A stretch of DNA of 64,000 nucleotides from NCBI GenBank assembly GCA_964446535.1, contig CAYUOR010000001.1:7283-71282 (forward strand), written 5' to 3'. The stretch comes from an uncultured Candidatus Saccharibacteria bacterium (GTDB lineage: Bacteria > Patescibacteriota > Minisyncoccia > Phycocordibacterales > Zambryskibacteraceae). The notes below the pieces were generated by a model that had not been told where the DNA came from, did not search any database, and worked only from the letters and a program-made list of their open reading frames with translations. Positions 1 to 64,000 of this stretch are shown one piece after another. The translations under genes were made by a program, and so were the position numbers. Each line of letters opens with the position of its first letter. The stretch's first letter is position 1.

Positions 1-1
1 G

Positions 2-1108
2 ATAAAAATCATACCACCGGCGCCGAGAACAAAAAGGGGACGAGTCCCCTCTTTTGACAGAATTTTAAAGGCACTCAAGGAATCTTTTAGAAAACAAGAG
101 CTTGTTTCTAATAAAAAACTGGTTCAGCTCAGACGAGCAAAGGAGAATCCTATTATCAAACCAACACGAAGATTCTGGGAGGCGAAAGGTACTTTTAATG
201 CGGGGGTGGCGCAGGTCGGCGGTAAAATCCATATACTTTATAGAGCTTTCTCCAGAAATAACCGGTCTACGATCGGCTACGCTGTCACTAAGAATGGTTT
301 TAAAATTACCGAACGTCTTAGGCACCCAGTTTATATTTCGGAACAAGATTTTAAACCACTCAAACCCTCAAGGAAAAAAGAGGTGCCGGCGAGCGCAGAA
401 GATCCGCGTTTAGTTAAAATTGGATCAAGAATATATATGTCTTACACGATTTTTGCCGGTGACTTCAGTTCAATTAAGGTCGCCTTAACATCAATAAGTG
501 TTAAGGATTTTTTGAATAAAAAATGGAATTGGTCCAAGCCTATTCTTATGACTGATCCCAATAAAAGACATAAAAATCTTGTACTTTTTCCGCAGAAAAT
601 AAAAGGGAAATTCGCAATTTTAACGAGAATTTCGCCGAAAATATCGATAAAATACATTAAAAATTTAGAGAAATATTTTAACGGTAAGCGCTTTATTGAA
701 CACGAATATAAAAAAGTTTTTCGAAAGCAATTTTGGGATTCCTGGACCAGGGGTGCTGGACCAGCACCGATAAAAACTAGAGCGGGCTGGTTGGTGCTCT
801 ACCACGCCATAGATAAAACAGAACCCTTCCGTTTTAAACTCGGGGCGATGATACTTGATTCCAAAAATCCAACAAAAATTCTTTATCGTTCAAGTCATCC
901 TATCCTTGCGCCAGACGCTATATATGAAAATATCGGCAAGCCGGGAATTGTCTACTCATGCGGCGCCATCGTCAAGAAAGGAGTCCTCTTTGTTTATTAC
1001 GGCGGAGCTGACAGAGTGCTTTGTGTCGCTACGGTCAAACTAAAAGATTTAATAAAAGATTTGAAGGAAAAGAACGAAATGGAGTTAGAAAGAGGCTTTA
1101 AGGTCTAG
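2..1108 (+). CDS. Glycoside hydrolase family 130 (DUF377) beta-mannoside/glycoside phosphorylase-like protein; 5' end probably outside the window
   Basis: The track ORF 206..1108 begins at a GTG, but the same frame is open back to nt 2. It encodes conserved GH130 N-terminal motifs upstream of 206 (ENPIIKP...WEAKGTFNAGVAQVGGKIHILYRA), and no ATG/GTG/TTG start lies between 2 and 206. The rest matches the GH130 beta-propeller fold (GWLVLYHA, GAMILD, VYYGGAD). Confidence 0.65.
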   Translation: MKIIPPAPRTKRGRVPSFDRILKALKESFRKQELVSNKKLVQLRRAKENPIIKPTRRFWEAKGTFNAGVAQVGGKIHILYRAFSRNNRSTIGYAVTKNGFKITERLRHPVYISEQDFKPLKPSRKKEVPASAEDPRLVKIGSRIYMSYTIFAGDFSSIKVALTSISVKDFLNKKWNWSKPILMTDPNKRHKNLVLFPQKIKGKFAILTRISPKISIKYIKNLEKYFNGKRFIEHEYKKVFRKQFWDSWTRGAGPAPIKTRAGWLVLYHAIDKTEPFRFKLGAMILDSKNPTKILYRSSHPILAPDAIYENIGKPGIVYSCGAIVKKGVLFVYYGGADRVLCVATVKLKDLIKDLKEKNEMELERGFKV

Positions 1109-1618
1109 TTATCTAACCGTGAGAGTTCCCCACATACCCTGGGCTCTGTGACTACCTACGGAGCAGTAATATTCAAACGAACCCGCTTTATCGGCAACAA
1201 AAGTTATTGTCTCTGTTTGACCAGCACTCAAAATTTTGGTGGCTGCCCCGGAGAACTCGTCAATTCTAAGGTCGTGCGTACCGCCGGTATTTCTGAAAGT
1301 GATTTTTACCGTATCACCTTTATTGACGGTTAGAGTGGCTGGTTTAAAAGAAAGACGATCATTATCAATCGTAAATTCTTTCACCGTAGAAGCCTGGTTT
1401 GAGGCGGGTGTGGGCGAACTGGAAGTTGGTGTTGGTGCTTGTGGTTGAGACGATACCGCCTGTTCTTCAACGGTCATCTCTTCAACCGAGCTATCCCCTG
1501 CTGGCATGGCATTTTCAATTAGCCCATCGGTAGGGGCGGCGCTTTTATTTTTAAACAAAAAGAGGGCGCCGACAATAACCAAAACAACAACCAAAACAGC
1601 GGCCCATTTGTTATTCAT
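1109..1618 (-). CDS. Membrane-anchored cupredoxin (plastocyanin/azurin-like type-1 copper protein)
   Basis: N-terminal TM helix, then a Pro/Ser/Thr-rich linker, then a cupredoxin domain. Type-1 Cu ligands are His (GGTHDL), Cys-x2-His (YYCSVGSH) and Met (QGMWG). Stop at 1109-1111 abuts the GH130 stop. Confidence 0.75.
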   Translation of the reverse strand: MNNKWAAVLVVVLVIVGALFLFKNKSAAPTDGLIENAMPAGDSSVEEMTVEEQAVSSQPQAPTPTSSSPTPASNQASTVKEFTIDNDRLSFKPATLTVNKGDTVKITFRNTGGTHDLRIDEFSGAATKILSAGQTETITFVADKAGSFEYYCSVGSHRAQGMWGTLTVR

Positions 1619-1624
1619 AATGGA

Positions 1625-1630
1625 ATTATA
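1625..1630 (-). promoter_or_regulatory. TATAAT -10 hexamer 6 nt upstream of the cupredoxin ATG (leaderless-type promoter)
   Basis: Minus strand reads agcTATAATtccattATG. There is no SD. The hexamer lies within the 3' end of ftsX. Confidence 0.35.
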
Positions 1631-2564
1631 GCTTGAGATACTTTCTTATAGCAAGAGCGCTTGAGATGGCGCCAATTAAGACTCCAGAGCCGAGAATAAT
1701 TGCTGCAATTTGAAGGAAATAGTCAAGGTAATAAGAATAAATATTAAAACCGATAAAGAAACCTTCCGTGATATCGGCTAACCAATAAGTTATGGGTAAA
1801 AGAGCAAGAAGGGTTAAAACACCGGCCACTACGCCATAAATTACCCCCAGAACGACGAATGGCCCTTGGATATAGCGCGTAGAAGCGCCAACAAGGCGCA
1901 TAACGCTTATTTCATCCTTAGCTAGATAAATTGTGAGTCTAATGGTATTAAAGGCTATAAGGACCGAAATTACGGCAAAGAAGATGGTTAAGATAAGCCC
2001 TAATTTGTCTGCAGCTGAGATGACGTTCGTTAGTTTGTCTATGGCGGTTTTATTTTGGAAATAGTTAACCTTATCAACGATAGTAATACCCTCGGACGAG
2101 AGGGTGTCTCCGCTACCCAGAAAATCTGCCACAGAGGCATATTGAGCGGGATCCTTGGCTTTAATATTTAAAACCGCGCCCAGGGGGTTCTCACCAAGCT
2201 CGTCCAGGGCGGCAAGTATCGACTGATCATTGGCATGACGTTCTTTAAACTCGGCGAGAGCGGCATCGCGAGAAACGTAGGTGACGTGAGAGACCTCCTG
2301 AAGCGATTCTATTTCCTGTTTCAGACTAAGAATGTCTTCTTCTTTCGCTGTCGTGACAAAAGTTACGTTAATATCTATTTTACTCTTTAATTCCTCAAGA
2401 GTGGTGTCGAGAATAGCGCTTGAAAAGGATATGAGACCTATGACAAGAAGAGTCACCATCATAACAAGAACCGAAGCGAAGGAAACTGTGCCATCTCTCC
2501 AGAAATTGAAGAATCCGGTCCGCAGTACTCTCTTCAGTTTTGTTAAAAATATGGATTGCGTCAT
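1626..2564 (-). CDS. ftsX: Cell division permease FtsX
   Basis: 312 aa. N-terminal cytoplasmic segment, TM1, a large extracytoplasmic loop, then three C-terminal TM helices (FtsX fold). Overlaps ftsE by 4 nt. Confidence 0.85.
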   Translation of the reverse strand: MTQSIFLTKLKRVLRTGFFNFWRDGTVSFASVLVMMVTLLVIGLISFSSAILDTTLEELKSKIDINVTFVTTAKEEDILSLKQEIESLQEVSHVTYVSRDAALAEFKERHANDQSILAALDELGENPLGAVLNIKAKDPAQYASVADFLGSGDTLSSEGITIVDKVNYFQNKTAIDKLTNVISAADKLGLILTIFFAVISVLIAFNTIRLTIYLAKDEISVMRLVGASTRYIQGPFVVLGVIYGVVAGVLTLLALLPITYWLADITEGFFIGFNIYSYYLDYFLQIAAIILGSGVLIGAISSALAIRKYLKL

Positions 2565-3241
2565 ACGCTGTATCTGCCACTCTTGTCATCGCGAACCACC
2601 CTACCCTTCTCTATGGCGACAACTCGGCGTTTGAGTGAATCAATTATACCCTTGTTGTGAGTAGCGAGTATCACTGTTGTGCCAAGATTATTTATCTTCT
2701 TTAGAATCTGGACTACGTCATAAGTATTAGCCGGATCGAGGTTGCCGGTCGGCTCATCAGCGATAATTACTTCGGGATCATTTACCAGGGCTCTCGCTAT
2801 GGCCACCCTCTGTTTCTCTCCACCAGAGAGCTCGTGTGGGAAGTTCCAAATCTTAGAGGTAAGGTCAACAAGCTCAAGAACGTGGGGAACGTCGGCGTTA
2901 ATTTCCTCATCCGTTCTGCCTGCCGCCTCCATAGTGAAGGCGATATTCTCATACACAGTCTTATTCGGCAGAAGTCTGAAATCTTGAAAAACCATACCCA
3001 CATTTCTACGAAAAACATCCATTTGTTTCTTGCTCAAGGTGTGAATATTGACGGAATCATAATAAACCGCCCCTTGGCTGGGTTTTTCTTCTGCTAGGAA
3101 AAGTTTAAGAAGAGTTGTTTTCCCCGCTCCAGACGGACCAACGATGGAAACAAACTCCTGGGGTTCTATAGAGAGCGTCACGTCTTCTAGGGCGACGGAG
3201 TTATCCGGATATACTTTTGAGACGCGGTCAAAGATAATCAT
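2561..3241 (-). CDS. ftsE: Cell division ABC ATPase FtsE
   Basis: Walker [13 protein letters not shown] signature LSGGEKQR, Walker [13 protein letters not shown]-loop. 226 aa. Confidence 0.9.
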
Positions 3242-3300
3242 TTAGCGTAATTCTATCACGTGTGAATTGGCTCAACAAGAAATATGTTATATTACTAACC

Positions 3301-3894
3301 ATGAAAAAAGAAATTTTAGTGCTTATAGCCATAGTGGCAGTTGGTGTAATCTTGTTTCTTGGTGCGGGTGCCTCAGAAAAAGAAAGGGGTGCGAGCCGAG
3401 ATTTGTCTTCAACAATAAAATCGTTTTCTCTTTTTGGCGATAATTTGAAGAATTCCGAGACAGCAAGCGCTGTTGCCTGGGAATCTTTTGACGCCTACAT
3501 GGAGGCCGCCAAGACTCATAACCTAGAAACTCTTAGAGGTCTATCTTATAAGCTTTCTCCGGCCTGCCTTGATTCTGCAAGAGAGGAAGAGTGTTTTGCT
3601 CTTATGGACAGTGTCTACACGATAGCAAGCTCTCTTGATAAATCTGGCTTCAGACATATAGAGTTCGACAGGAAGCAGATTGTCATGTGGACAGACGGAC
3701 CTGGAGTAGCGATACTCTATTTCACAAGAGAGGGGCGAGAGAAGCCGAAGATTCTTGGCTTACAGTTCTGTCTGGAACTTGAAGAGGGTGACCCGTGTGT
3801 TAAACAAGAGCTTCTTAAAAATGACGAGAACGGCAACGGCTGGTGGGATAGAGTCGAAGAGCTTATAAATGAGCCCGCTCCTGCTAGCCAATAA
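3301..3894 (+). CDS. Hypothetical membrane-anchored/secreted protein
   Basis: Signal-anchor MKKEILVLIAIVAVGVILFLGAGAS; no recognizable domain. An alternative GTG start lies at 3262. Confidence 0.45.
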   Translation: MKKEILVLIAIVAVGVILFLGAGASEKERGASRDLSSTIKSFSLFGDNLKNSETASAVAWESFDAYMEAAKTHNLETLRGLSYKLSPACLDSAREEECFALMDSVYTIASSLDKSGFRHIEFDRKQIVMWTDGPGVAILYFTREGREKPKILGLQFCLELEEGDPCVKQELLKNDENGNGWWDRVEELINEPAPASQ

Positions 3895-4894
3895 TTATTT
3901 CGGGGAAAAGATAGTTTTTCGCGGCGTAGAAAAGTATTAATACAAGGACAAAGAGTGTTGCCACGTAGGCAATGTGTTTCGGGTGTTGGCGTCTTGGTTC
4001 TACCACTAAAAGTAACACTAAGGCGATAAGAACAATGGCGCCAAGAATAACATAGGCGAATTCAAGCATGGTCTTTGGTGAGGAAAGAGCTTTGTCCACA
4101 GCCGAAGTTTCTTTACTGACGCCCACCTCATTATCTTCTAAGACTTCCGACAATGCATAATCACTGTTCTGAACAGCTATAAATTGTTCATTTTCCGTGA
4201 GCACTTCAACATTTTCAGATAAAACTTCTACGCTTGATTCATTCGAATTTACGGCAATTTGACTACTATCATTCGGGGTGGTCGCTGGCTCCGCTGATTC
4301 TGCGGTTGTAGCTAGGACTGCTGTGCGCTTTGGTGCCGGCCGACCAAAGAGCTGGACAACATAGATAGTCTCGCGTCCGTTGTAGTAGCCCGGAGCCATG
4401 GCGATACCTATTTCGGTAAACTTATCATTCATAATATTGGCCCTGTGGCCTTCGGAATTCATCCAGGCAAGAACCACATCAGAGGAGTCGTTGAAATTGA
4501 CTGCCAGATTTTCCCCGGCGTAAAGAAATTCATATCCACCCTCTTTAAACCAGTACCACGGACTCCTACCCTCCGGACTCGTGTGGGCAAAGTAGCTCTT
4601 TGACGCCATGTCATTTGCTTTCAGCTGAGCGGCGTAAGCAAGGGTTTCATTTTGTACAAGAGGCGCAATATTCTGGTTGATTCGATTAGAGTTTGTCAGA
4701 TCAACAAGAACAGAAGTAATAACTGCCGAAAGGAGGCCGGGATGACGGGTTACGTATGAATTTAGAAAAAATGCGAGGTTGAATATCGCGATCGCCAGAA
4801 GAGCGAAAACGACAACATTCTTACCGCGGGCGAAGTGTGGTTTGTAGTCGTTACCTTCGTGTGGGACAAAGTGATTTTTCAACCTCCTTCTCAT
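3884..4894 (-). CDS. CAP/SCP/PR1-like domain protein with N- and C-terminal TM segments
   Basis: CAP-domain motifs (YFAHTSPEGRSPWYWFKEGGY...GENLA...WMNSEGHRANIM), an acidic S/E-rich linker, and a C-terminal TM helix. The ATG is preceded by the extended -10 tgTGaTATAAT with 9 nt to the ATG. Confidence 0.7.
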   Translation of the reverse strand: MRRRLKNHFVPHEGNDYKPHFARGKNVVVFALLAIAIFNLAFFLNSYVTRHPGLLSAVITSVLVDLTNSNRINQNIAPLVQNETLAYAAQLKANDMASKSYFAHTSPEGRSPWYWFKEGGYEFLYAGENLAVNFNDSSDVVLAWMNSEGHRANIMNDKFTEIGIAMAPGYYNGRETIYVVQLFGRPAPKRTAVLATTAESAEPATTPNDSSQIAVNSNESSVEVLSENVEVLTENEQFIAVQNSDYALSEVLEDNEVGVSKETSAVDKALSSPKTMLEFAYVILGAIVLIALVLLLVVEPRRQHPKHIAYVATLFVLVLILFYAAKNYLFPEIIIG

Positions 4895-4903
4895 TTCTGG
4901 AAG

Positions 4904-4912
4904 ATTATATCA
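4904..4912 (-). promoter_or_regulatory. Extended -10 (TGaTATAAT) 9 nt upstream of the CAP-domain gene ATG; leaderless-type
   Basis: Minus strand reads tgTGaTATAATcttccagaaATG. Confidence 0.35.
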
Positions 4913-4979
4913 CATATTAAAGCAAAAAACTAGACCCATAATTTGTGGGTCTAGTTTTGCCTTTCTCTATTGGGAAAAT

Positions 4980-7900
4980 CTATCTTCCGAAAAGCTTTTT
5001 AAGGAAGTTTAAGAATCCACCTCCGTTACCGTCAGCATTTCCTGCGGTGGCGGTAAGATCGTTCAGATCCAATTCTTCCTCACCGTCATCACCTTCAGGC
5101 GTATTCTGGCTTGTAGGTTGAATCGCTGGAGCATTCTCCGGAACGAAGCTTAATGGTTCTTTCGGTGTGTTAGGATTCTTCGACCATTCAATAAGTTCTG
5201 GAATCTGAATGGCTAGATCTGGGCACTCAAGCATGTTTATCCAGCGCAGAGTTGTCTGGTAGACAAGGCCTGTCGGGCCAGAGAGGTTCCATGGGGTAAG
5301 CACTTCGTTTGCGTATTTTTCTTGGAATGCTCTAAGGGCGGCAAGAGTTTGCGGTCCGTAAACCCCGGTAATGGGTAAGTTTGTGCCCATCCATTTGTTT
5401 AAGAACGCTTGAAGCTTCTTAACCTGCTCCACATCATTCCTAGATGAACCGAAGCGAATGAATTTATCCATGTAGAGACCGCAGCTCTCGCCAAGAACCT
5501 GACCGGTTGAAGCCCCGAGAACCGAACCACCTCTGAAATCACCTGGGCGACTAGTCGGGTTAAATTCGTCTGTCTCATCGTTGTCATTAGGATCGTAGGA
5601 ACCAGAGTTATTGGCATCGCCGTCAGTGTGGCAACCAGGGTCAGCTGAGTCTACAAGACCGTCTCCGTCGTTGTTTACACCGTCAGAACATTGTGGCGGA
5701 TTGGAGGGTGGTTCTTGAGGAGGAACACATTCCTGTGACTCGGGGTCCCATGTATCCGGTGATTCACACTGATCGCTTTCGCATGGTCCGCTAGTTTGAA
5801 CACCATTTACATATGGACAGACATCAACCACCTGAGTCGGAGCATTAAAGCCGACACAGTGATAGGTCTTACCTGCCTCAACAGGATTAATAAAGTCATA
5901 ATTATCGTAATTTAGAACATCGTTTGAACAATAGAATTCTGCCGAAACATCCTGATCCCTTGGTTCCGTTATATCGCCAGAGAACGGCACATAGCCGGAC
6001 TCAAACTGTTCCCTGACCCAAATAAGAGAGCCCGCCGGAACGTATGCTAGAGCTGGAGTCGGCGCAATAGAGTCAAACTCTGTCCAAGCACCATCTGCGT
6101 CTCCAACATTGTCTCCGGGATTTGATGTTCCATTGGGAGCCCACTCAAATGTCCAGTTTGCGAGACGGCACGACGGATTTTCTTCAAGAAATTCAGAAGC
6201 CGTGTCCGCAGTTATATCAGCTGCACCGTAGCCCCAGTTCGGCAGAAGATCTTCTGTCGGGCAAACAATTTTTAAGGCGGAAATAGTTGCGGTTTCTGGT
6301 TCTGGTTCCTTAGGAACACACTGATTTTCTTCGTTAAGATATTCGTTCTCGTCACACTGTGGAGGAGGGGGGTTATCGCAGTCTTTTGCTGTCCAGCTTA
6401 GTGCGAAGAGTAAACCACCGGGGTTATTGGTCTGTGGAGAGTTCGGCAGAGCCCAGTTTTTAACTCTGATTTCAAGCGTATTTGAGCCATCAATCAAGTA
6501 ACTTGATACGTCCCAAGAGTCTGCTGATGAGTGATTATTTTCGCTGGCGTCAGAGCCTACTAGATTGCCGTTAACCCAGACCTCATAAGAATTGTCAGAG
6601 GCGACATTGAGAGCACCAGACTGTGGGTCACCATTGACATTGAAGGTTCTTTTAAAGGTAACCCACTTATCCACCTGCCAATCGGGATCATACGGATCGT
6701 TAGACCAAATCCACTTGGCATTGGCATCGCCCACATTAGCACCCCAAACTCCTGAACCGAGCGACTGTATTGCTGGAACGACTGAGACTAGTGGCGCCGA
6801 GTAATCAACCGTTGTATCTGGATCGGCTAAATTAAAGACAACCTTCGTAACTTCGGTGTCGCCGTCACTTACTATAGAGCCCTCGGTTTCTTTACAGTCA
6901 ACCTTGCAAACAAGACTTATGTCGTCTAGATATCCACCGTAACTAGTGTCAGTACCGTTGTCGTAGAATTCGATTTTGGTCGTCGGGGAACTCGCGGTGA
7001 ATACGCGACTGATATTTTCCCAAACCGTATTACCGTTCGCGCTACCATCTGTGGCGACATTAGCGCCGAGCACAGAGCCGTCAACTTTTACTTGTAGACT
7101 ATTGTCTGCCAGATTGCGACCAGGTCTGGGAGAGTACTTGAAGTTAAGTTCATATTTCTGTCCAACGATGGTTGGAATGTTTTGCCAGATTGTTACGGGA
7201 TGATCTCCGTCCAATTCTGCGTGTTGATTGCCAGAAGCTGGTGCACCCGCAACATTATTCTGAATCTCCAAACCTAAAGCTCCATTCTCTTGTGGAACCA
7301 CCCAGGCAACTAGCCACTTAAGAAGTGGATTTGAATCGGGAATAATGCTCCAAGTTCCATTGCTTAAGGCTGGCGCCTCGAAACCACCATTTTCAAGGAG
7401 GTTCAATTCTGGAATACAAGCCAGGGGTTCTTCAAATTCGTTAGTAAAGACACAAGTGACAATTTCTCCTGCGGAGAGATTTATTTCATTTGGCGAAGAT
7501 TGATCAGAGCAGACAGCAGATGATAGAGACCAGTTTTCAGGAAGATTTACTTCTTCTACAGAGTAAGTTCCAGGATTCAGGTAGCCACTATCATTCGTCT
7601 GTCCGTCGCTAAGAGAGAAATTTGATTCGTCGTAAGAAGTGTTGAACTCAAACGAGACTTCGCTCTCGTCAGGCAGAGTTTGCTTCTCTACGATAATCTT
7701 TCCCTGCTTGGTGTTGGTAATCGTGCAAGTATGCGGACCGTTACCGCTATCAACATCAATATTGTTGCAGTGATTAGCATTCGCTCCTGGTCTATCGCTA
7801 GAATAGGTTGTTACCCAACCAGCCGGTGAATTTTCAGATACGTCATAAGCGCCGTTTTTATCAAGCCCGGTAACAAGATTCTCACCATCTGCTTCAAATT

Positions 7901-8762
7901 GGTGGTTAGTGGGAGCCTCTACACCCTGCTTATCAAGTACAAAGCTAAAGTCATCGGGAGTATCGCCTTCCCCGCCCCCGACAATCACTTTCTTAACAAT
8001 GAGTTGAATAAGTTCATTGGTATAAGTACACCTTACTTCCCCGCTTGTTTGCAGGTTTATAGTGACAGCCCTATTTTCCAAATCAACAACAGCACTTTGA
8101 TCCGTACAGACGATGCTTGTTAGTAAATAATCATCATCGGCCCCTTCTGTTACGGTATATGAACCAGCCTGAAGATTTTCTAACCTTTTTTCGTTTGATA
8201 ACTGCTGGTTGTTGTCGTCATCAAGAGAAAAGTTTGTTTGCAGTGCTCCGGTAACGGTAAAGTTGAAGTCATCACCGCTTCCAGGGATCACTATTTTCTT
8301 GATTTTTATAAGACCAAGACTTTTAACCTTTAAAACATCAGTAAAGGTGTGTGAATCGTCTTCGGAGCCAGAGCAATTATTGTTGGTACCGTTACCATTT
8401 GTACCATATGCTTCTATGGCTAAATCATAGACTCCCGGATTGTTGGGAGCTGGGACATTAAATGTTTTCGTATATGTACCACTAGATGTTTCGTCTGAAG
8501 TATTTACGCACACAGAGGGATTACCGTCACTAATCCAATCCCAACTAGTACTCTCCCAGTCGTCGCCACCAGTCGTTGTAACTGTAACAGCAACAGATAC
8601 CGAATCACCTGGAAAGACTTCCAGCTGATCTTGTCCGTTAAGTTTTACCGAGGTGATATTTGTCGCAGCGGAAGCGGCTTGCGGAGAGACTACAAACAGG
8701 AATCCGAACACCAAGAAGGTGCCCAAAACAAAACTTATTTTCTTCATGTTATTTACAATCAA
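4980..8762 (-). CDS. Giant secreted cell-surface protein (1260 aa) with repeated Ig/prealbumin-like domains, Cys-knot segments and a C-terminal peptidoglycan-binding-like domain
   Basis: Signal peptide MKKISFVLGTFLVFGFLFVVSPQAASA. Repeated G.Y.V.E beta-sandwich units (LQAGSYTVTEG, LNPGTYSVEEVNL). Spaced Cys-pair modules (QCDENEYLNEENQCVP; QCESPDTWDPESQECVP). A D/N-rich calcium-binding-like stretch. C-terminus GVYGPQTLAALRAFQ resembles a PG_binding_1 domain. Confidence 0.7.
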   Translation of the reverse strand: MIVNNMKKISFVLGTFLVFGFLFVVSPQAASAATNITSVKLNGQDQLEVFPGDSVSVAVTVTTTGGDDWESTSWDWISDGNPSVCVNTSDETSSGTYTKTFNVPAPNNPGVYDLAIEAYGTNGNGTNNNCSGSEDDSHTFTDVLKVKSLGLIKIKKIVIPGSGDDFNFTVTGALQTNFSLDDDNNQQLSNEKRLENLQAGSYTVTEGADDDYLLTSIVCTDQSAVVDLENRAVTINLQTSGEVRCTYTNELIQLIVKKVIVGGGEGDTPDDFSFVLDKQGVEAPTNHQFEADGENLVTGLDKNGAYDVSENSPAGWVTTYSSDRPGANANHCNNIDVDSGNGPHTCTITNTKQGKIIVEKQTLPDESEVSFEFNTSYDESNFSLSDGQTNDSGYLNPGTYSVEEVNLPENWSLSSAVCSDQSSPNEINLSAGEIVTCVFTNEFEEPLACIPELNLLENGGFEAPALSNGTWSIIPDSNPLLKWLVAWVVPQENGALGLEIQNNVAGAPASGNQHAELDGDHPVTIWQNIPTIVGQKYELNFKYSPRPGRNLADNSLQVKVDGSVLGANVATDGSANGNTVWENISRVFTASSPTTKIEFYDNGTDTSYGGYLDDISLVCKVDCKETEGSIVSDGDTEVTKVVFNLADPDTTVDYSAPLVSVVPAIQSLGSGVWGANVGDANAKWIWSNDPYDPDWQVDKWVTFKRTFNVNGDPQSGALNVASDNSYEVWVNGNLVGSDASENNHSSADSWDVSSYLIDGSNTLEIRVKNWALPNSPQTNNPGGLLFALSWTAKDCDNPPPPQCDENEYLNEENQCVPKEPEPETATISALKIVCPTEDLLPNWGYGAADITADTASEFLEENPSCRLANWTFEWAPNGTSNPGDNVGDADGAWTEFDSIAPTPALAYVPAGSLIWVREQFESGYVPFSGDITEPRDQDVSAEFYCSNDVLNYDNYDFINPVEAGKTYHCVGFNAPTQVVDVCPYVNGVQTSGPCESDQCESPDTWDPESQECVPPQEPPSNPPQCSDGVNNDGDGLVDSADPGCHTDGDANNSGSYDPNDNDETDEFNPTSRPGDFRGGSVLGASTGQVLGESCGLYMDKFIRFGSSRNDVEQVKKLQAFLNKWMGTNLPITGVYGPQTLAALRAFQEKYANEVLTPWNLSGPTGLVYQTTLRWINMLECPDLAIQIPELIEWSKNPNTPKEPLSFVPENAPAIQPTSQNTPEGDDGEEELDLNDLTATAGNADGNGGGFLNFLKKLFGR

Positions 8763-8817
8763 AACTTGTTAATGGAAATTGGAACTCCTAGGGCGATATT
8801 CTCACAATACCTGTAGA

Positions 8818-8856
8818 GTGTCAAACAAAATCAAGCATTTGACAAACATTGTCAAT
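8818..8856 (+). promoter_or_regulatory. Operator-like cluster of three TGTCAA/TTGACA hexamers, including the inverted repeat TTGACAAacaTTGTCAA, upstream of the 8920 gene
   Basis: gTGTCAAacaaaatcaagcatTTGACAAACATTGTCAAtg, about 65 nt upstream of the GTG start. Confidence 0.3.
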
Positions 8857-8919
8857 GCGGGTACGGTTAGGCGGGTTTTGCGCCATTCTGGCGCTCATTG
8901 GGAGACTGAAGTGAAGACA

Positions 8920-9531
8920 ACGTTCTTTTCATTGATTCTCTTGTTTGCGTCGATGGCGGCGCATGCCGGAGGGACTTCCTCTGGCAGCGGTGAGCTTCTC
9001 ACTGCCTGGAACGAGGAGCAGAGTGCGAGTGCCGTCCTCTCGGGCGGTGATGGCAACTGCGTCGTGACATCGGCCAACATCTTCGTGACCAGGTTCAGGG
9101 GCGGCACGAGTGCGGGAACTTCGGGAGAAGCGCTTCGTATCTTCGTCTTCAGTATGACGAGAACGAACACTTGCACCGGTGTTCTCGAGCTCAATGCAAG
9201 CGGTGCCGGTTCCGTCGAGAATTTTTCTTTCTGGGACAGCGGCGCTTCTGTCGGCGCTTTGCTCCAGCTCACGAACACCGTGACGGGTGCTGTGGTGCCG
9301 GTGCGAATCGATCTCGTCTGGATGGCTTCTGGCGAGAAGACGGAGTACAGGAACGAGACGACGAGAACCAGACCCGACGGTTCCTGGGATACTGAAAGCA
9401 ATGTCGGCATGTCCGTCCTCTCGAGCGCCACGGGCTCTGTCTCCGACGGCGCCTTCCAGTACGCCCTGACGAACCAGGGCGCCAGCATCTCGAAGAACAG
9501 AAGGAAAACAAAGACCTTAACTCCGAACTAG
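8920..9531 (+). CDS. Secreted hypothetical protein (high-GC, probable acquired gene)
   Basis: GTG start preceded by TGGGAG (SD). Signal peptide VKTTFFSLILLFASMAAHA. GC around 58-60% with strong GC3 bias, unlike the flanking genes. The long antisense ORF 8895..9488 is judged a GC artefact. Confidence 0.5.
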   Translation, partial: TFFSLILLFASMAAHAGGTSSGSGELLTAWNEEQSASAVLSGGDGNCVVTSANIFVTRFRGGTSAGTSGEALRIFVFSMTRTNTCTGVLELNASGAGSVENFSFWDSGASVGALLQLTNTVTGAVVPVRIDLVWMASGEKTEYRNETTRTRPDGSWDTESNVGMSVLSSATGSVSDGAFQYALTNQGASISKNRRKTKTLTPN

Positions 9532-9548
9532 GAGACAATTACCAAGCC

Positions 9549-9596
9549 GCGCCCACTCTTATTGGCAAAACCAAGAGGAGTGGGCGCTTTTTTATT
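9549..9596 (+). terminator. Rho-independent terminator
   Basis: GCGCCCACTC...GAGTGGGCGC stem followed by TTTTTTATT. Overlaps the murA stop on the opposite strand. Confidence 0.5.
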
Positions 9597-10914
9597 CAAG
9601 CATCTTAATTCTAGCGCCCAGTTTATTAAGCCGGCCGACTATATTTTCGTAACCCCTATTTATCGCATAAACACCTCTTAAGGTTGAGCGTCCCTTAGCG
9701 CCAAGCATAGCCACTAGAAGCATGACCGCGGGACGAAGAGCGGGCGGACAAACGATCTGTGCGCCACGAAGTTTGGTCGGCCCTTCCACAAAAACTCTGT
9801 GTGAATCCGCGAGTTTAACGGAAGCACCTAGGCGGTTCAGTTCGGTAAAAAAGACTGCTCTATCCTCCCACATCCAGTCGTGAATAAGAGTGGAACCTTC
9901 TGCTTGTGTCGCTATCGGTACGAAAAACGGCAAGTTGTCGGTATTAATCCCGGGGTACGGCATGGCGTGGATCTTATCCGAGAGGGCCTTAAGCTTTGAG
10001 GGTCCTATTGTTATATCAACCAGTTTAGTTTTTTTGTTTTTGGACAAATATGTTTTGGAAATTGAAAATTTCTGCCCCATCCTTTCAAGCTTCATAAGTT
10101 CTAGTTTTAGGAAATCTATCGGCGCTCTTTTAATTAAGAGCTTCGAGTTGGTCATGATGGCTGCTGTGATGAAAAACATGGCTTCTATCGGATCTTCGGA
10201 GTTGTAATATTCAATACTTTTTTCAATATTTGGATTGCCGTGAATAACAAGGGTCTTTGTGCCTGTTCCTTCTATTTTTATGCCTAAAAGAGAGAGGAAG
10301 TGGCAAACCTCAAGAGTCATGTAATTTTGCTGTGCGAAGTCTATCGTTGTCTTCTGTGGTAAGAGCGCGGCGCGGAGCACGGCATTTGTTGTGCCGGTGT
10401 CCGATGCTTCATACATTATGATTTCTTTTCTCGATGGTCTTACTCTTTTGATCTCGTAGTAATTTTCTTTTGTAACAATCTTGAGACCTAGGTCTTCGAG
10501 GGCGAAACGGTGCGCGGCGATAGTCCTCTCCCCCATCTTGCATCCGCCAATGTGCGGAAACTTAAATTTTCCAAGGCGCGCCGAAAGCGGTCCTATAAGC
10601 ATAAGGGCGGAGCGAATTTTACCCGTAGAACGAGTGTTTATCTTATTAAGAGAAAACTTCTTCGGCGGAGTAATACTGATAGAGTGTTTATCGAGCCAAA
10701 CCACTTTTACTCCAATACTCTTAAGCACTTCAAGAAGACGATTAACATCTTCTATTCTCGGAATATTATGAAGAATAGTTACCCCCCTATTGACAAGAGA
10801 TGCGGCAAGAAGCTGTGTAGCTCCATTCTTTGAAGCATTTATGTTGATAGAGCCACGAAGCTTGTGCCCTCCTTCTATCTCAAAGTTGTCCCTTTCTTCC
10901 TGCCAAGGCTTCAT
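9592..10914 (-). CDS. murA: UDP-N-acetylglucosamine 1-carboxyvinyltransferase
   Basis: 440 aa EPSP-synthase-fold enzyme with conserved MurA segments (KNGATQLLAASLV; catalytic Cys in the loop PHIGGCKMGER). A TATAGT hexamer sits 8 nt upstream of the ATG. Confidence 0.9.
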   Translation of the reverse strand: MKPWQEERDNFEIEGGHKLRGSININASKNGATQLLAASLVNRGVTILHNIPRIEDVNRLLEVLKSIGVKVVWLDKHSISITPPKKFSLNKINTRSTGKIRSALMLIGPLSARLGKFKFPHIGGCKMGERTIAAHRFALEDLGLKIVTKENYYEIKRVRPSRKEIIMYEASDTGTTNAVLRAALLPQKTTIDFAQQNYMTLEVCHFLSLLGIKIEGTGTKTLVIHGNPNIEKSIEYYNSEDPIEAMFFITAAIMTNSKLLIKRAPIDFLKLELMKLERMGQKFSISKTYLSKNKKTKLVDITIGPSKLKALSDKIHAMPYPGINTDNLPFFVPIATQAEGSTLIHDWMWEDRAVFFTELNRLGASVKLADSHRVFVEGPTKLRGAQIVCPPALRPAVMLLVAMLGAKGRSTLRGVYAINRGYENIVGRLNKLGARIKMLE

Positions 10915-10922
10915 AAGGCGTA

Positions 10923-10928
10923 ACTATA
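10923..10928 (-). promoter_or_regulatory. TATAGT -10 hexamer 8 nt upstream of the murA ATG (leaderless-type)
   Basis: Minus strand reads gctATAGTTacgccttATG. Confidence 0.3.
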
Positions 10929-10941
10929 GCACGACGATGAG

Positions 10942-11376
10942 CTAGGTAGCTCTTGAATCTTTAACACTCTTGAAGCCGAGAACGGCAAGGGCAAATATCT
11001 GAACGATGTGGTCGTCAAATATCGGATTGTGCTCCGGCGGGATGGCGGCAAAGTAAATAAGAAGCATTATGAGTGCACCAGAAAGAGCGCCCCAGGGAAC
11101 GAGTCTATTAGCAAGAAGTGTCACGCCGGTACCCAAAAGCCCCAGCATAAAGAGCCAATCAACAAGGGGGTTTCCGGCCATGTTCTGGAAAATTTCTGCG
11201 AAAGGTCCTCTGGTGCCGTGAGTTAGAAAACCAAATGTTGGCGAAGCGCCGTTTACCCAGGCGTTTGCCCTCTCGGTTGCGTAACCGAGACCTAGTAGCT
11301 TATCTAGAAAAGCCCAAAGAAACATTACTCCTAACACAACTCTTAAACCGACCCAAGCAAATTTTTCTGTGTTCAT
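10942..11376 (-). CDS. DoxX family membrane protein
   Basis: 144 aa, 4 TM helices; the DoxX pattern W.LR..LG..FL..G..K. Confidence 0.7.
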   Translation of the reverse strand: MNTEKFAWVGLRVVLGVMFLWAFLDKLLGLGYATERANAWVNGASPTFGFLTHGTRGPFAEIFQNMAGNPLVDWLFMLGLLGTGVTLLANRLVPWGALSGALIMLLIYFAAIPPEHNPIFDDHIVQIFALAVLGFKSVKDSRAT

Positions 11377-11420
11377 ACGCTACTTATTCTACTCCCCTTG
11401 CGTGTTAGAATTATCAACAT

Positions 11421-11840
11421 ATGATCTGGGTTACATATGCACTTTTAGCAGCCTTTTTCGCCGCTCTTGTAGCTATTTTTTCGAAAGTTGGACTGAAAAA
11501 CGTAGATACGACATTAGCCACAACCGTGCGCGCCGTCGTCATGGCAACACTCCTTTTGGGCGCAGCACTTTTCTTAGGTAAAATGCCTCTTCTAAAGACG
11601 ATTGATAACCAGGCTCTCGCATTTATAATCTTCAGTGGTATTGCCGGCGCGCTTTCTTGGCTTTTTTATTTCCTGGCGCTTAAAACTGGCCCTGTTGATG
11701 GTGTTGCCGCGCTTGACCGATTGGGTGTTGTTTTTGTCGTAGTCCTTGCGGCATTATTTTTAGGAGAAGCTATAACTATAAAATCGTTTATTGGACTTAT
11801 TCTTATTATCTTGGGCGCCTTCCTTCTCGTCTTTAAATAA
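11421..11840 (+). CDS. EamA-like (DMT superfamily) small membrane protein, single 4-TM EamA domain
   Basis: 139 aa, four TM helices, EamA-type motifs (IFSKVGLK; GEAITIKSFIGLILIILGAFLL). Confidence 0.6.
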   Translation: MIWVTYALLAAFFAALVAIFSKVGLKNVDTTLATTVRAVVMATLLLGAALFLGKMPLLKTIDNQALAFIIFSGIAGALSWLFYFLALKTGPVDGVAALDRLGVVFVVVLAALFLGEAITIKSFIGLILIILGAFLLVFK

Positions 11841-11854
11841 TTAATTCCCGAAAA

Positions 11855-14800
11855 CTATTGCTGGTTCAATTTTATTAAACCGTTCAAAAATTTCATAAAA
11901 TCAAAGATTCGTAAATTTCGTGTGGCGCTTGAATTCCCAGTAGCGAAACTTTTAATACTGCCAAAACCGGTGCCCGAACTATTGGTAGCATAGGCGCGAT
12001 AGTAATAAGTTTGGTCAGAAGAAAGTCCAGTTATAAAACTTGAAAAAGCATGATTGCCGTCAAGAGTACCTAGAGTTGTCGTAGAAACCCCTGTTGAAAG
12101 CGCCGAGTCTGTTGAATACGCAAAACCGTGCTGGGTAGCGTTATTGCCTCCGGTTTTCGTGCCGTGAATAGAAGCTGCGTTAAATCCGGGAACAGCAAAA
12201 TTTGTCGTAACCGTTGGCGCATTTACATCTGTGACGCTTTGCCATGTTGCCACAATGCCTGACGAACGATTTGGTGCCGCGCTCCAAGTAATTTGATACG
12301 TCTTCCCGGTTTGGGCGGAGGACTCTTTACCGGCGGCGGTCACGCCATCGGCTGAAGCTGGATCAGCACTCGTTTGTTCTGTTAAGGGTGAGGTGTAACT
12401 GTTAACGGTTAGCGCACCTTGGCCGTTCGAAGCGCCCATCACAACTAAACCGCCAGCAGCAACATTTATTGCACCGGGGGTGGTCGTCTGGGTCGGAGTT
12501 ATTGAAGTTTCATCAACATCAAAATCGGTTGGACCGGTCTGGCCAACACCAGTAAACACTTGGGCGTGAACTGCCCAATTTGCCGCAGTGGTACCGCCCG
12601 TGATTGCTACGGTCACAGAGCCGTTAGATGCGCCCAAATCATCCTCGTCGCAGTACCAAAGCTCTGTTCTATTGTCCGCAGAAACATCGTCATTAAAAGC
12701 GGTGTCTACGAAATGACAATTTTTTCCATCAACCGTTACTCCCGTCAAAGCCGTTGTGGCTTCTGCTTCCGACATGGCAAATACTGTAACTAGTCGATTA
12801 TTTCCAGCCGAACCAATGTTTAGAGTCGTAGAAAAAGAACCTCCGGTAGCACTTGCCGCACCAATCTGAATCCCTCCCTCAGTCCAAGAAACCCCCCAGT
12901 CATTAAGAAGTGGTGAGCCGTTTGAATCGGCAAGCGTCGCCTCAAGGCAAATCCTGTTGTGGAGCTGACCAGCGCCGGTTGAAGTAAGTGAAGAGAGGTC
13001 AATAGGGCTCGTTGCTGTCGGAGCAATGACTTGAGTATCACAATCCGATGAATTTGAGCCAAGGACTCTAACAGAAACCGTGCCGATGGTTTCCGTCTCA
13101 CTCCAAAAGGCTTGATTCCAGCCGCTTGCACCGTCATAAACATCAAAATCTATCACCGGAGAAAGAATTGTTCCGGTCGTAACATTTTCCGGGCGGACAG
13201 CAAACTGGAACCCGGTAAACCCGTCACTAACAACAGAGGAAACTGTAGCGTTACCGGTCGCGCCGGTTGAAGGACTGACTCTCGTTCCCCAGGAACCCGA
13301 GGCACCGTTTGCGTCGGACTGGGTTGAACCGGTGGAATTGATGCCGTCAGATTTTACCCAGCCGGCGCCAGAAATTCCAAACGGATTTCCGTCGCTACCG
13401 TCAAAAGAATGAAGATAGAAAGCCAGGGTGTGTGCAACGGTCGTATTAACGCTGGTGATGGCGCAGGATGTACCCACCGCATTACATGAGTCGGCGCCAG
13501 TTACATCAATAGGCGTTGTCGTATCAACGCCCGTTACCCGAAGGTAGTGCCCAAAAATATCTTCGGAGGTAACTGAAGTCGTGGTTGTGGATGTTTGCTC
13601 TGTCCCGTCAGCAATTCTGTAAAAGGCAGCCGAGTGCGAGTCGGAAGTTGTGTTGCCGGATTCATTTATAAATGTAAAGCCCGCGGGCCGATTGGTGCCG
13701 GAATCCCACTGGACGGTGCTATTGCCGGCATCATTGCCAACAATGATTAAAAGTAGATCTCCAACATTTACGCCGACAGGTTTTACAAGTGTTATTGATG
13801 TTCCTGGGTTTTCTGTCGCGCCAGCAGTAAACCCGGCAACATAAGGTAGGCGCGTTAAATCAATACTATTTGGCGTGGTGGTTGAAACCCGAGTGTTTGT
13901 GGTGGTACCGGTTAAAAATTGGTCACCCGTAGTCTGAAACCAGTCCGCACTCCCAGAACTTTTATAGGTGTAGCTGATAGTGTCACTCAACATTCTTGAG
14001 CCAGACCAAGTTCCCCAGTGGCTTCCGCTGTTAGCCGAAGCTCTGGCGCGAATGTAGTAAGTTGCGCCGTCTGTTGTCGGAAGACCCAAAGAACCTGTTG
14101 TTTGGAGGTTATATTGAGTACCAGAAGAATAAGTGTTTGAAAATGTTTCCGTATATGAAGTGCCCAAAAAATCAGCTTGGGTGTTGAATTCAACCTGGAA
14201 CCTGTCAAAGTTTCCGGTGTGCGTAGCAGAAACTCTGACAATTGGTGTGGTGTCATTCTGTCGGCTGTGACTAAAAGCAATCTGATTTGCCCCACCATCA
14301 TCTTGATAAATTGTGGGCGCGCTTGGTGCGGCAATTTCTCTTGCGCGAATAAAAACACCAGGGCCCCGGTAGTTCGTCGGGGTGGCGCCGGCGCAAGTAG
14401 AAGACCACTGTGGTGCCGCCGAGCCTGTTCCAGAGTTTACTGGCGCATGCCAAAGTACACCGCCAATGTCGTTACCGGTTACTGAATCCGCTTCACCCGC
14501 TTCCGTTACTGTTCCAAAGGTAACTCCTGTTTGGGTCAAGGTGTGGGAGGAATATTGAGCAGTTGTTTGAATGTCGGTCGGAATAACTTCGGCGCCGATA
14601 ATATAATCACCCGCGGTAACACCGGGATTCGCGCCAAAAGTAATTGAACAAGTACCGTCTCCAGATGTGTCTTCGCCTGTCGTGGTGGCAATGTCCCAAC
14701 TACCCAGGGTGTTTGAAAGACGGAAGATGTTTGCCCAAGTGACATTGTCGTTTGTCAGCGGAATGGCAAGACGTTTGTCTCTTTCTGAACCATCAGCAAC

Positions 14801-15190
14801 TTTCGCAAAAGCAAAAATATGCATATTTCCCGTATCAGTAGCTAGTGTCGTCCCATAACCACCCCCGGTGGTTGAGGCAATTCTTGTCCAGCCCGCTGGG
14901 TCCGTGGTGGCGCCTCTATTTTCAAGAGATGGCCTCATACCAAGTATTAAAATGAATAAATGCCCAGGCTCAATTAAGGATGCCGTAGAATAAACTGGAC
15001 TGCTTTCACCTTGGGCCACACCCGTAGTATCAAGTGAGCTCCCCGAGACATAGGTAATGGTGGCGTTTGTTGTTTTTGGTAAGAAAACCAGAGCCACCAG
15101 AAAAGTTGCGATCAACCAAAACTTGGTTAATGGTTCTTTTTTTAGTCTATTTGAATTTCTGGGTTCGTTCGCACATATACCAGCCATCAC
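11855..15190 (-). CDS. Giant surface protein (1111 aa), Thr/Ser/Gly-rich beta-rich repeats with a C-terminal fibronectin-III-like domain
   Basis: N-terminal signal anchor (FWLIATFLVALVFLP). Extreme T/S/G composition. C-terminal YYYRAYATNSSGTGFGSIKSF resembles an FN3 domain. Confidence 0.65.
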   Translation of the reverse strand: MMAGICANEPRNSNRLKKEPLTKFWLIATFLVALVFLPKTTNATITYVSGSSLDTTGVAQGESSPVYSTASLIEPGHLFILILGMRPSLENRGATTDPAGWTRIASTTGGGYGTTLATDTGNMHIFAFAKVADGSERDKRLAIPLTNDNVTWANIFRLSNTLGSWDIATTTGEDTSGDGTCSITFGANPGVTAGDYIIGAEVIPTDIQTTAQYSSHTLTQTGVTFGTVTEAGEADSVTGNDIGGVLWHAPVNSGTGSAAPQWSSTCAGATPTNYRGPGVFIRAREIAAPSAPTIYQDDGGANQIAFSHSRQNDTTPIVRVSATHTGNFDRFQVEFNTQADFLGTSYTETFSNTYSSGTQYNLQTTGSLGLPTTDGATYYIRARASANSGSHWGTWSGSRMLSDTISYTYKSSGSADWFQTTGDQFLTGTTTNTRVSTTTPNSIDLTRLPYVAGFTAGATENPGTSITLVKPVGVNVGDLLLIIVGNDAGNSTVQWDSGTNRPAGFTFINESGNTTSDSHSAAFYRIADGTEQTSTTTTSVTSEDIFGHYLRVTGVDTTTPIDVTGADSCNAVGTSCAITSVNTTVAHTLAFYLHSFDGSDGNPFGISGAGWVKSDGINSTGSTQSDANGASGSWGTRVSPSTGATGNATVSSVVSDGFTGFQFAVRPENVTTGTILSPVIDFDVYDGASGWNQAFWSETETIGTVSVRVLGSNSSDCDTQVIAPTATSPIDLSSLTSTGAGQLHNRICLEATLADSNGSPLLNDWGVSWTEGGIQIGAASATGGSFSTTLNIGSAGNNRLVTVFAMSEAEATTALTGVTVDGKNCHFVDTAFNDDVSADNRTELWYCDEDDLGASNGSVTVAITGGTTAANWAVHAQVFTGVGQTGPTDFDVDETSITPTQTTTPGAINVAAGGLVVMGASNGQGALTVNSYTSPLTEQTSADPASADGVTAAGKESSAQTGKTYQITWSAAPNRSSGIVATWQSVTDVNAPTVTTNFAVPGFNAASIHGTKTGGNNATQHGFAYSTDSALSTGVSTTTLGTLDGNHAFSSFITGLSSDQTYYYRAYATNSSGTGFGSIKSFATGNSSATRNLRIFDFMKFLNGLIKLNQQ

Positions 15191-15244
15191 ACCAAATGTT
15201 TAATGACAATAACTAAATTGTACCACGGCAGAATTGTCGGCTAG

Positions 15245-15775
15245 CTAATTGCCAAAATATATGGGGATTTCTAGCGCATCATCGTGCTCTGGCAGGCCTG
15301 ATGGATTATCCTTATTTAAAATTAGGTAGCCGCGATTGTTATAAGAATTAGGATCAAATTCAAATTCGATCGTCCCCTCAAACGGCACAAAGTCTGTCGT
15401 CATCCATTCTGAAGAGGTCATCGCGTAACCTTGAGCGATGATAAGTCCGTCCCAATTAACAAGTGTTACAGGAAAACTAGCTTCAAAAAACCAACTGCCT
15501 CTGGCTTCACCACGCACCACTAGCGGACTTGAAATGGTTTCGTTTGGGCGAGGTGAAGCTAGACGTATTAAGTCAGATTTTTCCAGTTCGTTGCCAATAA
15601 ATTCTGTAAACGTCACCTCTGCGTGGCGACACTGCCTCGGATAGCTCTCCATCACTGGGTTGCCAGCTTCAATACACTCTTCAAAATTGGTTACGACAAC
15701 TGGTTCTCGATTCGCTAGCCACCAAGCGAGGATGGCGAAACTCGTAACGAGCAAAACAATTATTAGTTTTTTCAT
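15245..15775 (-). CDS. Secreted Gmad2-type immunoglobulin-like domain protein
   Basis: Signal peptide, then a domain matching the Gmad2 Ig-like fold (VVRGEARGSWFFEASFPVTLVNWDGLIIAQGYAMT...GTIEFEF). Confidence 0.55.
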   Translation of the reverse strand: MKKLIIVLLVTSFAILAWWLANREPVVVTNFEECIEAGNPVMESYPRQCRHAEVTFTEFIGNELEKSDLIRLASPRPNETISSPLVVRGEARGSWFFEASFPVTLVNWDGLIIAQGYAMTSSEWMTTDFVPFEGTIEFEFDPNSYNNRGYLILNKDNPSGLPEHDDALEIPIYFGN

Positions 15776-16140
15776 AGTTCTTTTAGATATTTCCAGAATA
15801 CTAGAGCGCCGACTATCACGGCGACAGCAGATGAGAGCAATACCGCGCCCGCGGCAACATCTTTCGTATCTCTGGCATGGGGGTGATACTCGGGAGAGAC
15901 GAGTTCAGTATATTTTTCCAAGGCGGTGTTAAAAGCCTCAGTTACAAGCACCAGTCCGGCGGCAAAGATTACAAGCGTCCACTCGAGAGCTGTAATCTTG
16001 AAGTAAATACCGAAGATAATTACTGCGAGAAGAATTAGGAGCTCTATCCAGGCATTGTGTGTTGTTTTGAGAAATAAGCTTAGTCCGCGGATTGCATGAA
16101 CAAAACTCTTTGCGCGTTTATAGAACGAGAATTCTTCCAT
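15772..16140 (-). CDS. dgkA: Diacylglycerol kinase / undecaprenol kinase (DgkA family)
   Basis: 122 aa, 3 TM helices, DgkA motifs (LVLVTEAFNTALE; KDVAAGAVLLSS). Overlaps the upstream gene by 4 nt. Confidence 0.7.
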   Translation of the reverse strand: MEEFSFYKRAKSFVHAIRGLSLFLKTTHNAWIELLILLAVIIFGIYFKITALEWTLVIFAAGLVLVTEAFNTALEKYTELVSPEYHPHARDTKDVAAGAVLLSSAVAVIVGALVFWKYLKEL

Positions 16141-16202
16141 GGATATGATTATAACCGAAATTGCTTTATAATTTAATTTATTAAAAGGGTAAAAAAATAA
16201 AT

Positions 16203-16640
16203 ATGAATAAGTGGCTTAGTTGCAAATGTGCGGATTCCTGGAAAGATTATGCGCCTCTGGTTCTAAGATTGGCGCTCGGTGCGGTTTTTGCGGCACACGG
16301 TTATCAGAAAGTTTTCACGCTAGGGCACGAGGGTGTTACTGGATTCTTAGGAAGTTTGGGTATTCCTCTTCCCTCTCTTATGGCCTACATCCTGTCGTAT
16401 GGCGAGCTTGTCTTCGGTGTCTTCCTGATTATCGGCTTCCTCACTCACTGGGCAGCAAAGTTCGCGACGGTTGTAGCAATCGTGGCCTTCTTCACAGTTC
16501 ACCTTAAAAAGGGCTTCTTCATTTCCGATGGTGGATATGAATTCATCATCCTTATCTTCGCCGCAGCGGTCTCCCTAATGATTACTGGCGCCGGCAAGTA
16601 CTCCATAGACGCCAAACGTCAATCAAACCCACAAATGTAA
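16203..16640 (+). CDS. DoxX family membrane protein (paralog of 10942..11376)
   Basis: 145 aa, 4 TM helices, RLALGAVFAAHGYQK DoxX motif. Confidence 0.7.
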   Translation: MNKWLSCKCADSWKDYAPLVLRLALGAVFAAHGYQKVFTLGHEGVTGFLGSLGIPLPSLMAYILSYGELVFGVFLIIGFLTHWAAKFATVVAIVAFFTVHLKKGFFISDGGYEFIILIFAAAVSLMITGAGKYSIDAKRQSNPQM

Positions 16641-16646
16641 AAAGAA

Positions 16647-16675
16647 CCCCCGACTTCGTGTCGGGGGTTTCGTTT
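16647..16675. terminator. Bidirectional rho-independent terminator
   Basis: CCCCCGAC-ttcgt-GTCGGGGG followed by TTTCGTTT, between convergent genes. Confidence 0.5.
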
Positions 16676-16708
16676 CCCAGTTTATTCGGACATTAAACGC
16701 GCTGTCAC

Positions 16709-17101
16709 CTATCTCGTCGTGAAATAGGCGTAGGCCAGCTTTCCGTCCTCGAAAAATGCATTGAGAAACTTGTAGCGGATTCCGCGGTCACCCACACCCC
16801 AGGAGTCGATATAGATATCGACGTGTCCGTATCTGGCGGCGGTAAGCGCGTATTCGAGAACGCTCGAATGAAAATAGGACTTCAGGAAACGCATTACCTC
16901 TTCCGGTACTTCAAGTCCATAGTCGTCCTTTCTGTAATCCCAGAGAGCCTTCACCAGCGCCAGACGGCAATGGCGGTCGACAGCGGCGCGTCTCGACTCC
17001 TCGATCAATGTTTCGAGTTTTGGGCCCAGAAAGACTCGGTGGATGAGAAGAACAACGGCAATTGCCAAAACAGCCAAGAAAATGTTGAACGGAGTAAACA
17101 T
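16709..17101 (-). CDS. Hypothetical membrane-anchored protein
   Basis: 130 aa, N-terminal TM helix, elevated GC; no recognizable domain. Confidence 0.45.
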   Translation of the reverse strand: MFTPFNIFLAVLAIAVVLLIHRVFLGPKLETLIEESRRAAVDRHCRLALVKALWDYRKDDYGLEVPEEVMRFLKSYFHSSVLEYALTAARYGHVDIYIDSWGVGDRGIRYKFLNAFFEDGKLAYAYFTTR

Positions 17102-17162
17102 TAACCACCTCCAGGGTGTAGTCTGTGGCTAAATTACAACCCTAGAGGTATTTGGTCAAGCG

Positions 17163-17930
17163 CTAATCTCGGTACCAATTCTCAAGGATAACTTTAATCT
17201 TCGGGTTTCCTGTTTCTACTAGAGACTTAAACTTGGCAACATCCGAGAGTCCGTTTTCTCCTCGATAGTGATAGGGATAAACAAGATTCGGCTTGAAATC
17301 CAGCACCGCGTCTGCCGCTTCCTCTACGCTCATCGTATAGGGCAGATTCATTGGTATAAAGGCGATGTTAATGTCTTTAAGTTCTCTCATTTCTGGAATA
17401 CCGGCGGTGTCCCCCGCTATGTAAATGCGCACATCGGATGCGCCGATAATGTAGCCGTTACCACGACCTTTTGTGTGCCTCGAGTCCGGCAGTTCTGGCA
17501 GGTTATACATCGGCAGGGCAAGAATTTTCAGTTCGCGATCGGTCAGGGTGTCGCCGTTGCCAAGAACCTTTGCCCGCCTGGCAAGATCCGGTGGCAAGAG
17601 TTGAAAGACTGCGTGTGGCACGACAAGAGTTGTCTCATCTCGCATTACGGAAGCAAGGGTGGAGGTGCTAAGGTGGTCTCCGTGAATGTCGGTGACAAGA
17701 ATTATGTCGGCGTCAGGATAGCCAACAAATTTTTCAAACCCGCCAACCGGGTCGGTGTATATGGCCACATCGTTTAAAGTAATGATCGCTGTAGCGTGGT
17801 TTATCGGTATTACTCCTACCTGCGTAGCACCGGGTATTTCTTGCCCTGACTTATCACCCGTGAGGTCTGCTTTAAATAAGAAAAACCCTACAACCAGAAG
17901 TCCTATAAGCACTAGATAAAATATTTTCAT
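17163..17930 (-). CDS. Secreted MBL-fold metallo-hydrolase
   Basis: Signal peptide plus the HxHxDH metal-binding motif (ILVTDIHGDH) and downstream His/Asp ligands. Confidence 0.7.
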   Translation of the reverse strand: MKIFYLVLIGLLVVGFFLFKADLTGDKSGQEIPGATQVGVIPINHATAIITLNDVAIYTDPVGGFEKFVGYPDADIILVTDIHGDHLSTSTLASVMRDETTLVVPHAVFQLLPPDLARRAKVLGNGDTLTDRELKILALPMYNLPELPDSRHTKGRGNGYIIGASDVRIYIAGDTAGIPEMRELKDINIAFIPMNLPYTMSVEEAADAVLDFKPNLVYPYHYRGENGLSDVAKFKSLVETGNPKIKVILENWYRD

Positions 17931-17977
17931 AGTCTCTCAATTATACTACAAAAGTTGTGGTGTAAATAAATTTTAAT

Positions 17978-18685
17978 TTATTTACTGACCTTAAAAGTCA
18001 AAACATAGCGTCGAGACTCCATAGATTCTTGCGAATTCGGTATGGGAGAGATGGCCTCAAGTGAGATGGTATAAACATCAAATTTTAATGCTGGTTTATC
18101 TGTTCCTATAGTGTAGGTCGCTTCTTCGGTGTTTGACTTCAGAACAAGCTCTGCGAGTAGTCGCCCTGCCTGGATACAGACGGCGTCAATAGGACACCGG
18201 CTGTCTTCAAGAATTTTATTTAAAGTTATAAGTAATCCAGACTTAAAGGCGGTTGCGCCAACCGCGAGAGTAACCATGTCCGCGTCAGCGAGTTCGTCTA
18301 TGAACTCCACCTCCAGAAGATTGCCCTTTCTGAATTTTCCAGCCACCCTAACTTCTTTATTTATAAGAGTACCGATGACATTACTAACTCTCGAGAAACT
18401 AAGTGGTAAGGCGTAAGTTGTTTCGCCGGGAATATCTTCTGGCGCCTTAATCACTAAAACAAAGTCTCTCCCCTGTTGTTTCAGTTCGCCCTCAAAGGCC
18501 TCTTGGTTCGGGCAGGCGGCAAATTCGCAGTCAGGACCAGTCCTTCCGACGCCCGAACCGTCTGGGCAAATAAGTGCGTCAGCTGTACAGGCAATCTGGT
18601 TGTCGTCAAAACTGTCACGATTGACTAGAAAATAAACCAGACCAGCTAAGACTAAAAGTCCGAGAAGAAGATAAGCCCTTTTCAT
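17978..18685 (-). CDS. Secreted hypothetical protein with N-terminal Cys-rich segment
   Basis: Signal peptide; CTADALICPDGSGVGRTGPDCEFAACPN; no recognizable domain. Confidence 0.5.
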   Translation of the reverse strand: MKRAYLLLGLLVLAGLVYFLVNRDSFDDNQIACTADALICPDGSGVGRTGPDCEFAACPNQEAFEGELKQQGRDFVLVIKAPEDIPGETTYALPLSFSRVSNVIGTLINKEVRVAGKFRKGNLLEVEFIDELADADMVTLAVGATAFKSGLLITLNKILEDSRCPIDAVCIQAGRLLAELVLKSNTEEATYTIGTDKPALKFDVYTISLEAISPIPNSQESMESRRYVLTFKVSK

Positions 18686-18691
18686 TGGAAT

Positions 18692-19132
18692 TTAGAAAAC
18701 TCTTTCGTTGTGAGCTTTCCAGCGTCGATAAAGGTGGTATGCGGAGGCTAGATATAGAGCGCCAACTATCCAGAGAAAGAGTTTTGCTGAAGTAATATTG
18801 AGCCCGATATTTGTTCTGAAGAGTCCTGCTATTCCAAGATTGAGTCCAGAAACGATCATCACAAAGAAGGCATACATATCAAGTTTTTCTTTCGCTCCGA
18901 AAAGCATTTTAGATTTTAGCCAGTTGAAAGCCAGATATCCGACGGCGAGACCAGAGATAATCCAAGATAAACCAAGTAGTGTTCCAACAAGGCCTGAGGG
19001 CAAAGGCAGAAAAGTAACAGGCGGAATTCCTCCTAAAAACAAAGCCAATGCTGCTACTACCAGTCTTACCTCTGACCAGAGAAATGCATATTTCTCCAAT
19101 TTTTCAGGCGTTGTGTGTTCTTGAATGTTCAT
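18692..19132 (-). CDS. Hypothetical 4-TM membrane protein
   Basis: 146 aa with four hydrophobic helices. Confidence 0.5.
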   Translation of the reverse strand: MNIQEHTTPEKLEKYAFLWSEVRLVVAALALFLGGIPPVTFLPLPSGLVGTLLGLSWIISGLAVGYLAFNWLKSKMLFGAKEKLDMYAFFVMIVSGLNLGIAGLFRTNIGLNITSAKLFLWIVGALYLASAYHLYRRWKAHNERVF

Positions 19133-19134
19133 AT

Positions 19135-19665
19135 TTATTTATTAATTTCACTAAATTTAACTCCTGTGGGTAGCGCGAATACCGACGCATCGGCTGCCCA
19201 CATCTCACAATCATAATCCGCGACATCATCCGCGTTGAATGAACTGGGACTGGCGTCGTCGGTAGGGGTGTTCGTGGATTCGGTTTCCACGATTCGTGCC
19301 TTAAAACCCATGTTCGGCACGAAAGAAGTCCAGGTGTAGGCGTAGCCATCGCGGACGATAACATAGGAAGTCATGCTAAGACCTTTGGTTTGAGTCACGT
19401 ATTCGCCCTTTATCATGCCGTCGTTGATGTAAGCAATACCTTTTGTGGTTGCACCTTCGGTTGTTTGTTCTATATCACACCTGTAGGAGCCGCCCTGTCT
19501 GACGAAGTCGCCAAACGACATTTTCCTATCATCGGTTTCCATAGACTCTTCGGAATCGTCGTCCATAGAACTATCTCCAATATCGTCCTTATTATCGTAA
19601 TAAAAGTATCCCCCAGCTCCCAGTATTACCAATAGTGCTAAAGCAAGCCAGTGTGTTTTTGTCAT
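19135..19665 (-). CDS. Secreted hypothetical protein
   Basis: Start moved to the internal ATG (MTKTHWLALALLVILG signal peptide). Acidic D/E/S-rich linker, then a beta-rich domain. Confidence 0.5.
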   Translation of the reverse strand: MTKTHWLALALLVILGAGGYFYYDNKDDIGDSSMDDDSEESMETDDRKMSFGDFVRQGGSYRCDIEQTTEGATTKGIAYINDGMIKGEYVTQTKGLSMTSYVIVRDGYAYTWTSFVPNMGFKARIVETESTNTPTDDASPSSFNADDVADYDCEMWAADASVFALPTGVKFSEINK

Positions 19666-19782
19666 TCGCTTAATTATCACACTGGTATAGCTTCTTTGCA
19701 AAGTATCTTTGGCGTTGCTAGACTGGCCCTTAGACTCTTAAACTTCGCTCTTTAAATTACGGATTAGATAAGGAGAGTTAAA

Positions 19783-20574
19783 ATGTCCTCGCTTACCGAA
19801 ACGCTCCTCTTCGGAGGACTCCTGGGGGCGCTTCCGTGGTGGGGATATCTCACTATCGGACTCGTCTTGACCCACTTCGTCGTCTTATCGGTCTCGCTCT
19901 ACCTTCACAGGGTTGAGGCGCACTTCTCCGCAGAGATACGCCCGGGACTTGCTCTGATTTTCAGAACAATTTTCTGGCTCTCACAGACAAGTACCACGAA
20001 AGAGTGGGTGGCGGTGCATAGAAAACACCACGCCTACGTTGACACGGCCGATGATCCGCATTCTCCAAGGTTCCACAAACTTTGGAAAATGCTCTTTGCT
20101 ACCGCCTATCGCAAGGAGTCCAAAAATAAGGAAACGGTGCGACTTTACGGTCGTGGCACGCCCGAAGACTGGATGGAGAGAAATGTCTTCACAAGGTTCA
20201 GGAGATTCGGCGTGGTTGTCCTTGCTCTCATTCTCGTCTCGATCTTTGGTCTCAAGTGGGGTGCCGTTCTCTGGCTCGCCCAGGTAACATACCTCCCCAT
20301 TGTCGCCTCTTTCGGAGTCAATGGTTTGGGCCACCTTATCGGCTATCGCAATGCGGAAACCGGAGACAACTCGAGAAACGTTCTACCATTCGACTTTCTG
20401 GCCTGCGGAGAGTTCCTGCACAACAACCACCACACCGATCCTCGTTCGGCGAAATTCTCATTTCGCAAATGGGAGTTTGACCTCGGCTACGGCTGGCTCA
20501 AACTTTTCGAAAAGTTTGGGTGTGCTAAAATCAAGTGGGTTCGCCGCTCGCTGGTTCAAAGCGGGGCGGTCTGA
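19783..20574 (+). CDS. Membrane fatty-acid desaturase (acyl-CoA/acyl-lipid delta-9 desaturase family)
   Basis: Three His boxes (HRVEAH; HRKHHAYVDTADDPHSP; HNNHH). SD GGAGAG 7 nt upstream. Elevated GC. Confidence 0.8.
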   Translation: MSSLTETLLFGGLLGALPWWGYLTIGLVLTHFVVLSVSLYLHRVEAHFSAEIRPGLALIFRTIFWLSQTSTTKEWVAVHRKHHAYVDTADDPHSPRFHKLWKMLFATAYRKESKNKETVRLYGRGTPEDWMERNVFTRFRRFGVVVLALILVSIFGLKWGAVLWLAQVTYLPIVASFGVNGLGHLIGYRNAETGDNSRNVLPFDFLACGEFLHNNHHTDPRSAKFSFRKWEFDLGYGWLKLFEKFGCAKIKWVRRSLVQSGAV

Positions 20575-20659
20575 TCGCTGTTCTTCACCGACCTGATATC
20601 CTCCCTCCCCTGGGACCTTCAGGTCTGCTTGAAGTCACCCTTCAGGAGCTTCAAGCCTT

Positions 20660-20690
20660 CGCCCCGGTGCTTTGCGCCGGGGCTTTTTTA
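20660..20690 (+). terminator. Rho-independent terminator after the desaturase
   Basis: GCCCCGG-tgctttgcg-CCGGGGC followed by TTTTTT. A second hairpin (CCGCACGA...TCGTGCGG) at about 20699-20724 may terminate the convergent minus-strand gene. Confidence 0.5.
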
Positions 20691-20709
20691 TAAGAAAAGC
20701 CGCACGAAC

Positions 20710-20985
20710 TTAGTGCCTCGTGCGGTCTTTAAAAAAGTCTTCGAGTCTATCAACCAGAGTCGACACGTCCTCGGGAGTTAGGCCGAGCTTGTCGTATGCC
20801 TTGCGAGCCTCCGCTAAAGAAATTTTGTCATCTACCTCAGCCTGGCAGATGCAGTTGAAAACAAGGAGCTGTGCCTGTTTAAGTTCGTTTCGTTTGAGAA
20901 GAAACCCGAGTGCAACGATTTCTCCCTCATCTTTGAGATACTTGGCGCCGAGTTCAATTAGTACTTCCCTGTTAGGTTCCTTCAA
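20710..20985 (-). CDS. Small acidic helical protein, paralog 1 (family of 21227..21493)
   Basis: 91 aa, TTG start overlapping the stop of the upstream 59-aa ORF. Shares ELGAKYL / AYDKLGLTPEDV-type motifs with the 88-aa paralog. Confidence 0.5.
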   Translation of the reverse strand: MKEPNREVLIELGAKYLKDEGEIVALGFLLKRNELKQAQLLVFNCICQAEVDDKISLAEARKAYDKLGLTPEDVSTLVDRLEDFFKDRTRH

Positions 20986-21151
20986 TGCGTGCCTCCAGTT
21001 CTGGAAATAGGTTGAACTCCCTTATGGCCACTCCGAGAAAAAACATAAGAACTAAAACCACAATGAAGGTCAAAAGTTTGGCCTTCCTACTCATTTTCTG
21101 GAGTGTATCTTCAAGCCAAGAGCTACTTTCGGATTCCGAGCTGTTTCTCAC
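20972..21151 (-). CDS. Unannotated small single-pass membrane protein (59 aa)
   Basis: Not in the ORF track because it is under 60 aa. GTG start preceded by AAGGAGGTG with 6-nt spacing. Sequence: VRNSSESESSSWLEDTLQKMSRKAKLLTFIVVLVLMFFLGVAIREFNLFPELEARIEGT. Its stop overlaps the start of 20710..20985. Confidence 0.4.
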   Translation of the reverse strand: MRNSSESESSSWLEDTLQKMSRKAKLLTFIVVLVLMFFLGVAIREFNLFPELEARIEGT

Positions 21152-21226
21152 TTCGCACCTCCTTTGTCCTTGAGTTATATTATTGAAAAGGTTACAAAAT
21201 GCAAATGAAAACCGCCCGCAAGAATT

Positions 21227-21493
21227 TTATCTTGACGAGCGGTTAAAGTGTATCGGCGCAGCTCTCTGTCTTATTTCGCAAGCTTCATCTCTAGTGAAGC
21301 CAAGAAGTTTGTAGTCTTCTTCTGCTTCCTGGTAGTCTACGTCGCCCTGCGCGAGAGAAAAGTCGATCGCACGAAGCAGGCAGGATCTGACGGTGTAAAA
21401 GTCACCGTGGGCAAGAAGTCTTTTGGCCGATGGGCGTGTTTCTGGAGTAAGATATTTTGACGCAAGAGATAAAAGCAGGTCTTCGTCATCCAT
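21227..21493 (-). CDS. Small acidic helical protein, paralog 2
   Basis: 88 aa. SD GGAGAGGTGAGG. Its start lies 3 nt after the stop of Cys-rich gene A (translationally coupled). An imperfect terminator hairpin follows at about 21190-21226. Confidence 0.5.
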   Translation of the reverse strand: MDDEDLLLSLASKYLTPETRPSAKRLLAHGDFYTVRSCLLRAIDFSLAQGDVDYQEAEEDYKLLGFTRDEACEIRQRAAPIHFNRSSR

Positions 21494-21496
21494 ACC

Positions 21497-21697
21497 TCAC
21501 CTCTCCCACGGCAAGCTGGTTTCGTCTTGCCTGTTTCTTGAATTGTTGGGACACTTGCCGAATGGATCCAGGTGTCGAGGGCCGCCAAAACGATACTTCC
21601 CCACCCAACATCCGCAAAGAAGCTGGCAATCCATGTTGTGGGGATAGGCGCTGTAGTCGTGTCCGCCCCTCTCCTCGTCAAGGATTTTGCGCTCCAT
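21497..21697 (-). CDS. Small Cys/His-rich protein, family member A
   Basis: The internal ATG is preceded by AAAAAGGAGG with 4-nt spacing. The encoded protein is MERKILDEERGGHDYSAYPHNMDCQLLCGCWVGKYRFGGPRHLDPFGKCPNNSRNRQDE.... It shares GHDY, C..C.C(W) and PFGKCP(K/N)N motifs with B and C. The track ORF extends to 21742. Confidence 0.55.
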   Translation of the reverse strand: MERKILDEERGGHDYSAYPHNMDCQLLCGCWVGKYRFGGPRHLDPFGKCPNNSRNRQDETSLPWER

Positions 21698-21765
21698 ATC
21701 GCCTCCTTTTTGTAATACAAGTCCAGAAGTTATATTAGCCACACCAAGCAGAAAAGCAAATAAAA

Positions 21766-21796
21766 AGAAAAGTCCGACAATTTTGTCGGACTTAGT
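21766..21796 (-). terminator. Rho-independent terminator downstream of Cys-rich gene B
   Basis: AAGTCCGACAA-ttt-TTGTCGGACTT perfect stem followed (on the minus strand) by TTTTCTTTTT. Confidence 0.5.
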
Positions 21797-21814
21797 GTTG
21801 CAAAACTGATCGCC

Positions 21815-22018
21815 TTAGGAGACGCTGATTAGCCGAATCTTTGATTTCGGATTCTTGGGGCACCGGCCGAAAGGGTGGATCCAGTTGGGTCCGCCGAAGT
21901 GGTTGTCGAGAAGCCAGCAGCCGCAGCCAAACTTGCAGGAGCAAGTGAGCTCGTCGTAGTCGTGCCCGCACTTTTTCGAACTCAGCGGCTTCTGAAGGAC
22001 CAGTGGGAAATTAAGCAT
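21815..22018 (-). CDS. Small Cys/His-rich protein, family member B
   Basis: ATG preceded by GGGGAGAG (8-nt spacing). MLNFPLVLQKPLSSKKCGHDYDELTCSCKFGCGCWLLDNHFGGPNWIHPFGRCPKNPKSKIRLISVS. Monocistronic (own SD and terminator). Confidence 0.55.
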   Translation of the reverse strand: MLNFPLVLQKPLSSKKCGHDYDELTCSCKFGCGCWLLDNHFGGPNWIHPFGRCPKNPKSKIRLISVS

Positions 22019-22091
22019 CGCCAATCTCTCCCCATAGTTAAGAACAAATCTTCGGGATATATTAGCCGAGAATTATTAAAAAGCAACTGGG

Positions 22092-22850
22092 TTATCTGAA
22101 TACCACGGAACCGGAATCAAATTTAAGATCAAGAATAAGCTCACCCCTTGAGGTGAAGTGGTATCCTGTAGTGTTAGAGAGAAGTGTGACAAACTCCGAT
22201 TCTTGCGAAGCCTCGCAATACATTAATGTTGAAACCATTTCGGAAAAGGTGATTTTCTCACCAGAGACGGCATAATCTCCTCCGATACCGTTGCAGTCTG
22301 TCGTCGCAGAAAAATTACCATTACCGTCAAAGGAGAGTGTGAATGCCCCGACCTTATTCGGTTTTATTGTTTTACCGTCGTTGTAGAGAGCAGACTGCCA
22401 AACCCACTTTTTCATCCCTAAACTCATCTTCTTTGGATCGGCCTCTCCTTCAAAATTATCGACGACAAGCGGTTTCGGGCGGAGATAATGTTCCGCTGAC
22501 TCGCAGGGCACAATACGACCTTCCTCGGTTAGGATTCCCTTAACTTCTATTTCGTCACCGTTTTTGAAAAGCGAAACATCGCCGATATTATTTGCCTGAT
22601 AAGCCGCGCAGAGTGGTAAACCCATAGAAGGCACGGCAATGGTAAAGAGTTCTCCAGAAACATCGAGAGTTAGAAGATGCGGTCCATCAAAGGCAACCTC
22701 ACTCGTGTCGACAGAAAGGATTCTGCCAGATTTCTCCACGGTTATTCCAGTAAGTGTGTCCTCTCCCATCTCGTCCCTAAAAACAAAAAAGCCAGAAACC
22801 GCCACGAAGACGAGTATTAGAACAACAAGTAGTTTTCCTTTCGTATTCAT
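22092..22850 (-). CDS. Secreted/membrane-anchored protein with C-terminal META (HslJ-like, DUF306) domain
   Basis: N-terminal TM/signal. The C-terminal half has the META pattern (W.L......KP...FTLSFD.NGN.S....CN...G.Y......ITF....STLM.C). Confidence 0.55.
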   Translation of the reverse strand: MNTKGKLLVVLILVFVAVSGFFVFRDEMGEDTLTGITVEKSGRILSVDTSEVAFDGPHLLTLDVSGELFTIAVPSMGLPLCAAYQANNIGDVSLFKNGDEIEVKGILTEEGRIVPCESAEHYLRPKPLVVDNFEGEADPKKMSLGMKKWVWQSALYNDGKTIKPNKVGAFTLSFDGNGNFSATTDCNGIGGDYAVSGEKITFSEMVSTLMYCEASQESEFVTLLSNTTGYHFTSRGELILDLKFDSGSVVFR

Positions 22851-22896
22851 ATCCTTATCCTACAATAGACGAGCGAAAACGCTTAGTCTTTCTTAG

Positions 22897-23298
22897 CTAC
22901 GCATTAACTTCAACCCTGAAGCCGCCGTAAGCCATTTTCTTCATATCAAACGGCATTTGGGCCATGGCTTCTTTTTTTGAAAGCTTTTTCTTTTTATGCC
23001 ATTCGATCATCTCTTTTTCAACCGCCTTATTGACTCTGTCGCGCTGTTTCTTGTCACGGTATACAATATAGGAAAACCACACTTCTTCATTTTTCTTAAC
23101 TTTAGCCAGTTTAGGAAAGGTTAGGGTGATCCACTTCGGATTCGGGTGATCCAGGCGACATTCTTTATAATCAAGCGCGCCGCGCTTGAGCCAAGAGTGT
23201 TTCGCTTCCTCTGCCATCTTTTTGTAGGCGGTGCGTTTTGCTCTCGGCACAACAAGCACAAACCCATCAACATATGTTCCTTTATTTTTTGTTTTCAT
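22897..23298 (-). CDS. DUF1428 (YbaA-like) family protein
   Basis: 133 aa with TYVDGFVLVVPRAKRTAYKKMAEEA...VWFSYIVYRDKKQRDRVNKAV...MPFDMKKMAYGGF, the conserved DUF1428 signature. Confidence 0.7.
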   Translation of the reverse strand: MKTKNKGTYVDGFVLVVPRAKRTAYKKMAEEAKHSWLKRGALDYKECRLDHPNPKWITLTFPKLAKVKKNEEVWFSYIVYRDKKQRDRVNKAVEKEMIEWHKKKKLSKKEAMAQMPFDMKKMAYGGFRVEVNA

Positions 23299-23315
23299 AT
23301 CTTTATCTTACACTG

Positions 23316-23705
23316 TTATATATTAGTGTCTAAAAAATTTTTAAGTTCGTCTAGATTCTTTTTACTGTCGTCGTAGAGATATGTCTTTATACCCACAGAT
23401 TGAGCACTTTTAATCGCGTCTATGTTGTGCTCGAAGTAGACAACTTCGCTAGCTTCTAAATTAAGTTTAGAGAGCATGGTTCTATAATATTCGGGGTCGG
23501 TCTTTTCGGGGTTATGTTTAAGAGTGAAAACTTCATAAGGAGCTTTATCCAAACCAAATTTTTTAAATTGTTTATCGTCAGCGCCAGTTAAAAGGATTTT
23601 TTTATTCGGGTAAGTTTCTAATAAATCATACATTGCTTTAAAGACATGTCCGTCTTCAGAGATAAGACAAAATATTGCGTCAACTAAAATTAATCGTTTT
23701 TTCAT
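23316..23705 (-). CDS. Truncated HAD-like hydrolase-fold protein (129 aa)
   Basis: Carries HAD motif III/IV-like segments (KILLTGADD; VVYFEHNIDAIKSAQSVGIKT) but lacks a canonical DxD nucleophile motif (LILVDAIFCL). Confidence 0.45.
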   Translation of the reverse strand: MKKRLILVDAIFCLISEDGHVFKAMYDLLETYPNKKILLTGADDKQFKKFGLDKAPYEVFTLKHNPEKTDPEYYRTMLSKLNLEASEVVYFEHNIDAIKSAQSVGIKTYLYDDSKKNLDELKNFLDTNI

Positions 23706-23721
23706 TCTTTATTCTCATTCT

Positions 23722-23760
23722 ACACGAAAAAGAAAAGACCGATAAAATTTCATCGGTCTT
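23722..23760 (-). terminator. Rho-independent terminator downstream of Cys-rich gene C
   Basis: AAGACCGAT-gaaatttt-ATCGGTCTT 9-bp stem followed (minus strand) by TTCTTTTTCG. Confidence 0.45.
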
Positions 23761-23773
23761 TGATGTGGGAAAC

Positions 23774-23989
23774 TCATGGCATAATGATCTCGCCTTGCGG
23801 ATTTATTCTGTTTCGAGGATTCTTGGGGCACTTGCCGAAGTGATCTCTGTCGTTCGGCAGGTTGTTGGGAGTACCGTGGCCGAGAACACAACCACAACCA
23901 AACGAACAGTACCAGCAGCCGAAGCCGGCGCTAACATATTCGTGCCCACCGTCTTCCGTATCCAGAAGTTCGTGCTTTAGTATCTGCAA
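23774..23989 (-). CDS. Small Cys/His-rich protein, family member C
   Basis: TTG start preceded by AGGAGGTG (6-nt spacing) and the upstream promoter-like TATATT. MQILKHELLDTEDGGHEYVSAGFGCWYCSFGCGCVLGHGTPNNLPNDRDHFGKCPKNPRNRINPQGEIIMP. Monocistronic. Confidence 0.55.
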   Translation of the reverse strand: MQILKHELLDTEDGGHEYVSAGFGCWYCSFGCGCVLGHGTPNNLPNDRDHFGKCPKNPRNRINPQGEIIMP

Positions 23990-24138
23990 GAAACACCTCC
24001 TTTCTGCTAGATACTCTACTTATTAATATACGGAAAGCAAACCGAGATTTTCTTCCTAGTCTTAGAGGGAAAGAAAAAACTCTCCGTTCTTCGCCCTATT
24101 TATTTCAATTTTGGGCTTTTTCTTCAATTTGATTATTT

Positions 24139-24885
24139 CTACTTAACGAATTTCAGATTCTTCACAGTGGCGCCGCGTTCGGTCATCTGGGCTTGGACAA
24201 AGACTTTTGTTGCCTCTTTGAATTCGGCTTGCTTACATACGGCTTTCTTCCCATCTAGACTCGTGCACTGACTTTGAGCATCAAACAGGAGTGGTACAAC
24301 ATTTCCCTTTACACCGCTGTCTTCAAACACCAGGTGCCACTTCGTCGGGTCAAACGGCTTCGGAATTGAGCCCTTAAGGAGAAAGCCTTCTTTCTCAAAG
24401 CTAAATTCGCGTTGAGGCGGAATATCGCCTTTAGAACATTCAATCTTATCTATAAACCAGCCACCATCGAGCTTCGCGAGTGTTACTATCGCCGCTTCAG
24501 TTGCATTCTTTTCCCTAGACATAACGAGAAGCTGCGCGGCGCCATCCGTTTCAAAGACTCGTGAGGTTGTAATCTTCTCTGGTGTTTTCGTCTGACATAG
24601 GACGGGGTCGGGAGAGGCGTCCGCAGTACTCTCCTTTGCCAGGCGATCTCGAAGTTCCTTACTCAAGAGTAACGACTTGATTAGGGTCACCCTATTTGGA
24701 TCGGCGGTGGTCGGCTCCTTAACCGCAGTAAGCCACTGGTCATAGAAGGTGCCAACGGTATCTACTGCATCCAGGGTTGATACCTGCTGCCCACCGGAAC
24801 CACCCCCGCCTCTAGAGAAACCCCAGATAAGCCCCCCGATAGCCAATAAAACTACAACAATTAAGATTAATCTTTTTTTATTCAT
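24139..24885 (-). CDS. Secreted hypothetical protein
   Basis: Signal anchor plus a Gly-rich linker (GGGGSGGQQ); 248 aa; no recognizable domain. Confidence 0.5.
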   Translation of the reverse strand: MNKKRLILIVVVLLAIGGLIWGFSRGGGGSGGQQVSTLDAVDTVGTFYDQWLTAVKEPTTADPNRVTLIKSLLLSKELRDRLAKESTADASPDPVLCQTKTPEKITTSRVFETDGAAQLLVMSREKNATEAAIVTLAKLDGGWFIDKIECSKGDIPPQREFSFEKEGFLLKGSIPKPFDPTKWHLVFEDSGVKGNVVPLLFDAQSQCTSLDGKKAVCKQAEFKEATKVFVQAQMTERGATVKNLKFVK

Positions 24886-24926
24886 ATATTTTATTGCTCT
24901 AAGGATACCATTGAAATAAATTCAGT

Positions 24927-25265
24927 CTAGCCGATGGCCTTGTTTATTGACATGACCTCTATCAAGGCGCCCGGAATACTGAAGTGTGGATGATCCTTGA
25001 ATAAGCTCGCGGCTGCTTCTAGAGATTCTGCCTCTACAAACGAATACATCATGAGGTCATTGCGCGCATCCTCGGCGCCTTTAGATGTTATTCGTTTCGG
25101 CTTGCCGACACCAGCAGTTTCCTTTAGAGAGTTTTTGTGTTTGGCCATCCAGGCATTCCACTCCGATTGCATCTGAAGTTCCTGAGCTTTCCTTTCGGCT
25201 TCCGGTAACTTCATCCATTGGTCAAGCCCCGTATGCGGCATCTGATAAGTGACAAGAAATTTCAT
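24927..25265 (-). CDS. Hypothetical small protein (112 aa)
   Basis: The track ORF 24927..25409 runs across tRNA-Gln. It was trimmed to the internal ATG at 25265 (MKFLVTYQMPHTGLDQW...). Confidence 0.45.
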   Translation of the reverse strand: MKFLVTYQMPHTGLDQWMKLPEAERKAQELQMQSEWNAWMAKHKNSLKETAGVGKPKRITSKGAEDARNDLMMYSFVEAESLEAAASLFKDHPHFSIPGALIEVMSINKAIG

Positions 25266-25289
25266 GTGGATTCTAGTATACCACAGTTG

Positions 25290-25360
25290 CTGCGGGACTT
25301 GGACTCGAACCAAGATACTCGCCTCCAAAGGGCGATGTCCTACCATTAGACGATCCCGCA
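25290..25360 (-). tRNA. tRNA-Gln (anticodon UUG)
   Basis: 71 nt cloverleaf read by hand: TGCGGGATCGTCTAATGGTAGGACATCGCCCTTTGGAGGCGAGTATCTTGGTTCGAGTCCAAGTCCCGCAG. U1:A72 pair typical of bacterial tRNA-Gln. Anticodon loop CTTTGGA. No CCA encoded. Confidence 0.85.
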
Positions 25361-25365
25361 ATACA

Positions 25366-26415
25366 CTAACTCTGCCCGATAGAGTCCGCCAGTGCAAGTT
25401 CAAGCGCAAGCTCGGGAATGGAGGTGCGCCCCGAGTCTTCGTAGGCAGTGATGAAGCGAAGAAGTGTCTCGGCGGTTAAATCCTTCCCCGCCTTCTCGGC
25501 GAGCGTTTTCAGGAACTTAAAGTCGTCTTCACTCGTCTCTTCTTCCACATATTCGTCCATACCCGCCTTCAAGCGAATTAAGAAAAGAAGGCGCATGCGT
25601 TCCAAAATAAGTTTGGCAAAGAGTTTCATGTCGACATTCGCCTCTCCCGCTCTTTGCACCGCCTTTAATCCTTTCTCCAAGTTTTTCTCCACGACTGCCG
25701 AGAGGACATCGCGTACCAGTTCCGCCCTAGGCGCTCCAGTCAGTTTCTCCACCTCCTCTCGAGTAATCTTTTTGTCTTTTGTTGAGGATAAAATTTTCTC
25801 TAATATTCCATGCACGTCGCGAAAAGAGCCGTCGCCGAGAAGAGCAACAAGCTCGGCCGCCTCTTTTTCCAGGCTAAAACCCTCTTTTTTACTGACTGCG
25901 AGAGCAAAATCTTTGAGCGTTGCCTGATTTGGCTGTTTAAATCTGAAGGTCTGGCACCTGGAGATAACCGTATCGGGCACCTTTTCAAGCTCCGTTGTGG
26001 CGAAGACAAAGACAACATGCTTGGGCGGTTCTTCCAGAGTTTTAAGAAACGCGTTCCAGGCCTCCTTTGTGAGCATGTGTGTCTCATCTATGATGTAGAC
26101 CTTGTATTTGGATTCAAATGGTAGAGTGCTCACCGACTCGCGGATTTCTCGGACATCGTCTATGCCTCGATTCGAAGCGGCATCCATCTCGACTAGGTCA
26201 GGACCCGAGGTGCCGATTTCCTTCGCCAGAATTCTTGCGACAGAAGTTTTTCCTGTACCTCTAGGGCCGGAGAAGAGATAGGCATGCGCGACATTTCCGA
26301 GCTTTAGAGCACCTTCAAGAACTTTAACAATATGATCCTGCCCGATAACATCATCGAAGTTTTGCGGTCTATACCTTCTATAGAGCACAGCGGAGGATTC
26401 TTCCGATTTTTTCAT
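25366..26415 (-). CDS. dnaX: DNA polymerase III subunit gamma (short DnaX, no tau C-terminal domains)
   Basis: AAA+ clamp-loader motifs (GPRGTGKTS; DETHML; SRC). 349 aa. A TATACT hexamer lies 7 nt upstream of the ATG (the track GTG start would sit 1 nt from the hexamer). Confidence 0.85.
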   Translation of the reverse strand: MKKSEESSAVLYRRYRPQNFDDVIGQDHIVKVLEGALKLGNVAHAYLFSGPRGTGKTSVARILAKEIGTSGPDLVEMDAASNRGIDDVREIRESVSTLPFESKYKVYIIDETHMLTKEAWNAFLKTLEEPPKHVVFVFATTELEKVPDTVISRCQTFRFKQPNQATLKDFALAVSKKEGFSLEKEAAELVALLGDGSFRDVHGILEKILSSTKDKKITREEVEKLTGAPRAELVRDVLSAVVEKNLEKGLKAVQRAGEANVDMKLFAKLILERMRLLFLIRLKAGMDEYVEEETSEDDFKFLKTLAEKAGKDLTAETLLRFITAYEDSGRTSIPELALELALADSIGQS

Positions 26416-26422
26416 AGACACA

Positions 26423-26428
26423 AGTATA
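26423..26428 (-). promoter_or_regulatory. TATACT -10 hexamer 7 nt upstream of the dnaX ATG (leaderless-type), in the dus-dnaX junction
   Basis: Minus strand reads agaTATACTtgtgtctATG. Confidence 0.3.
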
Positions 26429-26430
26429 TC

Positions 26431-27387
26431 TTATTTTAGAAGATACTCGCCAACAATCGTCTCCACTTCGCCGGCACTCGCCGTCTCCATTAACCGAGCG
26501 CGAAGCTCTACCGCGCCGCCAAAGCCCGAGACATACGCCTTAAAATGTTTTTTCATAATGGCAAAGCTTTTGGTATCGCCCAAAAATTGTTCAAAAAGTT
26601 TCGTGTGCTCTACGAGTACCCTCAGTTTTTCCTCAGTCGTTGGCAGGTGGCCGGAAAAAAGCCAAGGATTGCCGAAAATAGCTCTTCCGAGCATAACACC
26701 GTCGCAGCCTGTTTCTTCGACCCTTCTTCTCGCCTCTTCCAAGTTTTCTACATCACCGTTTCCAAATATAAGTGTCTTCGCTCCCGCCTCATTTCTTATT
26801 TCTACGGCTCTTTTGACAAATTCCCAACGCGCAGAAACCTTTGACATCTCTTTCCTCGTTCGCGCATGGATTGTCACGACCGCGGGATCCTCTTTAAGCA
26901 CCTCCGAAAGCCAAGTATCGAGTTCCGGCTTGTTGTAGCCGGTACGGGTTTTTAAAGAAACCGGCAGACCTGCCGCGCCCTCTTTAGCGGCGCGAATAAG
27001 AGCTCTTGCGACTTTGGCATTTTTCATAAGCTGTGCACCGGCCCCTTGTTTTTCTATCGTTCTATCGGGACAGCCCATGTTTATGTCAACACCGTCGAAA
27101 CCGAGTTTGACTGCAAGCTCTGCCGCAGTCTTCATGTGCTCCGGAGAGGAAGTAAAGAATTGCGCTACAATCGGATGCTCGGCTTCTGAATACTCCAAAT
27201 CTTTTAAAAGCTTCTTTCTCCCACCCTCTGGCGCAAGCGCCAGACCGTCAGCCGAGACGAATTCGGTCCAGAAAACGTCTGGTTTGCCGTACTTGGCAAT
27301 AACCGCACGGAAAGCAGGGTCCGTGACATTCGCCATAGGTGCCAGTACAAAGACTGGTTTCTTTAGTTTTTCCCAGAAATTACTCAA
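26431..27387 (-). CDS. dus: tRNA-dihydrouridine synthase
   Basis: TIM-barrel Dus motifs (VLAPMANVTD; catalytic GCPD..region). Confidence 0.85.
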   Translation of the reverse strand: MSNFWEKLKKPVFVLAPMANVTDPAFRAVIAKYGKPDVFWTEFVSADGLALAPEGGRKKLLKDLEYSEAEHPIVAQFFTSSPEHMKTAAELAVKLGFDGVDINMGCPDRTIEKQGAGAQLMKNAKVARALIRAAKEGAAGLPVSLKTRTGYNKPELDTWLSEVLKEDPAVVTIHARTRKEMSKVSARWEFVKRAVEIRNEAGAKTLIFGNGDVENLEEARRRVEETGCDGVMLGRAIFGNPWLFSGHLPTTEEKLRVLVEHTKLFEQFLGDTKSFAIMKKHFKAYVSGFGGAVELRARLMETASAGEVETIVGEYLLK

Positions 27388-29770
27388 AATCCTTATCGCT
27401 TAATTCCACCGTTGAGCCGCTAGAGAGCTCGCCGGAAATCATTTTCTTGGCGATAATCTGCTCCACCGTTTCCTGAATAGCGCGATTAAGCGGGCGGGCG
27501 CCAAACTTTGGATCGGTTCCTTTCCTGACAAGGAAATTTATTAGAGCCTCGTTAGTCTTCAAAGTAATACCTTTTTCCTTAAGGCGTGTTTCAAGACTCT
27601 TTAACATTTTTTTAGAAACTTCTTTTAGATGTGCCTTACTGAGCGGATGGAAAAGGATAACACCGTCAAAACGGTTTAAAAGCTCCGGTTTAAACATGCC
27701 ACTAGAAATAATTTCGTTCATAATCGTATCTTTGGCACCCGAGAGATCTTTGTGTGTCTTCAAGTATTCGAAAATTATGTCGCTACCGGCGTTTGAGGTG
27801 GCAACTATCACGACATTTCTGACACTTACCTTCTCAGAGCGCATATCGGAAAAGATTCCTTCGTCTATAATCTGAAGGAAGAGATCAAGAACCTTCGGCG
27901 CCGTTTTTTCAAATTCGTCTAAGAGAAGGACGCCATACGGATTCTCGCGCAGAAGGGAGACAAGTGTCCCAGGAGTATTTGATTCAAAGGAACCAATGAG
28001 ACGGTTCAGAGAATCCGCCGAGTTGTATTCCGACATATCAAGGCGTAGAAATTTTGCTTTGTCGCCGAAGAATACTTCACCAAGAGCCTTCGCCGTCTCG
28101 GTCTTGCCCACGCCCGTAGGACCCAAGAAAAGAAATGAACCCATAGGTCGCATGGGGTTTGCGATGCCGGAACGAGCGCGGCGGATAGCATCGGCAACCG
28201 CCTTGACAGCTTCTTCCTGTCCGACAATTTTTGATTTTAGCAGTGCTTCTAGATTCAAGAGCTTGTCCTTCTCTGCCTCACTTACCTTTCCCGTTGGAAT
28301 ACCGGTTTTTGACCTTACGGCAGAGAGAACATCCTCTTTATATAGGGTAAATTTTTTTGCCTTACTCGCCGAAGCCGCAGCTTCGACCAGAAGATCAGAA
28401 GCAGCATCCGCTAGCGGACGATCAACGAAGTACTTCTTGGCAGACATAATGGCTTCGGCAACGGCTGGATAAGTTATGAGAGCGCCAAGCTCTTTTTCCA
28501 AGCGCAGTACTTCAGTTTTTAGAATCCCGACCAAGTGATTCTCGTCTATAGGATGAACCGCCACCTTCTCAAATTGTTGTTTTATGTCGCCGATATTTTC
28601 AAGATTTTTTTCGTATTCGTCACTATTAGAAACACCCACTATCTGGAGCTTTGAGGAAGATACAAATGGGCTCAAAACGGAGATCACGGAAATACCATAG
28701 CGATTGCCCGCTTCCAGAAATTTAGAAAAGTTCGGTATAACGAAAATGACATTGCCGGCACGCTCCGATTCTCTTAAAACCTTCAACAGTTCACGCTCAA
28801 AGACTTCTGCATTGTCCGTTGAGGCAGCTAAAAGCGATGGTTCAAAAACCCATATTTCTTTGTCCTCAAGCGCCCTTGCCGCCTCACCCTTCTCCATCAT
28901 TCGATGCAGTTCTTCGAGGACCTCCATCTTGCCCGAACCGTCTTCTCCGACAAGAATGGCGTTCGCCCCCGAAGAGCGAGAGAGAATAATTTCAAGAAGC
29001 TTTGCTTCTTCGGCGTGCAATCCGTCGCTTGAAACGGTGGTTGAAACGCGCAGAGGTCTTGAGTATTTTGCAAGAGAATAAGACTTGCCGTACGACCAAC
29101 TACGGCCCACCGGGTGTACTTTAAGAAGGTTTTCTCTCGACCACCAGCGTCTTAGTTTTGCTTCCTCAAATAATACAGAGGCACTCCAGCTTCCGGCGCC
29201 AAGGAAATCTTCTTCGGTTATGTTGTGGGAGAGAATAAATTTTCTGAATTCGGTATCCGCAGCGAGAAGCGCCGAAAGATAAGCTCTAAAAACGGCACGC
29301 TTATCGGTAAGTATAATTTTGTCTGTGGAGACCTTTGTTTTTCTTTCCTTGAGAAATTTATTTATTTCCGCAGAACTTATGCCAGACCGTGAGAGAATTT
29401 CCCTACCAAGAATTGAGTTCACGAAGCCCTTCGTCACATCCTGCTCTCTTGTGTTGAAAACAATCAGGGCGAGTTCCAGGCCGAATCGGCCCGCCTGTCT
29501 CGAGCGTTTGAAATAATGTGAATAGTGGAAACAGTCCAAAAGGAAAAGAAATAGCCAGAGTGAGATTGAAAGATAAAGCATCCCTTCCGTTCGACTACTT
29601 GAGCCGACAAGAGAATCGCTAGACTGCAGTAGGGTTACAAAAAATGAGGCAACAACGAGGAAGGATAGTACGCTCTTCAAAACACTTCGTAACTTAGAAG
29701 GAAAGGCGCTCTCCAGGGCAAAGACGGGTTTCCAGGGCGAAAGTATTCTTTTTAACTCTTGAAAATTCAT
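27380..29770 (-). CDS. Membrane-anchored Clp/Hsp100-family AAA+ ATPase with degenerate first ATPase domain
   Basis: Two N-terminal TM helices. D1 Walker A is degenerate (VGEDGSGKM). D2 is intact (GPTGVGKT; LLLDEFEKT; ATSN sensor; GARPL arginine finger; ClpB D2-small-like C-terminus). Confidence 0.75.
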   Translation of the reverse strand: MNFQELKRILSPWKPVFALESAFPSKLRSVLKSVLSFLVVASFFVTLLQSSDSLVGSSSRTEGMLYLSISLWLFLFLLDCFHYSHYFKRSRQAGRFGLELALIVFNTREQDVTKGFVNSILGREILSRSGISSAEINKFLKERKTKVSTDKIILTDKRAVFRAYLSALLAADTEFRKFILSHNITEEDFLGAGSWSASVLFEEAKLRRWWSRENLLKVHPVGRSWSYGKSYSLAKYSRPLRVSTTVSSDGLHAEEAKLLEIILSRSSGANAILVGEDGSGKMEVLEELHRMMEKGEAARALEDKEIWVFEPSLLAASTDNAEVFERELLKVLRESERAGNVIFVIPNFSKFLEAGNRYGISVISVLSPFVSSSKLQIVGVSNSDEYEKNLENIGDIKQQFEKVAVHPIDENHLVGILKTEVLRLEKELGALITYPAVAEAIMSAKKYFVDRPLADAASDLLVEAAASASKAKKFTLYKEDVLSAVRSKTGIPTGKVSEAEKDKLLNLEALLKSKIVGQEEAVKAVADAIRRARSGIANPMRPMGSFLFLGPTGVGKTETAKALGEVFFGDKAKFLRLDMSEYNSADSLNRLIGSFESNTPGTLVSLLRENPYGVLLLDEFEKTAPKVLDLFLQIIDEGIFSDMRSEKVSVRNVVIVATSNAGSDIIFEYLKTHKDLSGAKDTIMNEIISSGMFKPELLNRFDGVILFHPLSKAHLKEVSKKMLKSLETRLKEKGITLKTNEALINFLVRKGTDPKFGARPLNRAIQETVEQIIAKKMISGELSSGSTVELSDKDFE

Positions 29771-30153
29771 ACGAGAAGTGAAATGCCTTGGATAAAAAGA
29801 GAGACGATAATAAGAGGTGCCAGTGTCCAGAGAATAAACGCCGAAAGACCAAGAAGAAAGACTACTACTAAAGCCAGAAGGCCAGAGATAATAACAAAGG
29901 TGCGCATGACAAAACCCACCAAGCGCATCATTGTATTTACTACCAAAGTTTCAAGAAACGCCTCGAGATCAAAACTCTTTTTATAATCTTCGTTTAAACG
30001 GCCCAAGGGCGAGAACCAAGTCTTGAAAAGAAGTTTCAAGGAAAAAATATGCAAGATGAAGATAAGAGAGTTCTGCCAATTGCGATAAAGGTCGGCGAAT
30101 GCTTCGGAATAGTGCCATCTTATATAGAGAAACGGAAGGTAGATTGTCTGCAT
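29767..30153 (-). CDS. Hypothetical polytopic membrane protein co-transcribed with the Clp-like ATPase
   Basis: 128 aa. Overlaps the downstream gene by 4 nt. Confidence 0.5.
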   Translation of the reverse strand: MQTIYLPFLYIRWHYSEAFADLYRNWQNSLIFILHIFSLKLLFKTWFSPLGRLNEDYKKSFDLEAFLETLVVNTMMRLVGFVMRTFVIISGLLALVVVFLLGLSAFILWTLAPLIIVSLFIQGISLLV

Positions 30154-30168
30154 TTGCTTTAAATTGTA

Positions 30169-31002
30169 TCACCTCCTAAAGCGGTAAAAAACTTTGTCCT
30201 CTACTCTTAAGTCTAAATACCGAATTTTATCCAAAAAATCTTTTTGTGACCTTATTGATTCTTCCGAAAGAAAGGCGGAAAGGTTGGTGTAGATATTCTC
30301 TAAACTAAATTCTTTTCGCCATAATATTCGCACACCCTTATCTGTTAGAAGCGTATAGCCGTCATCAGCTATCTCAAGCGCTTTGGCACGAATATCGAGA
30401 TCCACCAAGCGATCTATAAAATCGGAAAGAGCCCTAAATTCTTCAGGCAATACTAGACTCTCGCCTATCGGCTCGGTAATAAAATTTTCGGTGCCAAAAA
30501 TAAAATAAGATGGACCGGAAAAAGCCGGAGCACGGGCAAAAATCAGAGCCTCGCTGTCAAGAAAAAAGCAGTTTGTACCATCTGATTCAAGTGCGTTAGG
30601 GCAGTAAAGTGCTCTGGGCAGTCTTTCTTCCACCGAAATAACAAGAGATTCAGCTTCTACATCAAGCTCAACATCTTTTAATCTTTTAAAATTTTCGGTC
30701 AGGATCGATTTGATTTCGGAGCGTGGATATACCAAAATATTGGCTCTTGGAATAAGCCAAAAATAATATCCGTCGAGAAGTGTCGTAACTTTTTCTACCA
30801 TGTCACTGCGATCGACAATATCTTTCCCTGTTACCACTACCTCGGATATAAGAAAGTCCGGTTGGCGAGAGAGGTAGCCCAGGCTCCAGACAGAGGTGAC
30901 AAGCAGAGCCAGAAAAAGGGAAAACTTTAATAATTTTTTTCTTTTCTTCTTTTTATAGAGTTTAGAGGAATTAAGAACCTTGCCCGATGAGACGATTTTC
31001 AT
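30169..31002 (-). CDS. ftsQ: FtsQ/DivIB-like cell division protein (POTRA domain)
   Basis: Lys-rich N-terminus, single TM helix, then a POTRA-like region (ISEVVVTGKDIVDRSDM...ANILVYPRSEIKSIL...LVISVEERLPRALY). Confidence 0.6.
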   Translation of the reverse strand: MKIVSSGKVLNSSKLYKKKKRKKLLKFSLFLALLVTSVWSLGYLSRQPDFLISEVVVTGKDIVDRSDMVEKVTTLLDGYYFWLIPRANILVYPRSEIKSILTENFKRLKDVELDVEAESLVISVEERLPRALYCPNALESDGTNCFFLDSEALIFARAPAFSGPSYFIFGTENFITEPIGESLVLPEEFRALSDFIDRLVDLDIRAKALEIADDGYTLLTDKGVRILWRKEFSLENIYTNLSAFLSEESIRSQKDFLDKIRYLDLRVEDKVFYRFRR

Positions 31003-31005
31003 TTC

Positions 31006-32271
31006 TCATTTCTTTATTATCGAGAGCCCATTCATGTACGGCCTAAGTGCTTCCGGAATCCTGACTGAGCCGTCGGCTTCTTGAAAATTTTCCACAAGGG
31101 AGACCAGGATCCTCGGCGTTGGAATAGCCGTCGCGTTTAAGGAGTGAACATACTTAATTTTGCCGTCCGCATCTCGGTAGCGTGTGTTGAAGCGCCTGGT
31201 CTGGAAGTCATGATAATAAGAGGCGCTCGCAATCTCACGGTACTTGCCTTCTTTTGGCACCCAAAGCTCGGTGTCATAACTTTTCACGTGGGCACCCTTA
31301 AGGTCCCCTGTGGAAATGACAACCTGCTGATACGGAATGCCAAGTGATTCAATGAATTCCTCTGTGTTTCTGTTGAGCTCTTCGTGATACTTCACCGACT
31401 CTTCGTGGCTTGCCTCGCAGAGAATAAGCTGCTCAAGTTTGAAAAACTCGTGAACGCGGATAAGACCTTTAACATCTTTCGAATAACTTCCAGCCTCCCT
31501 TCGGAAACATGGTGAAAAGGCAAGATAACGTAGGGGCAGATCTTTTTTTTCTAAAATTTCTTCGGCATGATACGCCATCATCGGTATTTCAGCGGTACCG
31601 GCAAGATACTGATCATCCTGAGTTTGGAAAATATCTTCGGCGCCACCGGGGAGGTGTCCGGTACCGTAGAGAAAATTTTTATGGACAATTACCGGCGGGA
31701 TAAATAGGTTGAAACCCTTGCTGAGAAAAAAGTCGCGTGAGTAATTCCAAATGGCCCAGGAGAGCATGGCACCAGAATTCTTCAGAAAATAACCACGGAA
31801 ACCATGCACCTTGGCACCACGCTCAAGGTCTATCATGTTAAGAGCCGTCATGAGCTCAATGTGATCCTTTGGCTCAAAATTAAATTCCGGTTTTTTACCC
31901 CAGGTCTTAAGAACCTTGTTGTCCGCCTCGGTTTTCCCTTCTGGCACGGTGGCATCCGGAATATTCGGCACCTCGAGCATAAGGGCGCGCCATTCTTTGA
32001 GAACTGTTTCAAGCTCTTTCTCTTCCTTCTCAAGAGAAGTTTTGAGTGTTTTCATTTTTTCAAGAATTTTTTCACGCTCCTTGGAATCTGCTTTAACTAT
32101 GGCGTTATTGGCAACTTTCTGTTCGGCACGTTTTTCCTCTGTTGTTAAAAGTAGCGACCTTCTTTTATCATCAATTTCAATCAGCCGATCTAGATCAAAT
32201 TTAATACCCTTAAGCTGGGCGGCTCTCTCGATGAGTTTTGTATTCTCCCTGATAAACTTTATGTCGAGCAT
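31006..32271 (-). CDS. serS: Seryl-tRNA synthetase
   Basis: N-terminal coiled-coil arm plus a class II core (motif 2/3 region FRRE...G..R; GSALA-type). 421 aa. Confidence 0.9.
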   Translation of the reverse strand: MLDIKFIRENTKLIERAAQLKGIKFDLDRLIEIDDKRRSLLLTTEEKRAEQKVANNAIVKADSKEREKILEKMKTLKTSLEKEEKELETVLKEWRALMLEVPNIPDATVPEGKTEADNKVLKTWGKKPEFNFEPKDHIELMTALNMIDLERGAKVHGFRGYFLKNSGAMLSWAIWNYSRDFFLSKGFNLFIPPVIVHKNFLYGTGHLPGGAEDIFQTQDDQYLAGTAEIPMMAYHAEEILEKKDLPLRYLAFSPCFRREAGSYSKDVKGLIRVHEFFKLEQLILCEASHEESVKYHEELNRNTEEFIESLGIPYQQVVISTGDLKGAHVKSYDTELWVPKEGKYREIASASYYHDFQTRRFNTRYRDADGKIKYVHSLNATAIPTPRILVSLVENFQEADGSVRIPEALRPYMNGLSIIKK

Positions 32272-32291
32272 TTGCTATACAATATATCACA
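32272..32291. promoter_or_regulatory. 20-bp divergent intergenic region carrying overlapping leaderless-type -10 elements for serS (minus) and dprA (plus)
   Basis: TTGCTATACAATATATCACA. On the plus strand TACAAT sits 8 nt before the dprA ATG. On the minus strand TGaTATATT sits 9 nt before the serS ATG. Confidence 0.35.
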
Positions 32292-33146
32292 ATGATTAAA
32301 GAGCTTTCTTCACAAGAATTACCATCCATCCTTAAAGAAATACCAGACCCGCCCACTCGTCTCCGATACGAAGGTGCGCTGCCGAAGATTAATAATAAAA
32401 TGCTTGCTGTTATTGGCTCAAGAAAGTTTACGGCCTACGGCAGAGAAGCGTGTGAATCAATTATTTCTGGGCTTGCCGGCTACCCAGTAACAATAGTCTC
32501 TGGATTGGCTCTCGGTATAGACTCTATTGCCCACCGCGCGGCGCTTCGCGCAGGACTTCAGACTGTTGCCATCCCTGGCTCTGGGCTCGACCGTAAAGTG
32601 CTTCATCCACACTCACACGTAGGTCTAGCAAACGAAATCGTGGAAGCGGGTGGATGTCTGATGTCCGAGTACGATGACACTATGCCTGCCGGTGCTTGGG
32701 CTTTTCCCAGAAGAAACAGAATTATGGCGGGACTCTGCCACGCTACCCTTGTTATAGAAGCCGAAAGAAAATCTGGCACACTTATCACTTCGCGTCTGGC
32801 AACCGAATATAATAGAGAAGTAGGTGCGGTCCCCGGGCCAATCGATTCCCCCACTTCCGATGGTCCGCACATGCTTATTCGCCTTGGCGCTACGCTAGTT
32901 CGCGACGCAAACGACTGCCTTGAGCTTCTTGGGCTTGAGCCAAAGATAAACCCAGCCCTCGACGAGATTGAAGGACTATCGGAGACCGAGAAAATTTTTA
33001 TAAAGCTTCTTGAGAATCCGCGCTCGCGTGACGAGCTTGTGCGGCTCTCTGGGTTCGACACGGGAACAGCTAGCGCCACCCTTTCGCTTCTTGAAATTAA
33101 AGGACTTATCAAAGAAGAGATGGGTGAGGTGCATAAAAATTTCTAA
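32292..33146 (+). CDS. dprA: DNA processing protein DprA (Smf)
   Basis: Rossmann-like DprA core (AVIGSRKFTAYG...VSGLALGIDSIAHRAAL) plus a C-terminal winged-helix-like tail. Confidence 0.85.
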   Translation: MIKELSSQELPSILKEIPDPPTRLRYEGALPKINNKMLAVIGSRKFTAYGREACESIISGLAGYPVTIVSGLALGIDSIAHRAALRAGLQTVAIPGSGLDRKVLHPHSHVGLANEIVEAGGCLMSEYDDTMPAGAWAFPRRNRIMAGLCHATLVIEAERKSGTLITSRLATEYNREVGAVPGPIDSPTSDGPHMLIRLGATLVRDANDCLELLGLEPKINPALDEIEGLSETEKIFIKLLENPRSRDELVRLSGFDTGTASATLSLLEIKGLIKEEMGEVHKNF

Positions 33147-33183
33147 CAATAAGTTTGCAAAGAAAAAGTTTCTATAGTACTAA

Positions 33184-35361
33184 TTGAGTCTAATGAAACT
33201 TTTGATAGTGGAGTCGCCGTCAAAGGCGAAGACTATAGAAAAATATCTTGGGAAAGAATTCCGTGTCGTGGCATCTGTCGGCCACATACGCGATTTGCCC
33301 AAGTCGAATAAGAAAGCGATAGATATCGCTAAAGGATTTGTGCCGCACTATGAGGTCGTTAAAGGAAAGGAGAAAGTAATTTCAGAAATTAAAACACTCG
33401 TTAAGAAGGCGGATGAGGTTCTCCTTGCCACAGACCCAGACCGCGAGGGTGAGGCCATAGCTTGGCACGTCAAGGAGGCGGTAGGGTTAAAAAAACCTAA
33501 ACGCATCGTCTTTTATGAGATTACTAAAGAGGCGGTTGAAGAGGCGCTGGAGCGCCCTAGGAGCATAGATGATCAGTTGCGCGAGGCACAAGAAGCAAGG
33601 CGAGTTCTCGACCGCCTTGTGGGTTACGATCTCTCGGGACTTATCTGGAAAAAAGTGCGCTATGGTCTTTCTGCCGGCAGAGTACAATCTCCCGCCCTCC
33701 GTATCATCATGGAGCGGGAGCGCGAGATTCGTGCTTTTGAGCCCATTACATTCTGGCGAGTCATGGCGGAACTTGAAGATAAGTCGGGCAACAAACTTCT
33801 CTTTCTCTGTTCTAAAGAACCGACCGATAAAAATGAAGTTGAACAAATTCTTGAAAATGCCAAGAAAAACAATTGGCAAGTAACAGACGTTAAAGAAACC
33901 GAGGTCTCGCGCGCCGCCCGAGCACCATTTATCACCTCTACTCTTCAGCAAACCGCAAGCTCACGTCTGGGCTTCGCGCCTTCTTACACTATGAGCCTGG
34001 CGCAAAAACTTTATGAAGCGGGTCATATTTCCTATATGCGCACCGATTCGACAAATCTCGGAAGCGCAGCACGAAAAGATATTGAAAATGTGGTGGGAAA
34101 AAAATTTGGAGACGATTATTTTCAATCGAATGTCTTTGCAAAAAAATCTAAAAACGCGCAAGAAGCCCATGAAGCTATAAGGCCGACGCATGTCTCTGTG
34201 GAAACGGCTGGACACTCGGACGCGGAGAAGAAACTCTACCGCCTTATCTGGCAGAGAACTATTTCAAGTCAAATGAAGCCAGCGAAAGTAATGCGCACAA
34301 GAGTTCTGGCTAACGTTTCCGGCTCAGACCTGCCAGACTTTGCTCTAAACGGATCACGGGTGCTCTTCGACGGCTGGCTTAAGGCTGACCCCGATTCGGC
34401 AAGCGAAGATGTCGTCCTGCCAAAACTCGCTCTTGGAGATTCGCTCAAATTTATTAAAATCTCCTCCGAAGAAAAGCAGACGGAGCCCCCAGCGCGCTAC
34501 TCGGAGGCGGGGCTTATCAAGGAGTTGGAGAAACGAGGAATAGGACGACCTTCGACATATGCCTCTATTATAAAAACCCTGGAGGATCGTGGGTATATAG
34601 CCAAAATTTCTAAGGCGCTCCATCCAACAGACACTGGCGACGTGGTCAGTTCATTTCTCGAGGAACATTTCCCTACCTACATCAGCGACTCTTTCACCGC
34701 TGAAATGGAAAATGAACTGGACGAAATAGCCGAAGGAAAGCGTTCTTATAAAAAAACTTTGGCAGATTTTTACAAACCTTTTGAGCTTGCGGTAAAGTCG
34801 AAAGAGGAAATAGAAAAAATAACCAACCTGGGCAAGGCTCATTCCGACTTCAGGTGTCCGCTCTGCGGCGGCGATATGATTATAAAACTTGGCAGAAACG
34901 GCAAATTTTTATCGTGTGAAAAGTTCCCCGAGTGTTCCGGTGCCCGTACTATTGAGGGCAAGGAGCTTGCGGGACCTAAGGATACGGGAGAACTTTGTCC
35001 GAAATGTGGCAAGGGTAATCTTGTGGCCAGAGAGGGTAGATTTGGTATGTTTATCGCCTGTTCTCAGTTCCCAAAGTGTAAGTTTGTCAAAAAGGATGAA
35101 GAACAAGAAAAAGCAAATTCTACGGGAGTGGTGTGCCCAGAATGTAAAAAAGGCTTCCTTACGGAAAGGCGCGGAAGGTTTGGTGTATTCTATAGTTGTT
35201 CGAGTTATCCTGACTGCAAGTTTGCTATAAAGGCGCGACCGACCGGAGAAGTTTGCGACCTCTGCGGTTCCCTCATGATGGAGGGTACAAAAACTATCCC
35301 CGAGAGATGTTCTAACAAACAATGCCAAAACCACAATCCACACAAAAAAGAGAAGAAATAG
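33184..35361 (+). CDS. topA: DNA topoisomerase I
   Basis: TOPRIM N-terminus (LLIVESPSKAKTI...GHIRDL), catalytic Tyr region, and four C-terminal Cys4 zinc ribbons. Confidence 0.9.
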   Translation: MSLMKLLIVESPSKAKTIEKYLGKEFRVVASVGHIRDLPKSNKKAIDIAKGFVPHYEVVKGKEKVISEIKTLVKKADEVLLATDPDREGEAIAWHVKEAVGLKKPKRIVFYEITKEAVEEALERPRSIDDQLREAQEARRVLDRLVGYDLSGLIWKKVRYGLSAGRVQSPALRIIMEREREIRAFEPITFWRVMAELEDKSGNKLLFLCSKEPTDKNEVEQILENAKKNNWQVTDVKETEVSRAARAPFITSTLQQTASSRLGFAPSYTMSLAQKLYEAGHISYMRTDSTNLGSAARKDIENVVGKKFGDDYFQSNVFAKKSKNAQEAHEAIRPTHVSVETAGHSDAEKKLYRLIWQRTISSQMKPAKVMRTRVLANVSGSDLPDFALNGSRVLFDGWLKADPDSASEDVVLPKLALGDSLKFIKISSEEKQTEPPARYSEAGLIKELEKRGIGRPSTYASIIKTLEDRGYIAKISKALHPTDTGDVVSSFLEEHFPTYISDSFTAEMENELDEIAEGKRSYKKTLADFYKPFELAVKSKEEIEKITNLGKAHSDFRCPLCGGDMIIKLGRNGKFLSCEKFPECSGARTIEGKELAGPKDTGELCPKCGKGNLVAREGRFGMFIACSQFPKCKFVKKDEEQEKANSTGVVCPECKKGFLTERRGRFGVFYSCSSYPDCKFAIKARPTGEVCDLCGSLMMEGTKTIPERCSNKQCQNHNPHKKEKK

Positions 35362-35387
35362 ATTTCCTCGCTGAAATCACGAGGAGT

Positions 35388-36857
35388 ATGGCCGACCCAT
35401 CTCCGAGAGATGTAGAGCTTGTCAGAAAGGCGCTTCGCTTTGTCGAAGAGGTAAATGCTGGCAAAGAAAGGTTTTCCGGAGAACCAAACATTGTGCACCT
35501 GGCAGAAACCGCATTAATTCTCGCGGAGCTGGGCGGGAGCGCCGTAACCGTTGCGGCAGGACTTTTGCACGACATTTTAGAGGATTCGGGTATTAAAAGA
35601 GAGGTTGTCTCAAAAGAGTTCGGGGATGAGATTGTTTTTCTTATAGAGGGAACTGCGAAACTCGGGGCACTTAAATATAAAGGTGCCGATAGACACAACG
35701 AGAGTCTCCGAAAACTTTTTGTCGCTATATCAGAAGACATTCGGGTTTTACTCGTAAAACTTGCCTGCCGACTTCATAACATGAGAACGCTTGTCCACGT
35801 GCCGAAAGAGAAGCAAGAGCGACTGGCTCACGAGACCCTTGAGATATACGCGCCTATCGCCTATCGCCTTGGTATCAGGAAAATCAATCGAGAATTGGAA
35901 GATCTATCGTTCCCGTATGTTTACCCTAAGGAGTTTGAGGCGATGAAAAAAATTCTGAAAGAGAGGCATCTGGACAGAAGTGAGGCTCTGGAAAAATTTT
36001 CACGCTCGGTCAAAAAAGCACTTGCCAAAGAAGGTCTTACCAGCATAAAAACGGAATATCGAGTCAAGGGACTTTATAGTCTCTATAAAAAATATTTGCG
36101 CTATGACAAAGACCTTGAAAAAATCTACGACCTTAACGCCATGCGTATTCTTGTTGATTCCGTAGGTGATTGCTACAGAGTATTGGGGACAATTCACGCG
36201 CGCTGGAAACCTCTGCCGGGTCGCATTAAGGACTATATCTCGAATCCGAAACTTAATGGTTACCAGGCACTTCACACCACCGTCTTCACGGGAGACGGCA
36301 ATATTGTTGAGATGCAGATTAAAACTCATGATATGCATAAGTATTCCGAGTATGGAGTTGCCTCACACCTTTCTTATAAAAGCGGTAGCCAGAACAAGGA
36401 TGTGCTCGCCTGGGTGCACGCGTTACTGCCGGAACAAGGCGGCATAAACATCGCTAGTAGAAACGATATTCCTCACTGGATTAGAGAACTTGCCCACTAC
36501 GAAGAGCCGTCAAAGAACTATAAAATTTTCAGAGAGGGGCTTAAAAGTGATTTTTTCAGCCATAGGATTTTCGTCTTTTCCCCTAAGGGCGATGTCGTGG
36601 ATCTACCGATAGATTCTACCCCGATAGATTTCGCCTACTATATCCATTCCGATATTGGAAATAAAATGTCCGGTGCCAAAATAAATGGTAAGCTTGTCTC
36701 TCTTGAAACAAAGTTACGAAACGGCGATATCGTTCATATCGAAACTAGAGAAAGCGCAAAGCCGAATCGAAAGTGGCTCGACATGGCAAAAACTTCTCTA
36801 GCTCGACGCCACATCAGACACAAACTTAGCGAACTCACTAAAGACTCAAAAAACTAA
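35388..36857 (+). CDS. Minimal bifunctional (p)ppGpp synthetase/hydrolase (RelA/SpoT homolog, no ACT domain)
   Basis: HD domain (LLHDILED), synthetase domain (RILV...GYQALHTTV), and a TGS domain. Start chosen at the first ATG after the topA stop; the track ORF begins at 35322 inside topA. Confidence 0.8.
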   Translation: MADPSPRDVELVRKALRFVEEVNAGKERFSGEPNIVHLAETALILAELGGSAVTVAAGLLHDILEDSGIKREVVSKEFGDEIVFLIEGTAKLGALKYKGADRHNESLRKLFVAISEDIRVLLVKLACRLHNMRTLVHVPKEKQERLAHETLEIYAPIAYRLGIRKINRELEDLSFPYVYPKEFEAMKKILKERHLDRSEALEKFSRSVKKALAKEGLTSIKTEYRVKGLYSLYKKYLRYDKDLEKIYDLNAMRILVDSVGDCYRVLGTIHARWKPLPGRIKDYISNPKLNGYQALHTTVFTGDGNIVEMQIKTHDMHKYSEYGVASHLSYKSGSQNKDVLAWVHALLPEQGGINIASRNDIPHWIRELAHYEEPSKNYKIFREGLKSDFFSHRIFVFSPKGDVVDLPIDSTPIDFAYYIHSDIGNKMSGAKINGKLVSLETKLRNGDIVHIETRESAKPNRKWLDMAKTSLARRHIRHKLSELTKDSKN

Positions 36858-37780
36858 ATACTGAATTTTGTTACCGAATAAAGTGAGTCGTCATCTTCGG
36901 CAAGAATTTTTTCCTCTTCTGTTAGGGGCAGGGCGTCCTCCACTTTCAGTTCTGTTTTTTCACCCTCAGCCGCAATGCGCTCAAGAAGTGCTCGTAAATC
37001 ATCCTTGTTAAAAAAATCTATCGTAACCCTGCCGCCCTCATCCTTCTTTTCAATCCTGACTCGAGTGCCAAGTTTTTCTTTAAACTGATCCTCTATTTCG
37101 ATAAGCTCTTGATCTATAAGTTTTCTCGCACGCTCCACCGCGATGTGGCGTGCTATATTCTCTGCCTCACGAACATTAAGCTTTTTAAATACTATTTCTT
37201 TAAAAAGGGTTTCCTGCTCTTCAGGTCGGTCTATAAGCATCATCAATGGTCTCGTGTGACCTTCGGTAATCTTGTTTGCTGACAAGGCTTCAAGAATATA
37301 TTCGGGAAGCGAGAGAAGGCGTAGGGAGTTTGAAACATACTCACGGCTTTTTCCCACCTTCTTGCCTATCTCATGATGCTTAAAGTTAAATTCTTTGACC
37401 AGGCGATCAAACGCTCGGGCGCGATCAACGGGACTCAAATCCTCCCTCTGAATGTTCTCAATTATGGCAAGCTCAAGTTTCATCAAATCCGTCTCCTCGC
37501 CAGTGCGAATAAGAACGGGAACCTGATTGAGCCCGGCGAGCCGCGCCGCGCGTAGACGTCGCTCTCCCGCTATAAGCTCATACTCAACCCCCAGACCTCC
37601 GTCATCTTTAGTAAGCTCCTTTCTCGTGACGACGAGCGCTTGTAAGACGCCATATTGCCTGATGGAATCGGCGAGGTTTCGGAGTTGTACCTCGTCAAAT
37701 TCTCGGCGAGGTTGATACGGGTTTGGTTTGATTTTATCCACCTCCACCCAAAAAACGGAGTCGTTATAGAATCGCGACAT
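36854..37780 (-). CDS. parB: ParB/Spo0J-family partition/nucleoid-occlusion protein (no adjacent parA)
   Basis: ParB box GERRLRAA, HTH region, C-terminal dimerization region. An extended -10 TGaTAAAAT lies 6 nt upstream of the ATG. Confidence 0.8.
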   Translation of the reverse strand: MSRFYNDSVFWVEVDKIKPNPYQPRREFDEVQLRNLADSIRQYGVLQALVVTRKELTKDDGGLGVEYELIAGERRLRAARLAGLNQVPVLIRTGEETDLMKLELAIIENIQREDLSPVDRARAFDRLVKEFNFKHHEIGKKVGKSREYVSNSLRLLSLPEYILEALSANKITEGHTRPLMMLIDRPEEQETLFKEIVFKKLNVREAENIARHIAVERARKLIDQELIEIEDQFKEKLGTRVRIEKKDEGGRVTIDFFNKDDLRALLERIAAEGEKTELKVEDALPLTEEEKILAEDDDSLYSVTKFSI

Positions 37781-37809
37781 AGGTCAATTTTATCACAGGA
37801 AATAAGGTT

Positions 37810-37890
37810 GTGGGCGAGGAGGGACTTGAACCCTCACCTCTTGCGAGACACGATTTTGAGTCGTGCGCGTCTGCCATTCCGCCACTCGCC
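37810..37890 (-). tRNA. tRNA-Leu (anticodon CAA)
   Basis: 81 nt type-II tRNA: GGGCGAGTGGCGGAATGGCAGACGCGCACGACTCAAAATCGTGTCTCGCAAGAGGTGAGGGTTCAAGTCCCTCCTCGCCCA. Long variable arm. Confidence 0.85.
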
Positions 37891-37939
37891 CATCTCGACT
37901 AATATAACCGAAAACAAAATAATTTTCCCGAGCGTTATG

Positions 37940-37945
37940 TATAAT
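37940..37945 (+). promoter_or_regulatory. TATAAT -10 hexamer 7 nt upstream of the P-type ATPase ATG (leaderless-type)
   Basis: atgTATAATaggaaaaATG. Confidence 0.35.
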
Positions 37946-37952
37946 AGGAAAA

Positions 37953-40664
37953 ATGGAGAAACTCTTAGAAACCAAGTGGCACGCCCTTGAGACGGATGAA
38001 GTGTTTAAAATTCTCAAGTCGAATTCTCTCGGTATAAGTGAAAAGGAGGCCCAGGAGAGGAAAAAAATCTATGGCGAAAACAAATTGCCCGAAGCCAAGG
38101 TCGATAGCGTCCTTACCATATTCCTGCGCCAGTTTGAAAGTCCGTTAATTTACATTTTACTGGCGGCAGCGGTAACGGTTATCGCCATGGGTGACTATAC
38201 CGATGGCATTATGATTGGGATTGTCCTTCTTCTAAATGCGGTCGTCGGCGCCATTCAGGAAGGTCGGGCCCGTAACACCCTGCATGCCCTTGAGAGATTT
38301 GTTGAAACTAAGGCCGTGGTTATCCGTGACGGCGTAGAGATAATTATTCCGGACACACAGCTTGTCCCGGGAGATATTATCGTTCTTCAGGAAGGTGAAA
38401 AAGTTGCTGCAGACGCGCGTGTTACGAGTGAGAGAAGTCTAAAGGTAAATGAGTCCGCTCTAACGGGCGAATCCGAGTCGGTATTTAAACAAAGAGGGGT
38501 GATCAAGGGTGACACTATCGGAATCCAGGAACAAAAAAATATGCTCTTCAGGGGCACGGGGGTGGTTTCCGGACACGGTACAGCTCTGGTGGTGAGAACC
38601 GGTATTGATACTGAAATCGGCAAAATCGCGAAAGAAATTTCAGCCATAGATACGGAAATTCCTTTAAAAACCGACATACGTCGCCTTTCAAGAATTATTA
38701 TCGCGGCAGCGCTCGGCATTAGCACTTTGCTCTTCATCTTTGGTATTTCAACTGGCAGAGAAGTCGCCGACATGTTCGCGACTGTTGTCTCGGTTATGGT
38801 CTCTGTTATACCCGAAGGTCTACCTATAGCTATCACGGTAATTTTAGCGGCTGGCGTTTGGAGAATGAGTAAACGCAATGCCCTGATAAAACGTCTGCAG
38901 GCGGTTGAAGCTCTTGGTCAGGCGGACGTTATCGCGGTTGATAAAACAGGCACCATAACCAAAAACGAGATGACGGCTCAGGTGGTTTTCGTTGGCGGGA
39001 AAATATTTGAAATCGGAGGACTTGGCTACGAGCCAAAAGGCAAGATAACACAAGAAGGGATTGAAGTATCTGCGACAGAGCATCCCGAGCTCGTCCTTCT
39101 CGGCAAATTATCCGCACTTTGTAATAGTGCACGAATATTTCGTAACAACGAGACTAACACTTGGAAAGTTTCCGGCGATCCGACAGAAGCGGCCATTGCG
39201 GTTTTTGCCGAGAAACTGGGATTTAACAAGGATGCTCTAGAAACCGAGTCTCCTCTAATCTCAGAGATGCCATTCGATTATCACTTGAAATACCGAGCCA
39301 GCTTGCACAATGATAAAAATGAAAAGATTCTTGCGGTAATTGGCGCACCAGAAGTGTTAATAGAGCTCTCGGACAGAATTTACGAAAATAATGAAGCAAA
39401 GAAATTCGATGAGAAAGAAAGAGTGTCTAACATTGTGCGCGATCTTTCTAAAAAAGGATTGCGGGTTCTGGCTGTTGCTAAAAGCTCTCTAAACACCGAC
39501 GACCTTGATGAAGCTAAGGTAAAGAATTTAGTATTTATCGGTCTTATTGGTATTAGAGACACTCTTAGACCTGAGGCAAAGGGGGCGGCGGAACTAGCCC
39601 AGAGGGCGGGTGTCAGAGTCGTTATGATAACGGGTGATCATAAGATTACTGCCGAGGCCATAGCGGAAGAGGCCGCAATATATAAAAGCGGAGACAGGGT
39701 TCTGACGGGGGTTGAAATTGACGGCATGTCGGATAAAACATTGAAAGAAACACTGAAAAATGTTTCTGTTTTTGCGCGTGTTACCCCCGAGCATAAGATG
39801 AGAATTATTAACGCTTTCAAATCGGATGGAAAAATTATTGCCATGACCGGAGACGGCGTAAATGATGCTCCTTCTCTTGTCACCGCCGACCTTGGGGTTG
39901 CTATGGGCAAGGTTGGTACGGAGGTGGCGAAAGAGGCGTCTGATATTGTGCTTCTTGATGACAACTTTTCAAGCATTATTTCAGCGGTAGAAGAAGGTCG
40001 CAATATCTATAAAACCATAAAGAAAGTGGTTTTATATCTACTCTCCACCAGTATTGGGGAAATCCTTGTTATCACCTCGGCAATTGTGGCTGGGCTTCCT
40101 CTACCGCTTCTTCCGACGCAAATCATCTGGCTAAACTTCGTCACAGACGGATTCTTCACCGTGGCACTCGCCATGGAGCCGAGAGAAAAAAATCTCTTAA
40201 CAAAACTCAAGCGTCCTGGAAAATATATAGTGGACGCCTTGATGGCGAAAAGAATGATCTTCATGGCGCTACCTATGACCGTGGTTGGACTCTTTATTTT
40301 CCAGAGCTATCTGGAATCCGATCTGGCCAAGGCCTGGACGATGTCGCTTACGGTGCTGGCCGTCTTTCAGTGGTTTAATGCATGGAATTGTCGGTCGGAG
40401 ACAAAATCAGTCTTTACCACTAATCCTTTTGAAAATATCTGGATGGTGGGAGCAACACTACTCGCTTTCGGATTCCAGCTCTTGGCGGTTTATAATCCCC
40501 TTTTCCAAAAGTTTCTGCATACTGTTCCCTTAAGCTTGAATGAATGGCTTATTGTAATTCTTTCGGCTTCTACAGTCATCTTCTCTGAAGAAATCAGAAA
40601 ACTTTTTACAGAGAAACGCTCTACCAATACAGACTCTCAGAAACTACAAACAGCAACGAGCTAA
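37953..40664 (+). CDS. P-type cation-transporting ATPase (type IIA, Ca2+-ATPase-like)
   Basis: DKTGTIT phosphorylation site, TGDGVNDAP hinge, TGES actuator motif, 10 TM helices; 903 aa. Confidence 0.9.
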   Translation: MEKLLETKWHALETDEVFKILKSNSLGISEKEAQERKKIYGENKLPEAKVDSVLTIFLRQFESPLIYILLAAAVTVIAMGDYTDGIMIGIVLLLNAVVGAIQEGRARNTLHALERFVETKAVVIRDGVEIIIPDTQLVPGDIIVLQEGEKVAADARVTSERSLKVNESALTGESESVFKQRGVIKGDTIGIQEQKNMLFRGTGVVSGHGTALVVRTGIDTEIGKIAKEISAIDTEIPLKTDIRRLSRIIIAAALGISTLLFIFGISTGREVADMFATVVSVMVSVIPEGLPIAITVILAAGVWRMSKRNALIKRLQAVEALGQADVIAVDKTGTITKNEMTAQVVFVGGKIFEIGGLGYEPKGKITQEGIEVSATEHPELVLLGKLSALCNSARIFRNNETNTWKVSGDPTEAAIAVFAEKLGFNKDALETESPLISEMPFDYHLKYRASLHNDKNEKILAVIGAPEVLIELSDRIYENNEAKKFDEKERVSNIVRDLSKKGLRVLAVAKSSLNTDDLDEAKVKNLVFIGLIGIRDTLRPEAKGAAELAQRAGVRVVMITGDHKITAEAIAEEAAIYKSGDRVLTGVEIDGMSDKTLKETLKNVSVFARVTPEHKMRIINAFKSDGKIIAMTGDGVNDAPSLVTADLGVAMGKVGTEVAKEASDIVLLDDNFSSIISAVEEGRNIYKTIKKVVLYLLSTSIGEILVITSAIVAGLPLPLLPTQIIWLNFVTDGFFTVALAMEPREKNLLTKLKRPGKYIVDALMAKRMIFMALPMTVVGLFIFQSYLESDLAKAWTMSLTVLAVFQWFNAWNCRSETKSVFTTNPFENIWMVGATLLAFGFQLLAVYNPLFQKFLHTVPLSLNEWLIVILSASTVIFSEEIRKLFTEKRSTNTDSQKLQTATS

Positions 40665-40665
40665 A

Positions 40666-41532
40666 ATGAGTAAAAAAATTTTGGTTATAGTGGGGCCAAC
40701 GGCTTCGGGAAAAAGTGGTCTGGCGGTACGACTTGCCAAAAAGTTTGGTGGAGAAATTATCTCGGCTGATTCACGGCAGGTTTATAAGAATCTCGATATC
40801 GGAACAGGAAAAATTACAAAAAAAGAAATGCAGGGTGTGCCACACCATCTTCTTGATGTAGTCGATCCAAGAAAACAATTTTCGGTTTCGGAGTATAAGA
40901 AACTGGCGGTGAAAAAAATAGAGAAGATTAAACTTCCTATTATTGTCGGTGGCACCGGATTTTACATAGACGCCGTTGCTCGAAGAACGGATTTTCCCGA
41001 CATACCTCCCAACAAAAAGTTGCGCAATAAACTTAATAAAAAAACAGAAGCAGAGTTATTTAAAATGCTTCAAAAGAAAGATCCGAGGCGAGCAAAGAAT
41101 ATAGACAGATACAATAAAGTGCGTCTGATCAGAGCGCTTGAGATTGTTGGTGCGTTAGGTGGGGTTCCGAAGTTAAAATTAAAGAAAAATAAAAATTTTA
41201 TTTATATCGGGCTAAGGCCGATTGATCTTAAAAAGCGCATAAAAATAAGATTGCTTAAACGTCTATCCGGAATGATTAAGGAGGCAGAGAAACTTAGGCG
41301 CAACGGACTCTCCTATAAAAGGATGCATGAGCTGGGACTTGAATATCGTTTCCTCGCTTTATATCTCAAAGGAAGACTCTCTAAAAAAGAGTTTGTGGAG
41401 AGGTTAAACACGGCTATTGATCAATATGCGAAGCGACAAATGACCTGGTTTAAGCGTAATAAAGAAATAGTGTGGTTTGAGCCAGAAGAATACGAAAAAA
41501 TAGAAAGATACGTTAAACGTATGGTAGGATAG
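40666..41532 (+). CDS. miaA: tRNA dimethylallyltransferase
   Basis: P-loop GPTASGKS and the DSRQVYK motif; 2 nt after the ATPase stop. Confidence 0.85.
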   Translation: MSKKILVIVGPTASGKSGLAVRLAKKFGGEIISADSRQVYKNLDIGTGKITKKEMQGVPHHLLDVVDPRKQFSVSEYKKLAVKKIEKIKLPIIVGGTGFYIDAVARRTDFPDIPPNKKLRNKLNKKTEAELFKMLQKKDPRRAKNIDRYNKVRLIRALEIVGALGGVPKLKLKKNKNFIYIGLRPIDLKKRIKIRLLKRLSGMIKEAEKLRRNGLSYKRMHELGLEYRFLALYLKGRLSKKEFVERLNTAIDQYAKRQMTWFKRNKEIVWFEPEEYEKIERYVKRMVG

Positions 41533-41541
41533 CGCTCTATA

Positions 41542-41612
41542 GGGCGATTAGTTAAGTGGTATAACTTCGGTCTCCAAAACCGATGTCGGGGGTTCGATTC
41601 CCTCATCGCCCG
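41542..41612 (+). tRNA. tRNA-Trp (anticodon CCA)
   Basis: GGGCGATTAGTTAAGTGGTATAACTTCGGTCTCCAAAACCGATGTCGGGGGTTCGATTCCCTCATCGCCCG. Anticodon loop CTCCAAA. Confidence 0.85.
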
Positions 41613-41620
41613 CCGAAGAT

Positions 41621-41794
41621 CTAAGCCTTTTTCTCCTTGTAGACTGTGTGTTTTCGGGCTATCGGATTGTATTTTTTAAACTCCAGTTTGCGCTCTACAG
41701 ATTTCCTATTCTTGCGCGAGTAATAGACGTGGCCCTTGCCCACACCTTTTTCGTCTCCTTGAGAGACAAACTTTATTAGATGGTCTTGCGACAT
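41621..41794 (-). CDS. rpmG: 50S ribosomal protein L33 (Cys-less form)
   Basis: GKGHVYYSRKNRKSVERKLEFKKYNPIARKHTVYKEKK matches the L33 C-terminal signature. Start taken at the internal ATG (MSQDHLIKF...), 57 aa. Confidence 0.75.
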   Translation of the reverse strand: MSQDHLIKFVSQGDEKGVGKGHVYYSRKNRKSVERKLEFKKYNPIARKHTVYKEKKA

Positions 41795-41831
41795 GAGGGC
41801 TAGGATACAGGGAAATGCACTCTTTGGCAAG

Positions 41832-42665
41832 CTAACTTTGTCCGATATATTCGGCGTATTTTTCTATAATATCTCTCGTAACGGGACCAGCCTTCCCACT
41901 TCCTATTTCGTATTCATCTATCTTAACTATCGGTACAATATCCTTGAACGAGGCGGTTATAAATATTTCGTCAGCGGATTTTAATTCTGTCATCACAACT
42001 TCCCTTTCTTCGATTTGATAAGTGCCGTTCGTGAGTTCCAAAACTATTTTTCTCGTCACCCCCTCAAGAATGTTTTTATGCGGAGTTATAAGCGTGTTAT
42101 TTTTTACAAGAAAAATGTTGCTTGTTGCGCATTCCGAAACCTTATTTTTAGACACATATAAAATTTCGAGAGCATCTTCTTTCTTTTTCTTCTCTTGGAG
42201 AGATACGGCTCTAATGTAGTTTGTCGTCTTAACTTCCGGCATCTCGCGCAGATACTCGTGGGTTATAAGTTTGGCACCTTTTTGGTAATTCCCTTCAGGC
42301 AACTTTGACCACTCCTCAATGAGTATATAAAAGGTGGGTTTGGTAGGATTAAAGTCTATGCCGCCAAGAGTCTCTCCGCCGGTTAAAATTACTCTCACGT
42401 TCGCTCGCCTCTTAAGTCCGGACTTCTCGCTTATTTCTCCGATGATTTGACCGGCTTCCTTGGCGTTTATCGGCACTTTAAGACCTAAAATCTTTGCTCC
42501 TCCTTCAAGTCTCTGCCAATGGTCAGCAAGGCGCAGAGGTCTGCCTCCGAAAACGGCAATCGCTTCGTAGAGACCAAACCCCCGCATGAGTCCGATGTCA
42601 GAAATAGAAACTTTTGCCTCCTCTATAGGCAAAACTTGTCCGTCAAAATAAGCGAATCGTTTCAT
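41832..42665 (-). CDS. Class IV aminotransferase (branched-chain amino acid / D-amino acid aminotransferase family)
   Basis: Fold-type IV PLP enzyme motifs (GFGLYEAI; catalytic Lys region; SECATSNIFLVKNNTLITP). Confidence 0.7.
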   Translation of the reverse strand: MKRFAYFDGQVLPIEEAKVSISDIGLMRGFGLYEAIAVFGGRPLRLADHWQRLEGGAKILGLKVPINAKEAGQIIGEISEKSGLKRRANVRVILTGGETLGGIDFNPTKPTFYILIEEWSKLPEGNYQKGAKLITHEYLREMPEVKTTNYIRAVSLQEKKKKEDALEILYVSKNKVSECATSNIFLVKNNTLITPHKNILEGVTRKIVLELTNGTYQIEEREVVMTELKSADEIFITASFKDIVPIVKIDEYEIGSGKAGPVTRDIIEKYAEYIGQS

Positions 42666-42687
42666 TATTAATTGAGAGAAATTATAT

Positions 42688-42706
42688 CCTGCCTGCGCAG
42701 GCAGGC
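42688..42706. repeat. Perfect palindrome CCTGCCTGCGCAGGCAGGC, copy 1 (divergent promoter region)
   Basis: The identical 19-mer recurs at 47973..47991. This copy is followed by a second palindrome, GGCAAATTTGCC. Confidence 0.5.
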
Positions 42707-42753
42707 AAATTTGCCTTTAGATGCTTGCTCTAGTAGAGTAAAAATACTTTTTT

Positions 42754-43620
42754 ATGTCTAAACAGAAACTAATCCTTGTCACTGGTGGCGCCGGATTCGT
42801 CGGCTCTCATCTCTGTGAACGGCTTGCTAAGGATGGGCAGAGGGTGATCTCGCTAGATAACTACTTTACCGGCAGTAAAGATAACCACGTCACGGGAGTT
42901 GAATATCGCGAAGGCCATACGAAGGATATTGAAAAACATATTAAAGAAAGGCCGGATTTGATATATCATTTGGGAGAATATTCGCGGGTTGAAAAGAGCT
43001 TTGACGACACGGCGCTGGTCTGGGATTTAAACAAGACAGGCACTTTTGCCGTTCTAGAATTCTGTCGTAAGCATAAAATCAAGCTGGTTTATGCGGGTTC
43101 TTCGACAAAATTCGGTGACGGTGGACTTGGACGTGATCAGAGTCCTTACGCCTGGACCAAAGCAAGTAATACAGAGCTTGTGAGAAATTACGGCCACTGG
43201 TTTGGTCTACCTTATGCCATAACCTACTTTTACAATGTATATGGTCCCAGAGAGATTTCGCAGGGCGCTTATGCGACGGTAATTGGTATCTTTAAAGAAC
43301 AATTTAAAAACGGAAAATCAATAACTGTCGTAAGGCCGGGTACGCAAAAACGAAATTTTACCCATGTCGAAGACATTGTTGAAGGACTGGTTCTTGTTGG
43401 CGAAAAAGGAGAGGGGGACGATTTCGGTATCGGGTCAGAAAAAAATTATAGTATTATCGAGGTCGCAAAAATGTTTGGCGAAGAGATTAATATGCTGCCG
43501 GAAAGAGCTGGTAACAGAATGGAGTCATCCATAGATACCGCCAAGACCAAGAAGCTTGGTTGGAAAGCTAAAAAAGAGCTTGAGGAATACATAAAAAATT
43601 TTAAAAGAGGGAAAAAATAG
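42754..43620 (+). CDS. NAD-dependent epimerase/dehydratase (extended SDR, UDP-sugar 4-epimerase/decarboxylase-like)
   Basis: Rossmann motif GGAGFVGSH and the YxxxK catalytic pair (YAWTKASNTELVRNY). Confidence 0.8.
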   Translation: MSKQKLILVTGGAGFVGSHLCERLAKDGQRVISLDNYFTGSKDNHVTGVEYREGHTKDIEKHIKERPDLIYHLGEYSRVEKSFDDTALVWDLNKTGTFAVLEFCRKHKIKLVYAGSSTKFGDGGLGRDQSPYAWTKASNTELVRNYGHWFGLPYAITYFYNVYGPREISQGAYATVIGIFKEQFKNGKSITVVRPGTQKRNFTHVEDIVEGLVLVGEKGEGDDFGIGSEKNYSIIEVAKMFGEEINMLPERAGNRMESSIDTAKTKKLGWKAKKELEEYIKNFKRGKK

Positions 43621-43627
43621 GAAAGAA

Positions 43628-43655
43628 AAAGGCGCCTCTAGTGGAGGCGCCTTTA
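43628..43655. terminator. Bidirectional rho-independent terminator
   Basis: AAAGGCGCCTC-tagtg-GAGGCGCCTTT flanked by A/T runs, between convergent genes. Confidence 0.5.
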
Positions 43656-44282
43656 TTTAAGAATGTCATAGGCACGGAACTCTTGTTCCAAAGAACTGAT
43701 TTCATGGTGGAAACCGTGATAGACAATGCCGTGCCCACCGATATTTCTCCAGCCGTTAATATTCGTCTCGTAGTCGTCGACAAGAATCGACTGGTCCGAG
43801 CGGACACCAGCGAGCTTGAGCGCGTACTCATAGATGCACGGATCCGGTTTTGAAGCCCGTACCCGATACGAGAGGATATGGCGCTCGGCGGGAATGTGCT
43901 TGAAGAGGAATGGGTGCTTCTTGAAATAGTTTTCGTAGTGCACCTCGTTGGTGTTAGACAAAAGGTACATTACGACATCACTTCGCACCTTTTCGAGAAG
44001 CGTGTTGAGTCCGGCGATATCCTCGAAGAAGATATCGGTGTAATACTCCTCGAATAGTTCTTTCGAGATTTCGATACCGGTTCTCGCCGTAAATTCACGG
44101 TGATACTCGTCGGGCGAAATGTCTCCACGGTCGAACGCTCGATAAACCTCATTCTGTATAGAATTGAGTTCCCGAGCTGGGAGCTTCGTGTATCCGTCGC
44201 GAATGAGTCTTCTGTAAAAGAACTCCAGATGAAACGTTGAGAAAACGTTTCCGAAATCAAGAAACAGGGCTCTTATCAACAT
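43653..44282 (-). CDS. HAD superfamily (subfamily IA-like) hydrolase
   Basis: Motif I-like FLDFGNV, motif II LLSNTN, motif III K-PDP, motif IV VDDYETN. Confidence 0.6.
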   Translation of the reverse strand: MLIRALFLDFGNVFSTFHLEFFYRRLIRDGYTKLPARELNSIQNEVYRAFDRGDISPDEYHREFTARTGIEISKELFEEYYTDIFFEDIAGLNTLLEKVRSDVVMYLLSNTNEVHYENYFKKHPFLFKHIPAERHILSYRVRASKPDPCIYEYALKLAGVRSDQSILVDDYETNINGWRNIGGHGIVYHGFHHEISSLEQEFRAYDILK

Positions 44283-44344
44283 CTATATACTCTCCTAAAA
44301 TAACTTTGACCGAGGAAACCTTAACATATACTATTGAGTAGTCA

Positions 44345-45571
44345 ATGGCAAAAAAAATTCTAATATTTTCCCTTGCCTATTTTCCTAAACACGTCGGCGG
44401 AGCAGAAGTTGCTATTAAGGAGATTACGGACAGAATAGATCCAAGAGACTATGAGTTTCATATGATTTGTCTCCGTTTCGACAGCGGTCTGCCGAGAAAA
44501 GAAAAGGTGGGAAATGTTTTAGTCCACCGTATCGGCTTTAGTACCCCCTCGCCGACTATGGCTGATTTAAAGAAGTTTCCTTTGCACTTAAATAAGTTTC
44601 TCTTCCAGTTCCTAGCACCTTTCTATGCCCTTTGGCTTTCAAGGAAACACCGTTATGACGCTATCTGGGCCATGATGGCCCACTCTTGTGGTGTGCCTGC
44701 GGCTATATTCAAAATATTCTCTCCGAAAACACCCTACCTTCTGACTCTTCAAGAGGGCGATCCGATACCGGAAATTCTTGCGAAAGTACGCCCCGTTATG
44801 CCACTTTTCAAGAAAGCTTTCATGAAGGCAGACATGGTTCAGGCAATTTCACAGTATCTAGCCAAGTGGGCCCGTGATATGGGTTTCCAAGGGGCGTTAG
44901 AAGTCATTCCGAACGCCGTCAATGCCGCGCACTTCTCGCAAAACTATAGCGAACAGGAACTTAGTGAACTTAAGAAAAAGTTAGGGAAAAAAACAGGAGA
45001 CGTATTCGTCATAACAACTTCCCGTTTGGTTAAGAAAAATGCCTGCGACGATGTCATTCGCGCCCTTGCCCTTCTGCCAAAGAAATACCATTTTCTTATT
45101 CTCGGGACAGGCCCTGATGAAGATATGTTGAGAGCTTTGGCCCGCTCGAAGGATGTGGAATCAAGGGTGCACTTTCTGGGTCAGATCTCTCACTCGGATA
45201 TGCCGAAGTACCTGAAAGTCTCTGATGTCTTTATTCGCCCCTCACTTTCTGAAGGTATGGGAAATTCATTTATAGAAGCAATGGCTGCGGGGCTCCCCGT
45301 CGTGGCAACCCAGGTGGGCGGTATCGCCGACTTCCTCTTTGATCCGGAAAAGAATTCCGATAAGGCGCCCACGGGTAGAGCTGTACCACCAAGAGATCCT
45401 GAGGCTATAGCGCGAGCTATAAAACTATTTGAAAAAGAGAAAGAAAAGACTCAAGAGATTATAAGAGGCGCCGAGAAAATGGTGAAAGAAAAATACGACT
45501 GGAACCTGATTGCCCGAGACATGAAGGAGAAGGTTTTTGATAAACTTCTAGAGTCTGTCGCTAAAGTATAG
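44345..45571 (+). CDS. Glycosyltransferase family 4 (GT-B, group 1)
   Basis: E-x7-E-type C-terminal motif (EGMGNSFIEAMAAGLPVVAT). Confidence 0.8.
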   Translation: MAKKILIFSLAYFPKHVGGAEVAIKEITDRIDPRDYEFHMICLRFDSGLPRKEKVGNVLVHRIGFSTPSPTMADLKKFPLHLNKFLFQFLAPFYALWLSRKHRYDAIWAMMAHSCGVPAAIFKIFSPKTPYLLTLQEGDPIPEILAKVRPVMPLFKKAFMKADMVQAISQYLAKWARDMGFQGALEVIPNAVNAAHFSQNYSEQELSELKKKLGKKTGDVFVITTSRLVKKNACDDVIRALALLPKKYHFLILGTGPDEDMLRALARSKDVESRVHFLGQISHSDMPKYLKVSDVFIRPSLSEGMGNSFIEAMAAGLPVVATQVGGIADFLFDPEKNSDKAPTGRAVPPRDPEAIARAIKLFEKEKEKTQEIIRGAEKMVKEKYDWNLIARDMKEKVFDKLLESVAKV

Positions 45572-45850
45572 ATATAGAAGAAACCCCGAGACAAAAACGG
45601 CGAAAGTTCCAACCGTTTTAAAGAAAAAGGAGAGGGCTTCTTTCCTTTGATTATCAAGATGAAGCTCCAGGGGACGATAGACAAAAAGGTAGCCCATCAC
45701 TGCCGCGGAGAGAACAAAAAGAGAGAGCATCGTAATCGGTACGAAAATTGTCTCTCCGCGCTCATCGGGATTTATTTTAAACATAAGCGTTACCAGCAAA
45801 ACGATATACAAAGCGGCCAGTCCCGCATTTACAAACGGATTCTTGTTCAT
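45548..45850 (-). CDS. Hypothetical 3-TM membrane protein
   Basis: 100 aa, hydrophobic. Confidence 0.45.
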   Translation of the reverse strand: MNKNPFVNAGLAALYIVLLVTLMFKINPDERGETIFVPITMLSLFVLSAAVMGYLFVYRPLELHLDNQRKEALSFFFKTVGTFAVFVSGFLLYLYFSDRL

Positions 45851-45856
45851 TTTAAT

Positions 45857-46117
45857 TTATTCGGCAGAGTAAACCTCGGCACCCTCTTTGGCCTCACGAG
45901 AAGTCTTAACGGCAACTTCATCACCTTTTTTGCCAGACTTTACGGGCTTGTGATCAAGTTGCATGGAGGAAATAGTTTCGGAAAATTCTACGTCTCCTCG
46001 CTTGAATTTGACTTCATCTCCGACTTTAAGCGCCTTGCTAAGTTTTATAACCGCAACACTGATCTTGTCGTACCAGTGGCTCACTTCGCCAATTTTGTTG
46101 CTCTTCGCTTTTGGCAT
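45857..46117 (-). CDS. Hypothetical small soluble protein (Lys/Glu-rich beta-barrel-like)
   Basis: 86 aa; no confident family assignment. Confidence 0.4.
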   Translation of the reverse strand: MPKAKSNKIGEVSHWYDKISVAVIKLSKALKVGDEVKFKRGDVEFSETISSMQLDHKPVKSGKKGDEVAVKTSREAKEGAEVYSAE

Positions 46118-46205
46118 GCCTTAAATGCTACGCCGACAAAAAAGATTTGCAAGCATTAAAAAACCGCCCTAATCTCTCTAGATTTCGGGCGGTTTTGGGG
46201 TCTGG

Positions 46206-46520
46206 CTACCAGACAACGGAGGCGACGAGTCGTACGCGACCGGTGCGTTTGAGCGAGTCGTAGTAGCCGTCGAGGTACTTCGAGCCGATGCTTGAGCCGG
46301 GAGTGTGGAGAAGAATGCGCCACACCTGATAACTTCCGTCCTGCGGACCAATCTTTTTGATCTCTGCGCGGACGGCGTGATCTCTGATCTTGTCAGGTGC
46401 GTACCTCACTTTCACCCAGAACTGAATAAAAGCGGGTCGACCATCGTTCCAGGAGCGGAGACTCTCCACAAGCTCGTCTCTTGACGGGCCACTCACTATT
46501 TCGCTGATTGCTTCCGACAT
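46206..46520 (-). CDS. Hypothetical protein (higher-GC island)
   Basis: Start set at the ATG preceded by AGGAG (7-nt spacing): MSEAISEIVSGPSRDELVESL.... Confidence 0.5.
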   Translation of the reverse strand: MSEAISEIVSGPSRDELVESLRSWNDGRPAFIQFWVKVRYAPDKIRDHAVRAEIKKIGPQDGSYQVWRILLHTPGSSIGSKYLDGYYDSLKRTGRVRLVASVVW

Positions 46521-46628
46521 GCGGAAACTCCTTTTCTCAAAAAACAATTACCTCTTACAAGTATATCATATTCATTATTAATTGTCAATTTATGCATTAT
46601 AAAACCTATATTTTAAGCCAAAAAAATA

Positions 46629-46660
46629 AGGGTAGCCTGGCAATCCAGAGCTACCCTTTA
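46629..46660 (-). terminator. Rho-independent terminator after the P-loop kinase gene
   Basis: GGGTAGC-tctggattgccag-GCTACCC followed (minus strand) by TTATTTTTTTGG. Confidence 0.45.
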
Positions 46661-46670
46661 TGGTAATTCG

Positions 46671-47405
46671 CTACTTCAAGTGTCGCCTGACGCACTTGGC
46701 GACTTCCATCCTCCACTCATTGAACTTCGTTGTGTCGATGTCGGCGAGAAGATTGCGAGGGGGCGCTTTGATGATGAGGCGCCTGTGTCGCCGGTTGCAA
46801 TCTATCCGATAATGCTTCGGAAGATGCACCATCATCTTGTTAAGTTTGATGAATGCGTCTTCGTGCCCGACATCGGCCTGCTTCCTTAGGGGAACAACAT
46901 TCTGATACTCGCCAGAGAGATAATCAGTAGGAAGCGCTCGCTTCAAGATCGTATCGAGGTCGGCGTGAGTGCGGACGAAGACGAGACGAATGCCGAGCCT
47001 TCTGCACATCGTGCGTAGGGCTCGACGATCGTGGGCCTCGATAAGATCCGAGTCGATCACCGCATTGCCGCCGAGATGAATGATGCCCAAGGCGACGATT
47101 CTCAAAATGTCGTTACCTCCCTCGTAACTTGCGTGACGACGGCGAAGCTCGAGACAGATTTCATCATGAGCAAGAACTGTGCCGCCGATATGTTCAGCGA
47201 ACTCTCGGGCGACGGCACTCTTGCCGGAACCGGTAAGTCCGAGCATGCCGACGATAACCGGCTCTTCGGTCAAACGTACTCTTGGAGAAAGTTTCCTCGC
47301 GAAAGCTCTGGCGGCGGCACCTTCACGTTTGTTTGGAAGCTTCTGATCCGAGAGCTGAATGCTCGGGGCTATTTCGTCCCTGAAAAGTCGTAACTGCTTC
47401 GTCAT
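46671..47405 (-). CDS. P-loop NTPase/kinase of uncertain specificity (AAA_33/zeta-toxin-like fold)
   Basis: Walker A GLTGSGKS, Arg-rich. Higher GC than the surroundings. Confidence 0.5.
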   Translation of the reverse strand: MTKQLRLFRDEIAPSIQLSDQKLPNKREGAAARAFARKLSPRVRLTEEPVIVGMLGLTGSGKSAVAREFAEHIGGTVLAHDEICLELRRRHASYEGGNDILRIVALGIIHLGGNAVIDSDLIEAHDRRALRTMCRRLGIRLVFVRTHADLDTILKRALPTDYLSGEYQNVVPLRKQADVGHEDAFIKLNKMMVHLPKHYRIDCNRRHRRLIIKAPPRNLLADIDTTKFNEWRMEVAKCVRRHLK

Positions 47406-47515
47406 GACTCACCTCCTTTGCGTTCAAATTACAATTCTTCGGCTACGCTAACATAAGCGTCAAGCGAGAGTCAAATAAAAATTCCCCGACAGAGATTCCT
47501 GTCGGGGATGTGGCT

Positions 47516-47785
47516 TCATGGGACTATGAAGCCGTAGTAAATACCAAAACAGATGGTAGCAACGACCGAGCCGATAAGCACCCCTGTCGGACCGTCCGAA
47601 TGCCTCCATCTGATGAGGCTCACAACGGCAAAAACGAGGGCGGCCGTACCGACAAAGAGGTGGTACCAGTGAGGCATGCCGAAGATCGGCATCGTGAGAA
47701 CAACGAGCAAAAAGCCGAGAATGCAAAAAGCGATAAGAATCTTCTCTCCGAAAGAGAAAAGATACCTCTTCTTCAAACTCTCCAT
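47516..47785 (-). CDS. Hypothetical 3-TM membrane protein
   Basis: Start at the ATG preceded by AGGAG (6-nt spacing): MESLKKRYLFSFGEKILIAF.... Confidence 0.5.
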   Translation of the reverse strand: MESLKKRYLFSFGEKILIAFCILGFLLVVLTMPIFGMPHWYHLFVGTAALVFAVVSLIRWRHSDGPTGVLIGSVVATICFGIYYGFIVP

Positions 47786-47854
47786 CACAATCTCCTTTAA
47801 CGTACTATTCTTGTAGAAGTAGACCAAATTAAGCTATCGAAAGTCAAGGGGAAA

Positions 47855-48295
47855 TCAAGCTGGAACGAGCCCTGGATTCTTGGCGGCTTTTTGTAAAACT
47901 TTTTTGAGTTCAGTGAGGTTCAGATCTTCAAGTTTTTTAAATCGGATACAGCTTCGGCCGACACTGACTTTGCCTGCCTGCGCAGGCAGGCCGAGTTTTT
48001 TCGCGTGTTTTTCCGCCAGATACTCCCCTTTCTCAAGGGCGCAAACATAAATTGAAATATAGTTTTTCTGGCTGGCAAGCGCCACGATTGGCCAGTCAAT
48101 TATTTTCTTCGCGTAATTTTTATATTTGAAACTGCCATAGCCGAGCATGTTGTAGGCAAAATGGGGTTTAAGTTTCGGTGCTGATTTTTGGATAAACTTG
48201 TGCAGGAAATTTATCGCCTCTTTGCGCTCCTTTGGAACAGATGAGAGATATTCCGATACACTTTTAGCCTTCACCTTTTTAAACATATTTCCCAT
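47855..48295 (-). CDS. DUF1801 (YdhG/YjbR-like) domain protein
   Basis: VSEYLSSVPKERKEAINFLHKFI...YNMLGYG matches the DUF1801 pattern. The CDS contains the 20-bp palindrome. Confidence 0.55.
   Translation of the reverse strand: MGNMFKKVKAKSVSEYLSSVPKERKEAINFLHKFIQKSAPKLKPHFAYNMLGYGSFKYKNYAKKIIDWPIVALASQKNYISIYVCALEKGEYLAEKHAKKLGLPAQAGKVSVGRSCIRFKKLEDLNLTELKKVLQKAAKNPGLVPA
47972..47991. repeat. Perfect 20-bp palindrome GCCTGCCTGCGCAGGCAGGC, copy 2 (inside the DUF1801 CDS)
   Basis: Shares 19 nt with 42688..42706. Encodes ...GLPAQAGKV... on the minus strand. Confidence 0.5.
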
Positions 48296-48361
48296 ACATT
48301 GTTATTATAGACCTGTAATCTTTTTGCAAGAAGCCGTTTTTTCCTTTAGAATTCCCCTATT

Positions 48362-48445
48362 GCGTCGGTGGCGGAGTGGTCAATCGCAACAGACTGTAAA
48401 TCTGTCGGCCTTAGGTCTACGCAGGTTCGAATCCTGCCCGGCGCA
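48362..48445 (+). tRNA. tRNA-Tyr (anticodon GUA)
   Basis: 84 nt type-II: GCGTCGGTGGCGGAGTGGTCAATCGCAACAGACTGTAAATCTGTCGGCCTTAGGTCTACGCAGGTTCGAATCCTGCCCGGCGCA. Long variable arm. Confidence 0.85.
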
Positions 48446-48454
48446 CAAAGTTGT

Positions 48455-51130
48455 TTATTGTAGAACCGGTTCTTTGCTTATGACAACCGTAGAAGCCGAG
48501 CCGGAGCGGCGGCTCTTCTTAATATCAAACGTAAATTGATTATCTTTAACATCAACCGAGACCGTTCCGCCGGAAAGCACTTTATTCGTAATCATCATTG
48601 ACGCAATGGGGTTGAGAATTTTGTCTTGAATCAGGCGTTTCAGAGGACGGGCACCATATTGCGGGTTATAGCCGTCACGTGAAAGAAGTTCAAGAACTTG
48701 ATCAGAAACCTTTAGTGTAATTTCCTTATCCAGTAATCGTTTTTTGACTATATCAATCTGGATACCGACAATTTCTTTTATAGCTTCTTTTGAAAGGACG
48801 TCGAAGATGACAATATCGTCAAGGCGGTTAAGAAACTCCGGTCGGAAATGTTCTTTAAGAGCGGAAAGAACTTTTTCCTTAACATTAGTGTAGTCATCCT
48901 TTTCACCATCGGAGAACCCGATTGACTGCATTTTATCTATAAACTGGGCGCCGATATTCGAGGTCATGATTATAATCGTGTTTTTGAAATTTATGGTTCT
49001 GCCCTTGGCATCCGTGAGGCGGCCGTTATCTAAGATTTGGAGAAGGACGTTAAAGACCTCCGGGTGCGCCTTCTCAATCTCGTCAAAAAGGACGACGGAG
49101 TAAGGTCTGTGTCTGACCGATTCGGCGAAGGTTGAGCCCTCTTCAAAGCCGACATAGCCAGGCGGAGCGCCTATGAGCTTTGAGACAGAGTGCTTCTCCA
49201 TAAACTCCGACATATCAACGCGGATAAGCGCTTTCTCGTCGTCGAACATAAATTCGGCAAGCGCTTTTGTAAGCTCGGTCTTCCCTACTCCCGTGGGACC
49301 GAGGAAAATGAACGAGCCGATTGGGCGATTCGGATCAGAGATTCCTGCGCGAGAACGCTTGACCGTGTCGCTGATTTTCCCGACCGCTTCATCCTGGCCG
49401 ATAATTCGTTTCTTGAGAAATTCTTCTATCCTTGAGAGTTTCACCGCCTCCTCTTCGAGCATTCGCGATACGGGTATGCCCGTCCAGCGACTGACGACAA
49501 GAGCTATATCCTGGGCAGTAATTTCTTCTTTCAAGAGGCGCCTCGGGCCTTGTAACTTTTTCAGACGCTTGGCTTTGATATCAAGTTCTTTTTCAAGACT
49601 CGGGATTTTGCCGTAGCGAAGTTCAGCCGCACGGGAAAGGTCTGCCTTGGCCTCGGCTGACTCGGCTTCCAGTCGCATTGATTCCAAACTTTTCTTAATA
49701 TTTTTTATATCGCCGACAGTTTCCTTTTCATTTCGCCATTTAAGCTCGGTCTCAGAAGTTTTTTCCCGCAGATCGGCAATCTCTTTGTCTATCACCTTGA
49801 GTCTTGTTTTAACTTTCTGACTCTTGGACTCTTTCTTGAGAGCCTCCTTCTCTATCTCGAGCTTCATTATTTTAGAATGAGTATCCTGAAGCACCGGAGG
49901 CATGTTCTCCAGAGAAATCTTTAAGAATGAGGCGGCTTCATCTATAAGATCCACCGCCTTGTCGGGCAGGAATCTGTCTGTGATATAGCGTGAAGAAAGG
50001 GTGACGGCCGCCCTTATGGCATCATCGGTGATACGAACGCCGTGGTAGAGCTCGTAGCGCTCTTTAAGCCCGCGGAGGATGGTCATGGCGTCTTCTACAG
50101 AGGGCTCCTGAACATAGACCGGTTGGAAACGGCGAGTTAGGGCTGGATCTTTTTCTATATGCTTTTGATATTCACGAAGAGTTGTGGCGCCGATAGCACG
50201 AAGCTCACCTCTGGCCAAAGAAGGTTTAAGCATGTTGGATGCATCCATAGAGCCCTCGGCGGCGCCGGCACCAACGATAGTATGAATCTCGTCTATGAAA
50301 AGAATAATTTTACCATCCGACTTCTCAACCTCTTTGATGATGTTTTTGAGTCGCTCTTCGAACTCTCCGCGATACTTCGTGCCCGCTATTAAAAGCCCGA
50401 TGTCGAGCGAGACAAGCTCTTTTTCTTTTAGCGACTCGGGAACATTGCCGGAAGCCATGCGGAGTGCCAGCCCTTCGGCAATGGCGGTTTTACCAACACC
50501 GGCTTCGCCGATAAGAATCGGATTATTCTTGGTTCGACGTGAGAGAATCTGGATTATGCGACTAACCTCGTCGTCACGACCGATAACGGGGTCGAGCTTA
50601 TTGGCCTTGGCCAGGGCGGTAAGAGAGCGGGCATATTTCGAGATGGCTTTAAATTTCTTGGCTTCTCGTTGTTCTACTGGACCCGCCTTCCTGATGTCTT
50701 CTATAACCTTAACAACCGTTTGCCTGTCAATCTTAAACTTCAAAAGAAGCTCTCTGGCATCGCTCGGAACTTCGAGTACCGCCAGAAAAAGGTGTTCGGT
50801 TGATACGAATTCATCGCCGAGAGATTGTGCAATCTTGGAACTTGATTCTATCGTGTGGGCGAGTTCGGGTGTCAGATATATCTGATAAGAGGGTGCGATG
50901 GTCTGACTTGTCTCGGAAGTTTCTATTGCTTCAAGGGCTGTGTCGGTAAGAAATACGCTGTCTATATTCATACGGTCGAGGATAGAAACCGTCATGCTCT
51001 CCTCCTGTATAAGAAGTGCCGCTAGGAGATGCGTTGGATTCACGTGATTCTGTCCACGCTCCATAGCAAGCTCGTGCGCCTTCCTGATAACCTCTTGTGC
51101 TTTAGTAGTAAAGTGTTTAAAAGGTTGCAT
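48455..51130 (-). CDS. clpB: Chaperone ClpB (Hsp104-type disaggregase)
   Basis: Clp N repeats, D1 [15 protein letters not shown], a long middle coiled-coil, D2 [20 protein letters not shown]. Start at the ATG 7 nt downstream of TAAAAT. The track ORF extends to 51166, overlapping the upstream gene. Confidence 0.9.
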
Positions 51131-51135
51131 TTGCC

Positions 51136-52326
51136 CTATTTTAACACGGAATTTGATACACGGCAAAATATTTCTGCTGCCCGCATGGCATCCCGACTTT
51201 TCGTCTCTCTACCGAAAGAAAATCTGATAGTCGCTGTCGCAAATTCTTCTCCTACTGTGGCACGAATGGTCGGAGAACCCTCTTCTCTTTCGTCGGTCGA
51301 GCAGGCGGTACCCGCCGAGGCAAGAACGCCAACTTTCTCCATCTTTATAACTATAAATTCCGCTAGAGCTCCTGGCACGGAAACACTCACTATGTTTGGC
51401 AAGCGACTGTCGACGGGGCCATTTATCAGGGCCTCGGGCAGATTTTTTCTAACGTAATCGACAAACTCTTTTCGCAAAATATCTAGACGCTTCGACTCCT
51501 TTTCTCGCTCAAGGGATGCAGTCTCAAGCGCTACAGTAAATCCAGAAATTAAAGCTGGGTTCTCGGTACCGGCTCGTCGACCATACTCCTGACTTCCGCC
51601 AAAAATAATCGGCCTGATTTTAACGTTTTTTCTTACAGCGAGAACTCCGATACCCTTCGGTCCATATATTTTGGCACCATCTATTGTTAGAAGATCGGTA
51701 TTTAGTTTCTCGAGTGAAATATCCAAATAATTCGGCGCCTGGCTTGCGTCGGTGTGGAGGAGCGGGTAGTCCTTGTCGTTTTCTCTACGAAATTCTTTGA
51801 CGATACGCCCTATTTTTGAAAGTTGTTGAATAACGCCAATCTCGGAGTTGGCATACCCTATAGAGACAAGAAAGGTGTTCTTTTTCAAAAGTTTTCGCAG
51901 AGCCTCCGGGTTAACTAATCCGTCTTTGCCGACCTTGAGAACACTCACCTCGCCGCCTCGACGACACACCTCTCTTGCCGCTTCTGCCACGGCGGGATGC
52001 TCTATCGCAGAAATTATTAAGTGCGGTTTCTTAAACTGCTCACTCGCGGCGCTGTACGCGCCGAGAATAGCTAGGTTATCGGACTCCGTACCACCAGAGG
52101 TAAAAATTATTCCCGAAGGAGCAATGCCCAGAATACGCGCGATGCGAACTCGCTTGTCTTCTACGTCTTTTTTTACCGAAAGGGCTTCCCTATAAACGGC
52201 AGAGGGATTGTAAAAATCCTTTGACCAATATTTTTTCATCGCCCTAAGTGCCTTGGGCAAAAGTGGCGTAGCCGATGCATAGTCTAGAAAAATTCTTTTC
52301 TTGGGAAACCAGTTCATCCCTGCCAT
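51136..52326 (-). CDS. Cysteine desulfurase (class V aminotransferase, IscS/NifS family)
   Basis: IFLDYASATPLL N-terminus, PLP-Lys region, catalytic Cys loop. The start may be the second ATG (52317), 9 nt downstream of a TATAGA hexamer. Confidence 0.85.
   Translation of the reverse strand: MAGMNWFPKKRIFLDYASATPLLPKALRAMKKYWSKDFYNPSAVYREALSVKKDVEDKRVRIARILGIAPSGIIFTSGGTESDNLAILGAYSAASEQFKKPHLIISAIEHPAVAEAAREVCRRGGEVSVLKVGKDGLVNPEALRKLLKKNTFLVSIGYANSEIGVIQQLSKIGRIVKEFRRENDKDYPLLHTDASQAPNYLDISLEKLNTDLLTIDGAKIYGPKGIGVLAVRKNVKIRPIIFGGSQEYGRRAGTENPALISGFTVALETASLEREKESKRLDILRKEFVDYVRKNLPEALINGPVDSRLPNIVSVSVPGALAEFIVIKMEKVGVLASAGTACSTDEREEGSPTIRATVGEEFATATIRFSFGRETKSRDAMRAAEIFCRVSNSVLK
51138..51143 (-). 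promoter_or_regulatory. TAAAAT -10 hexamer 7 nt upstream of the clpB ATG (leaderless-type)
   Basis: Minus strand reads gtgtTAAAATagggcaaATG. Confidence 0.3.
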
Positions 52327-52381
52327 TCTATATTTCAGGCGTGTTTTTGCAATATTTGTGTGGTATGGTTAAAACCTATTT

Positions 52382-53893
52382 ATGACCAAAACTAAGGAAA
52401 AAACACAGAATTCGGAAGAAGCGCGACCACCTATCGTGGCAATTCTTGGACATATCGACCACGGCAAATCCACTCTTATTGATTACATCAGGAAAACCAA
52501 TACGACCGCAAAAGAGGCCGGTGGTATTACGCAGCACATAAGCGCCTACGAAATAAGACACACTACAAAAGACGGCAGAGAAACCGCTATTACTCTTCTT
52601 GATACCCCGGGGCATGAAGCCTTCAGTGGAATCCGAACTCGCTCTGCCACACTTGCCGACATGGTAATACTCGTTGTCAGCGCGGAAGATGGAGTAAAAC
52701 CGCAAACCGAAGAAGTTATAAAATATGTAAAAAATTCTTCCCTACCGTTCCTTGTTGCTATAACCAAGGTGGATAAACCAACGGCTGATGTCGCGCGCAC
52801 CAAACAGAGCCTTGCGGAAAAAGAGGTTTACGTTGAAGGATATGGTGGTGACACCTCCGTTGTCGAAGTTTCAGCTAAAAGCGGTAAGGGTGTCGACGAG
52901 CTTCTAGATATGGTCTCCCTTATGTCAGAAATCAACGCCAAAAAGGCGACAAGGGAAGTTCTCGGCTCGGGTGTCATCATCGAGACAAGAAGAGATGCCA
53001 AACGCGGTGTCATTGCGGTCGGGATTATTAAAAATGGCACAGTCTCAACGGGACTTTTCGCCGCAACTCGCGGGGCCGTAGCACCAATTAGATTTCTCTT
53101 GGACGCGGAGGAAAATCAGGTTGAGTCTCTTTCCTACTCTAGTCCTGTTCAGATTGCCGGCTGGGATGAAATGCCCGAAATCGGAGCCGAATTTCAAACA
53201 TTTTTGAAAAAAGAAGAGGCGCAAAACTTTGCCGAAGTGGGCAAGAGGTCGGCCGGTGTGAAAACTTTTAATAATATTTCTGAAGATATGGCCATCCTGC
53301 CCCTTATCATTAAGACTGATACGGCCGGAAGTCTAGAAGCGGTGCTAAGAGAAGTCGAAAAGCTAACAAGAGAAAGAATTGTCCCGAAGATTGTCTTCTC
53401 CGGACTTGGTAGCATCAACGAAAACGACATTAAACTTGCCTTATCGGGAAGTCGGGCAACCATTTTTGGCTTCAATGTTAAAGCAGACACCAAGGCCGGG
53501 TTACTTGCGGAGCGATCCGGCATATCGCTATTTACATACGAGATAATTTACGAATTTATAGACAAGATCAAAGAACTTCTTGCGGAGAAAGAACCGAGAA
53601 TCGAGGTTGAAGAAGTTGAGGGTCGGGCTAAGGTTCTTAAGATTTTCGACGCAAGCAAGGGAAAACAGATCTTCGGCGGACGAGTCACCGAGGGGCAGAT
53701 AAAGCATGGTATGCAGATAAAAATTTTGCGAAGAGAGGCAGAGCTTGGCCGTGGGCGAATCAAGGAACTCCAGCAGTCGAAGATTGCTACAGACACCGTT
53801 AACGAAGGTATTGAGTTTGGTGCCATGGTTGAATCAAAAATTGAAATTGCCCCCGGAGACACTATCGAGGCAATTACTTTGGTCACAAAATAA
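52382..53893 (+). CDS. infB: Translation initiation factor IF-2 (short form lacking the long N-terminal region)
   Basis: G-domain GHIDHGKST, DTPGHEAF, NKVD; beta-barrel domains; 503 aa. Confidence 0.85.
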   Translation: MTKTKEKTQNSEEARPPIVAILGHIDHGKSTLIDYIRKTNTTAKEAGGITQHISAYEIRHTTKDGRETAITLLDTPGHEAFSGIRTRSATLADMVILVVSAEDGVKPQTEEVIKYVKNSSLPFLVAITKVDKPTADVARTKQSLAEKEVYVEGYGGDTSVVEVSAKSGKGVDELLDMVSLMSEINAKKATREVLGSGVIIETRRDAKRGVIAVGIIKNGTVSTGLFAATRGAVAPIRFLLDAEENQVESLSYSSPVQIAGWDEMPEIGAEFQTFLKKEEAQNFAEVGKRSAGVKTFNNISEDMAILPLIIKTDTAGSLEAVLREVEKLTRERIVPKIVFSGLGSINENDIKLALSGSRATIFGFNVKADTKAGLLAERSGISLFTYEIIYEFIDKIKELLAEKEPRIEVEEVEGRAKVLKIFDASKGKQIFGGRVTEGQIKHGMQIKILRREAELGRGRIKELQQSKIATDTVNEGIEFGAMVESKIEIAPGDTIEAITLVTK

Positions 53894-53912
53894 TTCGACC
53901 ATCAAACATTTG

Positions 53913-54239
53913 ATGAAAGAGATAAAGAGAGAAATCGTCGCCGAAGTGCTCCACAGACTCGCCGCGGAATTCTTGCGTGACGAGGCGGGTAGGTCGTCGC
54001 TTCTTACCGTAACTCGAGTTGAACTCTCCCCCACCGGCAAAGAGGCAAAAATATTTTTCACCACCCTGCCGGAGTCCGAAGAAGAGAGCGCGCTGAAATT
54101 CCTGGAGAGAAAAACACAGGATTTTAAAAACTATATAAAAAACGAATCGAGGATAGGCATCATTCCTCACATAGACTTTAAAATCGATTACGGAGAACGA
54201 AACCGGCAGCGCTTAGACGAGCTTGGTCGAGAAGAGTAA
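53913..54239 (+). CDS. rbfA: Ribosome-binding factor A
   Basis: RbfA KH-like signature (LLTVTRVELSPTGKEAKIFF). Start at the internal ATG just after infB. Confidence 0.8.
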   Translation: MKEIKREIVAEVLHRLAAEFLRDEAGRSSLLTVTRVELSPTGKEAKIFFTTLPESEEESALKFLERKTQDFKNYIKNESRIGIIPHIDFKIDYGERNRQRLDELGREE

Positions 54240-54243
54240 GTCC

Positions 54244-54317
54244 TGGTGCGGGTAGCGAGAATCGAACTCGCGTCTCAACCTTGGGAAGGTCGCATTCTGC
54301 CACTAAACCATACCCGC
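54244..54317 (-). tRNA. tRNA-Gly (anticodon CCC), CCA encoded
   Basis: GCGGGTATGGTTTAGTGGCAGAATGCGACCTTCCCAAGGTTGAGACGCGAGTTCGATTCTCGCTACCCGCACCA. Confidence 0.85.
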
Positions 54318-54396
54318 GCGCCTTGACAATGATGCCAGAAACCTTTAATTTAGCCAAAAGATTTTGCTCATTTCTAGACCTTAAAGGAATTCTCAA

Positions 54397-54972
54397 ATGC
54401 ACAGTCTCAAGGTTTTCGCCCTTTCGGCGGTTGCCCTACTGTGCACCGCCTGCAGCACATCCTTCCTTCTACCCTCTTACGAAGATTCGAGGAAGACTCC
54501 CGGCAACGTGAGTCTCGATGAAGCACGACTTGCCTTCGAGCAAATCGTCGAAGGTAAATCTACGGAAGCGGACATTCGCACGCTCAAGTTCGGGGCTCCA
54601 TTCACGGACGAGGAACTTGTAGGACACCTGCGCATGAGCGCGGTCCTTACCGAGAGCCAGTCGGCGGGCGATGGCGTATTCCTCGACGAGAGGATCAAGG
54701 ACTGTATCAGACGCGAAAATGCTTCTGAAACGTGTAATCTTCTTGTTATTCGCGACGGCAGACAGAAAAGTCAGGGACAAGGTAACCCCTTACTCTATTA
54801 CACGGGAATCCGCAGAATAGACGAGGTGAGTTCCTGGGGCTACACCATCTGGCTTGTTCTTGAGAATGGTGTGGTTATCCACAAACAGTTTGAGCCGTCG
54901 CAGTCTCCGCCGACAATTGAGCGGCGCGCCCGCGATTTTGGCCGAGTGGTCCAATACAGGGTTCGTCCTTAA
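54397..54972 (+). CDS. Hypothetical lipoprotein (higher-GC)
   Basis: Lipobox LLCTAC after the signal peptide. 191 aa. No domain recognized. Confidence 0.5.
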   Translation: MHSLKVFALSAVALLCTACSTSFLLPSYEDSRKTPGNVSLDEARLAFEQIVEGKSTEADIRTLKFGAPFTDEELVGHLRMSAVLTESQSAGDGVFLDERIKDCIRRENASETCNLLVIRDGRQKSQGQGNPLLYYTGIRRIDEVSSWGYTIWLVLENGVVIHKQFEPSQSPPTIERRARDFGRVVQYRVRP

Positions 54973-54977
54973 TCTAC

Positions 54978-55010
54978 AAAACCCCGACGATTTCGTCGGG
55001 GTTTTTCTTT
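54978..55010 (+). terminator. Rho-independent terminator
   Basis: CCCCGAC-gatttc-GTCGGGG followed by TTTTTCTTT. Confidence 0.5.
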
Positions 55011-55012
55011 AG

Positions 55013-55085
55013 TGCGCCCACGAGGATTCGAACCTCGGACCATCTCCTTAAGAGGGAGCTGCTCTACCAACTGAGCTATGGGCGC
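55013..55085 (-). tRNA. tRNA-Lys (anticodon CUU)
   Basis: GCGCCCATAGCTCAGTTGGTAGAGCAGCTCCCTCTTAAGGAGATGGTCCGAGGTTCGAATCCTCGTGGGCGCA. Confidence 0.85.
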
Positions 55086-55185
55086 TTGGAAATTAGAGTA
55101 TCACAGAAAGGCGGGTTTTTTTCAATTGTGATAAGGTAATATTCACGTCGGCTGTCTTATTTATTTCATAAAATAGGGCGCCAAC

Positions 55186-55257
55186 GGCGTAGTGGCGAAG
55201 TGGTAACGCTTTGGTCTGCAAAACCAACATGCAGGGGTTCGATTCCCCTCTACGCCT
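55186..55257 (+). tRNA. tRNA-Cys (anticodon GCA)
   Basis: GGCGTAGTGGCGAAGTGGTAACGCTTTGGTCTGCAAAACCAACATGCAGGGGTTCGATTCCCCTCTACGCCT, followed by an encoded CCA. Confidence 0.85.
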
Positions 55258-55283
55258 CCATGCTCCGCAAAATGCGGGGCAAT

Positions 55284-55365
55284 GCCCGGGTGGCGGAATT
55301 GGTATACGCGCACGACTTAAAATCGTGTCTCGCAAGAGGTGTGGGTTCGATGCCCACCCCGGGCA
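55284..55365 (+). tRNA. tRNA-Leu (anticodon UAA)
   Basis: 82 nt type-II: GCCCGGGTGGCGGAATTGGTATACGCGCACGACTTAAAATCGTGTCTCGCAAGAGGTGTGGGTTCGATGCCCACCCCGGGCA. Confidence 0.85.
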
Positions 55366-55368
55366 CAC

Positions 55369-55451
55369 GCCGAGGTGGCGAAATTGGCAGACGCGCTGCG
55401 CTTAGGACGCAGTGGGGTAACCCATTGGAGGTTCGAGTCCTCTCCTCGGCA
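55369..55451 (+). tRNA. tRNA-Leu (anticodon UAG)
   Basis: 83 nt type-II: GCCGAGGTGGCGAAATTGGCAGACGCGCTGCGCTTAGGACGCAGTGGGGTAACCCATTGGAGGTTCGAGTCCTCTCCTCGGCA. Confidence 0.85.
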
Positions 55452-55493
55452 CAAGATTCAATTATTTACTTATTTTTTGATACAATTGATATT

Positions 55494-55817
55494 ATGAGTG
55501 ACTCCCCAACTCCAGAAAGAGATTTAAAAGCACCAAATGGGAAAAATCTTATTATTGGTGGCGCGATTTTATTTGCACTCGGTGTAGTAGTTTACGTACT
55601 AACCAGTGGGTACGGCTTCTCGTGGTCTTATCCTTTAGTCGGCATATCATGGATTTGCCTAATAATTGGATCAATACGTATCTGGAAAACAAACTCGGTA
55701 TCGATTCGGTTTAAGAGTTTTTCACTAATCTTGGTTATATTGGTGTCTTATATTTTGATAAGTTATTTCTATGAGGTTTCGGGGCCATCATCTCCATCAG
55801 GAAACGTTCTAATATAA
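55494..55817 (+). CDS. Hypothetical AT-rich 3-TM membrane protein
   Basis: Trimmed from track ORF 55200..55817 (which spans the tRNAs) to the ATG after tRNA-Leu. Confidence 0.45.
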   Translation: MSDSPTPERDLKAPNGKNLIIGGAILFALGVVVYVLTSGYGFSWSYPLVGISWICLIIGSIRIWKTNSVSIRFKSFSLILVILVSYILISYFYEVSGPSSPSGNVLI

Positions 55818-55855
55818 AACGTAAAATTCCAGTAAAAAATTAATAATGTTGATTT

Positions 55856-56638
55856 TTACTGCTTCAATCCAAGTCCTGTCCTGATTAGGTACCAATTTAT
55901 GGCGACAAGAATTGCGACGAGACTAAAAAGTAAACCCACCGAGATGGCGAGGGAAACATCGGTAATGCCCAAGAAGCCGTAGCGGAAACCGTTTATTAAG
56001 TAAAAGAGTGGGTTGAAATGGGTCGCGACCTGCCACCAGTGCGGTAAGCTCTCAATCGAGTAGAAAATACCGCCTAAGTAAATCAGGGGTGTCAGGACGA
56101 ATGTCGGCACTATGTTTATACCGTCAATACTCTTGGCATAAATACCGTTCACTAACCCCGCGAGAGAAAAAACAATGGAAGTAAGAAGGGCGAAACTAAA
56201 GATTATCAAGGCGCTGTGGATAGATATGTCAAGCCCGGTAAAGAAAAGGGAGACTAGGAGAACCAGGGTGCCGACAATAACGCCTCGTGCCACCCCTCCG
56301 CCGACAAACCCGAGAACTAAGAGCCATGGCGGAGTTGGCGAGACAAGAATTTCGTCAATAGAGCGAGCGAAAAACTTTGAGGTAAAGAAGGTGAAAGAAG
56401 TGTTGGCATAAGCACTCGTCACAATGGCAAGCATCACAAGACCCGGCACTACGAATTTCATATAACTCACCCCCTGCATCTCCCCTATTTGCGAGCCGAT
56501 GATGGAGCCGAAAACCAGGAAGTAGAGAACGGAAGTAACAACGGGCGGCAAGAAGGTCTGCACCCAAATACGAAACATCCTGACGACGTCTTTGCGAACC
56601 ATGGTGTAGAAGGATGTCCAGAGTTTTTCGGCGCTCAT
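55856..56638 (-). CDS. ABC-2 type transporter permease
   Basis: 6 TM helices with ABC-2 family topology. Overlaps the ATPase gene by 4 nt. Confidence 0.75.
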   Translation of the reverse strand: MSAEKLWTSFYTMVRKDVVRMFRIWVQTFLPPVVTSVLYFLVFGSIIGSQIGEMQGVSYMKFVVPGLVMLAIVTSAYANTSFTFFTSKFFARSIDEILVSPTPPWLLVLGFVGGGVARGVIVGTLVLLVSLFFTGLDISIHSALIIFSFALLTSIVFSLAGLVNGIYAKSIDGINIVPTFVLTPLIYLGGIFYSIESLPHWWQVATHFNPLFYLINGFRYGFLGITDVSLAISVGLLFSLVAILVAINWYLIRTGLGLKQ

Positions 56639-57393
56639 GATTTTGTTAGTTTAAGAAATACTTCTTCCAGTCGCCCGCCACGGTAACCCTCTTTTTTCTC
56701 TTCCCTATCGTGCAGTTTGATAATTTCTTCTACACTGCCTTTGGCAACAATCTCGCCCTTGTTGATTATCGCGATATCTCGGCAGAGCTGTTCGGCTTCT
56801 TCCAAGTAGTGGGTTGTGAGAAGTATGGTTAGCCCTTCTTTGGTAAGTGAGCGCAGGTAATCCCACATCCCTCGGCGGAGCTCCACATCCACCCCCGCCG
56901 TCGGCTCGTCAAGGACGAGAAATCGCGGCTCGTGAACCAGGGCGCGAGCAATCATCAAGCGCCGCTTCATCCCGCCCGAAAGCGTCATAGCACTCTGATC
57001 CATCTTCTCTCCTAGTCCAAGATCGGTTAAAACTCGCTTAGCGCGCGGTACGGCAAGAGATCTTGGAATGCCGTAGTAACCCGCCTGGTTCACAACAATG
57101 TCTAAAGGTTTTTCAAACGGATTAAAATTAACTTCCTGCCCCACGAGACCGATCTGGGCTTTCGCACGCTCGGGTTCTTTATCTATATCATGGCCGAAAA
57201 CTGTTACTTTACCGTCCGTCTTATTTACAAGCCCAGTGGCAATACCTATAAGGGTTGTTTTACCCGCCCCGTTAGGACCGAGAAGCCCGAAAAAGTCTCC
57301 TCGAGGTACTTCAAGTGAAACACCCTTGAGCGCCTCTGTGCCTGTCTTATATTTTTTCTTCAGATTTTCTACTTTGAGCGCGGGCAGATCCAT
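56635..57393 (-). CDS. ABC transporter ATP-binding protein
   Basis: Walker A GPNGAGKTT, signature LSGGMKRR, Walker B LVLDEPTAGVD. Start set at the internal ATG (MDLPALKV), since the track N-terminus overlaps the divergent gene. Confidence 0.8.
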   Translation of the reverse strand: MDLPALKVENLKKKYKTGTEALKGVSLEVPRGDFFGLLGPNGAGKTTLIGIATGLVNKTDGKVTVFGHDIDKEPERAKAQIGLVGQEVNFNPFEKPLDIVVNQAGYYGIPRSLAVPRAKRVLTDLGLGEKMDQSAMTLSGGMKRRLMIARALVHEPRFLVLDEPTAGVDVELRRGMWDYLRSLTKEGLTILLTTHYLEEAEQLCRDIAIINKGEIVAKGSVEEIIKLHDREEKKEGYRGGRLEEVFLKLTKS

Positions 57394-57439
57394 TGGTGAA
57401 AAGTTTTCGTATTCTATCACGATCCAGACTCTTGGGGCG

Positions 57440-57448
57440 TGGTATAAT
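57440..57448 (+). promoter_or_regulatory. Extended -10 (TGgTATAAT) 7 nt upstream of the TMEM175-like gene ATG (leaderless-type)
   Basis: cgTGgTATAATgtggaaaATGtca. Confidence 0.4.
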
Positions 57449-57455
57449 GTGGAAA

Positions 57456-58076
57456 ATGTCACATACAAGGTTAGACCAACTCTCCGACGGTATCTTTGCC
57501 ATAGTGATGACAATTCTCGTCTTCGAAATCAGGGTACCGGAGATTTATGGCACCTACACCAACCTTGGCTTATGGACCGAGGTGAAGGCGCTCCTGCCCA
57601 CTTTTTTGTCTTATTTATTATCGTTTGCCCTACTTTTCACCTATTGGCGCGCCCACCACTTCTTCATCTCAATTTATGCCAAAAATGTTGACCTGATGCT
57701 GACCAATATCAACGCCCTATTTTTCATGCTTATCTCTCTTATACCGTTTTCGGCAAGTTTTTTGGGTAAATATAATGAGAACGAAATTTCTGTCGCTATC
57801 TTTGGCATTCATATTATTCTCATCGGACTATCTCTATACTCTATGCGAAGCTACGTTCTCTATTCCGACCATATAAAAAATCCGGAGATCAGCCACCGCG
57901 AAATTCGCGGCTCAACTATCAGAACCATGATGCCCGTCATCTTCGCCGGTGTCGCTATCCCTCTTTCTTTCGTGAGCATTAACATTTCCTTGGTTGTCTT
58001 TACCCTGGCGGTGCTCTTTAACCTCTCTTCCGCTAGCACCAGAATCTTTGAAAGAATATTCAGGTTTGCCCATTAA
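57456..58076 (+). CDS. DUF1211 / TMEM175-like putative K+ channel
   Basis: N-terminal signature RLDQLSDGIFAIVMTILVFE matches the TMEM175 RxxxFSDGxFAIxxTLL motif; 6 TM helices. Confidence 0.6.
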   Translation: MSHTRLDQLSDGIFAIVMTILVFEIRVPEIYGTYTNLGLWTEVKALLPTFLSYLLSFALLFTYWRAHHFFISIYAKNVDLMLTNINALFFMLISLIPFSASFLGKYNENEISVAIFGIHIILIGLSLYSMRSYVLYSDHIKNPEISHREIRGSTIRTMMPVIFAGVAIPLSFVSINISLVVFTLAVLFNLSSASTRIFERIFRFAH

Positions 58077-58119
58077 TTTTTTGCATTTTGAATCAATTTA
58101 AGCGAGAATTACCAACTAC

Positions 58120-60051
58120 ATGAAAAGCAGGTCGGAAACGTCGGTAAAGGTATTGGAAGGCACAGTTCGAGTTACGGGTAAGGGGGTTGGCTACTTCCCT
58201 ATTCCCGATACGGAAGAGGACTTCGAAATACAGCCGGAGAATCTTAAAACAGCACTTAATCGCGACCGTGTTAGGGTTGTGTCTCTCGGCACGGAAACTT
58301 TCGGTAGAAAGCAAGCAAGAGTTGAGGAGATTGTTGAGAGACACAAGGTTGAGTTTGTCGGCTCTCTAGAAAAGACGGATTCTGGTTTTTTCCTAGTGCC
58401 GGACGATAAGCGACTTTATCGCGATATATTCGTGCCGGTAGAGAAAACTAGAGAGGCCCGAGAGGGTGACAAGGTACAGGTAAAGATTACCGAGTGGCAA
58501 GACGCCGCGAAGAGTCCAAAGGGTGAAGTAATTCGTGTGATCGGCCGCGCCGGCGAGCACAACGCCGAGATGCTTGGAATTGTGTATGAATCGGGCTTTG
58601 AAGTTGATTTTCCACCAGAAGTGGAAAAAGAAGCCCGTGCCTGGAAAGAAAAATACAAAGCCGAAGATAAATTAAAAGACCGCCGAGACTTCCGCGATAG
58701 AACAACATTCACGATAGATCCCGAAAACGCCAAAGATTTTGATGACGCCCTTTCGCTCAAAATATTACCGAACGGCGACTTTGAAGTTGGCGTTCACATT
58801 GCGGATGTTTCGCACTTCGTAAAAGTAGATACAGCGCTTGATAAAGAGGCCAAGGCGCGTGGCACTTCAATTTACCTTGTGGATAGAACCATTCCCATGC
58901 TTCCGGAGGTTTTATCGAACGACCTATGCTCTCTTAACCCCAATGAGCCTAAATACGCTTTCTCCGCGGTTTTCGTCCTAGACGAGGACGCCAAGGTCAA
59001 GGAACGCTGGTTTGGTAAAACTCTTATAGAATCAGATAAGCGCTTTAATTACGAAGAAGCGCAAAGTATTCTCGATGAGAAACAGGGAGTATTTTATGAA
59101 GAACTAAAAACCCTGAACAATCTTGCTCTCAAACTAAGAAAAGAAAAATTTAAAAAGGGTGCTATTGATTTTGAAACCGACGAAGTGCAGTTTGAGCTAG
59201 ACGATTTGGGCAAGCCGGTAAGAATTTACAAAAAGGAGCGTAAGGACACCAACAAACTTATTGAAGATTTTATGCTCCTTGCCAATCGCGAGGTGGCGGC
59301 CTTTATGCACGGCGTTAATGGAAATTCCCGCGCAGCCTTCGTCTATAGGATTCATGATGCTCCAGATAGAGAAAAAATCCTTAACCTTGCCACCTTTGTT
59401 AAGGCGCTTGGATTTGAACTTAGAAATAAGGATGGCGAGACAACCAACGAAGACATCGTTAAGCTCTTACGCTCGGTTGAGGGTACCACGGCGGAAATGC
59501 TCGTCAAAACTGCGGCAGTCCGCGCCATGTCCAAGGCGATTTATTCAACTACAAACATTGGCCACTTTGGTCTGGCTTTTGATTACTATACGCACTTTAC
59601 TTCCCCTATCAGGCGTTATCCGGATTTGATGGTTCATCGTCTTTTACACCGTTTTCTCATTAAAGGAAAGATTGAGCAGGATGAAATAATTAAATACCAA
59701 AAACTCTGTGATTATTCGAGCGAACGTGAAATCGAGGCGGCAGAAGCAGAGCGTGCCTCCATTAAATATAAGCAGGTCGAGTATATGCAGGAACATATCG
59801 GCGAAGTGTTTGATGCCACGATATCTGGTGTTTCCGAGTGGGGTGTCTACGTTGAAGAGGCTTTAACGCGAGCGGAAGGTATGGTTAGAGTTCGCGATAT
59901 GAAAGACGACTTTTATGAACTTAACAAGAACCTCTATGCCCTCGTCGGTAAAAGAAGTGGTAAAAAATATTCCTTAAGCGACAAGGTGCGGGTCAAACTC
60001 GTGGCTTCTGATCCCGAGCGAAAAACTCTTGATTTTCAGTTTGTAGAATAG
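58120..60051 (+). CDS. rnr: Ribonuclease R (RNB family 3'-5' exoribonuclease)
   Basis: Cold-shock-like N-terminus, RNB catalytic domain (DPENAKDFDDALS; HFGLAFDYYTHFTSPIRRYPD), C-terminal S1 domain. Confidence 0.85.
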   Translation: MKSRSETSVKVLEGTVRVTGKGVGYFPIPDTEEDFEIQPENLKTALNRDRVRVVSLGTETFGRKQARVEEIVERHKVEFVGSLEKTDSGFFLVPDDKRLYRDIFVPVEKTREAREGDKVQVKITEWQDAAKSPKGEVIRVIGRAGEHNAEMLGIVYESGFEVDFPPEVEKEARAWKEKYKAEDKLKDRRDFRDRTTFTIDPENAKDFDDALSLKILPNGDFEVGVHIADVSHFVKVDTALDKEAKARGTSIYLVDRTIPMLPEVLSNDLCSLNPNEPKYAFSAVFVLDEDAKVKERWFGKTLIESDKRFNYEEAQSILDEKQGVFYEELKTLNNLALKLRKEKFKKGAIDFETDEVQFELDDLGKPVRIYKKERKDTNKLIEDFMLLANREVAAFMHGVNGNSRAAFVYRIHDAPDREKILNLATFVKALGFELRNKDGETTNEDIVKLLRSVEGTTAEMLVKTAAVRAMSKAIYSTTNIGHFGLAFDYYTHFTSPIRRYPDLMVHRLLHRFLIKGKIEQDEIIKYQKLCDYSSEREIEAAEAERASIKYKQVEYMQEHIGEVFDATISGVSEWGVYVEEALTRAEGMVRVRDMKDDFYELNKNLYALVGKRSGKKYSLSDKVRVKLVASDPERKTLDFQFVE

Positions 60052-62283
60052 TTACTTGGCCACCTCCACCGCCTCATCGAACGATATAGAAAGAAGTTTG
60101 GAGATTCCGTTGGCACCCATAGTAACTCCGTAGATAACGCCCGCGCGAGACATGGTCTCTCGGTTGTGGGTAATTAAAATCAGCTGAGAGCGCTTAGAAA
60201 GCATTTCAACAAGGTCGCCATATTTCTTGGAATTTGCTTCATCAAGCGCCGCGTCCGTTTCATCAAGAATTATAAATGGCGGTGGATTAACCTGTGAGAT
60301 GGCAAAAATAAGGGCAATAGAAGTAAGGGCTCTCTCGCCTCCTGAAAGCATGATAAGACCTTTAATTTTTTTCTTAGGGAGACTAACCTTAATATCAAGA
60401 CCCTCTTCTGTCTTCTCATCTTTTTCATACTCTTGAATTTCTTCACCTTCCGCCTCGCTTGCTTCTTTTCTTTCTGATTCTTTTGTCAGAATTAGGCTTG
60501 CCTCACCGCCACCGAACATAGTAACGAAGAGTTTGCCAAATTCCTGATTAATCTTCTTAAGGCCGGAGGCAAACTCTGTTGCAAGTCTTGTTTCAAGCTC
60601 TTTGATTAATTCCGAGAGTGTTTTTGCAGATTCTGACAGGTCAGAGAGTTCTCGTTCAAGGAACGCGTCTCTCTCTGAGGTGTCTTTATATTCCTTATAT
60701 ATATCTTCGGCGCCGGAGACGCTGGAGTCTTCAAGTCTTACTTTATATTTTTCGATTTCCCTTTTTCTTTCTTCCTGCTTTTGTCTGTCTTCGAAAAGAT
60801 TATCCGACTTACTGGAATCGGATGGATTTTCCATTTTATGAAGAGTGTTACCCGACCCAATTAAAGCCGATGTCTCCTCAAGCTCGCGCTTAAACTCTGC
60901 TTCTTCAAGATTTAGTTTGTCCTCACGCATCTTAATTATGTTAAGCTGCGAGATTAGCTCGTTTTCCTCGGACATTATTCTGAAAACATCTTTTTCCGCG
61001 TCACGGCTTGAGTCTTTTTCTGTTTCTATTTCTTTTTTTAACTGTTCATATTCTTCACCTAATTTTTTCTCCTTTTCTTCGACCTCTTTAAACTTAATAT
61101 CAACCAGGCTTTTTTCTTTAAGATATTTACCCAGGGTTTCTTCGGCCTCAAGAAGCGTGTTTGAGTCAGCCGACTCTTTCTTGCTCTTAATAAATTCGGT
61201 TATCTTCCGTTTGATTCTTTCAAAAAGTCCTTCACTCTGCTTTTCCTCAAAGATTTCTTCTGCTAACTTCTCGACATCCTTAAGTCTAATCATCTTGTGC
61301 TCGTCGGAGAGCACGAGCTCTTTCTGTTTTTTAATGATCCGCTCTTCCGAGGCGACAAGTCCCTCAAACTTGCCGAGCTCTCTGGCTAGTGCGTCTTTGT
61401 GTACTCTGACTTCGGAGAGTCTTTTTTCCAATTCAAGCACCGCGAATTCTTTTTTCTCTTTTTTAGCCGCTTTTTCAAGGATTTTTTTCGCGTTAGCTAG
61501 CTCGACGGAAAGTTTTTCAAGTTTAGCCTTTATCGGTCGACGTTCTTCAGCCATAGCCGAACGAGAAATATTCAGATATAAATTTTCATCCCGGAAATAT
61601 TCGGTAGCAAGTTTTACAAGCTCGGCTCTCATACCCTCAACTTTATCGAGCTTCTCAACTTGTTTTTTAAGAAACTTCATGTGTGGAGCAATTTCTTTCC
61701 TCAGGGCCTCCACCTGGGCAATGTTTTCAAATGTTTTTTTGAGCTTGCGTTCACTCTCTAGACGTTTGTATTGATAGAGTTTGAGTCCAAGAGCGTCTTC
61801 AACCATGGCCTTTCGTTCGCGCGGATTGGCATTAAGAATCCTGTCGGCTTCACCTTGAGAAATTATATGGTGACCTGAAGCTCCTATGTGGGCGCGCGCC
61901 AGAAGTTCCACAATATCCTTGAGTCTAACCGGGGAGCCGTTGATTAAATATTCGTTAACACCATCGCGGTGTACCACGCGCTCTATCGAAACTTCCGGAA
62001 AATCTATTTCAAAAACTTTATCCGTATTATCAAAAACTACTTTGACAAAAGCTCTGTTAGCGCGCGGCTCGCTTGTGGCGCCGTTCCAGATCAGGTCCTC
62101 ACCGCGCTTTCCCCTCATGCTCTTTATCGACTGCTCACCGAGAACAAACCTAAACGCTTCGGCTACATTGGACTTACCCGAGCCGTTTGGACCAACAATC
62201 GCGGAAACCGCCGAGTCAAATTTAAAAATATTGCTTTTGGCAAACGATTTGAACCCGGATAACTCTATCGACTTCAGATACAT
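60052..62283 (-). CDS. SMC-like chromosome segregation ATPase, compact form without recognizable hinge domain
   Basis: N-terminal Walker A GPNGSGKSN and C-terminal signature/Walker B LSGGERALTSIALIFAI...ILDETDAALD, joined by a continuous coiled-coil; 743 aa. Confidence 0.75.
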   Translation of the reverse strand: MYLKSIELSGFKSFAKSNIFKFDSAVSAIVGPNGSGKSNVAEAFRFVLGEQSIKSMRGKRGEDLIWNGATSEPRANRAFVKVVFDNTDKVFEIDFPEVSIERVVHRDGVNEYLINGSPVRLKDIVELLARAHIGASGHHIISQGEADRILNANPRERKAMVEDALGLKLYQYKRLESERKLKKTFENIAQVEALRKEIAPHMKFLKKQVEKLDKVEGMRAELVKLATEYFRDENLYLNISRSAMAEERRPIKAKLEKLSVELANAKKILEKAAKKEKKEFAVLELEKRLSEVRVHKDALARELGKFEGLVASEERIIKKQKELVLSDEHKMIRLKDVEKLAEEIFEEKQSEGLFERIKRKITEFIKSKKESADSNTLLEAEETLGKYLKEKSLVDIKFKEVEEKEKKLGEEYEQLKKEIETEKDSSRDAEKDVFRIMSEENELISQLNIIKMREDKLNLEEAEFKRELEETSALIGSGNTLHKMENPSDSSKSDNLFEDRQKQEERKREIEKYKVRLEDSSVSGAEDIYKEYKDTSERDAFLERELSDLSESAKTLSELIKELETRLATEFASGLKKINQEFGKLFVTMFGGGEASLILTKESERKEASEAEGEEIQEYEKDEKTEEGLDIKVSLPKKKIKGLIMLSGGERALTSIALIFAISQVNPPPFIILDETDAALDEANSKKYGDLVEMLSKRSQLILITHNRETMSRAGVIYGVTMGANGISKLLSISFDEAVEVAK

Positions 62284-62285
62284 AT

Positions 62286-62999
62286 TTACTTCCAGCCGCG
62301 CGCCTCAAGAGCTTTTCGCGCCGCCTCTTGTTCGGCGTCCTGCTTAGATTTACCCGTTCCCTCGCCGTAAAGTTCTCCTGAAATATAAACCCCAACCGTG
62401 AAGTGTTTGTCGTGATCTGGCCCCGATTCACTAAGAGTTTTATAGGTCGGTGTTTTAGCCGTATATTCCTGTGCTTTTTCCTGTAAGAGACTTTTGGCAT
62501 CTATCCAGGCACCCTTCTTTATGATTTCCGGCACAAGAGGGGCAATATTGGATAATATGAACTCTTTTGCTACTTCGTAACCGCGGTCAAGATAGATTGC
62601 CCCGATAAGCGCTTCTAAAGTATTGGCCAGAATATACTGACGGGCTCGTCCAGAATCCTTCGCCTCACCGCGAGAGAGAAGCAGGTAGTTATTCATACCG
62701 AGCTTTTGCGCTACTAGGCCGCAAGTATCTGCGTTTACCAGGGCGGAACGCAGTGAAGTTAGCTCCCCTTCGTTAGATTCCTTAAGACTGCCGTAGAGAT
62801 GATCTGTAATAACGAGTTCCAGGACGGCATCACCGAGAAATTCAAGACGCTCATTGTGCTCAAGTTTTGATTCGCGATTTTCGTTTATATAAGAACGGTG
62901 GGTAAAAGCCTGCTTAAGAAGACCTTTGTCGCCAAACGTCACCCCTATTTTTTCCTCAAATTTTGAAAAATCTGTGCTCATATTATTTTGACTCCGCAA
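62286..62999 (-). CDS. rnc: Ribonuclease III
   Basis: RNase III signature ERLEFLGDAVLELVIT plus a C-terminal dsRBD. Confidence 0.9.
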   Translation of the reverse strand: MRSQNNMSTDFSKFEEKIGVTFGDKGLLKQAFTHRSYINENRESKLEHNERLEFLGDAVLELVITDHLYGSLKESNEGELTSLRSALVNADTCGLVAQKLGMNNYLLLSRGEAKDSGRARQYILANTLEALIGAIYLDRGYEVAKEFILSNIAPLVPEIIKKGAWIDAKSLLQEKAQEYTAKTPTYKTLSESGPDHDKHFTVGVYISGELYGEGTGKSKQDAEQEAARKALEARGWK

Positions 63000-63903
63000 G
63001 CCGAGTGACGGCCTTGGTAATTATCGGCAACATGTCGTCATAGAAATTAAGGTCAAGAATATCGGAAAGTTTAAACCAACGAACATCATCGAGCCCACCC
63101 TTTTCCTCTTTATTATCTAAGGTTAACTCCTGGAATGGCGCCTTAGCAAGAAAATAGGTTACGTGTTTCGTAATTTTGCCCTTTTCTGGGTGATATGTTT
63201 GGTAAGAGTTTTCACCAAGGCGTTCCACAATAGTCACTGGCACCCCCAGCTCCTCCTTGGCACCGCGACGAAGCGCATCTTCCTCATTTTCTTTGTTTTC
63301 AAGCTTACCTTTAGTCAGGGTCCAGTGCCCGAAAACGTCGTGAACAAGCGCAAGATATGTCTCGCCTTTATGCTCGGCAAAAACAACGGCGCCGGATAGT
63401 CGTGTTACCGGCAATTTATCAACAGGAACATTGCCGTATTTTTTCTTTGGTTTTGAAATGTCATTTTTGCCTGGCTCACCCATCTCTTTGTAGATAGCGC
63501 CGAGAACTCCGTTAACAAAGCGTCCGGAAGCCTCGCCACCAAAAGTTTTTGCGAGCTCTATGGCTTCGTTTATCGCAACCTTAGGTGGTACCTCGGATCT
63601 GTCGGCAAAGAGAAGTTCGGCAAGACCTATGCGCAAAATGTTGCGATCAACCGCAGAAATTTTATCTATCGGCCAGTCAGGGGCCGCTTTCTCTATCAAG
63701 GTATCCAGATCTTTCTTTTTATCCAAAACGAGTTTCAAGAGATTATCCATAAAGGTTCGGTCGTTTGAACCTGGCGCAAACTCCGTCATAACACGCTCGA
63801 AAATCGGACCTATTTCGCCTGCTTTTTTATTTTCAAAATCCCACTCAAAGAGGGTCTGTAGGACGACTGACCTCGATAAATGTCGGTTTGACATAAAGAA
63901 CAA
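62983..63903 (-). CDS. nusB: NusB-family transcription antitermination domain fused to a NUDIX hydrolase domain
   Basis: N-terminal NusB fold (RSVVLQTLFEWDF; DRNILRIGLAELLF; RFVNGVLG). C-terminal NUDIX box GKLENKENEEDALRRGAKEELGV (Gx5Ex7R[G]AxEExGV). Confidence 0.75.
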   Translation of the reverse strand: MFFMSNRHLSRSVVLQTLFEWDFENKKAGEIGPIFERVMTEFAPGSNDRTFMDNLLKLVLDKKKDLDTLIEKAAPDWPIDKISAVDRNILRIGLAELLFADRSEVPPKVAINEAIELAKTFGGEASGRFVNGVLGAIYKEMGEPGKNDISKPKKKYGNVPVDKLPVTRLSGAVVFAEHKGETYLALVHDVFGHWTLTKGKLENKENEEDALRRGAKEELGVPVTIVERLGENSYQTYHPEKGKITKHVTYFLAKAPFQELTLDNKEEKGGLDDVRWFKLSDILDLNFYDDMLPIITKAVTRLAESK

Positions 63904-63908
63904 AAGAA

Positions 63909-64000
63909 CTACTTGGTCTCTTTGGTTTTTTTAGCTTTTTTATCTATTTTAGCCGTTAAATCAACGATTTTTCTGCCACGATAAGTGCCGCTTGCCTTGG
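63909..64000 (-). CDS. 3' end of a gene extending beyond the window (Lys-rich C-terminal tail)
   Basis: The minus-strand frame reads ...KASGTYRGRKIVDLTAKIDKKAKKTKETK then a stop at about 63909-63911. Confidence 0.3.
   Translation of the reverse strand, partial: KASGTYRGRKIVDLTAKIDKKAKKTKETK

Follow-up and report, generated by a model that had tools for sequence, protein, structure and literature searches.

About 40% of the genes in the window, the 64,000-nucleotide stretch of DNA analysed here, have a -10 box 6-9 nt 5' of the ATG start codon and no Shine-Dalgarno (SD) sequence. From the promoter geometry, the start codon is probably where the mRNAs of these boxed genes begin. The architecture is a known bacterial leaderless type (GeneMarkS-2 group C), found here in a little-studied lineage. 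A first-pass annotation had pointed to eleven such genes; that observation is confirmed and was an understatement, with 22 of 54 curated window genes of the leaderless type, the eleven listed earlier and 11 more. Judged by sequence similarity, the window genome is that of a member of the Parcubacteria (CPR / Minisyncoccota, class Minisyncoccia), ultra-small bacteria; the best serS matches, at 60-91% identity, are to MAGs labelled Minisyncoccia, Paceibacterota, Parcubacteria, Zambryskibacteria and Nomurabacteria.

Genes with a -10 box next to the start codon

Ten of the eleven hexamers originally listed were exact on read-back. The other, given as TATAGA at 9 nt in the cysteine desulfurase gene, was misread, since TATAGA does not fit TAnnnT; the box is really TAGAAT at 7 nt. 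The eleven genes are:

1616..1633, minus strand: cupredoxin (Pfam), TATAAT 1625-1630, spacer 6 nt, ATG 1618
4892..4912, minus strand: CAP-domain gene (Pfam), TGaTATAAT 4904-4909, spacer 9 nt, ATG 4894
10912..10931, minus strand: murA (Pfam), TGcTATAGT 10923-10928, spacer 8 nt, ATG 10914
26413..26431, minus strand: dnaX, TATACT 26423-26428, spacer 7 nt, ATG 26415
32269..32289, minus strand: serS, TGaTATATT 32281-32286, spacer 9 nt, ATG 32271
32275..32294, plus strand: dprA, TACAAT 32278-32283, spacer 8 nt, ATG 32292
37778..37795, minus strand: parB, TGaTAAAAT 37787-37792, spacer 6 nt, ATG 37780
37937..37955, plus strand: P-type ATPase, TATAAT 37940-37945, spacer 7 nt, ATG 37953
51128..51146, minus strand: clpB, TGtTAAAAT 51138-51143, spacer 7 nt, ATG 51130 (not TTG 51166)
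52315..52333, minus strand: cysteine desulfurase, TAGAAT 52325-52330, spacer 7 nt, second ATG 52317
57440..57458, plus strand: TMEM175-like gene, TGgTATAAT 57443-57448, spacer 7 nt, ATG 57456

The absence of SD sequences at these genes, also claimed earlier, holds: duplex energies with ACCUCCUUU range from +2.2 to -4.2 kcal/mol, which signifies no meaningful SD. Several boxes are tightly embedded in their surroundings. The cupredoxin box includes the TAA that ends the upstream gene ftsX, the final T of the clpB box is the first base of the TAG stop of the cysteine desulfurase gene, and the dprA and serS boxes overlap on opposite strands inside a 20-bp intergenic region. The further leaderless-type genes, which include two divergent pairs, are:

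3239..3258, minus strand: ftsE (ABC ATPase; Pfam), TGaTAGAAT 3250-3255, spacer 8 nt, ATG 3241
3285..3303, plus strand: 197-aa ORF, TGtTATATT 3288-3293, spacer 7 nt, ATG 3301; divergent from ftsE
11374..11394, minus strand: DoxX-like gene, TAGAAT 11386-11391, spacer 9 nt, ATG 11376
11403..11423, plus strand: EamA transporter, TGtTAGAAT 11406-11411, spacer 9 nt, ATG 11421; divergent from the DoxX-like gene
16138..16156, minus strand: diacylglycerol kinase (DAGK; Pfam), TATAAT 16148-16153, spacer 7 nt, ATG 16140
17928..17948, minus strand: MBL-fold hydrolase, TATAAT 17940-17945, spacer 9 nt, ATG 17930
19663..19681, minus strand: 176-aa ORF, TGtGATAAT 19673-19678, spacer 7 nt, ATG 19665; a weaker box
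22848..22865, minus strand: META-domain gene, TAGGAT 22857-22862, spacer 6 nt, ATG 22850; the weakest box, 4.6 bits
23296..23313, minus strand: DUF1428 gene, TAAGAT 23305-23310, spacer 6 nt, ATG 23298
30151..30171, minus strand: 128-aa ORF, TGaTACAAT 30163-30168, spacer 9 nt, ATG 30153
48293..48312, minus strand: DUF1801 gene, TATAAT 48304-48309, spacer 8 nt, ATG 48295

Statistical excess of the boxes

Gene starts were assigned by the first-ATG rule, and a strong -10 box was defined as a PWM score of 5 bits or more with a spacer of 6-9 nt. Such a match is found at 20 of 60 first-ATG ORF starts and at 28 of 1440 other ATGs (1.9%; Fisher p = 3e-17). No PWM matches occur at spacers 4, 5 or 10 among the 60 starts. 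A genome-wide comparison of the hexamer-ATG spacing with a shuffled background had been named in advance as one test of the pattern. The window is enriched: the 20 boxes observed compare with 3.2±1.7, and a maximum of 9, in 1000 local shuffles of the upstream 40 nt that preserve dinucleotides. The loose motif TAnnnT has 1861 occurrences across the window, and a scan anchored on the motif is noisy and almost without a peak; anchored at gene starts, it gives 20 observed versus 7.0±2.4 shuffled. Spacers in the window are spread out without a peak at 6 nt (6 nt, 3 genes; 7 nt, 6; 8 nt, 4; 9 nt, 7), and thus several transcripts may carry leaders of 1-3 nt. The proposal that transcripts start at or near the start codon is supported at the sequence level, with spacers of 8-9 nt implying such 1-3 nt leaders.

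Promoter identity of the hexamers

Several properties support the hexamers as sigma-70-type -10 elements, with transcription predicted to start at the ATG or within about 3 nt of it. T1, A2 and T6 of the box are invariant, matching the sigma-70 consensus. An extended -10 sequence (TRTGn), which was unselected, is strongly enriched in the window, where G-4, T-3 and G-2 are each found in 14 of 23 sites. Among 315 clade promoters, T (66%) and G (59%) predominate at -15/-14 over backgrounds of 27% and 23%, and there is a weak TTG at -35 that prefers 17-bp spacing (37 vs about 14). The -1 position is a pyrimidine in 75% versus 60% (p = 6e-6) and G in 4% versus 10%. Only ATG is enriched downstream of the box; GTG, TTG and CTG show neither enrichment nor a peak. 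Matching boxes are also found 9-11 nt 5' of mature tRNA 5' ends:

37891..37906, minus strand: tRNA-Leu(CAA) promoter, TATATT 37901-37906, 9 nt to the mature 5' end
41525..41542, plus strand: tRNA-Trp promoter, TGgTAGGAT 41525-41530, 11 nt to the mature 5' end
48347..48362, plus strand: tRNA-Tyr promoter, TAGAAT 48347-48352, 9 nt to the mature 5' end
55085..55100, minus strand: tRNA-Lys promoter, TGaTACTCT 55095-55100, 9 nt to the mature 5' end
55169..55186, plus strand: tRNA-Cys promoter, TAAAAT 55169-55174, 11 nt to the mature 5' end

The distribution of boxes follows gene arrangement, with a box at 13 of 23 genes that have a divergent upstream neighbour versus 2 of 11 tightly coupled operon-internal genes. 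Some boxes (cupredoxin, clpB, dnaX, murA) are just 5-27 nt past a same-strand upstream gene, and therefore read-through transcripts could also carry those genes. A class-IV aminotransferase gene provides a short-leader contrast. Its promoter was also found by a generic -35/-10 scan of positions 25000-44999, the sole promoter of an examined gene so recovered:

42663..42708, minus strand: class-IV aminotransferase promoter, TTGCCT-16-TATAAT, box 42681-42686, 15 nt to ATG 42665

Start codons

Start codons later than the longest reading frames had been suggested for dnaX, clpB, an ABC ATPase and the TMEM175-like gene, and the sequence data support all four. Close dnaX orthologues share the ATG of the window gene. 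Counted from ATG 51130, the N-terminus of ClpB is about as long as that of the E. coli protein. The ABC_tran domain of the ABC ATPase begins at residue 62 from TTG 57513 and at about residue 22 from ATG 57393. Its promoter lies 17 nt upstream, so this gene would have a short leader and is not leaderless:

57391..57419, minus strand: ABC ATPase promoter, TGaTAGAAT 57411-57416, 17 nt to ATG 57393

The first in-frame ATG of the TMEM175-like gene (57447) consists of the end of the box plus a G and so is within the -10 box; the first ATG of the cysteine desulfurase gene (52326) likewise overlaps its box. In other genes the Pfam domains lie close to the proposed N-terminus, with DprA beginning at residue 5, Toprim at residue 6, ParB_N at residue 11 and Cation_ATPase_N at residue 9.

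Shine-Dalgarno sites

In only five of the 54 curated genes is the SD duplex at least as stable as -7 kcal/mol. The lack of an SD is a trait of nearly all window genes and not just of the leaderless ones. About half of the genes have neither box nor SD, and thus the leaderless model does not account for all initiation. The earlier suggestion that canonical SDs are a property of higher-GC genes agrees with the data: strong SDs are confined to about 8-11 genes, whose mean GC3 is 0.61 vs 0.47. Examples are:

17099..17114, minus strand: 130-aa ORF, GGAGGTGG, 3 nt to ATG 17101; GC3 0.61
19768..19785, plus strand: fatty-acid desaturase, TAAGGAGA, 6 nt to ATG 19783; GC3 0.63
21695..21710, minus strand: Cys-rich small ORF, AAAAAGGAGG, 4 nt to ATG 21697; GC3 0.66
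23987..24004, minus strand: Cys-rich small ORF, AAAGGAGGTG, 5 nt to TTG 23989
47403..47420, minus strand: AAA_33 gene, AAAGGAGGTG, 5 nt to ATG 47405; GC3 0.61

Across 1.2 Mb of relatives, SD motifs are not concentrated at any position upstream of starts. An anti-SD motif has been detected in just 48% of Parcubacteria (PMC9297842). In the literature, no paper was found on a leaderless -10/ATG architecture in Parcubacteria, a group reported to have lost the anti-SD motif in part.

Conservation in related genomes

The box signal is clade-wide across 80 related loci, yet gene-specific. These genomes have a median GC of 45% (range 31-64%). When hexamer-to-ATG distances are tabulated over the 80 loci and the window (1100 ORFs), there are 164 matches at 6 nt, 52 at 7, 48 at 8 and 54 at 9, over a background of about 15. 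In the relatives the commonest spacing is exactly 6 nt, which is the canonical -10 to +1 distance, and about 29% of clade ORFs fit the leaderless pattern. Once the serS start region is masked, an ATG follows at 6-9 nt in 108 of the 253 occurrences of TGnTAnAAT in the related loci, and 99 of these 108 ATGs open ORFs of at least 80 codons.

Starts were checked against orthologues for the genes that lie no more than 10 kb from serS. Whether or not a gene has the box is conserved across its orthologues, and the spacer sequence drifts. A box scoring 5 bits or more at spacer 6-9 is found in 22 of 26 dnaX orthologues (among those listed, mostly TATACT at 6-7 nt) and in 35 of 47 parB orthologues (among those listed, mostly TGnTAAAAT at 6 nt). 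Boxes are also present in 34 of 61 orthologues of dprA, 35 of 78 of serS, 5 of 5 of the 128-aa ORF and 3 of 3 of the P-type ATPase; the serS start codon is aligned in 78 of 78. Other genes have few or none (dus, 0/64; topA, 2/60; miaA, 1/33; relA, 0/6).

Alternative explanations

SD sequences are nearly absent, so some non-SD initiation signal must exist, and the hexamers might act on leadered mRNAs that start further upstream, either in SD-independent binding of the ribosome or as an unstructured 'standby' element, as in the Bacteroidota-like group B of GeneMarkS-2. The many boxes right after a same-strand gene, where read-through transcripts are plausible, fit this explanation. It is nevertheless quite improbable. 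The fit of the motif to the sigma-70 -10 consensus with its three invariant positions, the TRTG extension upstream and the occurrence of boxes 5' of tRNA genes, which are untranslated, all argue for promoters. Furthermore, the group B motif precedes all genes (PMC6028130), whereas boxes are rare at operon-internal genes. The modal 6 nt equals the distance from -10 to +1, and a -1 pyrimidine suits transcription start-site selection.

Slightly less probable still is that the boxes are real promoters and translation starts downstream of the annotated ATGs, which would leave ordinary leaders. The starts did come from the first-ATG rule, and some dnaX and dprA orthologues have their nearest ATG several codons away. 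Yet the serS ATG is residue 1 in all 78 orthologues, 92 of the 108 ATGs 6-9 nt past TGnTAnAAT in relatives are the first ATG in an ORF of 80 codons or more, and Pfam domains start only a few residues into the proteins as proposed. Downstream, neither an SD nor any other signal was found, and the precise 6-nt peak would be left unexplained. A purely compositional origin, by which AT-rich intergenic DNA and upstream TAA/TAG stops yield chance TAnnnT near ATG, was tested by the shuffles and rejected; its likelihood is negligible. The abundance of loose TAnnnT with almost no motif-anchored peak, and the two boxes that overlap upstream stop codons (cupredoxin, clpB), are what such an origin would give, but the lack of matches at spacers 4, 5 and 10 is not. 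In addition, enrichment is highest where the upstream neighbour is divergent and no stop codon lies close by, and composition cannot give an extended -10 or conservation between orthologues.

Relation to known systems

Group C is recognized by a TAnnnT Pribnow box at a fixed short distance from the start of many first-in-operon genes, without an SD, and about 25-60% of transcripts are predicted to be leaderless (PMC6028130). Group C members in the Actinobacteria (e.g. Mycobacterium tuberculosis) and Deinococcus-Thermus (e.g. D. deserti) share with the window the short-range -10 box and lack of an SD, which here characterize 22 of 54 genes. Known group C genomes with code 11 nearly all have a high GC content (bioRxiv 10.1101/2022.07.25.500264), unlike this clade. 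Leadered and internal genes have SDs in group C and mostly none in the window and clade. The prominent extended -10 TRTG and nearly absent -35 also set the clade apart. In addition, ATG alone follows the box here, whereas mycobacterial leaderless genes use GTG too.

The Mollicutes/Mycoplasma members of group C (code 4, low GC) resemble this lineage in their reduced genomes and low or moderate GC, and 30-60% of their transcripts are predicted to be leaderless (bioRxiv 10.1101/2022.07.25.500264). They are an unrelated lineage, and TGA is a stop codon here, as seen from the long ORFs under code 11. Mycoplasma genomes retain an RBS model (bioRxiv 10.1101/2022.07.25.500264), whereas an SD signal is undetectable in these related loci. 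With the Bacteroidota-type group B there is a likeness in the very low genome-wide SD usage; however, group B mRNAs have leaders, and every gene, operon-internal or not, is preceded by a non-SD motif (PMC6028130), and the element here is a -10 box that is rare internally and also found at tRNA genes.

Extended -10 promoters share the sequence TRTGnTAtAaT and a weak or dispensable -35. The extended -10 'TGn', or Gram-positive '-16 region' TRTG, is a sigma-A/sigma-70 promoter motif. Unlike in ordinary promoters of this type, the element here is tied to a position 6-9 nt from the ATG, and in many cases it falls within a neighbouring gene, at the 3' end of the one before it or the 5' end of a divergent one. 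Archaeal group D also has promoters placed such that the mRNA starts at the start codon, but archaea use a TATA/BRE box about 26 nt upstream and a different polymerase system; here there is a bacterial -10 at 6-9 nt.

Proposed mode of initiation

The motif, its position, statistical excess, promoter-like properties and clade conservation are established here, and from these we infer the actual transcription start and the mode of ribosome recruitment. For leaderless expression, a housekeeping sigma-70-type RNA polymerase would read the extended -10 (consensus T-R-T-G-n-T-A-t-A-a-T), the -35 being vestigial. The +1, about 7 nt past the box, would be the A of the ATG at spacers of 6-7 nt, or 1-3 nt upstream of it at spacers of 8-9 nt. 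A transcript beginning at or near the ATG has no room for an SD, and thus the 5'-terminal AUG would be bound directly by the ribosome and initiator tRNA. Operon-internal genes, with neither box nor SD, abut the upstream stop codon (ATGA overlaps or gaps of 1-6 nt), and this tight packing suggests termination-reinitiation coupling. A small set of higher-GC genes, probably acquired, retains canonical SD sites. In this Parcubacteria genome, the first gene of a transcription unit is very probably expressed by default as a leaderless or nearly leaderless mRNA.

A -10 hexamer at a short distance from start codons

The 40 nt upstream of each candidate start in the window were inspected. The first-pass annotation had named eleven genes in which a -10 hexamer (hereafter the box) ends 6-9 nt before the ATG and no Shine-Dalgarno (SD) sequence is present. 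Ten of the 11 match exactly in hexamer, TG extension and spacer, the last being the number of nucleotides between box and start codon. For cysteine desulfurase, a box does precede the second ATG (52317), but the proposed hexamer, TATAGA, does not fit TAnnnT; a 2-nt shift gives TAGAAT with a spacer of 7. None of the eleven has an SD; the duplex energy of the 18 upstream nucleotides with ACCUCCUUU ranges from +2.2 to -4.2 kcal/mol. Pfam confirms the gene names cupredoxin, CAP, MurA, DnaX, DprA, ParB, P-type ATPase, ClpB, class-V aminotransferase (cysteine desulfurase) and TMEM175. The observation can be extended to eleven additional genes with the same layout: ftsE, ORF 3301, DoxX-like, EamA, DAGK, MBL, ORF 19665, META, DUF1428, ORF 30153 and DUF1801. 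These leaderless-type genes, so termed from promoter geometry, number 22 of the 54 curated window genes, and all 22 start with ATG.

Starts were also chosen blind to the motif, as the first ATG of each non-overlapping open reading frame of at least 80 codons, with a box match defined as a -10 weight matrix score of at least 5 bits. In the window, a box at spacer 6-9 is found at 20 of 60 such starts and at 28 of 1440 other ATGs (odds ratio 25, p = 3e-17). The mean number of matches per position is 5.0 at spacers 6-9 versus 0.94 at spacers 10-40, and the 60 starts show zero matches at spacers 4, 5 or 10. In a motif-anchored count without gene calls, 13 TGnTAnnnT sites in the window have, 6-9 nt downstream, an ATG that opens a frame of at least 80 codons, where about one is expected. 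The loose TAnnnT shows no visible motif-anchored peak because it is too frequent (1861 sites in the window and 37,099 in the related loci described below); only stricter motifs or gene-anchored tests are informative.

Spacers of 6, 7, 8 and 9 nt occur in 3, 6, 4 and 7 window genes. This distribution is broader than that in relatives, and therefore some transcripts may carry leaders of 1-3 nt. Such leaders still qualify under the usual operational cut-off for leaderless mRNAs, a leader of at most 5 nt.

Conservation in related genomes

The window has a GC content of 42-50%, very tight gene packing and nine tRNA genes. The best matches to its SerS protein are in 80 metagenome-assembled genomes (MAGs), at 60-91% identity, whose labels read Minisyncoccia, Paceibacterota, Parcubacteria, Zambryskibacteria, Nomurabacteria, Kaiserbacteria or 'Patescibacteria group'. 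In the NCBI taxonomy, Minisyncoccia belongs to the phylum Minisyncoccota (formerly CPR/Patescibacteria). The 80 loci around these serS orthologues total 1.2 Mb with a median GC of 45%.

Among 1100 first-ATG open reading frames from loci and window, box matches of at least 5 bits at spacers 6, 7, 8 and 9 number 164, 52, 48 and 54, against a background of about 15 per position. Leaderless-type genes make up approximately 29% of this set and genes with a strong SD approximately 4%. The modal spacer in the clade is exactly 6 nt, which is the canonical distance from the last -10 base to +1. A pyrimidine is found at -1 in 75% of leaderless-type starts versus 60% of others (p = 6e-6), and G in 4% versus 10%. 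This bias at -1 is in keeping with the preference of bacterial RNA polymerase for a pyrimidine at -1 and a purine at +1, with the A of the ATG as the presumed +1.

The box is gene-specific and is kept across orthologues, while the spacer sequence drifts. It is frequent in orthologues of dnaX (22/26), parB (35/47), dprA (34/61), serS (35/78), a 128-aa open reading frame (5/5) and the P-type ATPase (3/3). It is rare or absent in those of dus (0/64), topA (2/60), miaA (1/33) and relA (0/6).

At 33173-33195 in the window, topA lacks a consensus box. It has TGTAGTACT or TGTAATACT about 7-11 nt before the ATG, and this element is kept in many orthologues among the 80 loci. The element points to a promoter of the extended -10 kind that is weaker and leaves a leader of very few nucleotides.

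The box as an extended -10 promoter element

Four independent sequence properties indicate that the hexamers are promoter -10 elements and not a translation signal. With sites selected on the hexamer only, G, T and G are each found in 14 of 23 window sites at positions -4, -3 and -2 of the box. In 315 clade promoters selected in the same way, T is present in 56% at -17 and in 66% at -15, and G in 59% at -14. The consensus is TRTGnTAtAaT. The -35 signal in these 315 promoters is a faint TTG with a preferred 17-bp spacing; positions -35 to -33 hold only 0.06-0.14 bits, and matches to TTGACA of at least 4/6 at 17 bp number 37 versus about 14. The elements thus have the features of extended -10 sigma-70/sigma-A promoters, namely TG at -15/-14 and a weak or absent -35. 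A generic two-hexamer -35/-10 scan of 25000-44999 gave 35 sites versus 23.2±4.0 and missed the leaderless-type promoters because these have no -35.

The location of the box follows transcription units. Of the 23 window genes whose upstream neighbour is divergent, 13 have it, as do 9 of the 15 that follow a same-strand gene after 7 nt or more. Among the 11 genes that overlap the gene before them or are no more than 6 nt from it, only 2 have a box. The motif is therefore on first genes of transcription units and not on operon-internal genes. At spacer 6 after TGnTAnAAT the codon is ATG in 69 cases, GTG in 3, TTG in 0 and CTG in 1; the enrichment is for ATG only. The box is also found 9-11 nt before the mature 5' end of five tRNAs:

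37891, minus strand, tRNA-Leu
48362, plus strand, tRNA-Tyr
41542, plus strand, tRNA-Trp
55186, plus strand, tRNA-Cys
55085, minus strand, tRNA-Lys

At this distance, RNase P would have to remove about 2-5 nt from the 5' end of each primary tRNA transcript.

Other explanations of the box-to-ATG spacing have been considered. The spacing could be an artefact of base composition, but dinucleotide-preserving shuffles of the 40-nt upstream regions give 3.2±1.7 box starts, with a maximum of 9 in 1000, compared with the 20 observed. Composition is therefore rejected. Systematic misassignment of start codons could also place an ATG next to a hexamer. Once the serS start region is masked, the loci hold 253 occurrences of TGnTAnAAT, and 108 of them have an ATG 6-9 nt downstream; 99 of these ATGs open frames of at least 80 codons, and for 92 the frame has no earlier ATG. 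In addition, the serS ATG is residue 1 in the alignment of 78 of 78 testable orthologues, and misassignment is rejected. The remaining candidate is a non-SD ribosome-binding motif on leadered mRNAs, similar to that of GeneMarkS-2 group B (Bacteroidota-like), which is found before every gene, operon-internal genes included, and is not a promoter. Here the motif is rare before internal genes, it precedes tRNA genes and it has promoter features, and this candidate is rejected as well. The sequence statistics and comparative genomics support the leaderless interpretation, with transcription start sites predicted from promoter geometry.

Shine-Dalgarno sequences and operon-internal genes

An SD duplex energy of -7 kcal/mol or stronger is found in only 5 of 54 window genes. 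When small open reading frames are included, strong, well-spaced SDs of the AAAGGAGGTG type precede the genes for three Cys-rich peptides that are paralogues, for an AAA_33 kinase-like protein and for a fatty-acid desaturase, together with a HAD gene and a few short open reading frames. As first proposed, the SD genes are higher in GC, with a mean GC of 0.51 and GC3 of 0.61 versus 0.46 and 0.47 for leaderless-type genes. Composition suggests that the SD-led, higher-GC genes arrived together with their SDs. The Cys-rich paralogues encode small proteins of 66-71 aa:

21497-21697, minus strand, Cys-rich small protein
21815-22018, minus strand, Cys-rich small protein
23774-23989, minus strand, Cys-rich small protein

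They are 36-48% identical, and the motifs G-H-x-Y, C-x3-C-G-C and F-G-x-C-P-x-N are invariant among them. All three have a strong SD and a high GC3 of 0.57-0.75, unlike the neighbouring leaderless-type genes.

In the 1.2 Mb of relatives, the SD motifs GGAGG, AGGAG, AAGGA and GGAG show no positional peak before starts, only codon periodicity. AAGGAGG/AGGAGGT is followed by an ATG at 3-9 nt in 56 of 367 sites, which is approximately chance. The few strong, well-spaced SDs hint that the anti-SD may be intact in the organism of the window. Rfam finds no rRNA gene in the window, and approximate matching of the conserved 16S 3' block against the window and the full set of 80 loci yielded spurious matches only.

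Upstream of the 128-aa open reading frame (30163-30178, minus strand), AGGAGGTG overlaps the TRTG part of the extended -10 (AGGAGGTGaTACAAT). With 17 nt between it and the ATG, it is too distant to serve as an SD.

Operon-internal genes have neither box nor SD. In four cases without an SD, the start overlaps the upstream stop codon:

2561-2564, ATGA overlap
15772-15775, ATGA overlap
29767-29770, ATGA overlap
56635-56638, ATGA overlap

Seven further operon-internal genes start 1-6 nt past the upstream stop. This layout suggests SD-independent termination-reinitiation coupling. Leadered and internal genes outside the leaderless-type set thus do not carry SD-type ribosome-binding sites as a rule, and therefore the architecture is leaderless plus largely SD-free, unlike textbook group C.

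Start codons and compact promoters

The first-pass annotation had favoured later ATGs for several genes, and these choices are supported. The dnaX start is common to close orthologues. Translation of clpB from ATG 51130 gives an N-terminus about as long as that of E. coli ClpB, and Clp_N matches are present. In the second ABC ATPase (minus strand), ATG 57393 is favoured, since a start at TTG 57513 would put the beginning of the ABC_tran domain at residue 62; the box of this gene, TGaTAGAAT, is 17 nt upstream of ATG 57393 and the gene therefore has a short leader. In both TMEM175 and cysteine desulfurase, the two final bases of the box together with the G that follows make up the first ATG. These first ATGs, built from the box, would therefore be outside the transcript. 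A TAnAAT box followed by G makes an ATG, and with a spacer of 7 the result is an in-frame decoy 9 nt upstream of the real start:

52317-52330, cysteine desulfurase, decoy ATG 52326, real ATG 52317
57443-57458, TMEM175, decoy ATG 57447, real ATG 57456

In this lineage, such decoys can systematically mislead gene callers. If the leaderless reading holds, starts in CPR MAGs could be called as the ATG 6-9 nt past TRTGnTAnAAT. The rule corrects four window starts, those of clpB, cysteine desulfurase, the second ABC ATPase and TMEM175.

The start codons of serS (32271, minus strand) and dprA (32292, plus strand) are divergent and 20 bp apart, separated by TTGCTATACAATATATCACA. The serS box (32281-32286, minus strand) and the dprA box (32278-32283, plus strand) overlap on opposite strands, and therefore the extended -10 and -35 of each sit in or against the other gene. 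This layout is kept in five of the related loci (L001, L003, L005, L018 and L020) and is similar to the symmetric bidirectional promoters reported in other bacteria. On the same strand, the ftsX TAA stop lies inside the cupredoxin TATAAT (1625-1630), and, at 51136-51143, the cysteine desulfurase TAG stop begins with the last T of the clpB TAAAAT. Leaderless initiation, if it holds, would explain the shrinkage of the serS/dprA intergenic region to 20 bp and the presence of promoters inside neighbouring coding sequences.

Two further features were observed. A GC-rich perfect palindrome, GCCTGCCTGCGCAGGCAGGC (42688-42709), lies directly against the TATAAT in the promoter of the class-IV aminotransferase gene, between this gene and the divergent epimerase gene with which it shares the intergenic region. 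It could be a bidirectional terminator or operator. The infB gene (52382-53893, plus strand) encodes an IF2 of only 503 aa with the GTPase domain from residue 18, and therefore without the long N-terminal region of E. coli IF2. IF2 favours leaderless initiation, and the short form may bear on this process.

Relation to known systems and significance

Leaderless initiation is usually taught for Actinobacteria, Deinococcus-Thermus, some Mollicutes and archaea. In GeneMarkS-2 group C, a Pribnow box is found at a fixed short distance before starts, only in first genes of operons; members are Actinobacteria, Deinococcus-Thermus and some others, and 25-50% of their transcripts are leaderless (PMC6028130). 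Within group C, nearly all genomes that use code 11 are high in GC, and the low-GC examples are code-4 Mycoplasma (MetaGeneMark-2 preprint). The window and the clade share with group C a sharply localised Pribnow-type -10 and a predicted 5'-terminal AUG. The Parcubacteria clade differs in that it has mid to low GC with code 11, the extended -10 is dominant and SDs are near-absent even on leadered genes.

Tsurumaki et al. (2022) report the anti-SD motif in only 48% of Parcubacteria and do not mention leaderless mRNAs (PMC9297842). An incomplete literature search, which can offer absence of evidence only, found incidental mentions (YchF, reference lists) and no paper describing leaderless architecture in CPR/Parcubacteria. 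No new mechanism is revealed; the system is of a known type, apparently undescribed so far in this lineage.

Perhaps SD-independent, mainly leaderless initiation is the default across a class-level CPR lineage and is linked to anti-SD loss, a proposal to which we give somewhat less than an even chance. The lineage meant is the Parcubacteria / Paceibacteria-like Minisyncoccia, with a median GC of about 45% and the standard code. If the proposal is true, leaderless expression from an extended -10 fixed 6 nt from the ATG would apply to about a third of genes overall and to over half of those that come first in an operon, and the other genes would use stop-start coupling or very short leaders. A mid/low-GC, code-11 lineage would join the leaderless-dominated Actinobacteria, Deinococcus-Thermus and Mollicutes, and CPR MAGs would gain a simple start-codon correction rule. 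The architecture would also be the missing functional counterpart of the anti-SD loss reported in about half of Parcubacteria (PMC9297842). Leaderless initiation would then be the main initiation route of a large, uncultivated, genome-reduced bacterial radiation.

Follow-up and report, generated by a model that had tools for sequence, protein, structure and literature searches.

The window, a 64,000-nucleotide stretch of genomic DNA whose origin from Patescibacteria was supported, carries on its minus strand three tightly packed genes encoding an FtsQ-like protein of 277 aa, a membrane protein of 128 aa (p128) and a Clp-like ATPase of 796 aa (Table 1). The stop codon of p128 and the start codon of the Clp-like gene share a 4-nt overlap (ATGA); this overlap and the gene positions given in the preliminary description were confirmed. 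The second Clp gene of the window (48455..51130), which had been taken for a canonical ClpB, is indeed ClpB-like end to end and scored 1206.9 bits with TIGR03346, just below the cutoff of 1232.1.

Table 1. Genes, domains and motifs of the locus, with positions in the window.
Feature	Position	Strand	Basis
277-aa FtsQ/DivIB homologue	30169..31002	-	Family profile against PDB, Pfam on homologues
FtsQ-like N-terminal TM, residues 23-45	30868..30936	-	
128-aa partner membrane protein (p128)	29767..30153	-	ORF, Kyte-Doolittle profile
p128, two C-terminal TM helices, residues 75-128	29770..29931	-	Kyte-Doolittle profile
796-aa membrane-anchored Clp/Hsp100-like ATPase, whole gene	27380..29770	-	ORF, Pfam, PDB sequence matches, AF2, Foldseek
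N-terminal TM helical hairpin, residues 25-86	29513..29698	-	Kyte-Doolittle, AF2, charge
Divergent Clp_N-like helical domain, residues 97-207	29150..29482	-	hhalign, AF2, Foldseek
Trp-rich linker RWWSRENL...GRSWSYG.SYSL.KY, residues 208-240	29051..29149	-	Family alignments
D1 pseudo-ATPase module, residues 253-475	28346..29014	-	Alignments to ClpB and ClpC
D1 Walker A VGEDGSGKM, residues 274-282	28925..28951	-	Alignments, coordinates verified
D1 pore loop ASTDNAEV	28802..28825	-	Alignments to ClpB and ClpC
D1 Walker B remnant IFVIPN	28730..28747	-	Alignments to ClpB and ClpC
D1 former Arg-finger site IKQQF	28571..28585	-	Alignments to ClpB and ClpC
D2 active AAA+ module, residues 541-702	27665..28150	-	Pfam AAA_2, motif conservation
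D2 Walker A GPTGVGKT	28100..28123	-	
D2 shortened non-canonical pore-1 loop GSFESNTPG, residues 593-601	27968..27994	-	Alignments; replaces a 12-residue sequence
D2 Walker B VLLLDE	27914..27931	-	
D2 Arg finger NRFD	27665..27676	-	
ClpB_D2-small lid domain, residues 710-789	27404..27643	-	Pfam PF10431 3.5e-24, motif conservation
Sensor-2 GAR, in lid domain	27494..27502	-	

The Clp-like protein matched Pfam AAA_2 (1.7e-37) and ClpB_D2-small, its best PDB sequence matches were ClpC, ClpB and ClpA (~1e-99), and the same three proteins headed the Foldseek matches of its AF2 model (pLDDT 88.9; ClpC/ClpB at 1e-43). It has in common with them the tandem AAA+ modules of the same fold and order and the ClpB_D2-small lid, and its D2 is 40% identical to that of the window's own ClpB. 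All NCBIfam Clp equivalog models, however, stayed well short of their cutoffs (ClpB, 405 against 1232 bits; ClpA, 344 against 993). The AF2 model contains a TM hairpin and lacks the coiled-coil M-domain, which is also absent from ClpA; because it has no M-domain, the Clp-like protein is not expected to act as a DnaK-coupled disaggregase.

Kyte-Doolittle analysis revealed hydrophobic peaks at residues 29-52 and 63-82, and the AF2 model placed helices at 25-50 and 58-86 with pLDDT >90. The net positive N-terminal tail and the neutral loop fit an N-in/C-in topology. The two TM helices of the preliminary description were confirmed, and a membrane-tethered Hsp100 derivative rather than a soluble Clp chaperone is supported. 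The second helix carries a conserved acidic residue at position 79 (E or D; 73 of the 88 family members aligned for motif counts). The further proposal that these helices replace the N-domain did not hold, as a seven-helix domain lies between the hairpin and D1. This domain aligned with canonical Clp_N with both repeats in register (hhalign P=9e-5, probability 59%), against P values of at least 0.11 for reversed and column-shuffled controls. It was modelled with a pLDDT of 91.9, and its top seven PDB matches in Foldseek were all Clp N-domains, each individually non-significant (E 0.7-1.6); an HMM-to-PDB sequence search with the domain returned no Clp_N match. On this moderate evidence the domain is probably derived from Clp_N. 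It is followed by the Trp-rich linker, the most conserved segment specific to the family, in which W210, L215, G222, W225, S226, G228, L233 and Y236 are invariant (A1/A4) and which is the lowest-pLDDT region of the model.

In D1 of the window copy the Walker A motif ends in GKM, the DE of Walker B is changed to PN, and both the pore-loop tyrosine and the Arg fingers are gone. Among the 88 members the Walker A lysine was found in 42, a following [ST] in four and the Walker B glutamate in four, and the pore-loop tyrosine is absent family-wide. The P-loop had previously been judged probably non-catalytic, and the degeneration exceeds that account, with Walker B, pore loop and Arg fingers lost too. 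Judged by its sequence D1 is catalytically dead, and its sole remaining role would probably be in assembly or as a scaffold.

Whereas the catalytic positions of D1 drift freely, Walker A, Walker B, sensor-1 (TSN), Arg finger and sensor-2 of D2 are invariant or nearly so (76-88 members), indicating selection on D2 catalysis only. The description of D2 as fully intact was thus correct for its catalytic motifs but not for the pore-1 loop, which in every member is four residues shorter and lacks the GYVG (Ar-hydrophobic-Gly) element. As a consequence, canonical threading by this ATPase is doubtful, and the earlier term 'unfoldase' does not fit in that sense, no conserved pore-1 aromatic being left in either ring. 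Position 595 in the shortened loop is F in 51 and Y in four of the 88 members and otherwise a gap or a non-aromatic residue; F595 could still function as a non-canonical pore-loop aromatic, which leaves some room for threading.

The N-terminal part of p128 carries a conserved motif (Y..WHY / FS...L..T.F.PW.R), and the protein had no match in Pfam, NCBIfam, PADLOC or PDB. In 84 of 85 loci (80 of 81 after removal of redundancy) the gene immediately preceding the Clp-like gene, in the same orientation, encodes a p128 homologue, with a spacing of mostly -11 to +12 nt relative to the Clp-like start; the sole locus without it is a contig edge. Two unrelated MAGs (L081 and L085) encode in-frame p128::Clp-like fusions. 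Reciprocally, starting from three p128 homologues on contigs of 246-550 kb, a gene for a ~825-aa protein with AAA_2 and ClpB_D2-small was found 3-5 nt later in each case, even where the remaining neighbourhood differed. The pairing, kept in essentially all loci inspected, and the two fusions make the functional coupling of p128 and the Clp-like protein far stronger than could be known from the window.

The Clp-like family comprises 1,137 clusters at 50% identity (E<=1e-30), with 351 relatives in species-representative genomes. The best 80 loci bear Patescibacteria/Parcubacteria titles, several being titled only 'bacterium'. One 9.4-kb contig among the best loci is titled flavobacterium and is probably mis-binned.

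The FtsQ-like protein resembles FtsQ/DivIB in that it is bitopic, with a POTRA and an FtsQ beta domain after a single N-terminal TM, and has two invariant Cys; it differs from FtsQ/DivIB in being highly divergent and in lying beside serS and the p128/Clp-like pair. The homology anticipated for this gene was borne out by its family profile, which matched the solved FtsQ 8hhf_Q at 1.1e-8 over the full length (residues 9-264). Among 31 homologues POTRA_1 was detected in 17 and FtsQ_DivIB_C in seven, and the window copy alone gave no Pfam match. The FtsQ-like gene adjoins the p128/Clp-like pair in 38 of 70 informative loci. Neither ftsA nor ftsZ was found within the 8-kb flanks of the inspected loci.

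We propose, with a confidence somewhat above even, that p128 and the Clp-like protein constitute an obligate two-component, membrane-embedded AAA+ machine specific to Parcubacteria (Patescibacteria), a D2-powered remodeller possibly linked to the divisome. The two-helix hairpin would anchor the ATPase in the membrane (N-in, C-in), and below it the Clp_N-like domain, the Trp-rich linker, the dead D1 ring and the ATP-hydrolysing D2 ring would follow in the cytoplasm, assuming the hexameric ring typical of the wider family. Hydrolysis in D2 would power cycles of conformational change or remodelling that act on a client close to the membrane, which p128, presumably in physical contact with the ATPase, may hold or present. 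As the FtsQ-like gene is so often adjacent, the foremost candidate for this client is a component of the divisome or envelope.

The FtsQ adjacency may be only inherited gene order, because the unrelated housekeeping genes for SerRS, Dus and DnaX travel along with the FtsQ-like gene in the same loci; in 26 of the 70 informative loci, moreover, no FtsQ-like gene occurs within 8 kb and the pair is found by itself, preceded by a divergent CAP-domain gene. The pair would then act in a non-division process such as membrane-protein quality control, lipid/envelope biogenesis or pilus/secretion assembly, for which the chances fall a little short of even. However, the adjacency is retained among members that share no more than 26-30% identity in their N-halves and survives a local rearrangement in one locus (L034), where the FtsQ-like gene has moved to a place immediately after the ATPase gene, which it overlaps by 4 nt. 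The envelope or divisome association of the preliminary description is only moderately supported, the adjacency speaking for it and the co-synteny of SerRS/Dus and the loci lacking FtsQ-like against it.

Alternatively, the Clp-like protein might be a membrane-tethered but otherwise canonical Hsp100 unfoldase/translocase whose D2 motor threads membrane or membrane-proximal proteins through the central pore and so extracts them, as do FtsH, Msp1 or Pex1/Pex6. This would agree with the fully conserved catalytic machinery of D2, with a fold matching subunits of substrate-bound ClpC/ClpB hexamers (target-normalised TM-score up to ~0.8), with the aromatic (F or Y) that opens the D2 pore loop of 55 members and with the precedent of Pex1/Pex6, where a small membrane protein recruits an ATPase whose D1 is dead and whose D2 threads (PMC5762779). 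We nevertheless regard it as rather unlikely in view of the shortened D2 loop in all members and the family-wide loss of the D1 tyrosine; since neither ring keeps a conserved aromatic pore-1 residue, processive threading of polypeptides by the Clp-like protein is improbable. The D2 aromatic itself is absent or deleted in the other 33 of 88 members and is not under strict selection, as it is, to our knowledge, in every threading AAA+ protein.

A decaying or non-enzymatic ClpB paralog serving as a scaffold only, or a DolB- or PDC-M37B-type ATPase of anti-phage defence, could account for the degenerate D1 and for matches to the two PADLOC models (1e-35 to 1e-33), but is very improbable: the invariance of the D2 catalytic residues in >80 diverse members of a large, vertically syntenic family excludes decay, the PADLOC matches are confined to the generic AAA_2 core (residues 470-664), p128 and the FtsQ-like protein match no PADLOC defence model, and the locus is housekeeping and syntenic and not an island. 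Least probable of all is a membrane-bound ATPase partner of ClpP, a ClpA/ClpC-type functional equivalent of FtsH, which the ClpA-like architecture, the one-stretch alignment of the ClpA model (residues 262-790) and top PDB matches to ClpC chains of ClpC-ClpP complexes would suggest, but against which stand the low ClpA score, the lack of a clpP gene beside the pair in any inspected locus and, as had been noted, the lack of a ClpP-docking loop, no [ILV]G[FL] following sensor-1 in a region six residues shorter than even in the window's ClpB, so that the Clp-like protein is predicted not to be a protease partner.

The proposed two-component machine has partial parallels among known systems. From ClpA/ClpC/ClpB, with which it shares the D2 catalytic motifs and probably the origin of its N-domain, the Clp-like protein is set apart by its integral-membrane hairpin, dead D1, obligate small membrane partner, short D2 loop, lack of a pore-loop tyrosine in either ring and lack of the ClpP loop and M-domain. 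Pex1/Pex6, too, has two AAA+ rings, of which D1 is inactive and D2 supplies the motor, and it acts at a membrane in concert with a small membrane protein (PMC5762779, PMC9265785), the tail-anchored Pex15; this peroxisomal type-II AAA+ is, however, eukaryotic, belongs to the classic and not the HCLR/Clp clade, is soluble and membrane-recruited rather than integral, and threads substrates through canonical D2 pore loops. Torsins, Clp/Hsp100-related and membrane-associated, likewise lack aromatic pore loops and depend on the TM cofactors LAP1/LULL1 (PMC5425593), but consist of one AAA+ module, are located in the ER lumen and obtain their Arg finger from the cofactor, whereas D2 of the Clp-like family retains both NRFD and a canonical Walker A with GKT; no Torsin chain was among the PDB sequence matches of the Clp-like protein at E<=1e-5. 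FtsH, Msp1 and Bcs1 share the N-terminal TM anchor, which holds the AAA+ ring just beneath the membrane and in FtsH likewise comprises two TM helices. They have, however, a single classic-clade module with aromatic pore loops, in FtsH joined to a protease domain, and the Clp-type D1-D2 arrangement occurs in none of them.

The Clp-like proteins thus form a large, undescribed Parcubacteria family of membrane-anchored Clp/Hsp100-type ATPases. Because of the dead D1, the missing gripping tyrosines, the membrane anchor and the near-constant pairing with a small membrane protein, the family and its partner probably represent a new two-part membrane machine and not an ordinary chaperone.

The 796-aa Clp-like ATPase is a membrane-integral Clp-type double AAA+ protein in which only the second module (D2) is catalytically conserved, and which has no M-domain, ClpP loop or conserved pore aromatic. 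Its architecture is that of class 1 of the two-ring Clp/Hsp100 proteins. Pfam detected AAA_2 (PF07724) at residues 541-702 (1.7e-37) and the ClpB_D2-small lid (PF10431) at residues 710-789 (3.5e-24), an HCLR-clade module in which Walker A/B, sensor-1, the Arg finger and sensor-2 are all intact, and which retains GARP and 23 other residues (not shown here). The first module (D1) gave only a sub-threshold AAA_lid_9 match in Pfam; that it is an AAA+ module of the same fold was evident from phmmer (residues 254-475 against ClpC 188-408, i-Evalue 7e-22), from BLASTP, with 29% identity to the ClpB of the window as compared with 40% for D2, and from full-length Foldseek alignments. The AF2 monomer model used for the latter was built on an 88-sequence alignment (pLDDT 88.9, pTM 0.82), and its best PDB matches were ClpC, ClpB, ClpC1 and ClpA subunits (E 1e-43 to 1e-37).

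Alignment of D1 bore out the degenerate P-loop and the non-catalytic character proposed for this module in the preliminary description. Walker A reads GEDGSGKM instead of GEPGVGKT, and the losses extend to Walker B (IPN, as VIPN, instead of IDE), the pore loop (DNAEVFE instead of KYRGEFE) and the Arg-finger site (KQQFE instead of ERRFQ), so that with GKM, VIPN and KQQF the window protein lacks a catalytically competent D1. D2 had been called fully intact, which holds for its catalytic motifs in alignments to ClpB and ClpC but not for its pore-1 loop, which reads GSFESNTPG against GAPPGYVG[F/Y]EEG in ClpB/ClpC, four residues shorter and without GYVG. When motif states were counted over 76-88 diverse family members, the D1 Walker A Lys was found in 42/88, [ST] after this Lys in 4/88 and the Walker B Glu in 4/88, and the D1 pore loop was variable and without Tyr, its aromatic not being conserved, while the D2 catalytic motifs were invariant or nearly so. 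The D2 pore loop was always of the short form, and the aromatic pore-1 loops (KYR in D1, GYVG in D2) are absent from the ATPase and its family. Taken together, the motif states indicate that selection keeps D2 catalysis, and neither D1 catalysis nor a canonical gripping loop. Canonical threading, in which F595 would act as a degenerate pore aromatic, is the main rival to a non-threading mechanism; the first residue of the D2 loop is F in 51/88 members, Y in 4/88 and otherwise a gap or a non-aromatic residue, and GYVG occurs in 0/76.

Other identities fared less well. A ClpB/Hsp104 disaggregase would carry an M-domain coiled coil inserted in D1-small. The D1 (254-475) and D2 (478-794) matches are contiguous in the ATPase, the corresponding ClpC stretches being 188-408 and 473-798; the M-domain region of ClpC is left unaligned, and an M-domain is therefore missing from the ATPase, whose AF2 model contains no long coiled coil. 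All NCBIfam Clp equivalog models scored far below their cutoffs on this protein, with TIGR03346 (ClpB) at 405.5 versus 1232.1 bits and TIGR02639 (ClpA) at 343.9 versus 993. The latter score also speaks against a ClpP partner of the ClpA/ClpC/ClpE kind, as does the region after D2 sensor-1, which is six residues shorter than in ClpB and, when scanned, contained no [ILV]G[FL] docking loop, as had been noted before. In an anti-phage defence search with PADLOC, the matches to DolB and PDC-M37B were confined to residues 470-664, the generic AAA_2 core, and a defence role was rejected on this ground; p128, the 128-aa partner membrane protein encoded directly upstream, and the FtsQ-like protein gave no match. 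A pseudogene is ruled out by the motif evidence.

Two hydropathy peaks at residues 29-52 and 63-82, together with a helical hairpin in the AF2 model (25-50, 58-86), sustain the two N-terminal transmembrane (TM) helices described earlier. In the model seven short helices (97-207) come after the hairpin, and then D1, D1-small, D2 and the lid in that order. A net positive charge on the N-terminal tail and a neutral loop between the two TM helices fit an N-in/C-in topology. Position 79 in TM2 is E or D in 73/88 members; in the window this acidic site is D79, followed by the aromatic motif [FY][YF]xS[YF]Y[FY]. An invariant Arg of p128, R77, lies right before the first TM of that protein, and E/D79 and R77 may pair in a salt bridge, either intramembrane or interfacial. 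The extracytoplasmic TM1-TM2 loop spans only ~10 residues in the window ATPase and carries an insertion of ~60-80 aa in Lloydbacteria-type members (loci L027, L052 and L070, and family member P0112).

The hairpin had been thought to replace the N-domain. This part of the description probably does not stand, as a putative Clp_N-like helical domain follows the hairpin. Comparison by hhalign of the family alignment of residues 88-250 with canonical Clp N-termini gave P=9.4e-5 (probability 59%) with both Clp_N repeats in register, against P=0.11 for the reversed control and P>=0.15 for all column-shuffled controls shown. Residues 88-214 were modelled at pLDDT 91.9, and the top seven PDB matches of this domain in Foldseek were all Clp N-domains, namely ClpC1-NTD, PfHSP101-N, Hsp104-N and ClpB-N, each non-significant (E 0.7-1.6, TM 0.40-0.45). 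Pfam Clp_N matched 1/40 family members, at 0.002, and a profile-to-sequence search of the domain against the PDB returned no Clp_N and only chance matches, such as an apicoplast polymerase at E ~0.08. The domain is probably Clp_N-derived and strongly diverged, and we read the TM hairpin as having been added ahead of it, the N-domain not being replaced. Beyond this domain lies RWWSRENL...G[RK]xWSYGxxYxLxKY, which of all the family-specific segments is the most conserved.

Conservation of the gene order was assessed by phmmer and hmmsearch for p128 on six-frame ORF sets of 85 loci fetched from relatives of the ATPase. A homologue was found in 84/85, in every case immediately upstream of the ATPase gene and in its orientation, the distance to the ATPase start being mostly -11 to +12 nt. 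The only locus without one is a contig edge; after removal of duplicate contigs the pairing is kept in 80/81 loci. Reciprocally, three p128 homologues on contigs of 246-550 kb are followed after 3-5 nt by a gene for an 823-825-aa protein with AAA_2 and ClpB_D2-small; at these loci the upstream neighbour differs, being a divergent CAP-domain gene, and the pairing persists. In the window the 4-nt overlap reported for the two genes could be read directly as an ATGA common to the p128 stop and the ATPase start. In two loci, L081 (7593-9899; 768 aa) and L085 (110-2551; 813 aa), the p128 domain is fused in frame as residues 1-120 of the Clp-like protein, where it takes the place of the hairpin and the first N-repeat; no more fusions were seen among 150 family representatives. 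These fusions imply a cytoplasmic C-terminus for p128. An extra hydrophobic segment follows the p128 domain in L085. The pair thus shows obligate genomic pairing with occasional fusion, from which we infer physical contact between the ATPase and p128. The partner has conserved N-terminal motifs (Y..WHY, FS...L..T.F.PW.R and VN..MR.vG) besides the invariant R77, and two TM helices in its C-terminal part; it gave no match in Pfam, NCBIfam, PADLOC or the PDB, homologue sets included, and databases name it only 'hypothetical protein'.

On the evidence of profile comparison, the 277-aa protein is an FtsQ homologue, because its family profile matches solved FtsQ chains (8hhf_Q, 5z2w, 2vh1, 6h9n) at 1e-8 to 2e-7 over residues 9-264. 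Although the window copy alone had no Pfam or NCBIfam match, Pfam found POTRA_1 in 17/31 homologues and FtsQ_DivIB_C in 7/31, and the FtsQ/DivIB order of a single N-terminal TM (residues 23-45), POTRA and FtsQ C-terminal beta domain is present, in keeping with the FtsQ/POTRA-like assignment first made. C134 and C145 in its extracytoplasmic part are invariant in 31/31 aligned homologues and may form a disulfide. An FtsQ-like gene lies within 8 kb in 44/70 informative non-redundant loci and directly adjoins the pair in 38/70; in locus L034 it has been relocated and follows the ATPase gene directly. The loci with the FtsQ-like gene also show synteny of SerRS, Dus and DnaX, and the 26/70 loci without one nearby have unrelated flanking genes, which lie on the opposite strand. 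What is conserved at the core is therefore the p128/Clp-like gene pair, and the link to FtsQ is suggestive only.

In the window, six minus-strand genes from serS to dnaX follow one another closely, the gaps between them being -8 to +15 nt, and dprA and topA lie upstream in divergent orientation. A promoter/terminator consensus scan at the locus showed no enrichment over shuffled background and is therefore uninformative on operon boundaries. The Clp-like and dus genes overlap by 8 nt, and in another locus (L032:1515-4982) a Clp-like ORF of 1155 aa also contains a full Dus match, reflecting either read-through in frame (Clp-like::Dus) or an artefact of assembly or frameshift. The second Clp gene, called ClpB in the preliminary description, aligns end to end with TIGR03346 at 1206.9 bits, just below the equivalog cutoff of 1232.1; its longest ORF begins at a TTG at 51166. 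The 1260-aa protein is large and probably located at the cell surface or in the cell wall, and the RelA/SpoT, P-type ATPase, RNB and SMC/RecN-like neighbours are ordinary.

Coordinates of genes and sites in the window
Feature	Position	Strand	Remarks
1260-aa protein	4980..8762	-	SpaA-like prealbumin-fold domains, DUF642, peptidoglycan-binding domain
1111-aa ORF	11855..15190	-	no Pfam match at E<=1e-5
dnaX	25366..26421	-	
dus	26431..27387	-	
796-aa ORF (Clp-like ATPase)	27380..29770	-	
D79 of ATPase	29534..29536		
128-aa ORF (p128)	29767..30153	-	
R77 of p128	29923..29925		
277-aa ORF (FtsQ-like)	30169..31002	-	
serS	31006..32271	-	
RelA/SpoT homologue	35322..36857	+	
P-type cation ATPase	37953..40664	+	
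ClpB	48455..51130	-	
RNase R/II (RNB)	58120..60051	+	
SMC/RecN-like ATPase	60052..62283	-	

A word-indexed search with the N-terminal half of the ATPase yielded only 24 full-length relatives, and an alignment scan of species-representative genomes with the same half yielded 351, the nearest being from Ca. Zambryskibacteria (55% identity). The best 80 of these 351 include Zambryski-, Lloyd-, Taylor-, Vogel-, Nomura-, Campbell-, Ryan-, Giovannoni-, Portnoy- and Tagabacteria, Paceibacterota and Minisyncoccia, and all named members among them are Patescibacteria/Parcubacteria. When 1.84 billion cluster representatives were searched exhaustively with a profile, 1,137 proteins were returned at E<=1e-30, essentially the entire N-terminal half being covered in all of the top 150; the family thus comprises ~1,100 clusters at 50% identity from many Parcubacteria lineages. 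A Patescibacteria-type p128 and Clp-like pair is also carried by a 9.4-kb contig titled 'Patiriisocius sp.', a flavobacterium (L029, JBLHQB010000028.1), which is probably mis-binned.

In the mechanism that we propose, p128 and the Clp-like ATPase would form one membrane complex in which D1 would serve as an assembly tier and D2 hydrolysis would power cycles of remodelling or switching, rather than processive threading, that act on a membrane-proximal client; the leading candidate for this client would be a component of the divisome or envelope. By analogy only, a dead D1 and a membrane partner recall Pex1/Pex6-Pex15, which combines a dead D1 with a membrane recruiter (PMC5762779, PMC9265785). 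Torsins, which are Clp-related, have no aromatic pore loops and use transmembrane cofactors (PMC5425593), are likewise analogous in their Clp relationship, missing pore aromatics and membrane-protein cofactor; unlike them, the Clp-like family has kept an Arg finger of its own and a Walker A of the canonical GKT form. It is conceivable, if rather unlikely, that the pair is an unrecognised lineage-wide Parcubacteria membrane AAA+ machine, in logic a bacterial counterpart of Torsin-cofactor or Pex1/6-Pex15, whose one active Clp-type ring, lacking threading loops, remodels or extracts a complex in the membrane, for which the divisome with FtsQ is the most plausible candidate.

A full-text search of the literature library gave no account of a membrane-anchored Clp/Hsp100 protein in Patescibacteria or of p128, and the Clp-like family and p128 have no Pfam or NCBIfam model or solved structure. 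What is new is the architecture and proposed function within Clp/Hsp100, together with the p128 partner family; the kind of machine itself is not new. The usual view of Hsp100/Clp proteins is that they are soluble machines that thread their substrates, and an integral-membrane Clp derivative whose D1 is dead, which lacks gripping tyrosines and which has an obligate small membrane subunit, in some cases fused to it, would extend the known roles of the fold. With its proposed function, the pair should clearly surprise specialists on AAA+ proteins, and it gives the cell biology of Patescibacteria a concrete lead. Parcubacteria have minimal genomes, so that the genes they keep are likely to be important, and the frequent adjacency of the FtsQ-like gene offers a concrete, testable lead into division or envelope building in Patescibacteria. 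If the pair does remodel an FtsQ-containing divisome, these ultra-small bacteria would have a distinct ATP-driven step in division or envelope assembly.

Follow-up and report, generated by a model that had tools for sequence, protein, structure and literature searches.

The window analysed here, a 64-kb stretch of DNA, carries the identical 19-mer CCTGCCTGCGCAGGCAGGC at two distant sites, which raises the question of what kind of sequence recurs so exactly and how it reached both places. An earlier note on this DNA had described a 19-bp perfect palindrome at 42688-42706 and 47973-47991 and had offered three explanations: an operator shared by a regulon, a small REP- or MITE-like element, or a recombination or methylation target. 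Both positions were verified and the 19-mer repeat stands, but the self-complementary unit is not the 19-mer but its 18-bp core, CCTGCCTGCGCAGGCAGG, hereafter PAL.

Two copies of the palindrome in the window

The two copies of PAL, both exact and unstranded, lie at 42688..42705 (copy 1), in the divergent region between an aminotransferase and an epimerase gene, and at 47973..47990 (copy 2), in frame in a DUF1801 gene, where the palindrome extends to 20 bp (47972-47991). Each half of PAL, CCTGCCTGC|GCAGGCAGG, has 9 nt, and the 18 bp amount to six codons with no stop codon in any frame. Computed folding gives a hairpin with a 7-bp stem (-11 kcal/mol as RNA and -6.5 kcal/mol as DNA). None of 100 dinucleotide-preserving shuffles of the window yielded a match, in agreement with the earlier judgement that such a recurrence is unlikely by chance. 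The 64-kb window holds no third copy with up to 3 mismatches allowed, and searches for gapped hairpin versions and split half-sites returned nothing beyond the two copies; a lone half-site 9-mer at 21376-21384 is within the chance level. Rfam and ARAGORN identified only tRNAs in the window, none of them at either PAL site. A longer shared repeat or a duplicated gene fragment was also considered and rejected, as the sequences that flank the two window copies, like those around 127 copies elsewhere, show no relationship to one another.

Copy 1 sits, as previously described, in the 88-bp region between the divergent genes for a class IV aminotransferase (41832..42665, minus strand; PF01063, E = 4.9e-44) on its left and an NAD-dependent epimerase (42754..43620, plus strand; PF01370, E = 6.5e-46) on its right, both outside the element. 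Two relatives (L148 and L149) have the same gene arrangement, with epimerases that are 86% and 84% identical, respectively. Their empty site reads ATTATAT|CAAATTTGCC, and the window has the 18-mer exactly at the bar. By this comparison, copy 1 is an exact 18-bp insertion with no target duplication next to a pre-existing flank, CAAATTTGCC (42706..42715), that both relatives keep without the insert. A second palindrome that had been reported immediately after copy 1, GGCAAATTTGCC (42704-42715), is real; it consists of this pre-existing flank and the last two G of the insert and is, therefore, partly a by-product of the insertion. The contig of the closest strain (L147; 97.9% identical, SRR22372533) ends 31 nt from copy 1 (L147:1, equivalent to window position 42737).

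Copy 1 precedes the start codon of the aminotransferase gene by 22 nt. A sigma-70-like promoter match (TTGCCT-16 nt-TATAAT; 42681..42708, minus strand) was also found upstream of this gene; it is a consensus match only, at 10 of 12 positions, and shuffled versions of the region have a mean of 0.3 such sites. The -35 hexamer, TTGCCT, straddles the junction between the insert and its flank. Furthermore, alignment with the relatives places copy 1 within an ancestral extended -10 look-alike, TGATATAAT, which it splits by parting the TG from ATATAAT. The insertion appears to rebuild a promoter-like site by happenstance, and we infer from these motifs that the site may work as a promoter.

A perfect palindrome between divergent genes is also what the operator of a dimeric transcription factor common to a regulon would look like. 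An operator is expected at a conserved promoter position; PAL, however, is absent from the orthologous region of both relatives, which keep the surrounding promoter sequence, and no helix-turn-helix regulator adjoins copy 1 among the annotated neighbors. With copy 2 an in-frame insert and other copies inside the coding sequences of housekeeping genes in many phyla-level lineages, we regard an operator, including the shared operator of the earlier note, as highly improbable.

The host gene of copy 2 encodes a DUF1801/YdhG-like protein of 146 aa (47855..48295, minus strand; Pfam PF08818, E = 3.4e-12), a coding location that the earlier note had missed. Copy 2 adds the peptide LPAQAG to this protein, which reads ...KKLGLPAQAGKVSVG..., and the peptide is absent from all 24 of the closest DUF1801 homologues (73-88% identity), which read ...KL------GKVSVG.... 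At the corresponding DNA position, the closest homologue (L146) is empty and reads AAAAACTC|GGCAAAGT (CTC|GGCAAAG); the window has 18 extra bases at the bar. The two sequences are 94.1% identical over 1264 aligned positions and the 18 nt of copy 2 are the sole gap; thus, the insertion of copy 2 is younger than a species-level split. As for copy 1, there is no target duplication, and the placement of the insertion is ambiguous by only 1-3 nt at both sites. An AlphaFold2 model of the DUF1801 protein (mean pLDDT 89) positions the insert (residues 102-108) in a loop between a helix (98-101) and a strand (110-112), and copy 2 is thus predicted to add a six-residue surface loop.

The empty-site comparisons identify both window copies as recent, exact 18-bp insertions and exclude at either of them the short direct repeats for which the earlier note had proposed to look. 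Neither copy has a designed function. A pattern that the note had set against its own proposal, only two copies in unrelated contexts without conservation, is indeed seen in the window, but not as a sign of chance: two copies, unrelated contexts and strain-variable presence are the signature of mobility. Reading PAL as a methylation or recombination target would leave the insertions unexplained.

The stability of the predicted 7-bp RNA stem could be taken as a sign of a selected role as RNA (in a terminator, an attenuator or an mRNA-stability element), and the A/T-rich DNA that follows PAL makes a simple scan call it terminator-like. Intrinsic terminators, however, close a transcription unit with a G+C-rich hairpin and a run of T, whereas copy 1 precedes both of the divergent start codons and copy 2 falls within a coding sequence. 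Close relatives also do without PAL, and we give a selected RNA function very little credence.

Distribution and reading frame of the 18-mer

We scanned 596 Gb of species-representative genomes, one per species, for the exact 18-mer, a kind of search that the earlier note had suggested, and obtained at least 120 loci with unrelated flanks, compared to approximately 9 expected by chance (our own arithmetic, for uniform base composition). Using record titles as taxon labels, 71 of the 120 among the matches listed were Patescibacteria (WWE3, Microgenomates, Paceibacteria, Saccharibacteria, Dojkabacteria and others). Other carriers were Bacteroidota, low-G+C metagenome-assembled genomes (MAGs) labeled 'Gammaproteobacteria' and two cultured isolates, Litoribacter ruber KCTC 22899 and Rosettibacter primus 4148-Me; the few G+C-rich carrier genomes probably represent chance matches. 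Because the flanks of PAL copies are unrelated across genomes, the mobile unit is the 18-mer itself. Near-variants with up to 3 substitutions numbered 9 versus 157 exact copies in 1.2 Mb. The 18-mer was also present at 25 loci in viral contigs, most of them G+C-rich, so many of these copies may be chance matches.

The base just outside PAL is a pyrimidine in 79% of cases and, therefore, insertion favors purine|pyrimidine steps. At least 6 of the 8 flanking bases are complementary at 6 of 127 PAL sites, compared to 0.7% of control positions, although the numbers are small. At three sites (L065:1669, L069:437 and L077:380), PAL occupies the exact center of a longer, unrelated palindrome, with 8 of 8 flanking bases complementary, which hints at insertion into hairpin tips.

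Some Bacteroidota MAGs (Sphingobacteriales bin43, Saprospiraceae MAG-185 and others) carry PAL within larger repeats that have similar longer flanks. These larger repeated units (L012/L102, L004/L043, L033/L083/L040 and L105/L112) are unlike what is seen in Patescibacteria. Seven PAL-bearing loci also contain a second G+C-rich perfect palindrome, TCCGCCAGCTGGCGGA, with unrelated flanks (L066:2080, L082:1716 and 7274, L097:7451, L105:4963, L107:5739 and L112:5471); it is absent from the window. In one Bacteroidota MAG (L105 and L112), TCCGCCAGCTGGCGGA is 47-65 nt from PAL, inside the larger repeat. This second palindrome may be another family of micro-elements.

To score coding copies, we required a start-to-stop ORF of at least 150 codons with an unambiguous frame in loci of G+C below 0.52; the frame and coding calls are ORF heuristics rather than the output of a gene caller. 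Coding DNA holds 48 of the 104 PAL copies scored among the matches listed, and 40 of the 48 unambiguous coding copies listed are in the LPAQAG frame (p = 1e-12). The other two frames account for seven (PACAGR) and one (CLRRQ) of the 48. The hosts are ordinary, often essential genes: TopA, PolA, GyrB, DnaG, RecJ, ArgRS, CysRS, GatB, FtsW/RodA and Ddl, in addition to a UvrD/AddA-type helicase, a class II aminoacyl-tRNA synthetase, a Mur ligase and others. The distribution shows a selfish insert filtered by selection. The frame bias and the essential-gene hosts argue against an operator, a terminator or an artefact. Furthermore, a frame bias this strong, together with family lengths in multiples of 3 (see below), points to translation rather than an RNA role.

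Because most carriers are MAGs, PAL could in principle have been introduced during sequencing, library preparation or assembly. Such an artefact would not produce the frame bias or the purine|pyrimidine flank bias, and the flanks in the window are exactly contiguous with those of the empty sites. The carriers also come from many independent studies and assemblers (as judged from record titles and contig names), include the two isolates and have PAL at identical sites in independent samples (L131/L132, L136/L137 and L135/L138). We consider the probability of an artefact to be practically negligible.

GIY-YIG cassettes with the same ends

One locus (L070) connects PAL to larger elements. Its single HsdR gene contains three inserts with identical ends: a plain PAL, a 39-bp hairpin encoding the peptide LPAPQSEAARQAG and a 291-bp insert with an in-frame GIY-YIG domain, LPAPRPGQYCIYVLSC...SAARQAG. 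Among the matches listed, all three forms (PAL, miniature and cassette) are found together only at L070. A protein similarity search with the L070 GIY-YIG segment retrieved relatives that sit inside unrelated host proteins (HsdM-like, DUF899, NOV_C, MGMT directly after the PCHRV motif, a methyltransferase and HsdR), in all cases starting with LPAPRP... and ending with ...RQAG. The four cassettes of this set whose DNA bounds were read all have CCTGCCTGCGCCGCG ... CGCGGCAGGCAGG, of which the outer 9-mers are CCTGCCTGC ... GCAGGCAGG. Thus, joining the outermost 9 nt from the two ends of a cassette gives exactly PAL.

To extend the family, we scanned metagenomes for cassette ends 250-280 nt apart and recovered at least 120 loci, a set that, unlike the protein-retrieved one, was selected by its end pattern. 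Among the matches listed, 114 of 120 had an intact cassette in frame, with lengths of 279-303 bp that are always divisible by 3, on contigs with 34-67% G+C. The flanks define a cassette target GA|YG(R), read as Asp|Gly; among the matches listed, position -2 is G in 100, position -1 is A in 99 and position +2 is G in 93 of 113 cases. Hosts belong to 24 families among the matches listed and are dominated by restriction-modification and defense genes: HsdM (34), SNF2-like helicase (20), HsdS (11), HsdR (11), DUF1156 methyltransferase (7) and type IIG enzyme (6), the other hosts including MGMT, MsrB, RNase R and Fic. The cassettes fall into sublineages (282-bp vs 297-bp types) that go with particular host sites, a pattern expected of homing lineages (L157-L276). 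The best 150 matches in a scan of 1.84 billion representative proteins were mostly internal segments of proteins of 200-1100 residues, and 367 clusters matched at E <= 1e-10. A plasmid search returned no cassette, only distant free-standing YhbQ/YazA-type genes, and no GIY-YIG cassette was found in the viral contigs.

The cassettes encode a nuclease of the UPF0213/YhbQ type (1zg2, E = 4e-14) that also matches, weakly, the structure-specific nuclease Slx1. After RQAG, the cassette is mostly followed by Gly. The residues that mark an intein (an N-terminal Cys, Ser or Thr and a C-terminal His-Asn followed by Cys, Ser or Thr) are absent, so the cassette probably stays in the host protein. Among the matches listed, cassette loci also contain 46 miniature elements of 24-66 bp with cassette ends, 44 of which have lengths in multiples of 3, and the LPA...QAG frame is used by 32 of the 45 scored. 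Including PAL, the short forms make up a size series of 18, 24, 30, 33, 36 and 39 bp and upward.

PAL has the ends of the cassettes and their LPA...QAG frame, contains no stop codon and has a length divisible by 3. Given these shared features and the purine|pyrimidine preference, we file PAL as the shortest, ends-only member of the family and conclude that it is probably a non-autonomous selfish micro-insertion belonging to these hairpin-ended GIY-YIG cassettes. Its sites partly share the cassette target: GA|YG occurs at 15 of 127 PAL sites compared to approximately 2 expected (our own estimate), and the sites of the window copies, AT|CA and GG|CA, are both different from it. Exact 18-bp PAL was not found in the cassette-bearing loci (809 kb), and PAL-bearing Patescibacteria loci have almost no cassettes or miniature elements. 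A complete element bounded by PAL ends was likewise not found in the loci from Patescibacteria, where lone half-sites are at the chance level, nor was any GIY-YIG ORF found in the 64-kb window. Because the two sets of loci barely overlap, the link between PAL and the cassettes rests on the ends, the frame, the partly shared target and L070.

Mobilization of PAL in trans by a structure-specific nuclease is what we infer from these sequence features. The ends of PAL would pair as a hairpin or cruciform that a YhbQ/Slx1-type nuclease could recognize and move in trans, inserting it at purine|pyrimidine steps without target duplication. Selection would then remove the copies in the other two frames or at intolerant sites, favoring the LPAQAG frame and loop positions. 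No GIY-YIG enzyme is known to act as a transposase, and the mobilizer could instead be one of the RAYT-like Y1 genes found near cassettes (see below).

PAL could also be the footprint of an excised element, the cassette itself or a Patescibacteria-specific relative that left 9 nt per end; PAL copies would then mark past visits, and the 18-mer would not have transposed independently. The composition of PAL from the left and right 9 nt of the cassette agrees with this, as do the size series from 18 bp upward and the 40 of 48 coding copies in the cassette's own frame, which footprints of in-frame cassettes would give. However, the short forms in the 809 kb around cassettes are 24-66 bp long and never the 18-mer, and, because a 94%-identical relative has the copy 2 site empty, insertion and excision would have had to follow each other in a very short time. 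Copies of PAL in intergenic DNA and in other frames exist as well, and altogether a footprint seems unlikely to us.

Candidate mobilizers of another kind were found in the form of RAYT-like Y1_Tnp ORFs, one beside the HsdR gene of L070 and others at 8 other cassette loci, two of which have the ORF fused in frame inside host proteins. Hence, PAL could be a REP-like hairpin moved by a RAYT/IS200-like Y1 (HUH) transposase, with the GIY-YIG cassettes as cargo between hairpins. The established precedent is that of the REP/RAYT systems, in which Nunvar (2010), Bertels and Rainey (2011) and Ton-Hoang (2012) reportedly described hairpins that a dedicated enzyme moves. The Y1 ORFs, however, are not flanked by PAL-like hairpins, and a search of the window and of the 119 PAL-bearing genome loci other than L070 found none. 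They are part of type I restriction-modification operons, where such passengers may be common, and PAL is a perfect palindrome without the usual 5' tetranucleotide of REPs, with about half of its copies in coding DNA. We judge the transposase explanation to be less probable still than a footprint.

Free-standing RAYT-like Y1 genes occur in or beside cassette-bearing type I restriction-modification operons at L070:7479-7985 (minus strand), L274:4380-4979, L267:3-629, L191:8443-9120, L196:6874-7404 and L177:746-1378. An IS200-like Y1_Tnp domain is also present in frame inside a DUF1156 methyltransferase (L153:6478-8526), a protein that has a miniature element encoding DLPAPQSSAVRQAG as well, and a similar Y1 match was found within a long ORF (L234:3-2573). 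The fusions in L153 and L234 suggest that other nucleases or transposases may also live as in-frame inserts.

Among the matches listed, the only nucleases near PAL in Patescibacteria were free-standing YhbQ-type GIY-YIG genes and one HNH gene, mostly in one recurring tRNA-Gln context. Four of the 8 free-standing GIY-YIG genes are within 500 bp of PAL, but three of these four share the tRNA-Gln context and are, therefore, not independent. In five Patescibacteria genomes, a tRNA-Gln copy that is partial or disabled carries PAL at one and the same position, the step from G10 to U11 (L027:1724-2105; L110:389-760, minus strand; L037:3530-4013; L038:6720-7200, minus strand; and L042:362-487). The neighbors are a GIY-YIG gene (L027, L110 and L038) or an HNH gene (L037), plus an intact tRNA-Gln gene. 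We read this arrangement as a possible endonuclease module directed at tRNA, whose cleavage or insertion site PAL would mark.

Relation to known elements and significance

The Rickettsia palindromic elements (RPEs) are approximately 150 bp long and form ten families, with 44 insertions in R. conorii genes (PMC10969869). Like PAL, RPEs are palindromic selfish repeats that are found in frame in unrelated, often essential genes of reduced genomes, where they contribute a tolerated peptide. Unlike PAL, they are about eight times longer, restricted to one genus and without a known autonomous partner; PAL has 18 bp, is identical across very distant lineages (Patescibacteria and other phyla) and shares its ends with a nuclease cassette. 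Thus, PAL has the in-frame insertion into unrelated genes that defines RPEs but is not a Rickettsia element of ~100-150 bp. The GC clusters of yeast and fungal mitochondria (e.g., GC42) are short G+C-rich palindromes that multiply in A+T-rich genomes, have a putative AG target duplication, are constrained in structure and spread between species by flank recombination, with organelle endonucleases suspected as mobilizers (PMC4478555). In contrast to these mostly non-coding clusters, PAL has no duplication, is frequent in coding DNA and shows a strict frame preference. The PstI palindromes of Neurospora, which belong with these clusters, have an 18-nt core.

The REP- or MITE-like option of the earlier note holds insofar as PAL is a small mobile palindrome with recent, dispersed insertions, but not in the classical sense of either term. 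A REP is an imperfect palindrome, 20-40 nt long, that is extragenic, flanks a RAYT gene and is presumably moved in trans by this dedicated single-copy enzyme. PAL resembles REPs and REPINs in being a very short hairpin-forming repeat; it differs in not being confined to extragenic DNA and in that no RAYT gene flanked by the repeats was found in the window or the PAL loci. The resemblance to MITEs is that of a non-autonomous unit that keeps only the inverted ends of an autonomous element, and the series from cassette to 24-66-bp miniature to PAL fits this description. Unlike MITEs, however, PAL has no target-site duplication, has 18 bp that are ends only rather than ~50-500 bp with an internal non-coding segment, and has a candidate autonomous element that encodes an in-frame GIY-YIG nuclease instead of a transposase.

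In 2008, Elhai et al. are said to have described cyanobacterial SDRs of ~20-27 nt that are mobile, partly palindromic and found within other elements and genes. These very small dispersed repeats differ from PAL in sequence and phylum, and no nuclease cassette sharing their ends has been reported. The cassette, for its part, is similar to homing endonuclease genes and inteins in placing a nuclease gene in frame in conserved hosts, with sublineages tied to sites, and is set apart by its inverted terminal repeats, its Leu-Pro-Ala start and its very diverse hosts.

The literature searched, which was incomplete, contained no description of the 18-mer, of LPAQAG, of the cassette or of Patescibacteria palindromes or GIY-YIG elements of this kind, and an earlier description is possible. 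That the family in its entirety represents a new class of element is a credible possibility. In its fullest form, which we advance tentatively and with somewhat less than even confidence, the proposal is that PAL, the 24-66-bp miniatures and the 279-303-bp cassettes make up an undescribed class of mobile elements with hairpin ends that preserve the reading frame; that their autonomous form is a YhbQ/Slx1-type GIY-YIG nuclease, translated within its host protein, which recognizes the hairpin or cruciform of the ends and moves the element without target duplication; and that the 18-mer has dispersed through Patescibacteria and entered essential genes, where it adds LPAQAG loops.

If this is correct, the 18-bp PAL would be among the smallest mobile DNA units known, and the most reduced genomes (CPR) would be peppered, essential genes included, by selfish DNA shaped to be harmless. 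The YhbQ/UPF0213 GIY-YIG family, which is large and functionally unassigned, would be linked to a concrete activity and a DNA substrate. The in-frame residence of nuclease cassettes in restriction-modification and repair proteins would also bear on annotation and on domain insertion. In practice, the presence or absence of PAL is a sharp strain-level marker, and LPAQAG or LPAP...RQAG in predicted proteins should be treated as the scar of an element rather than as native sequence.
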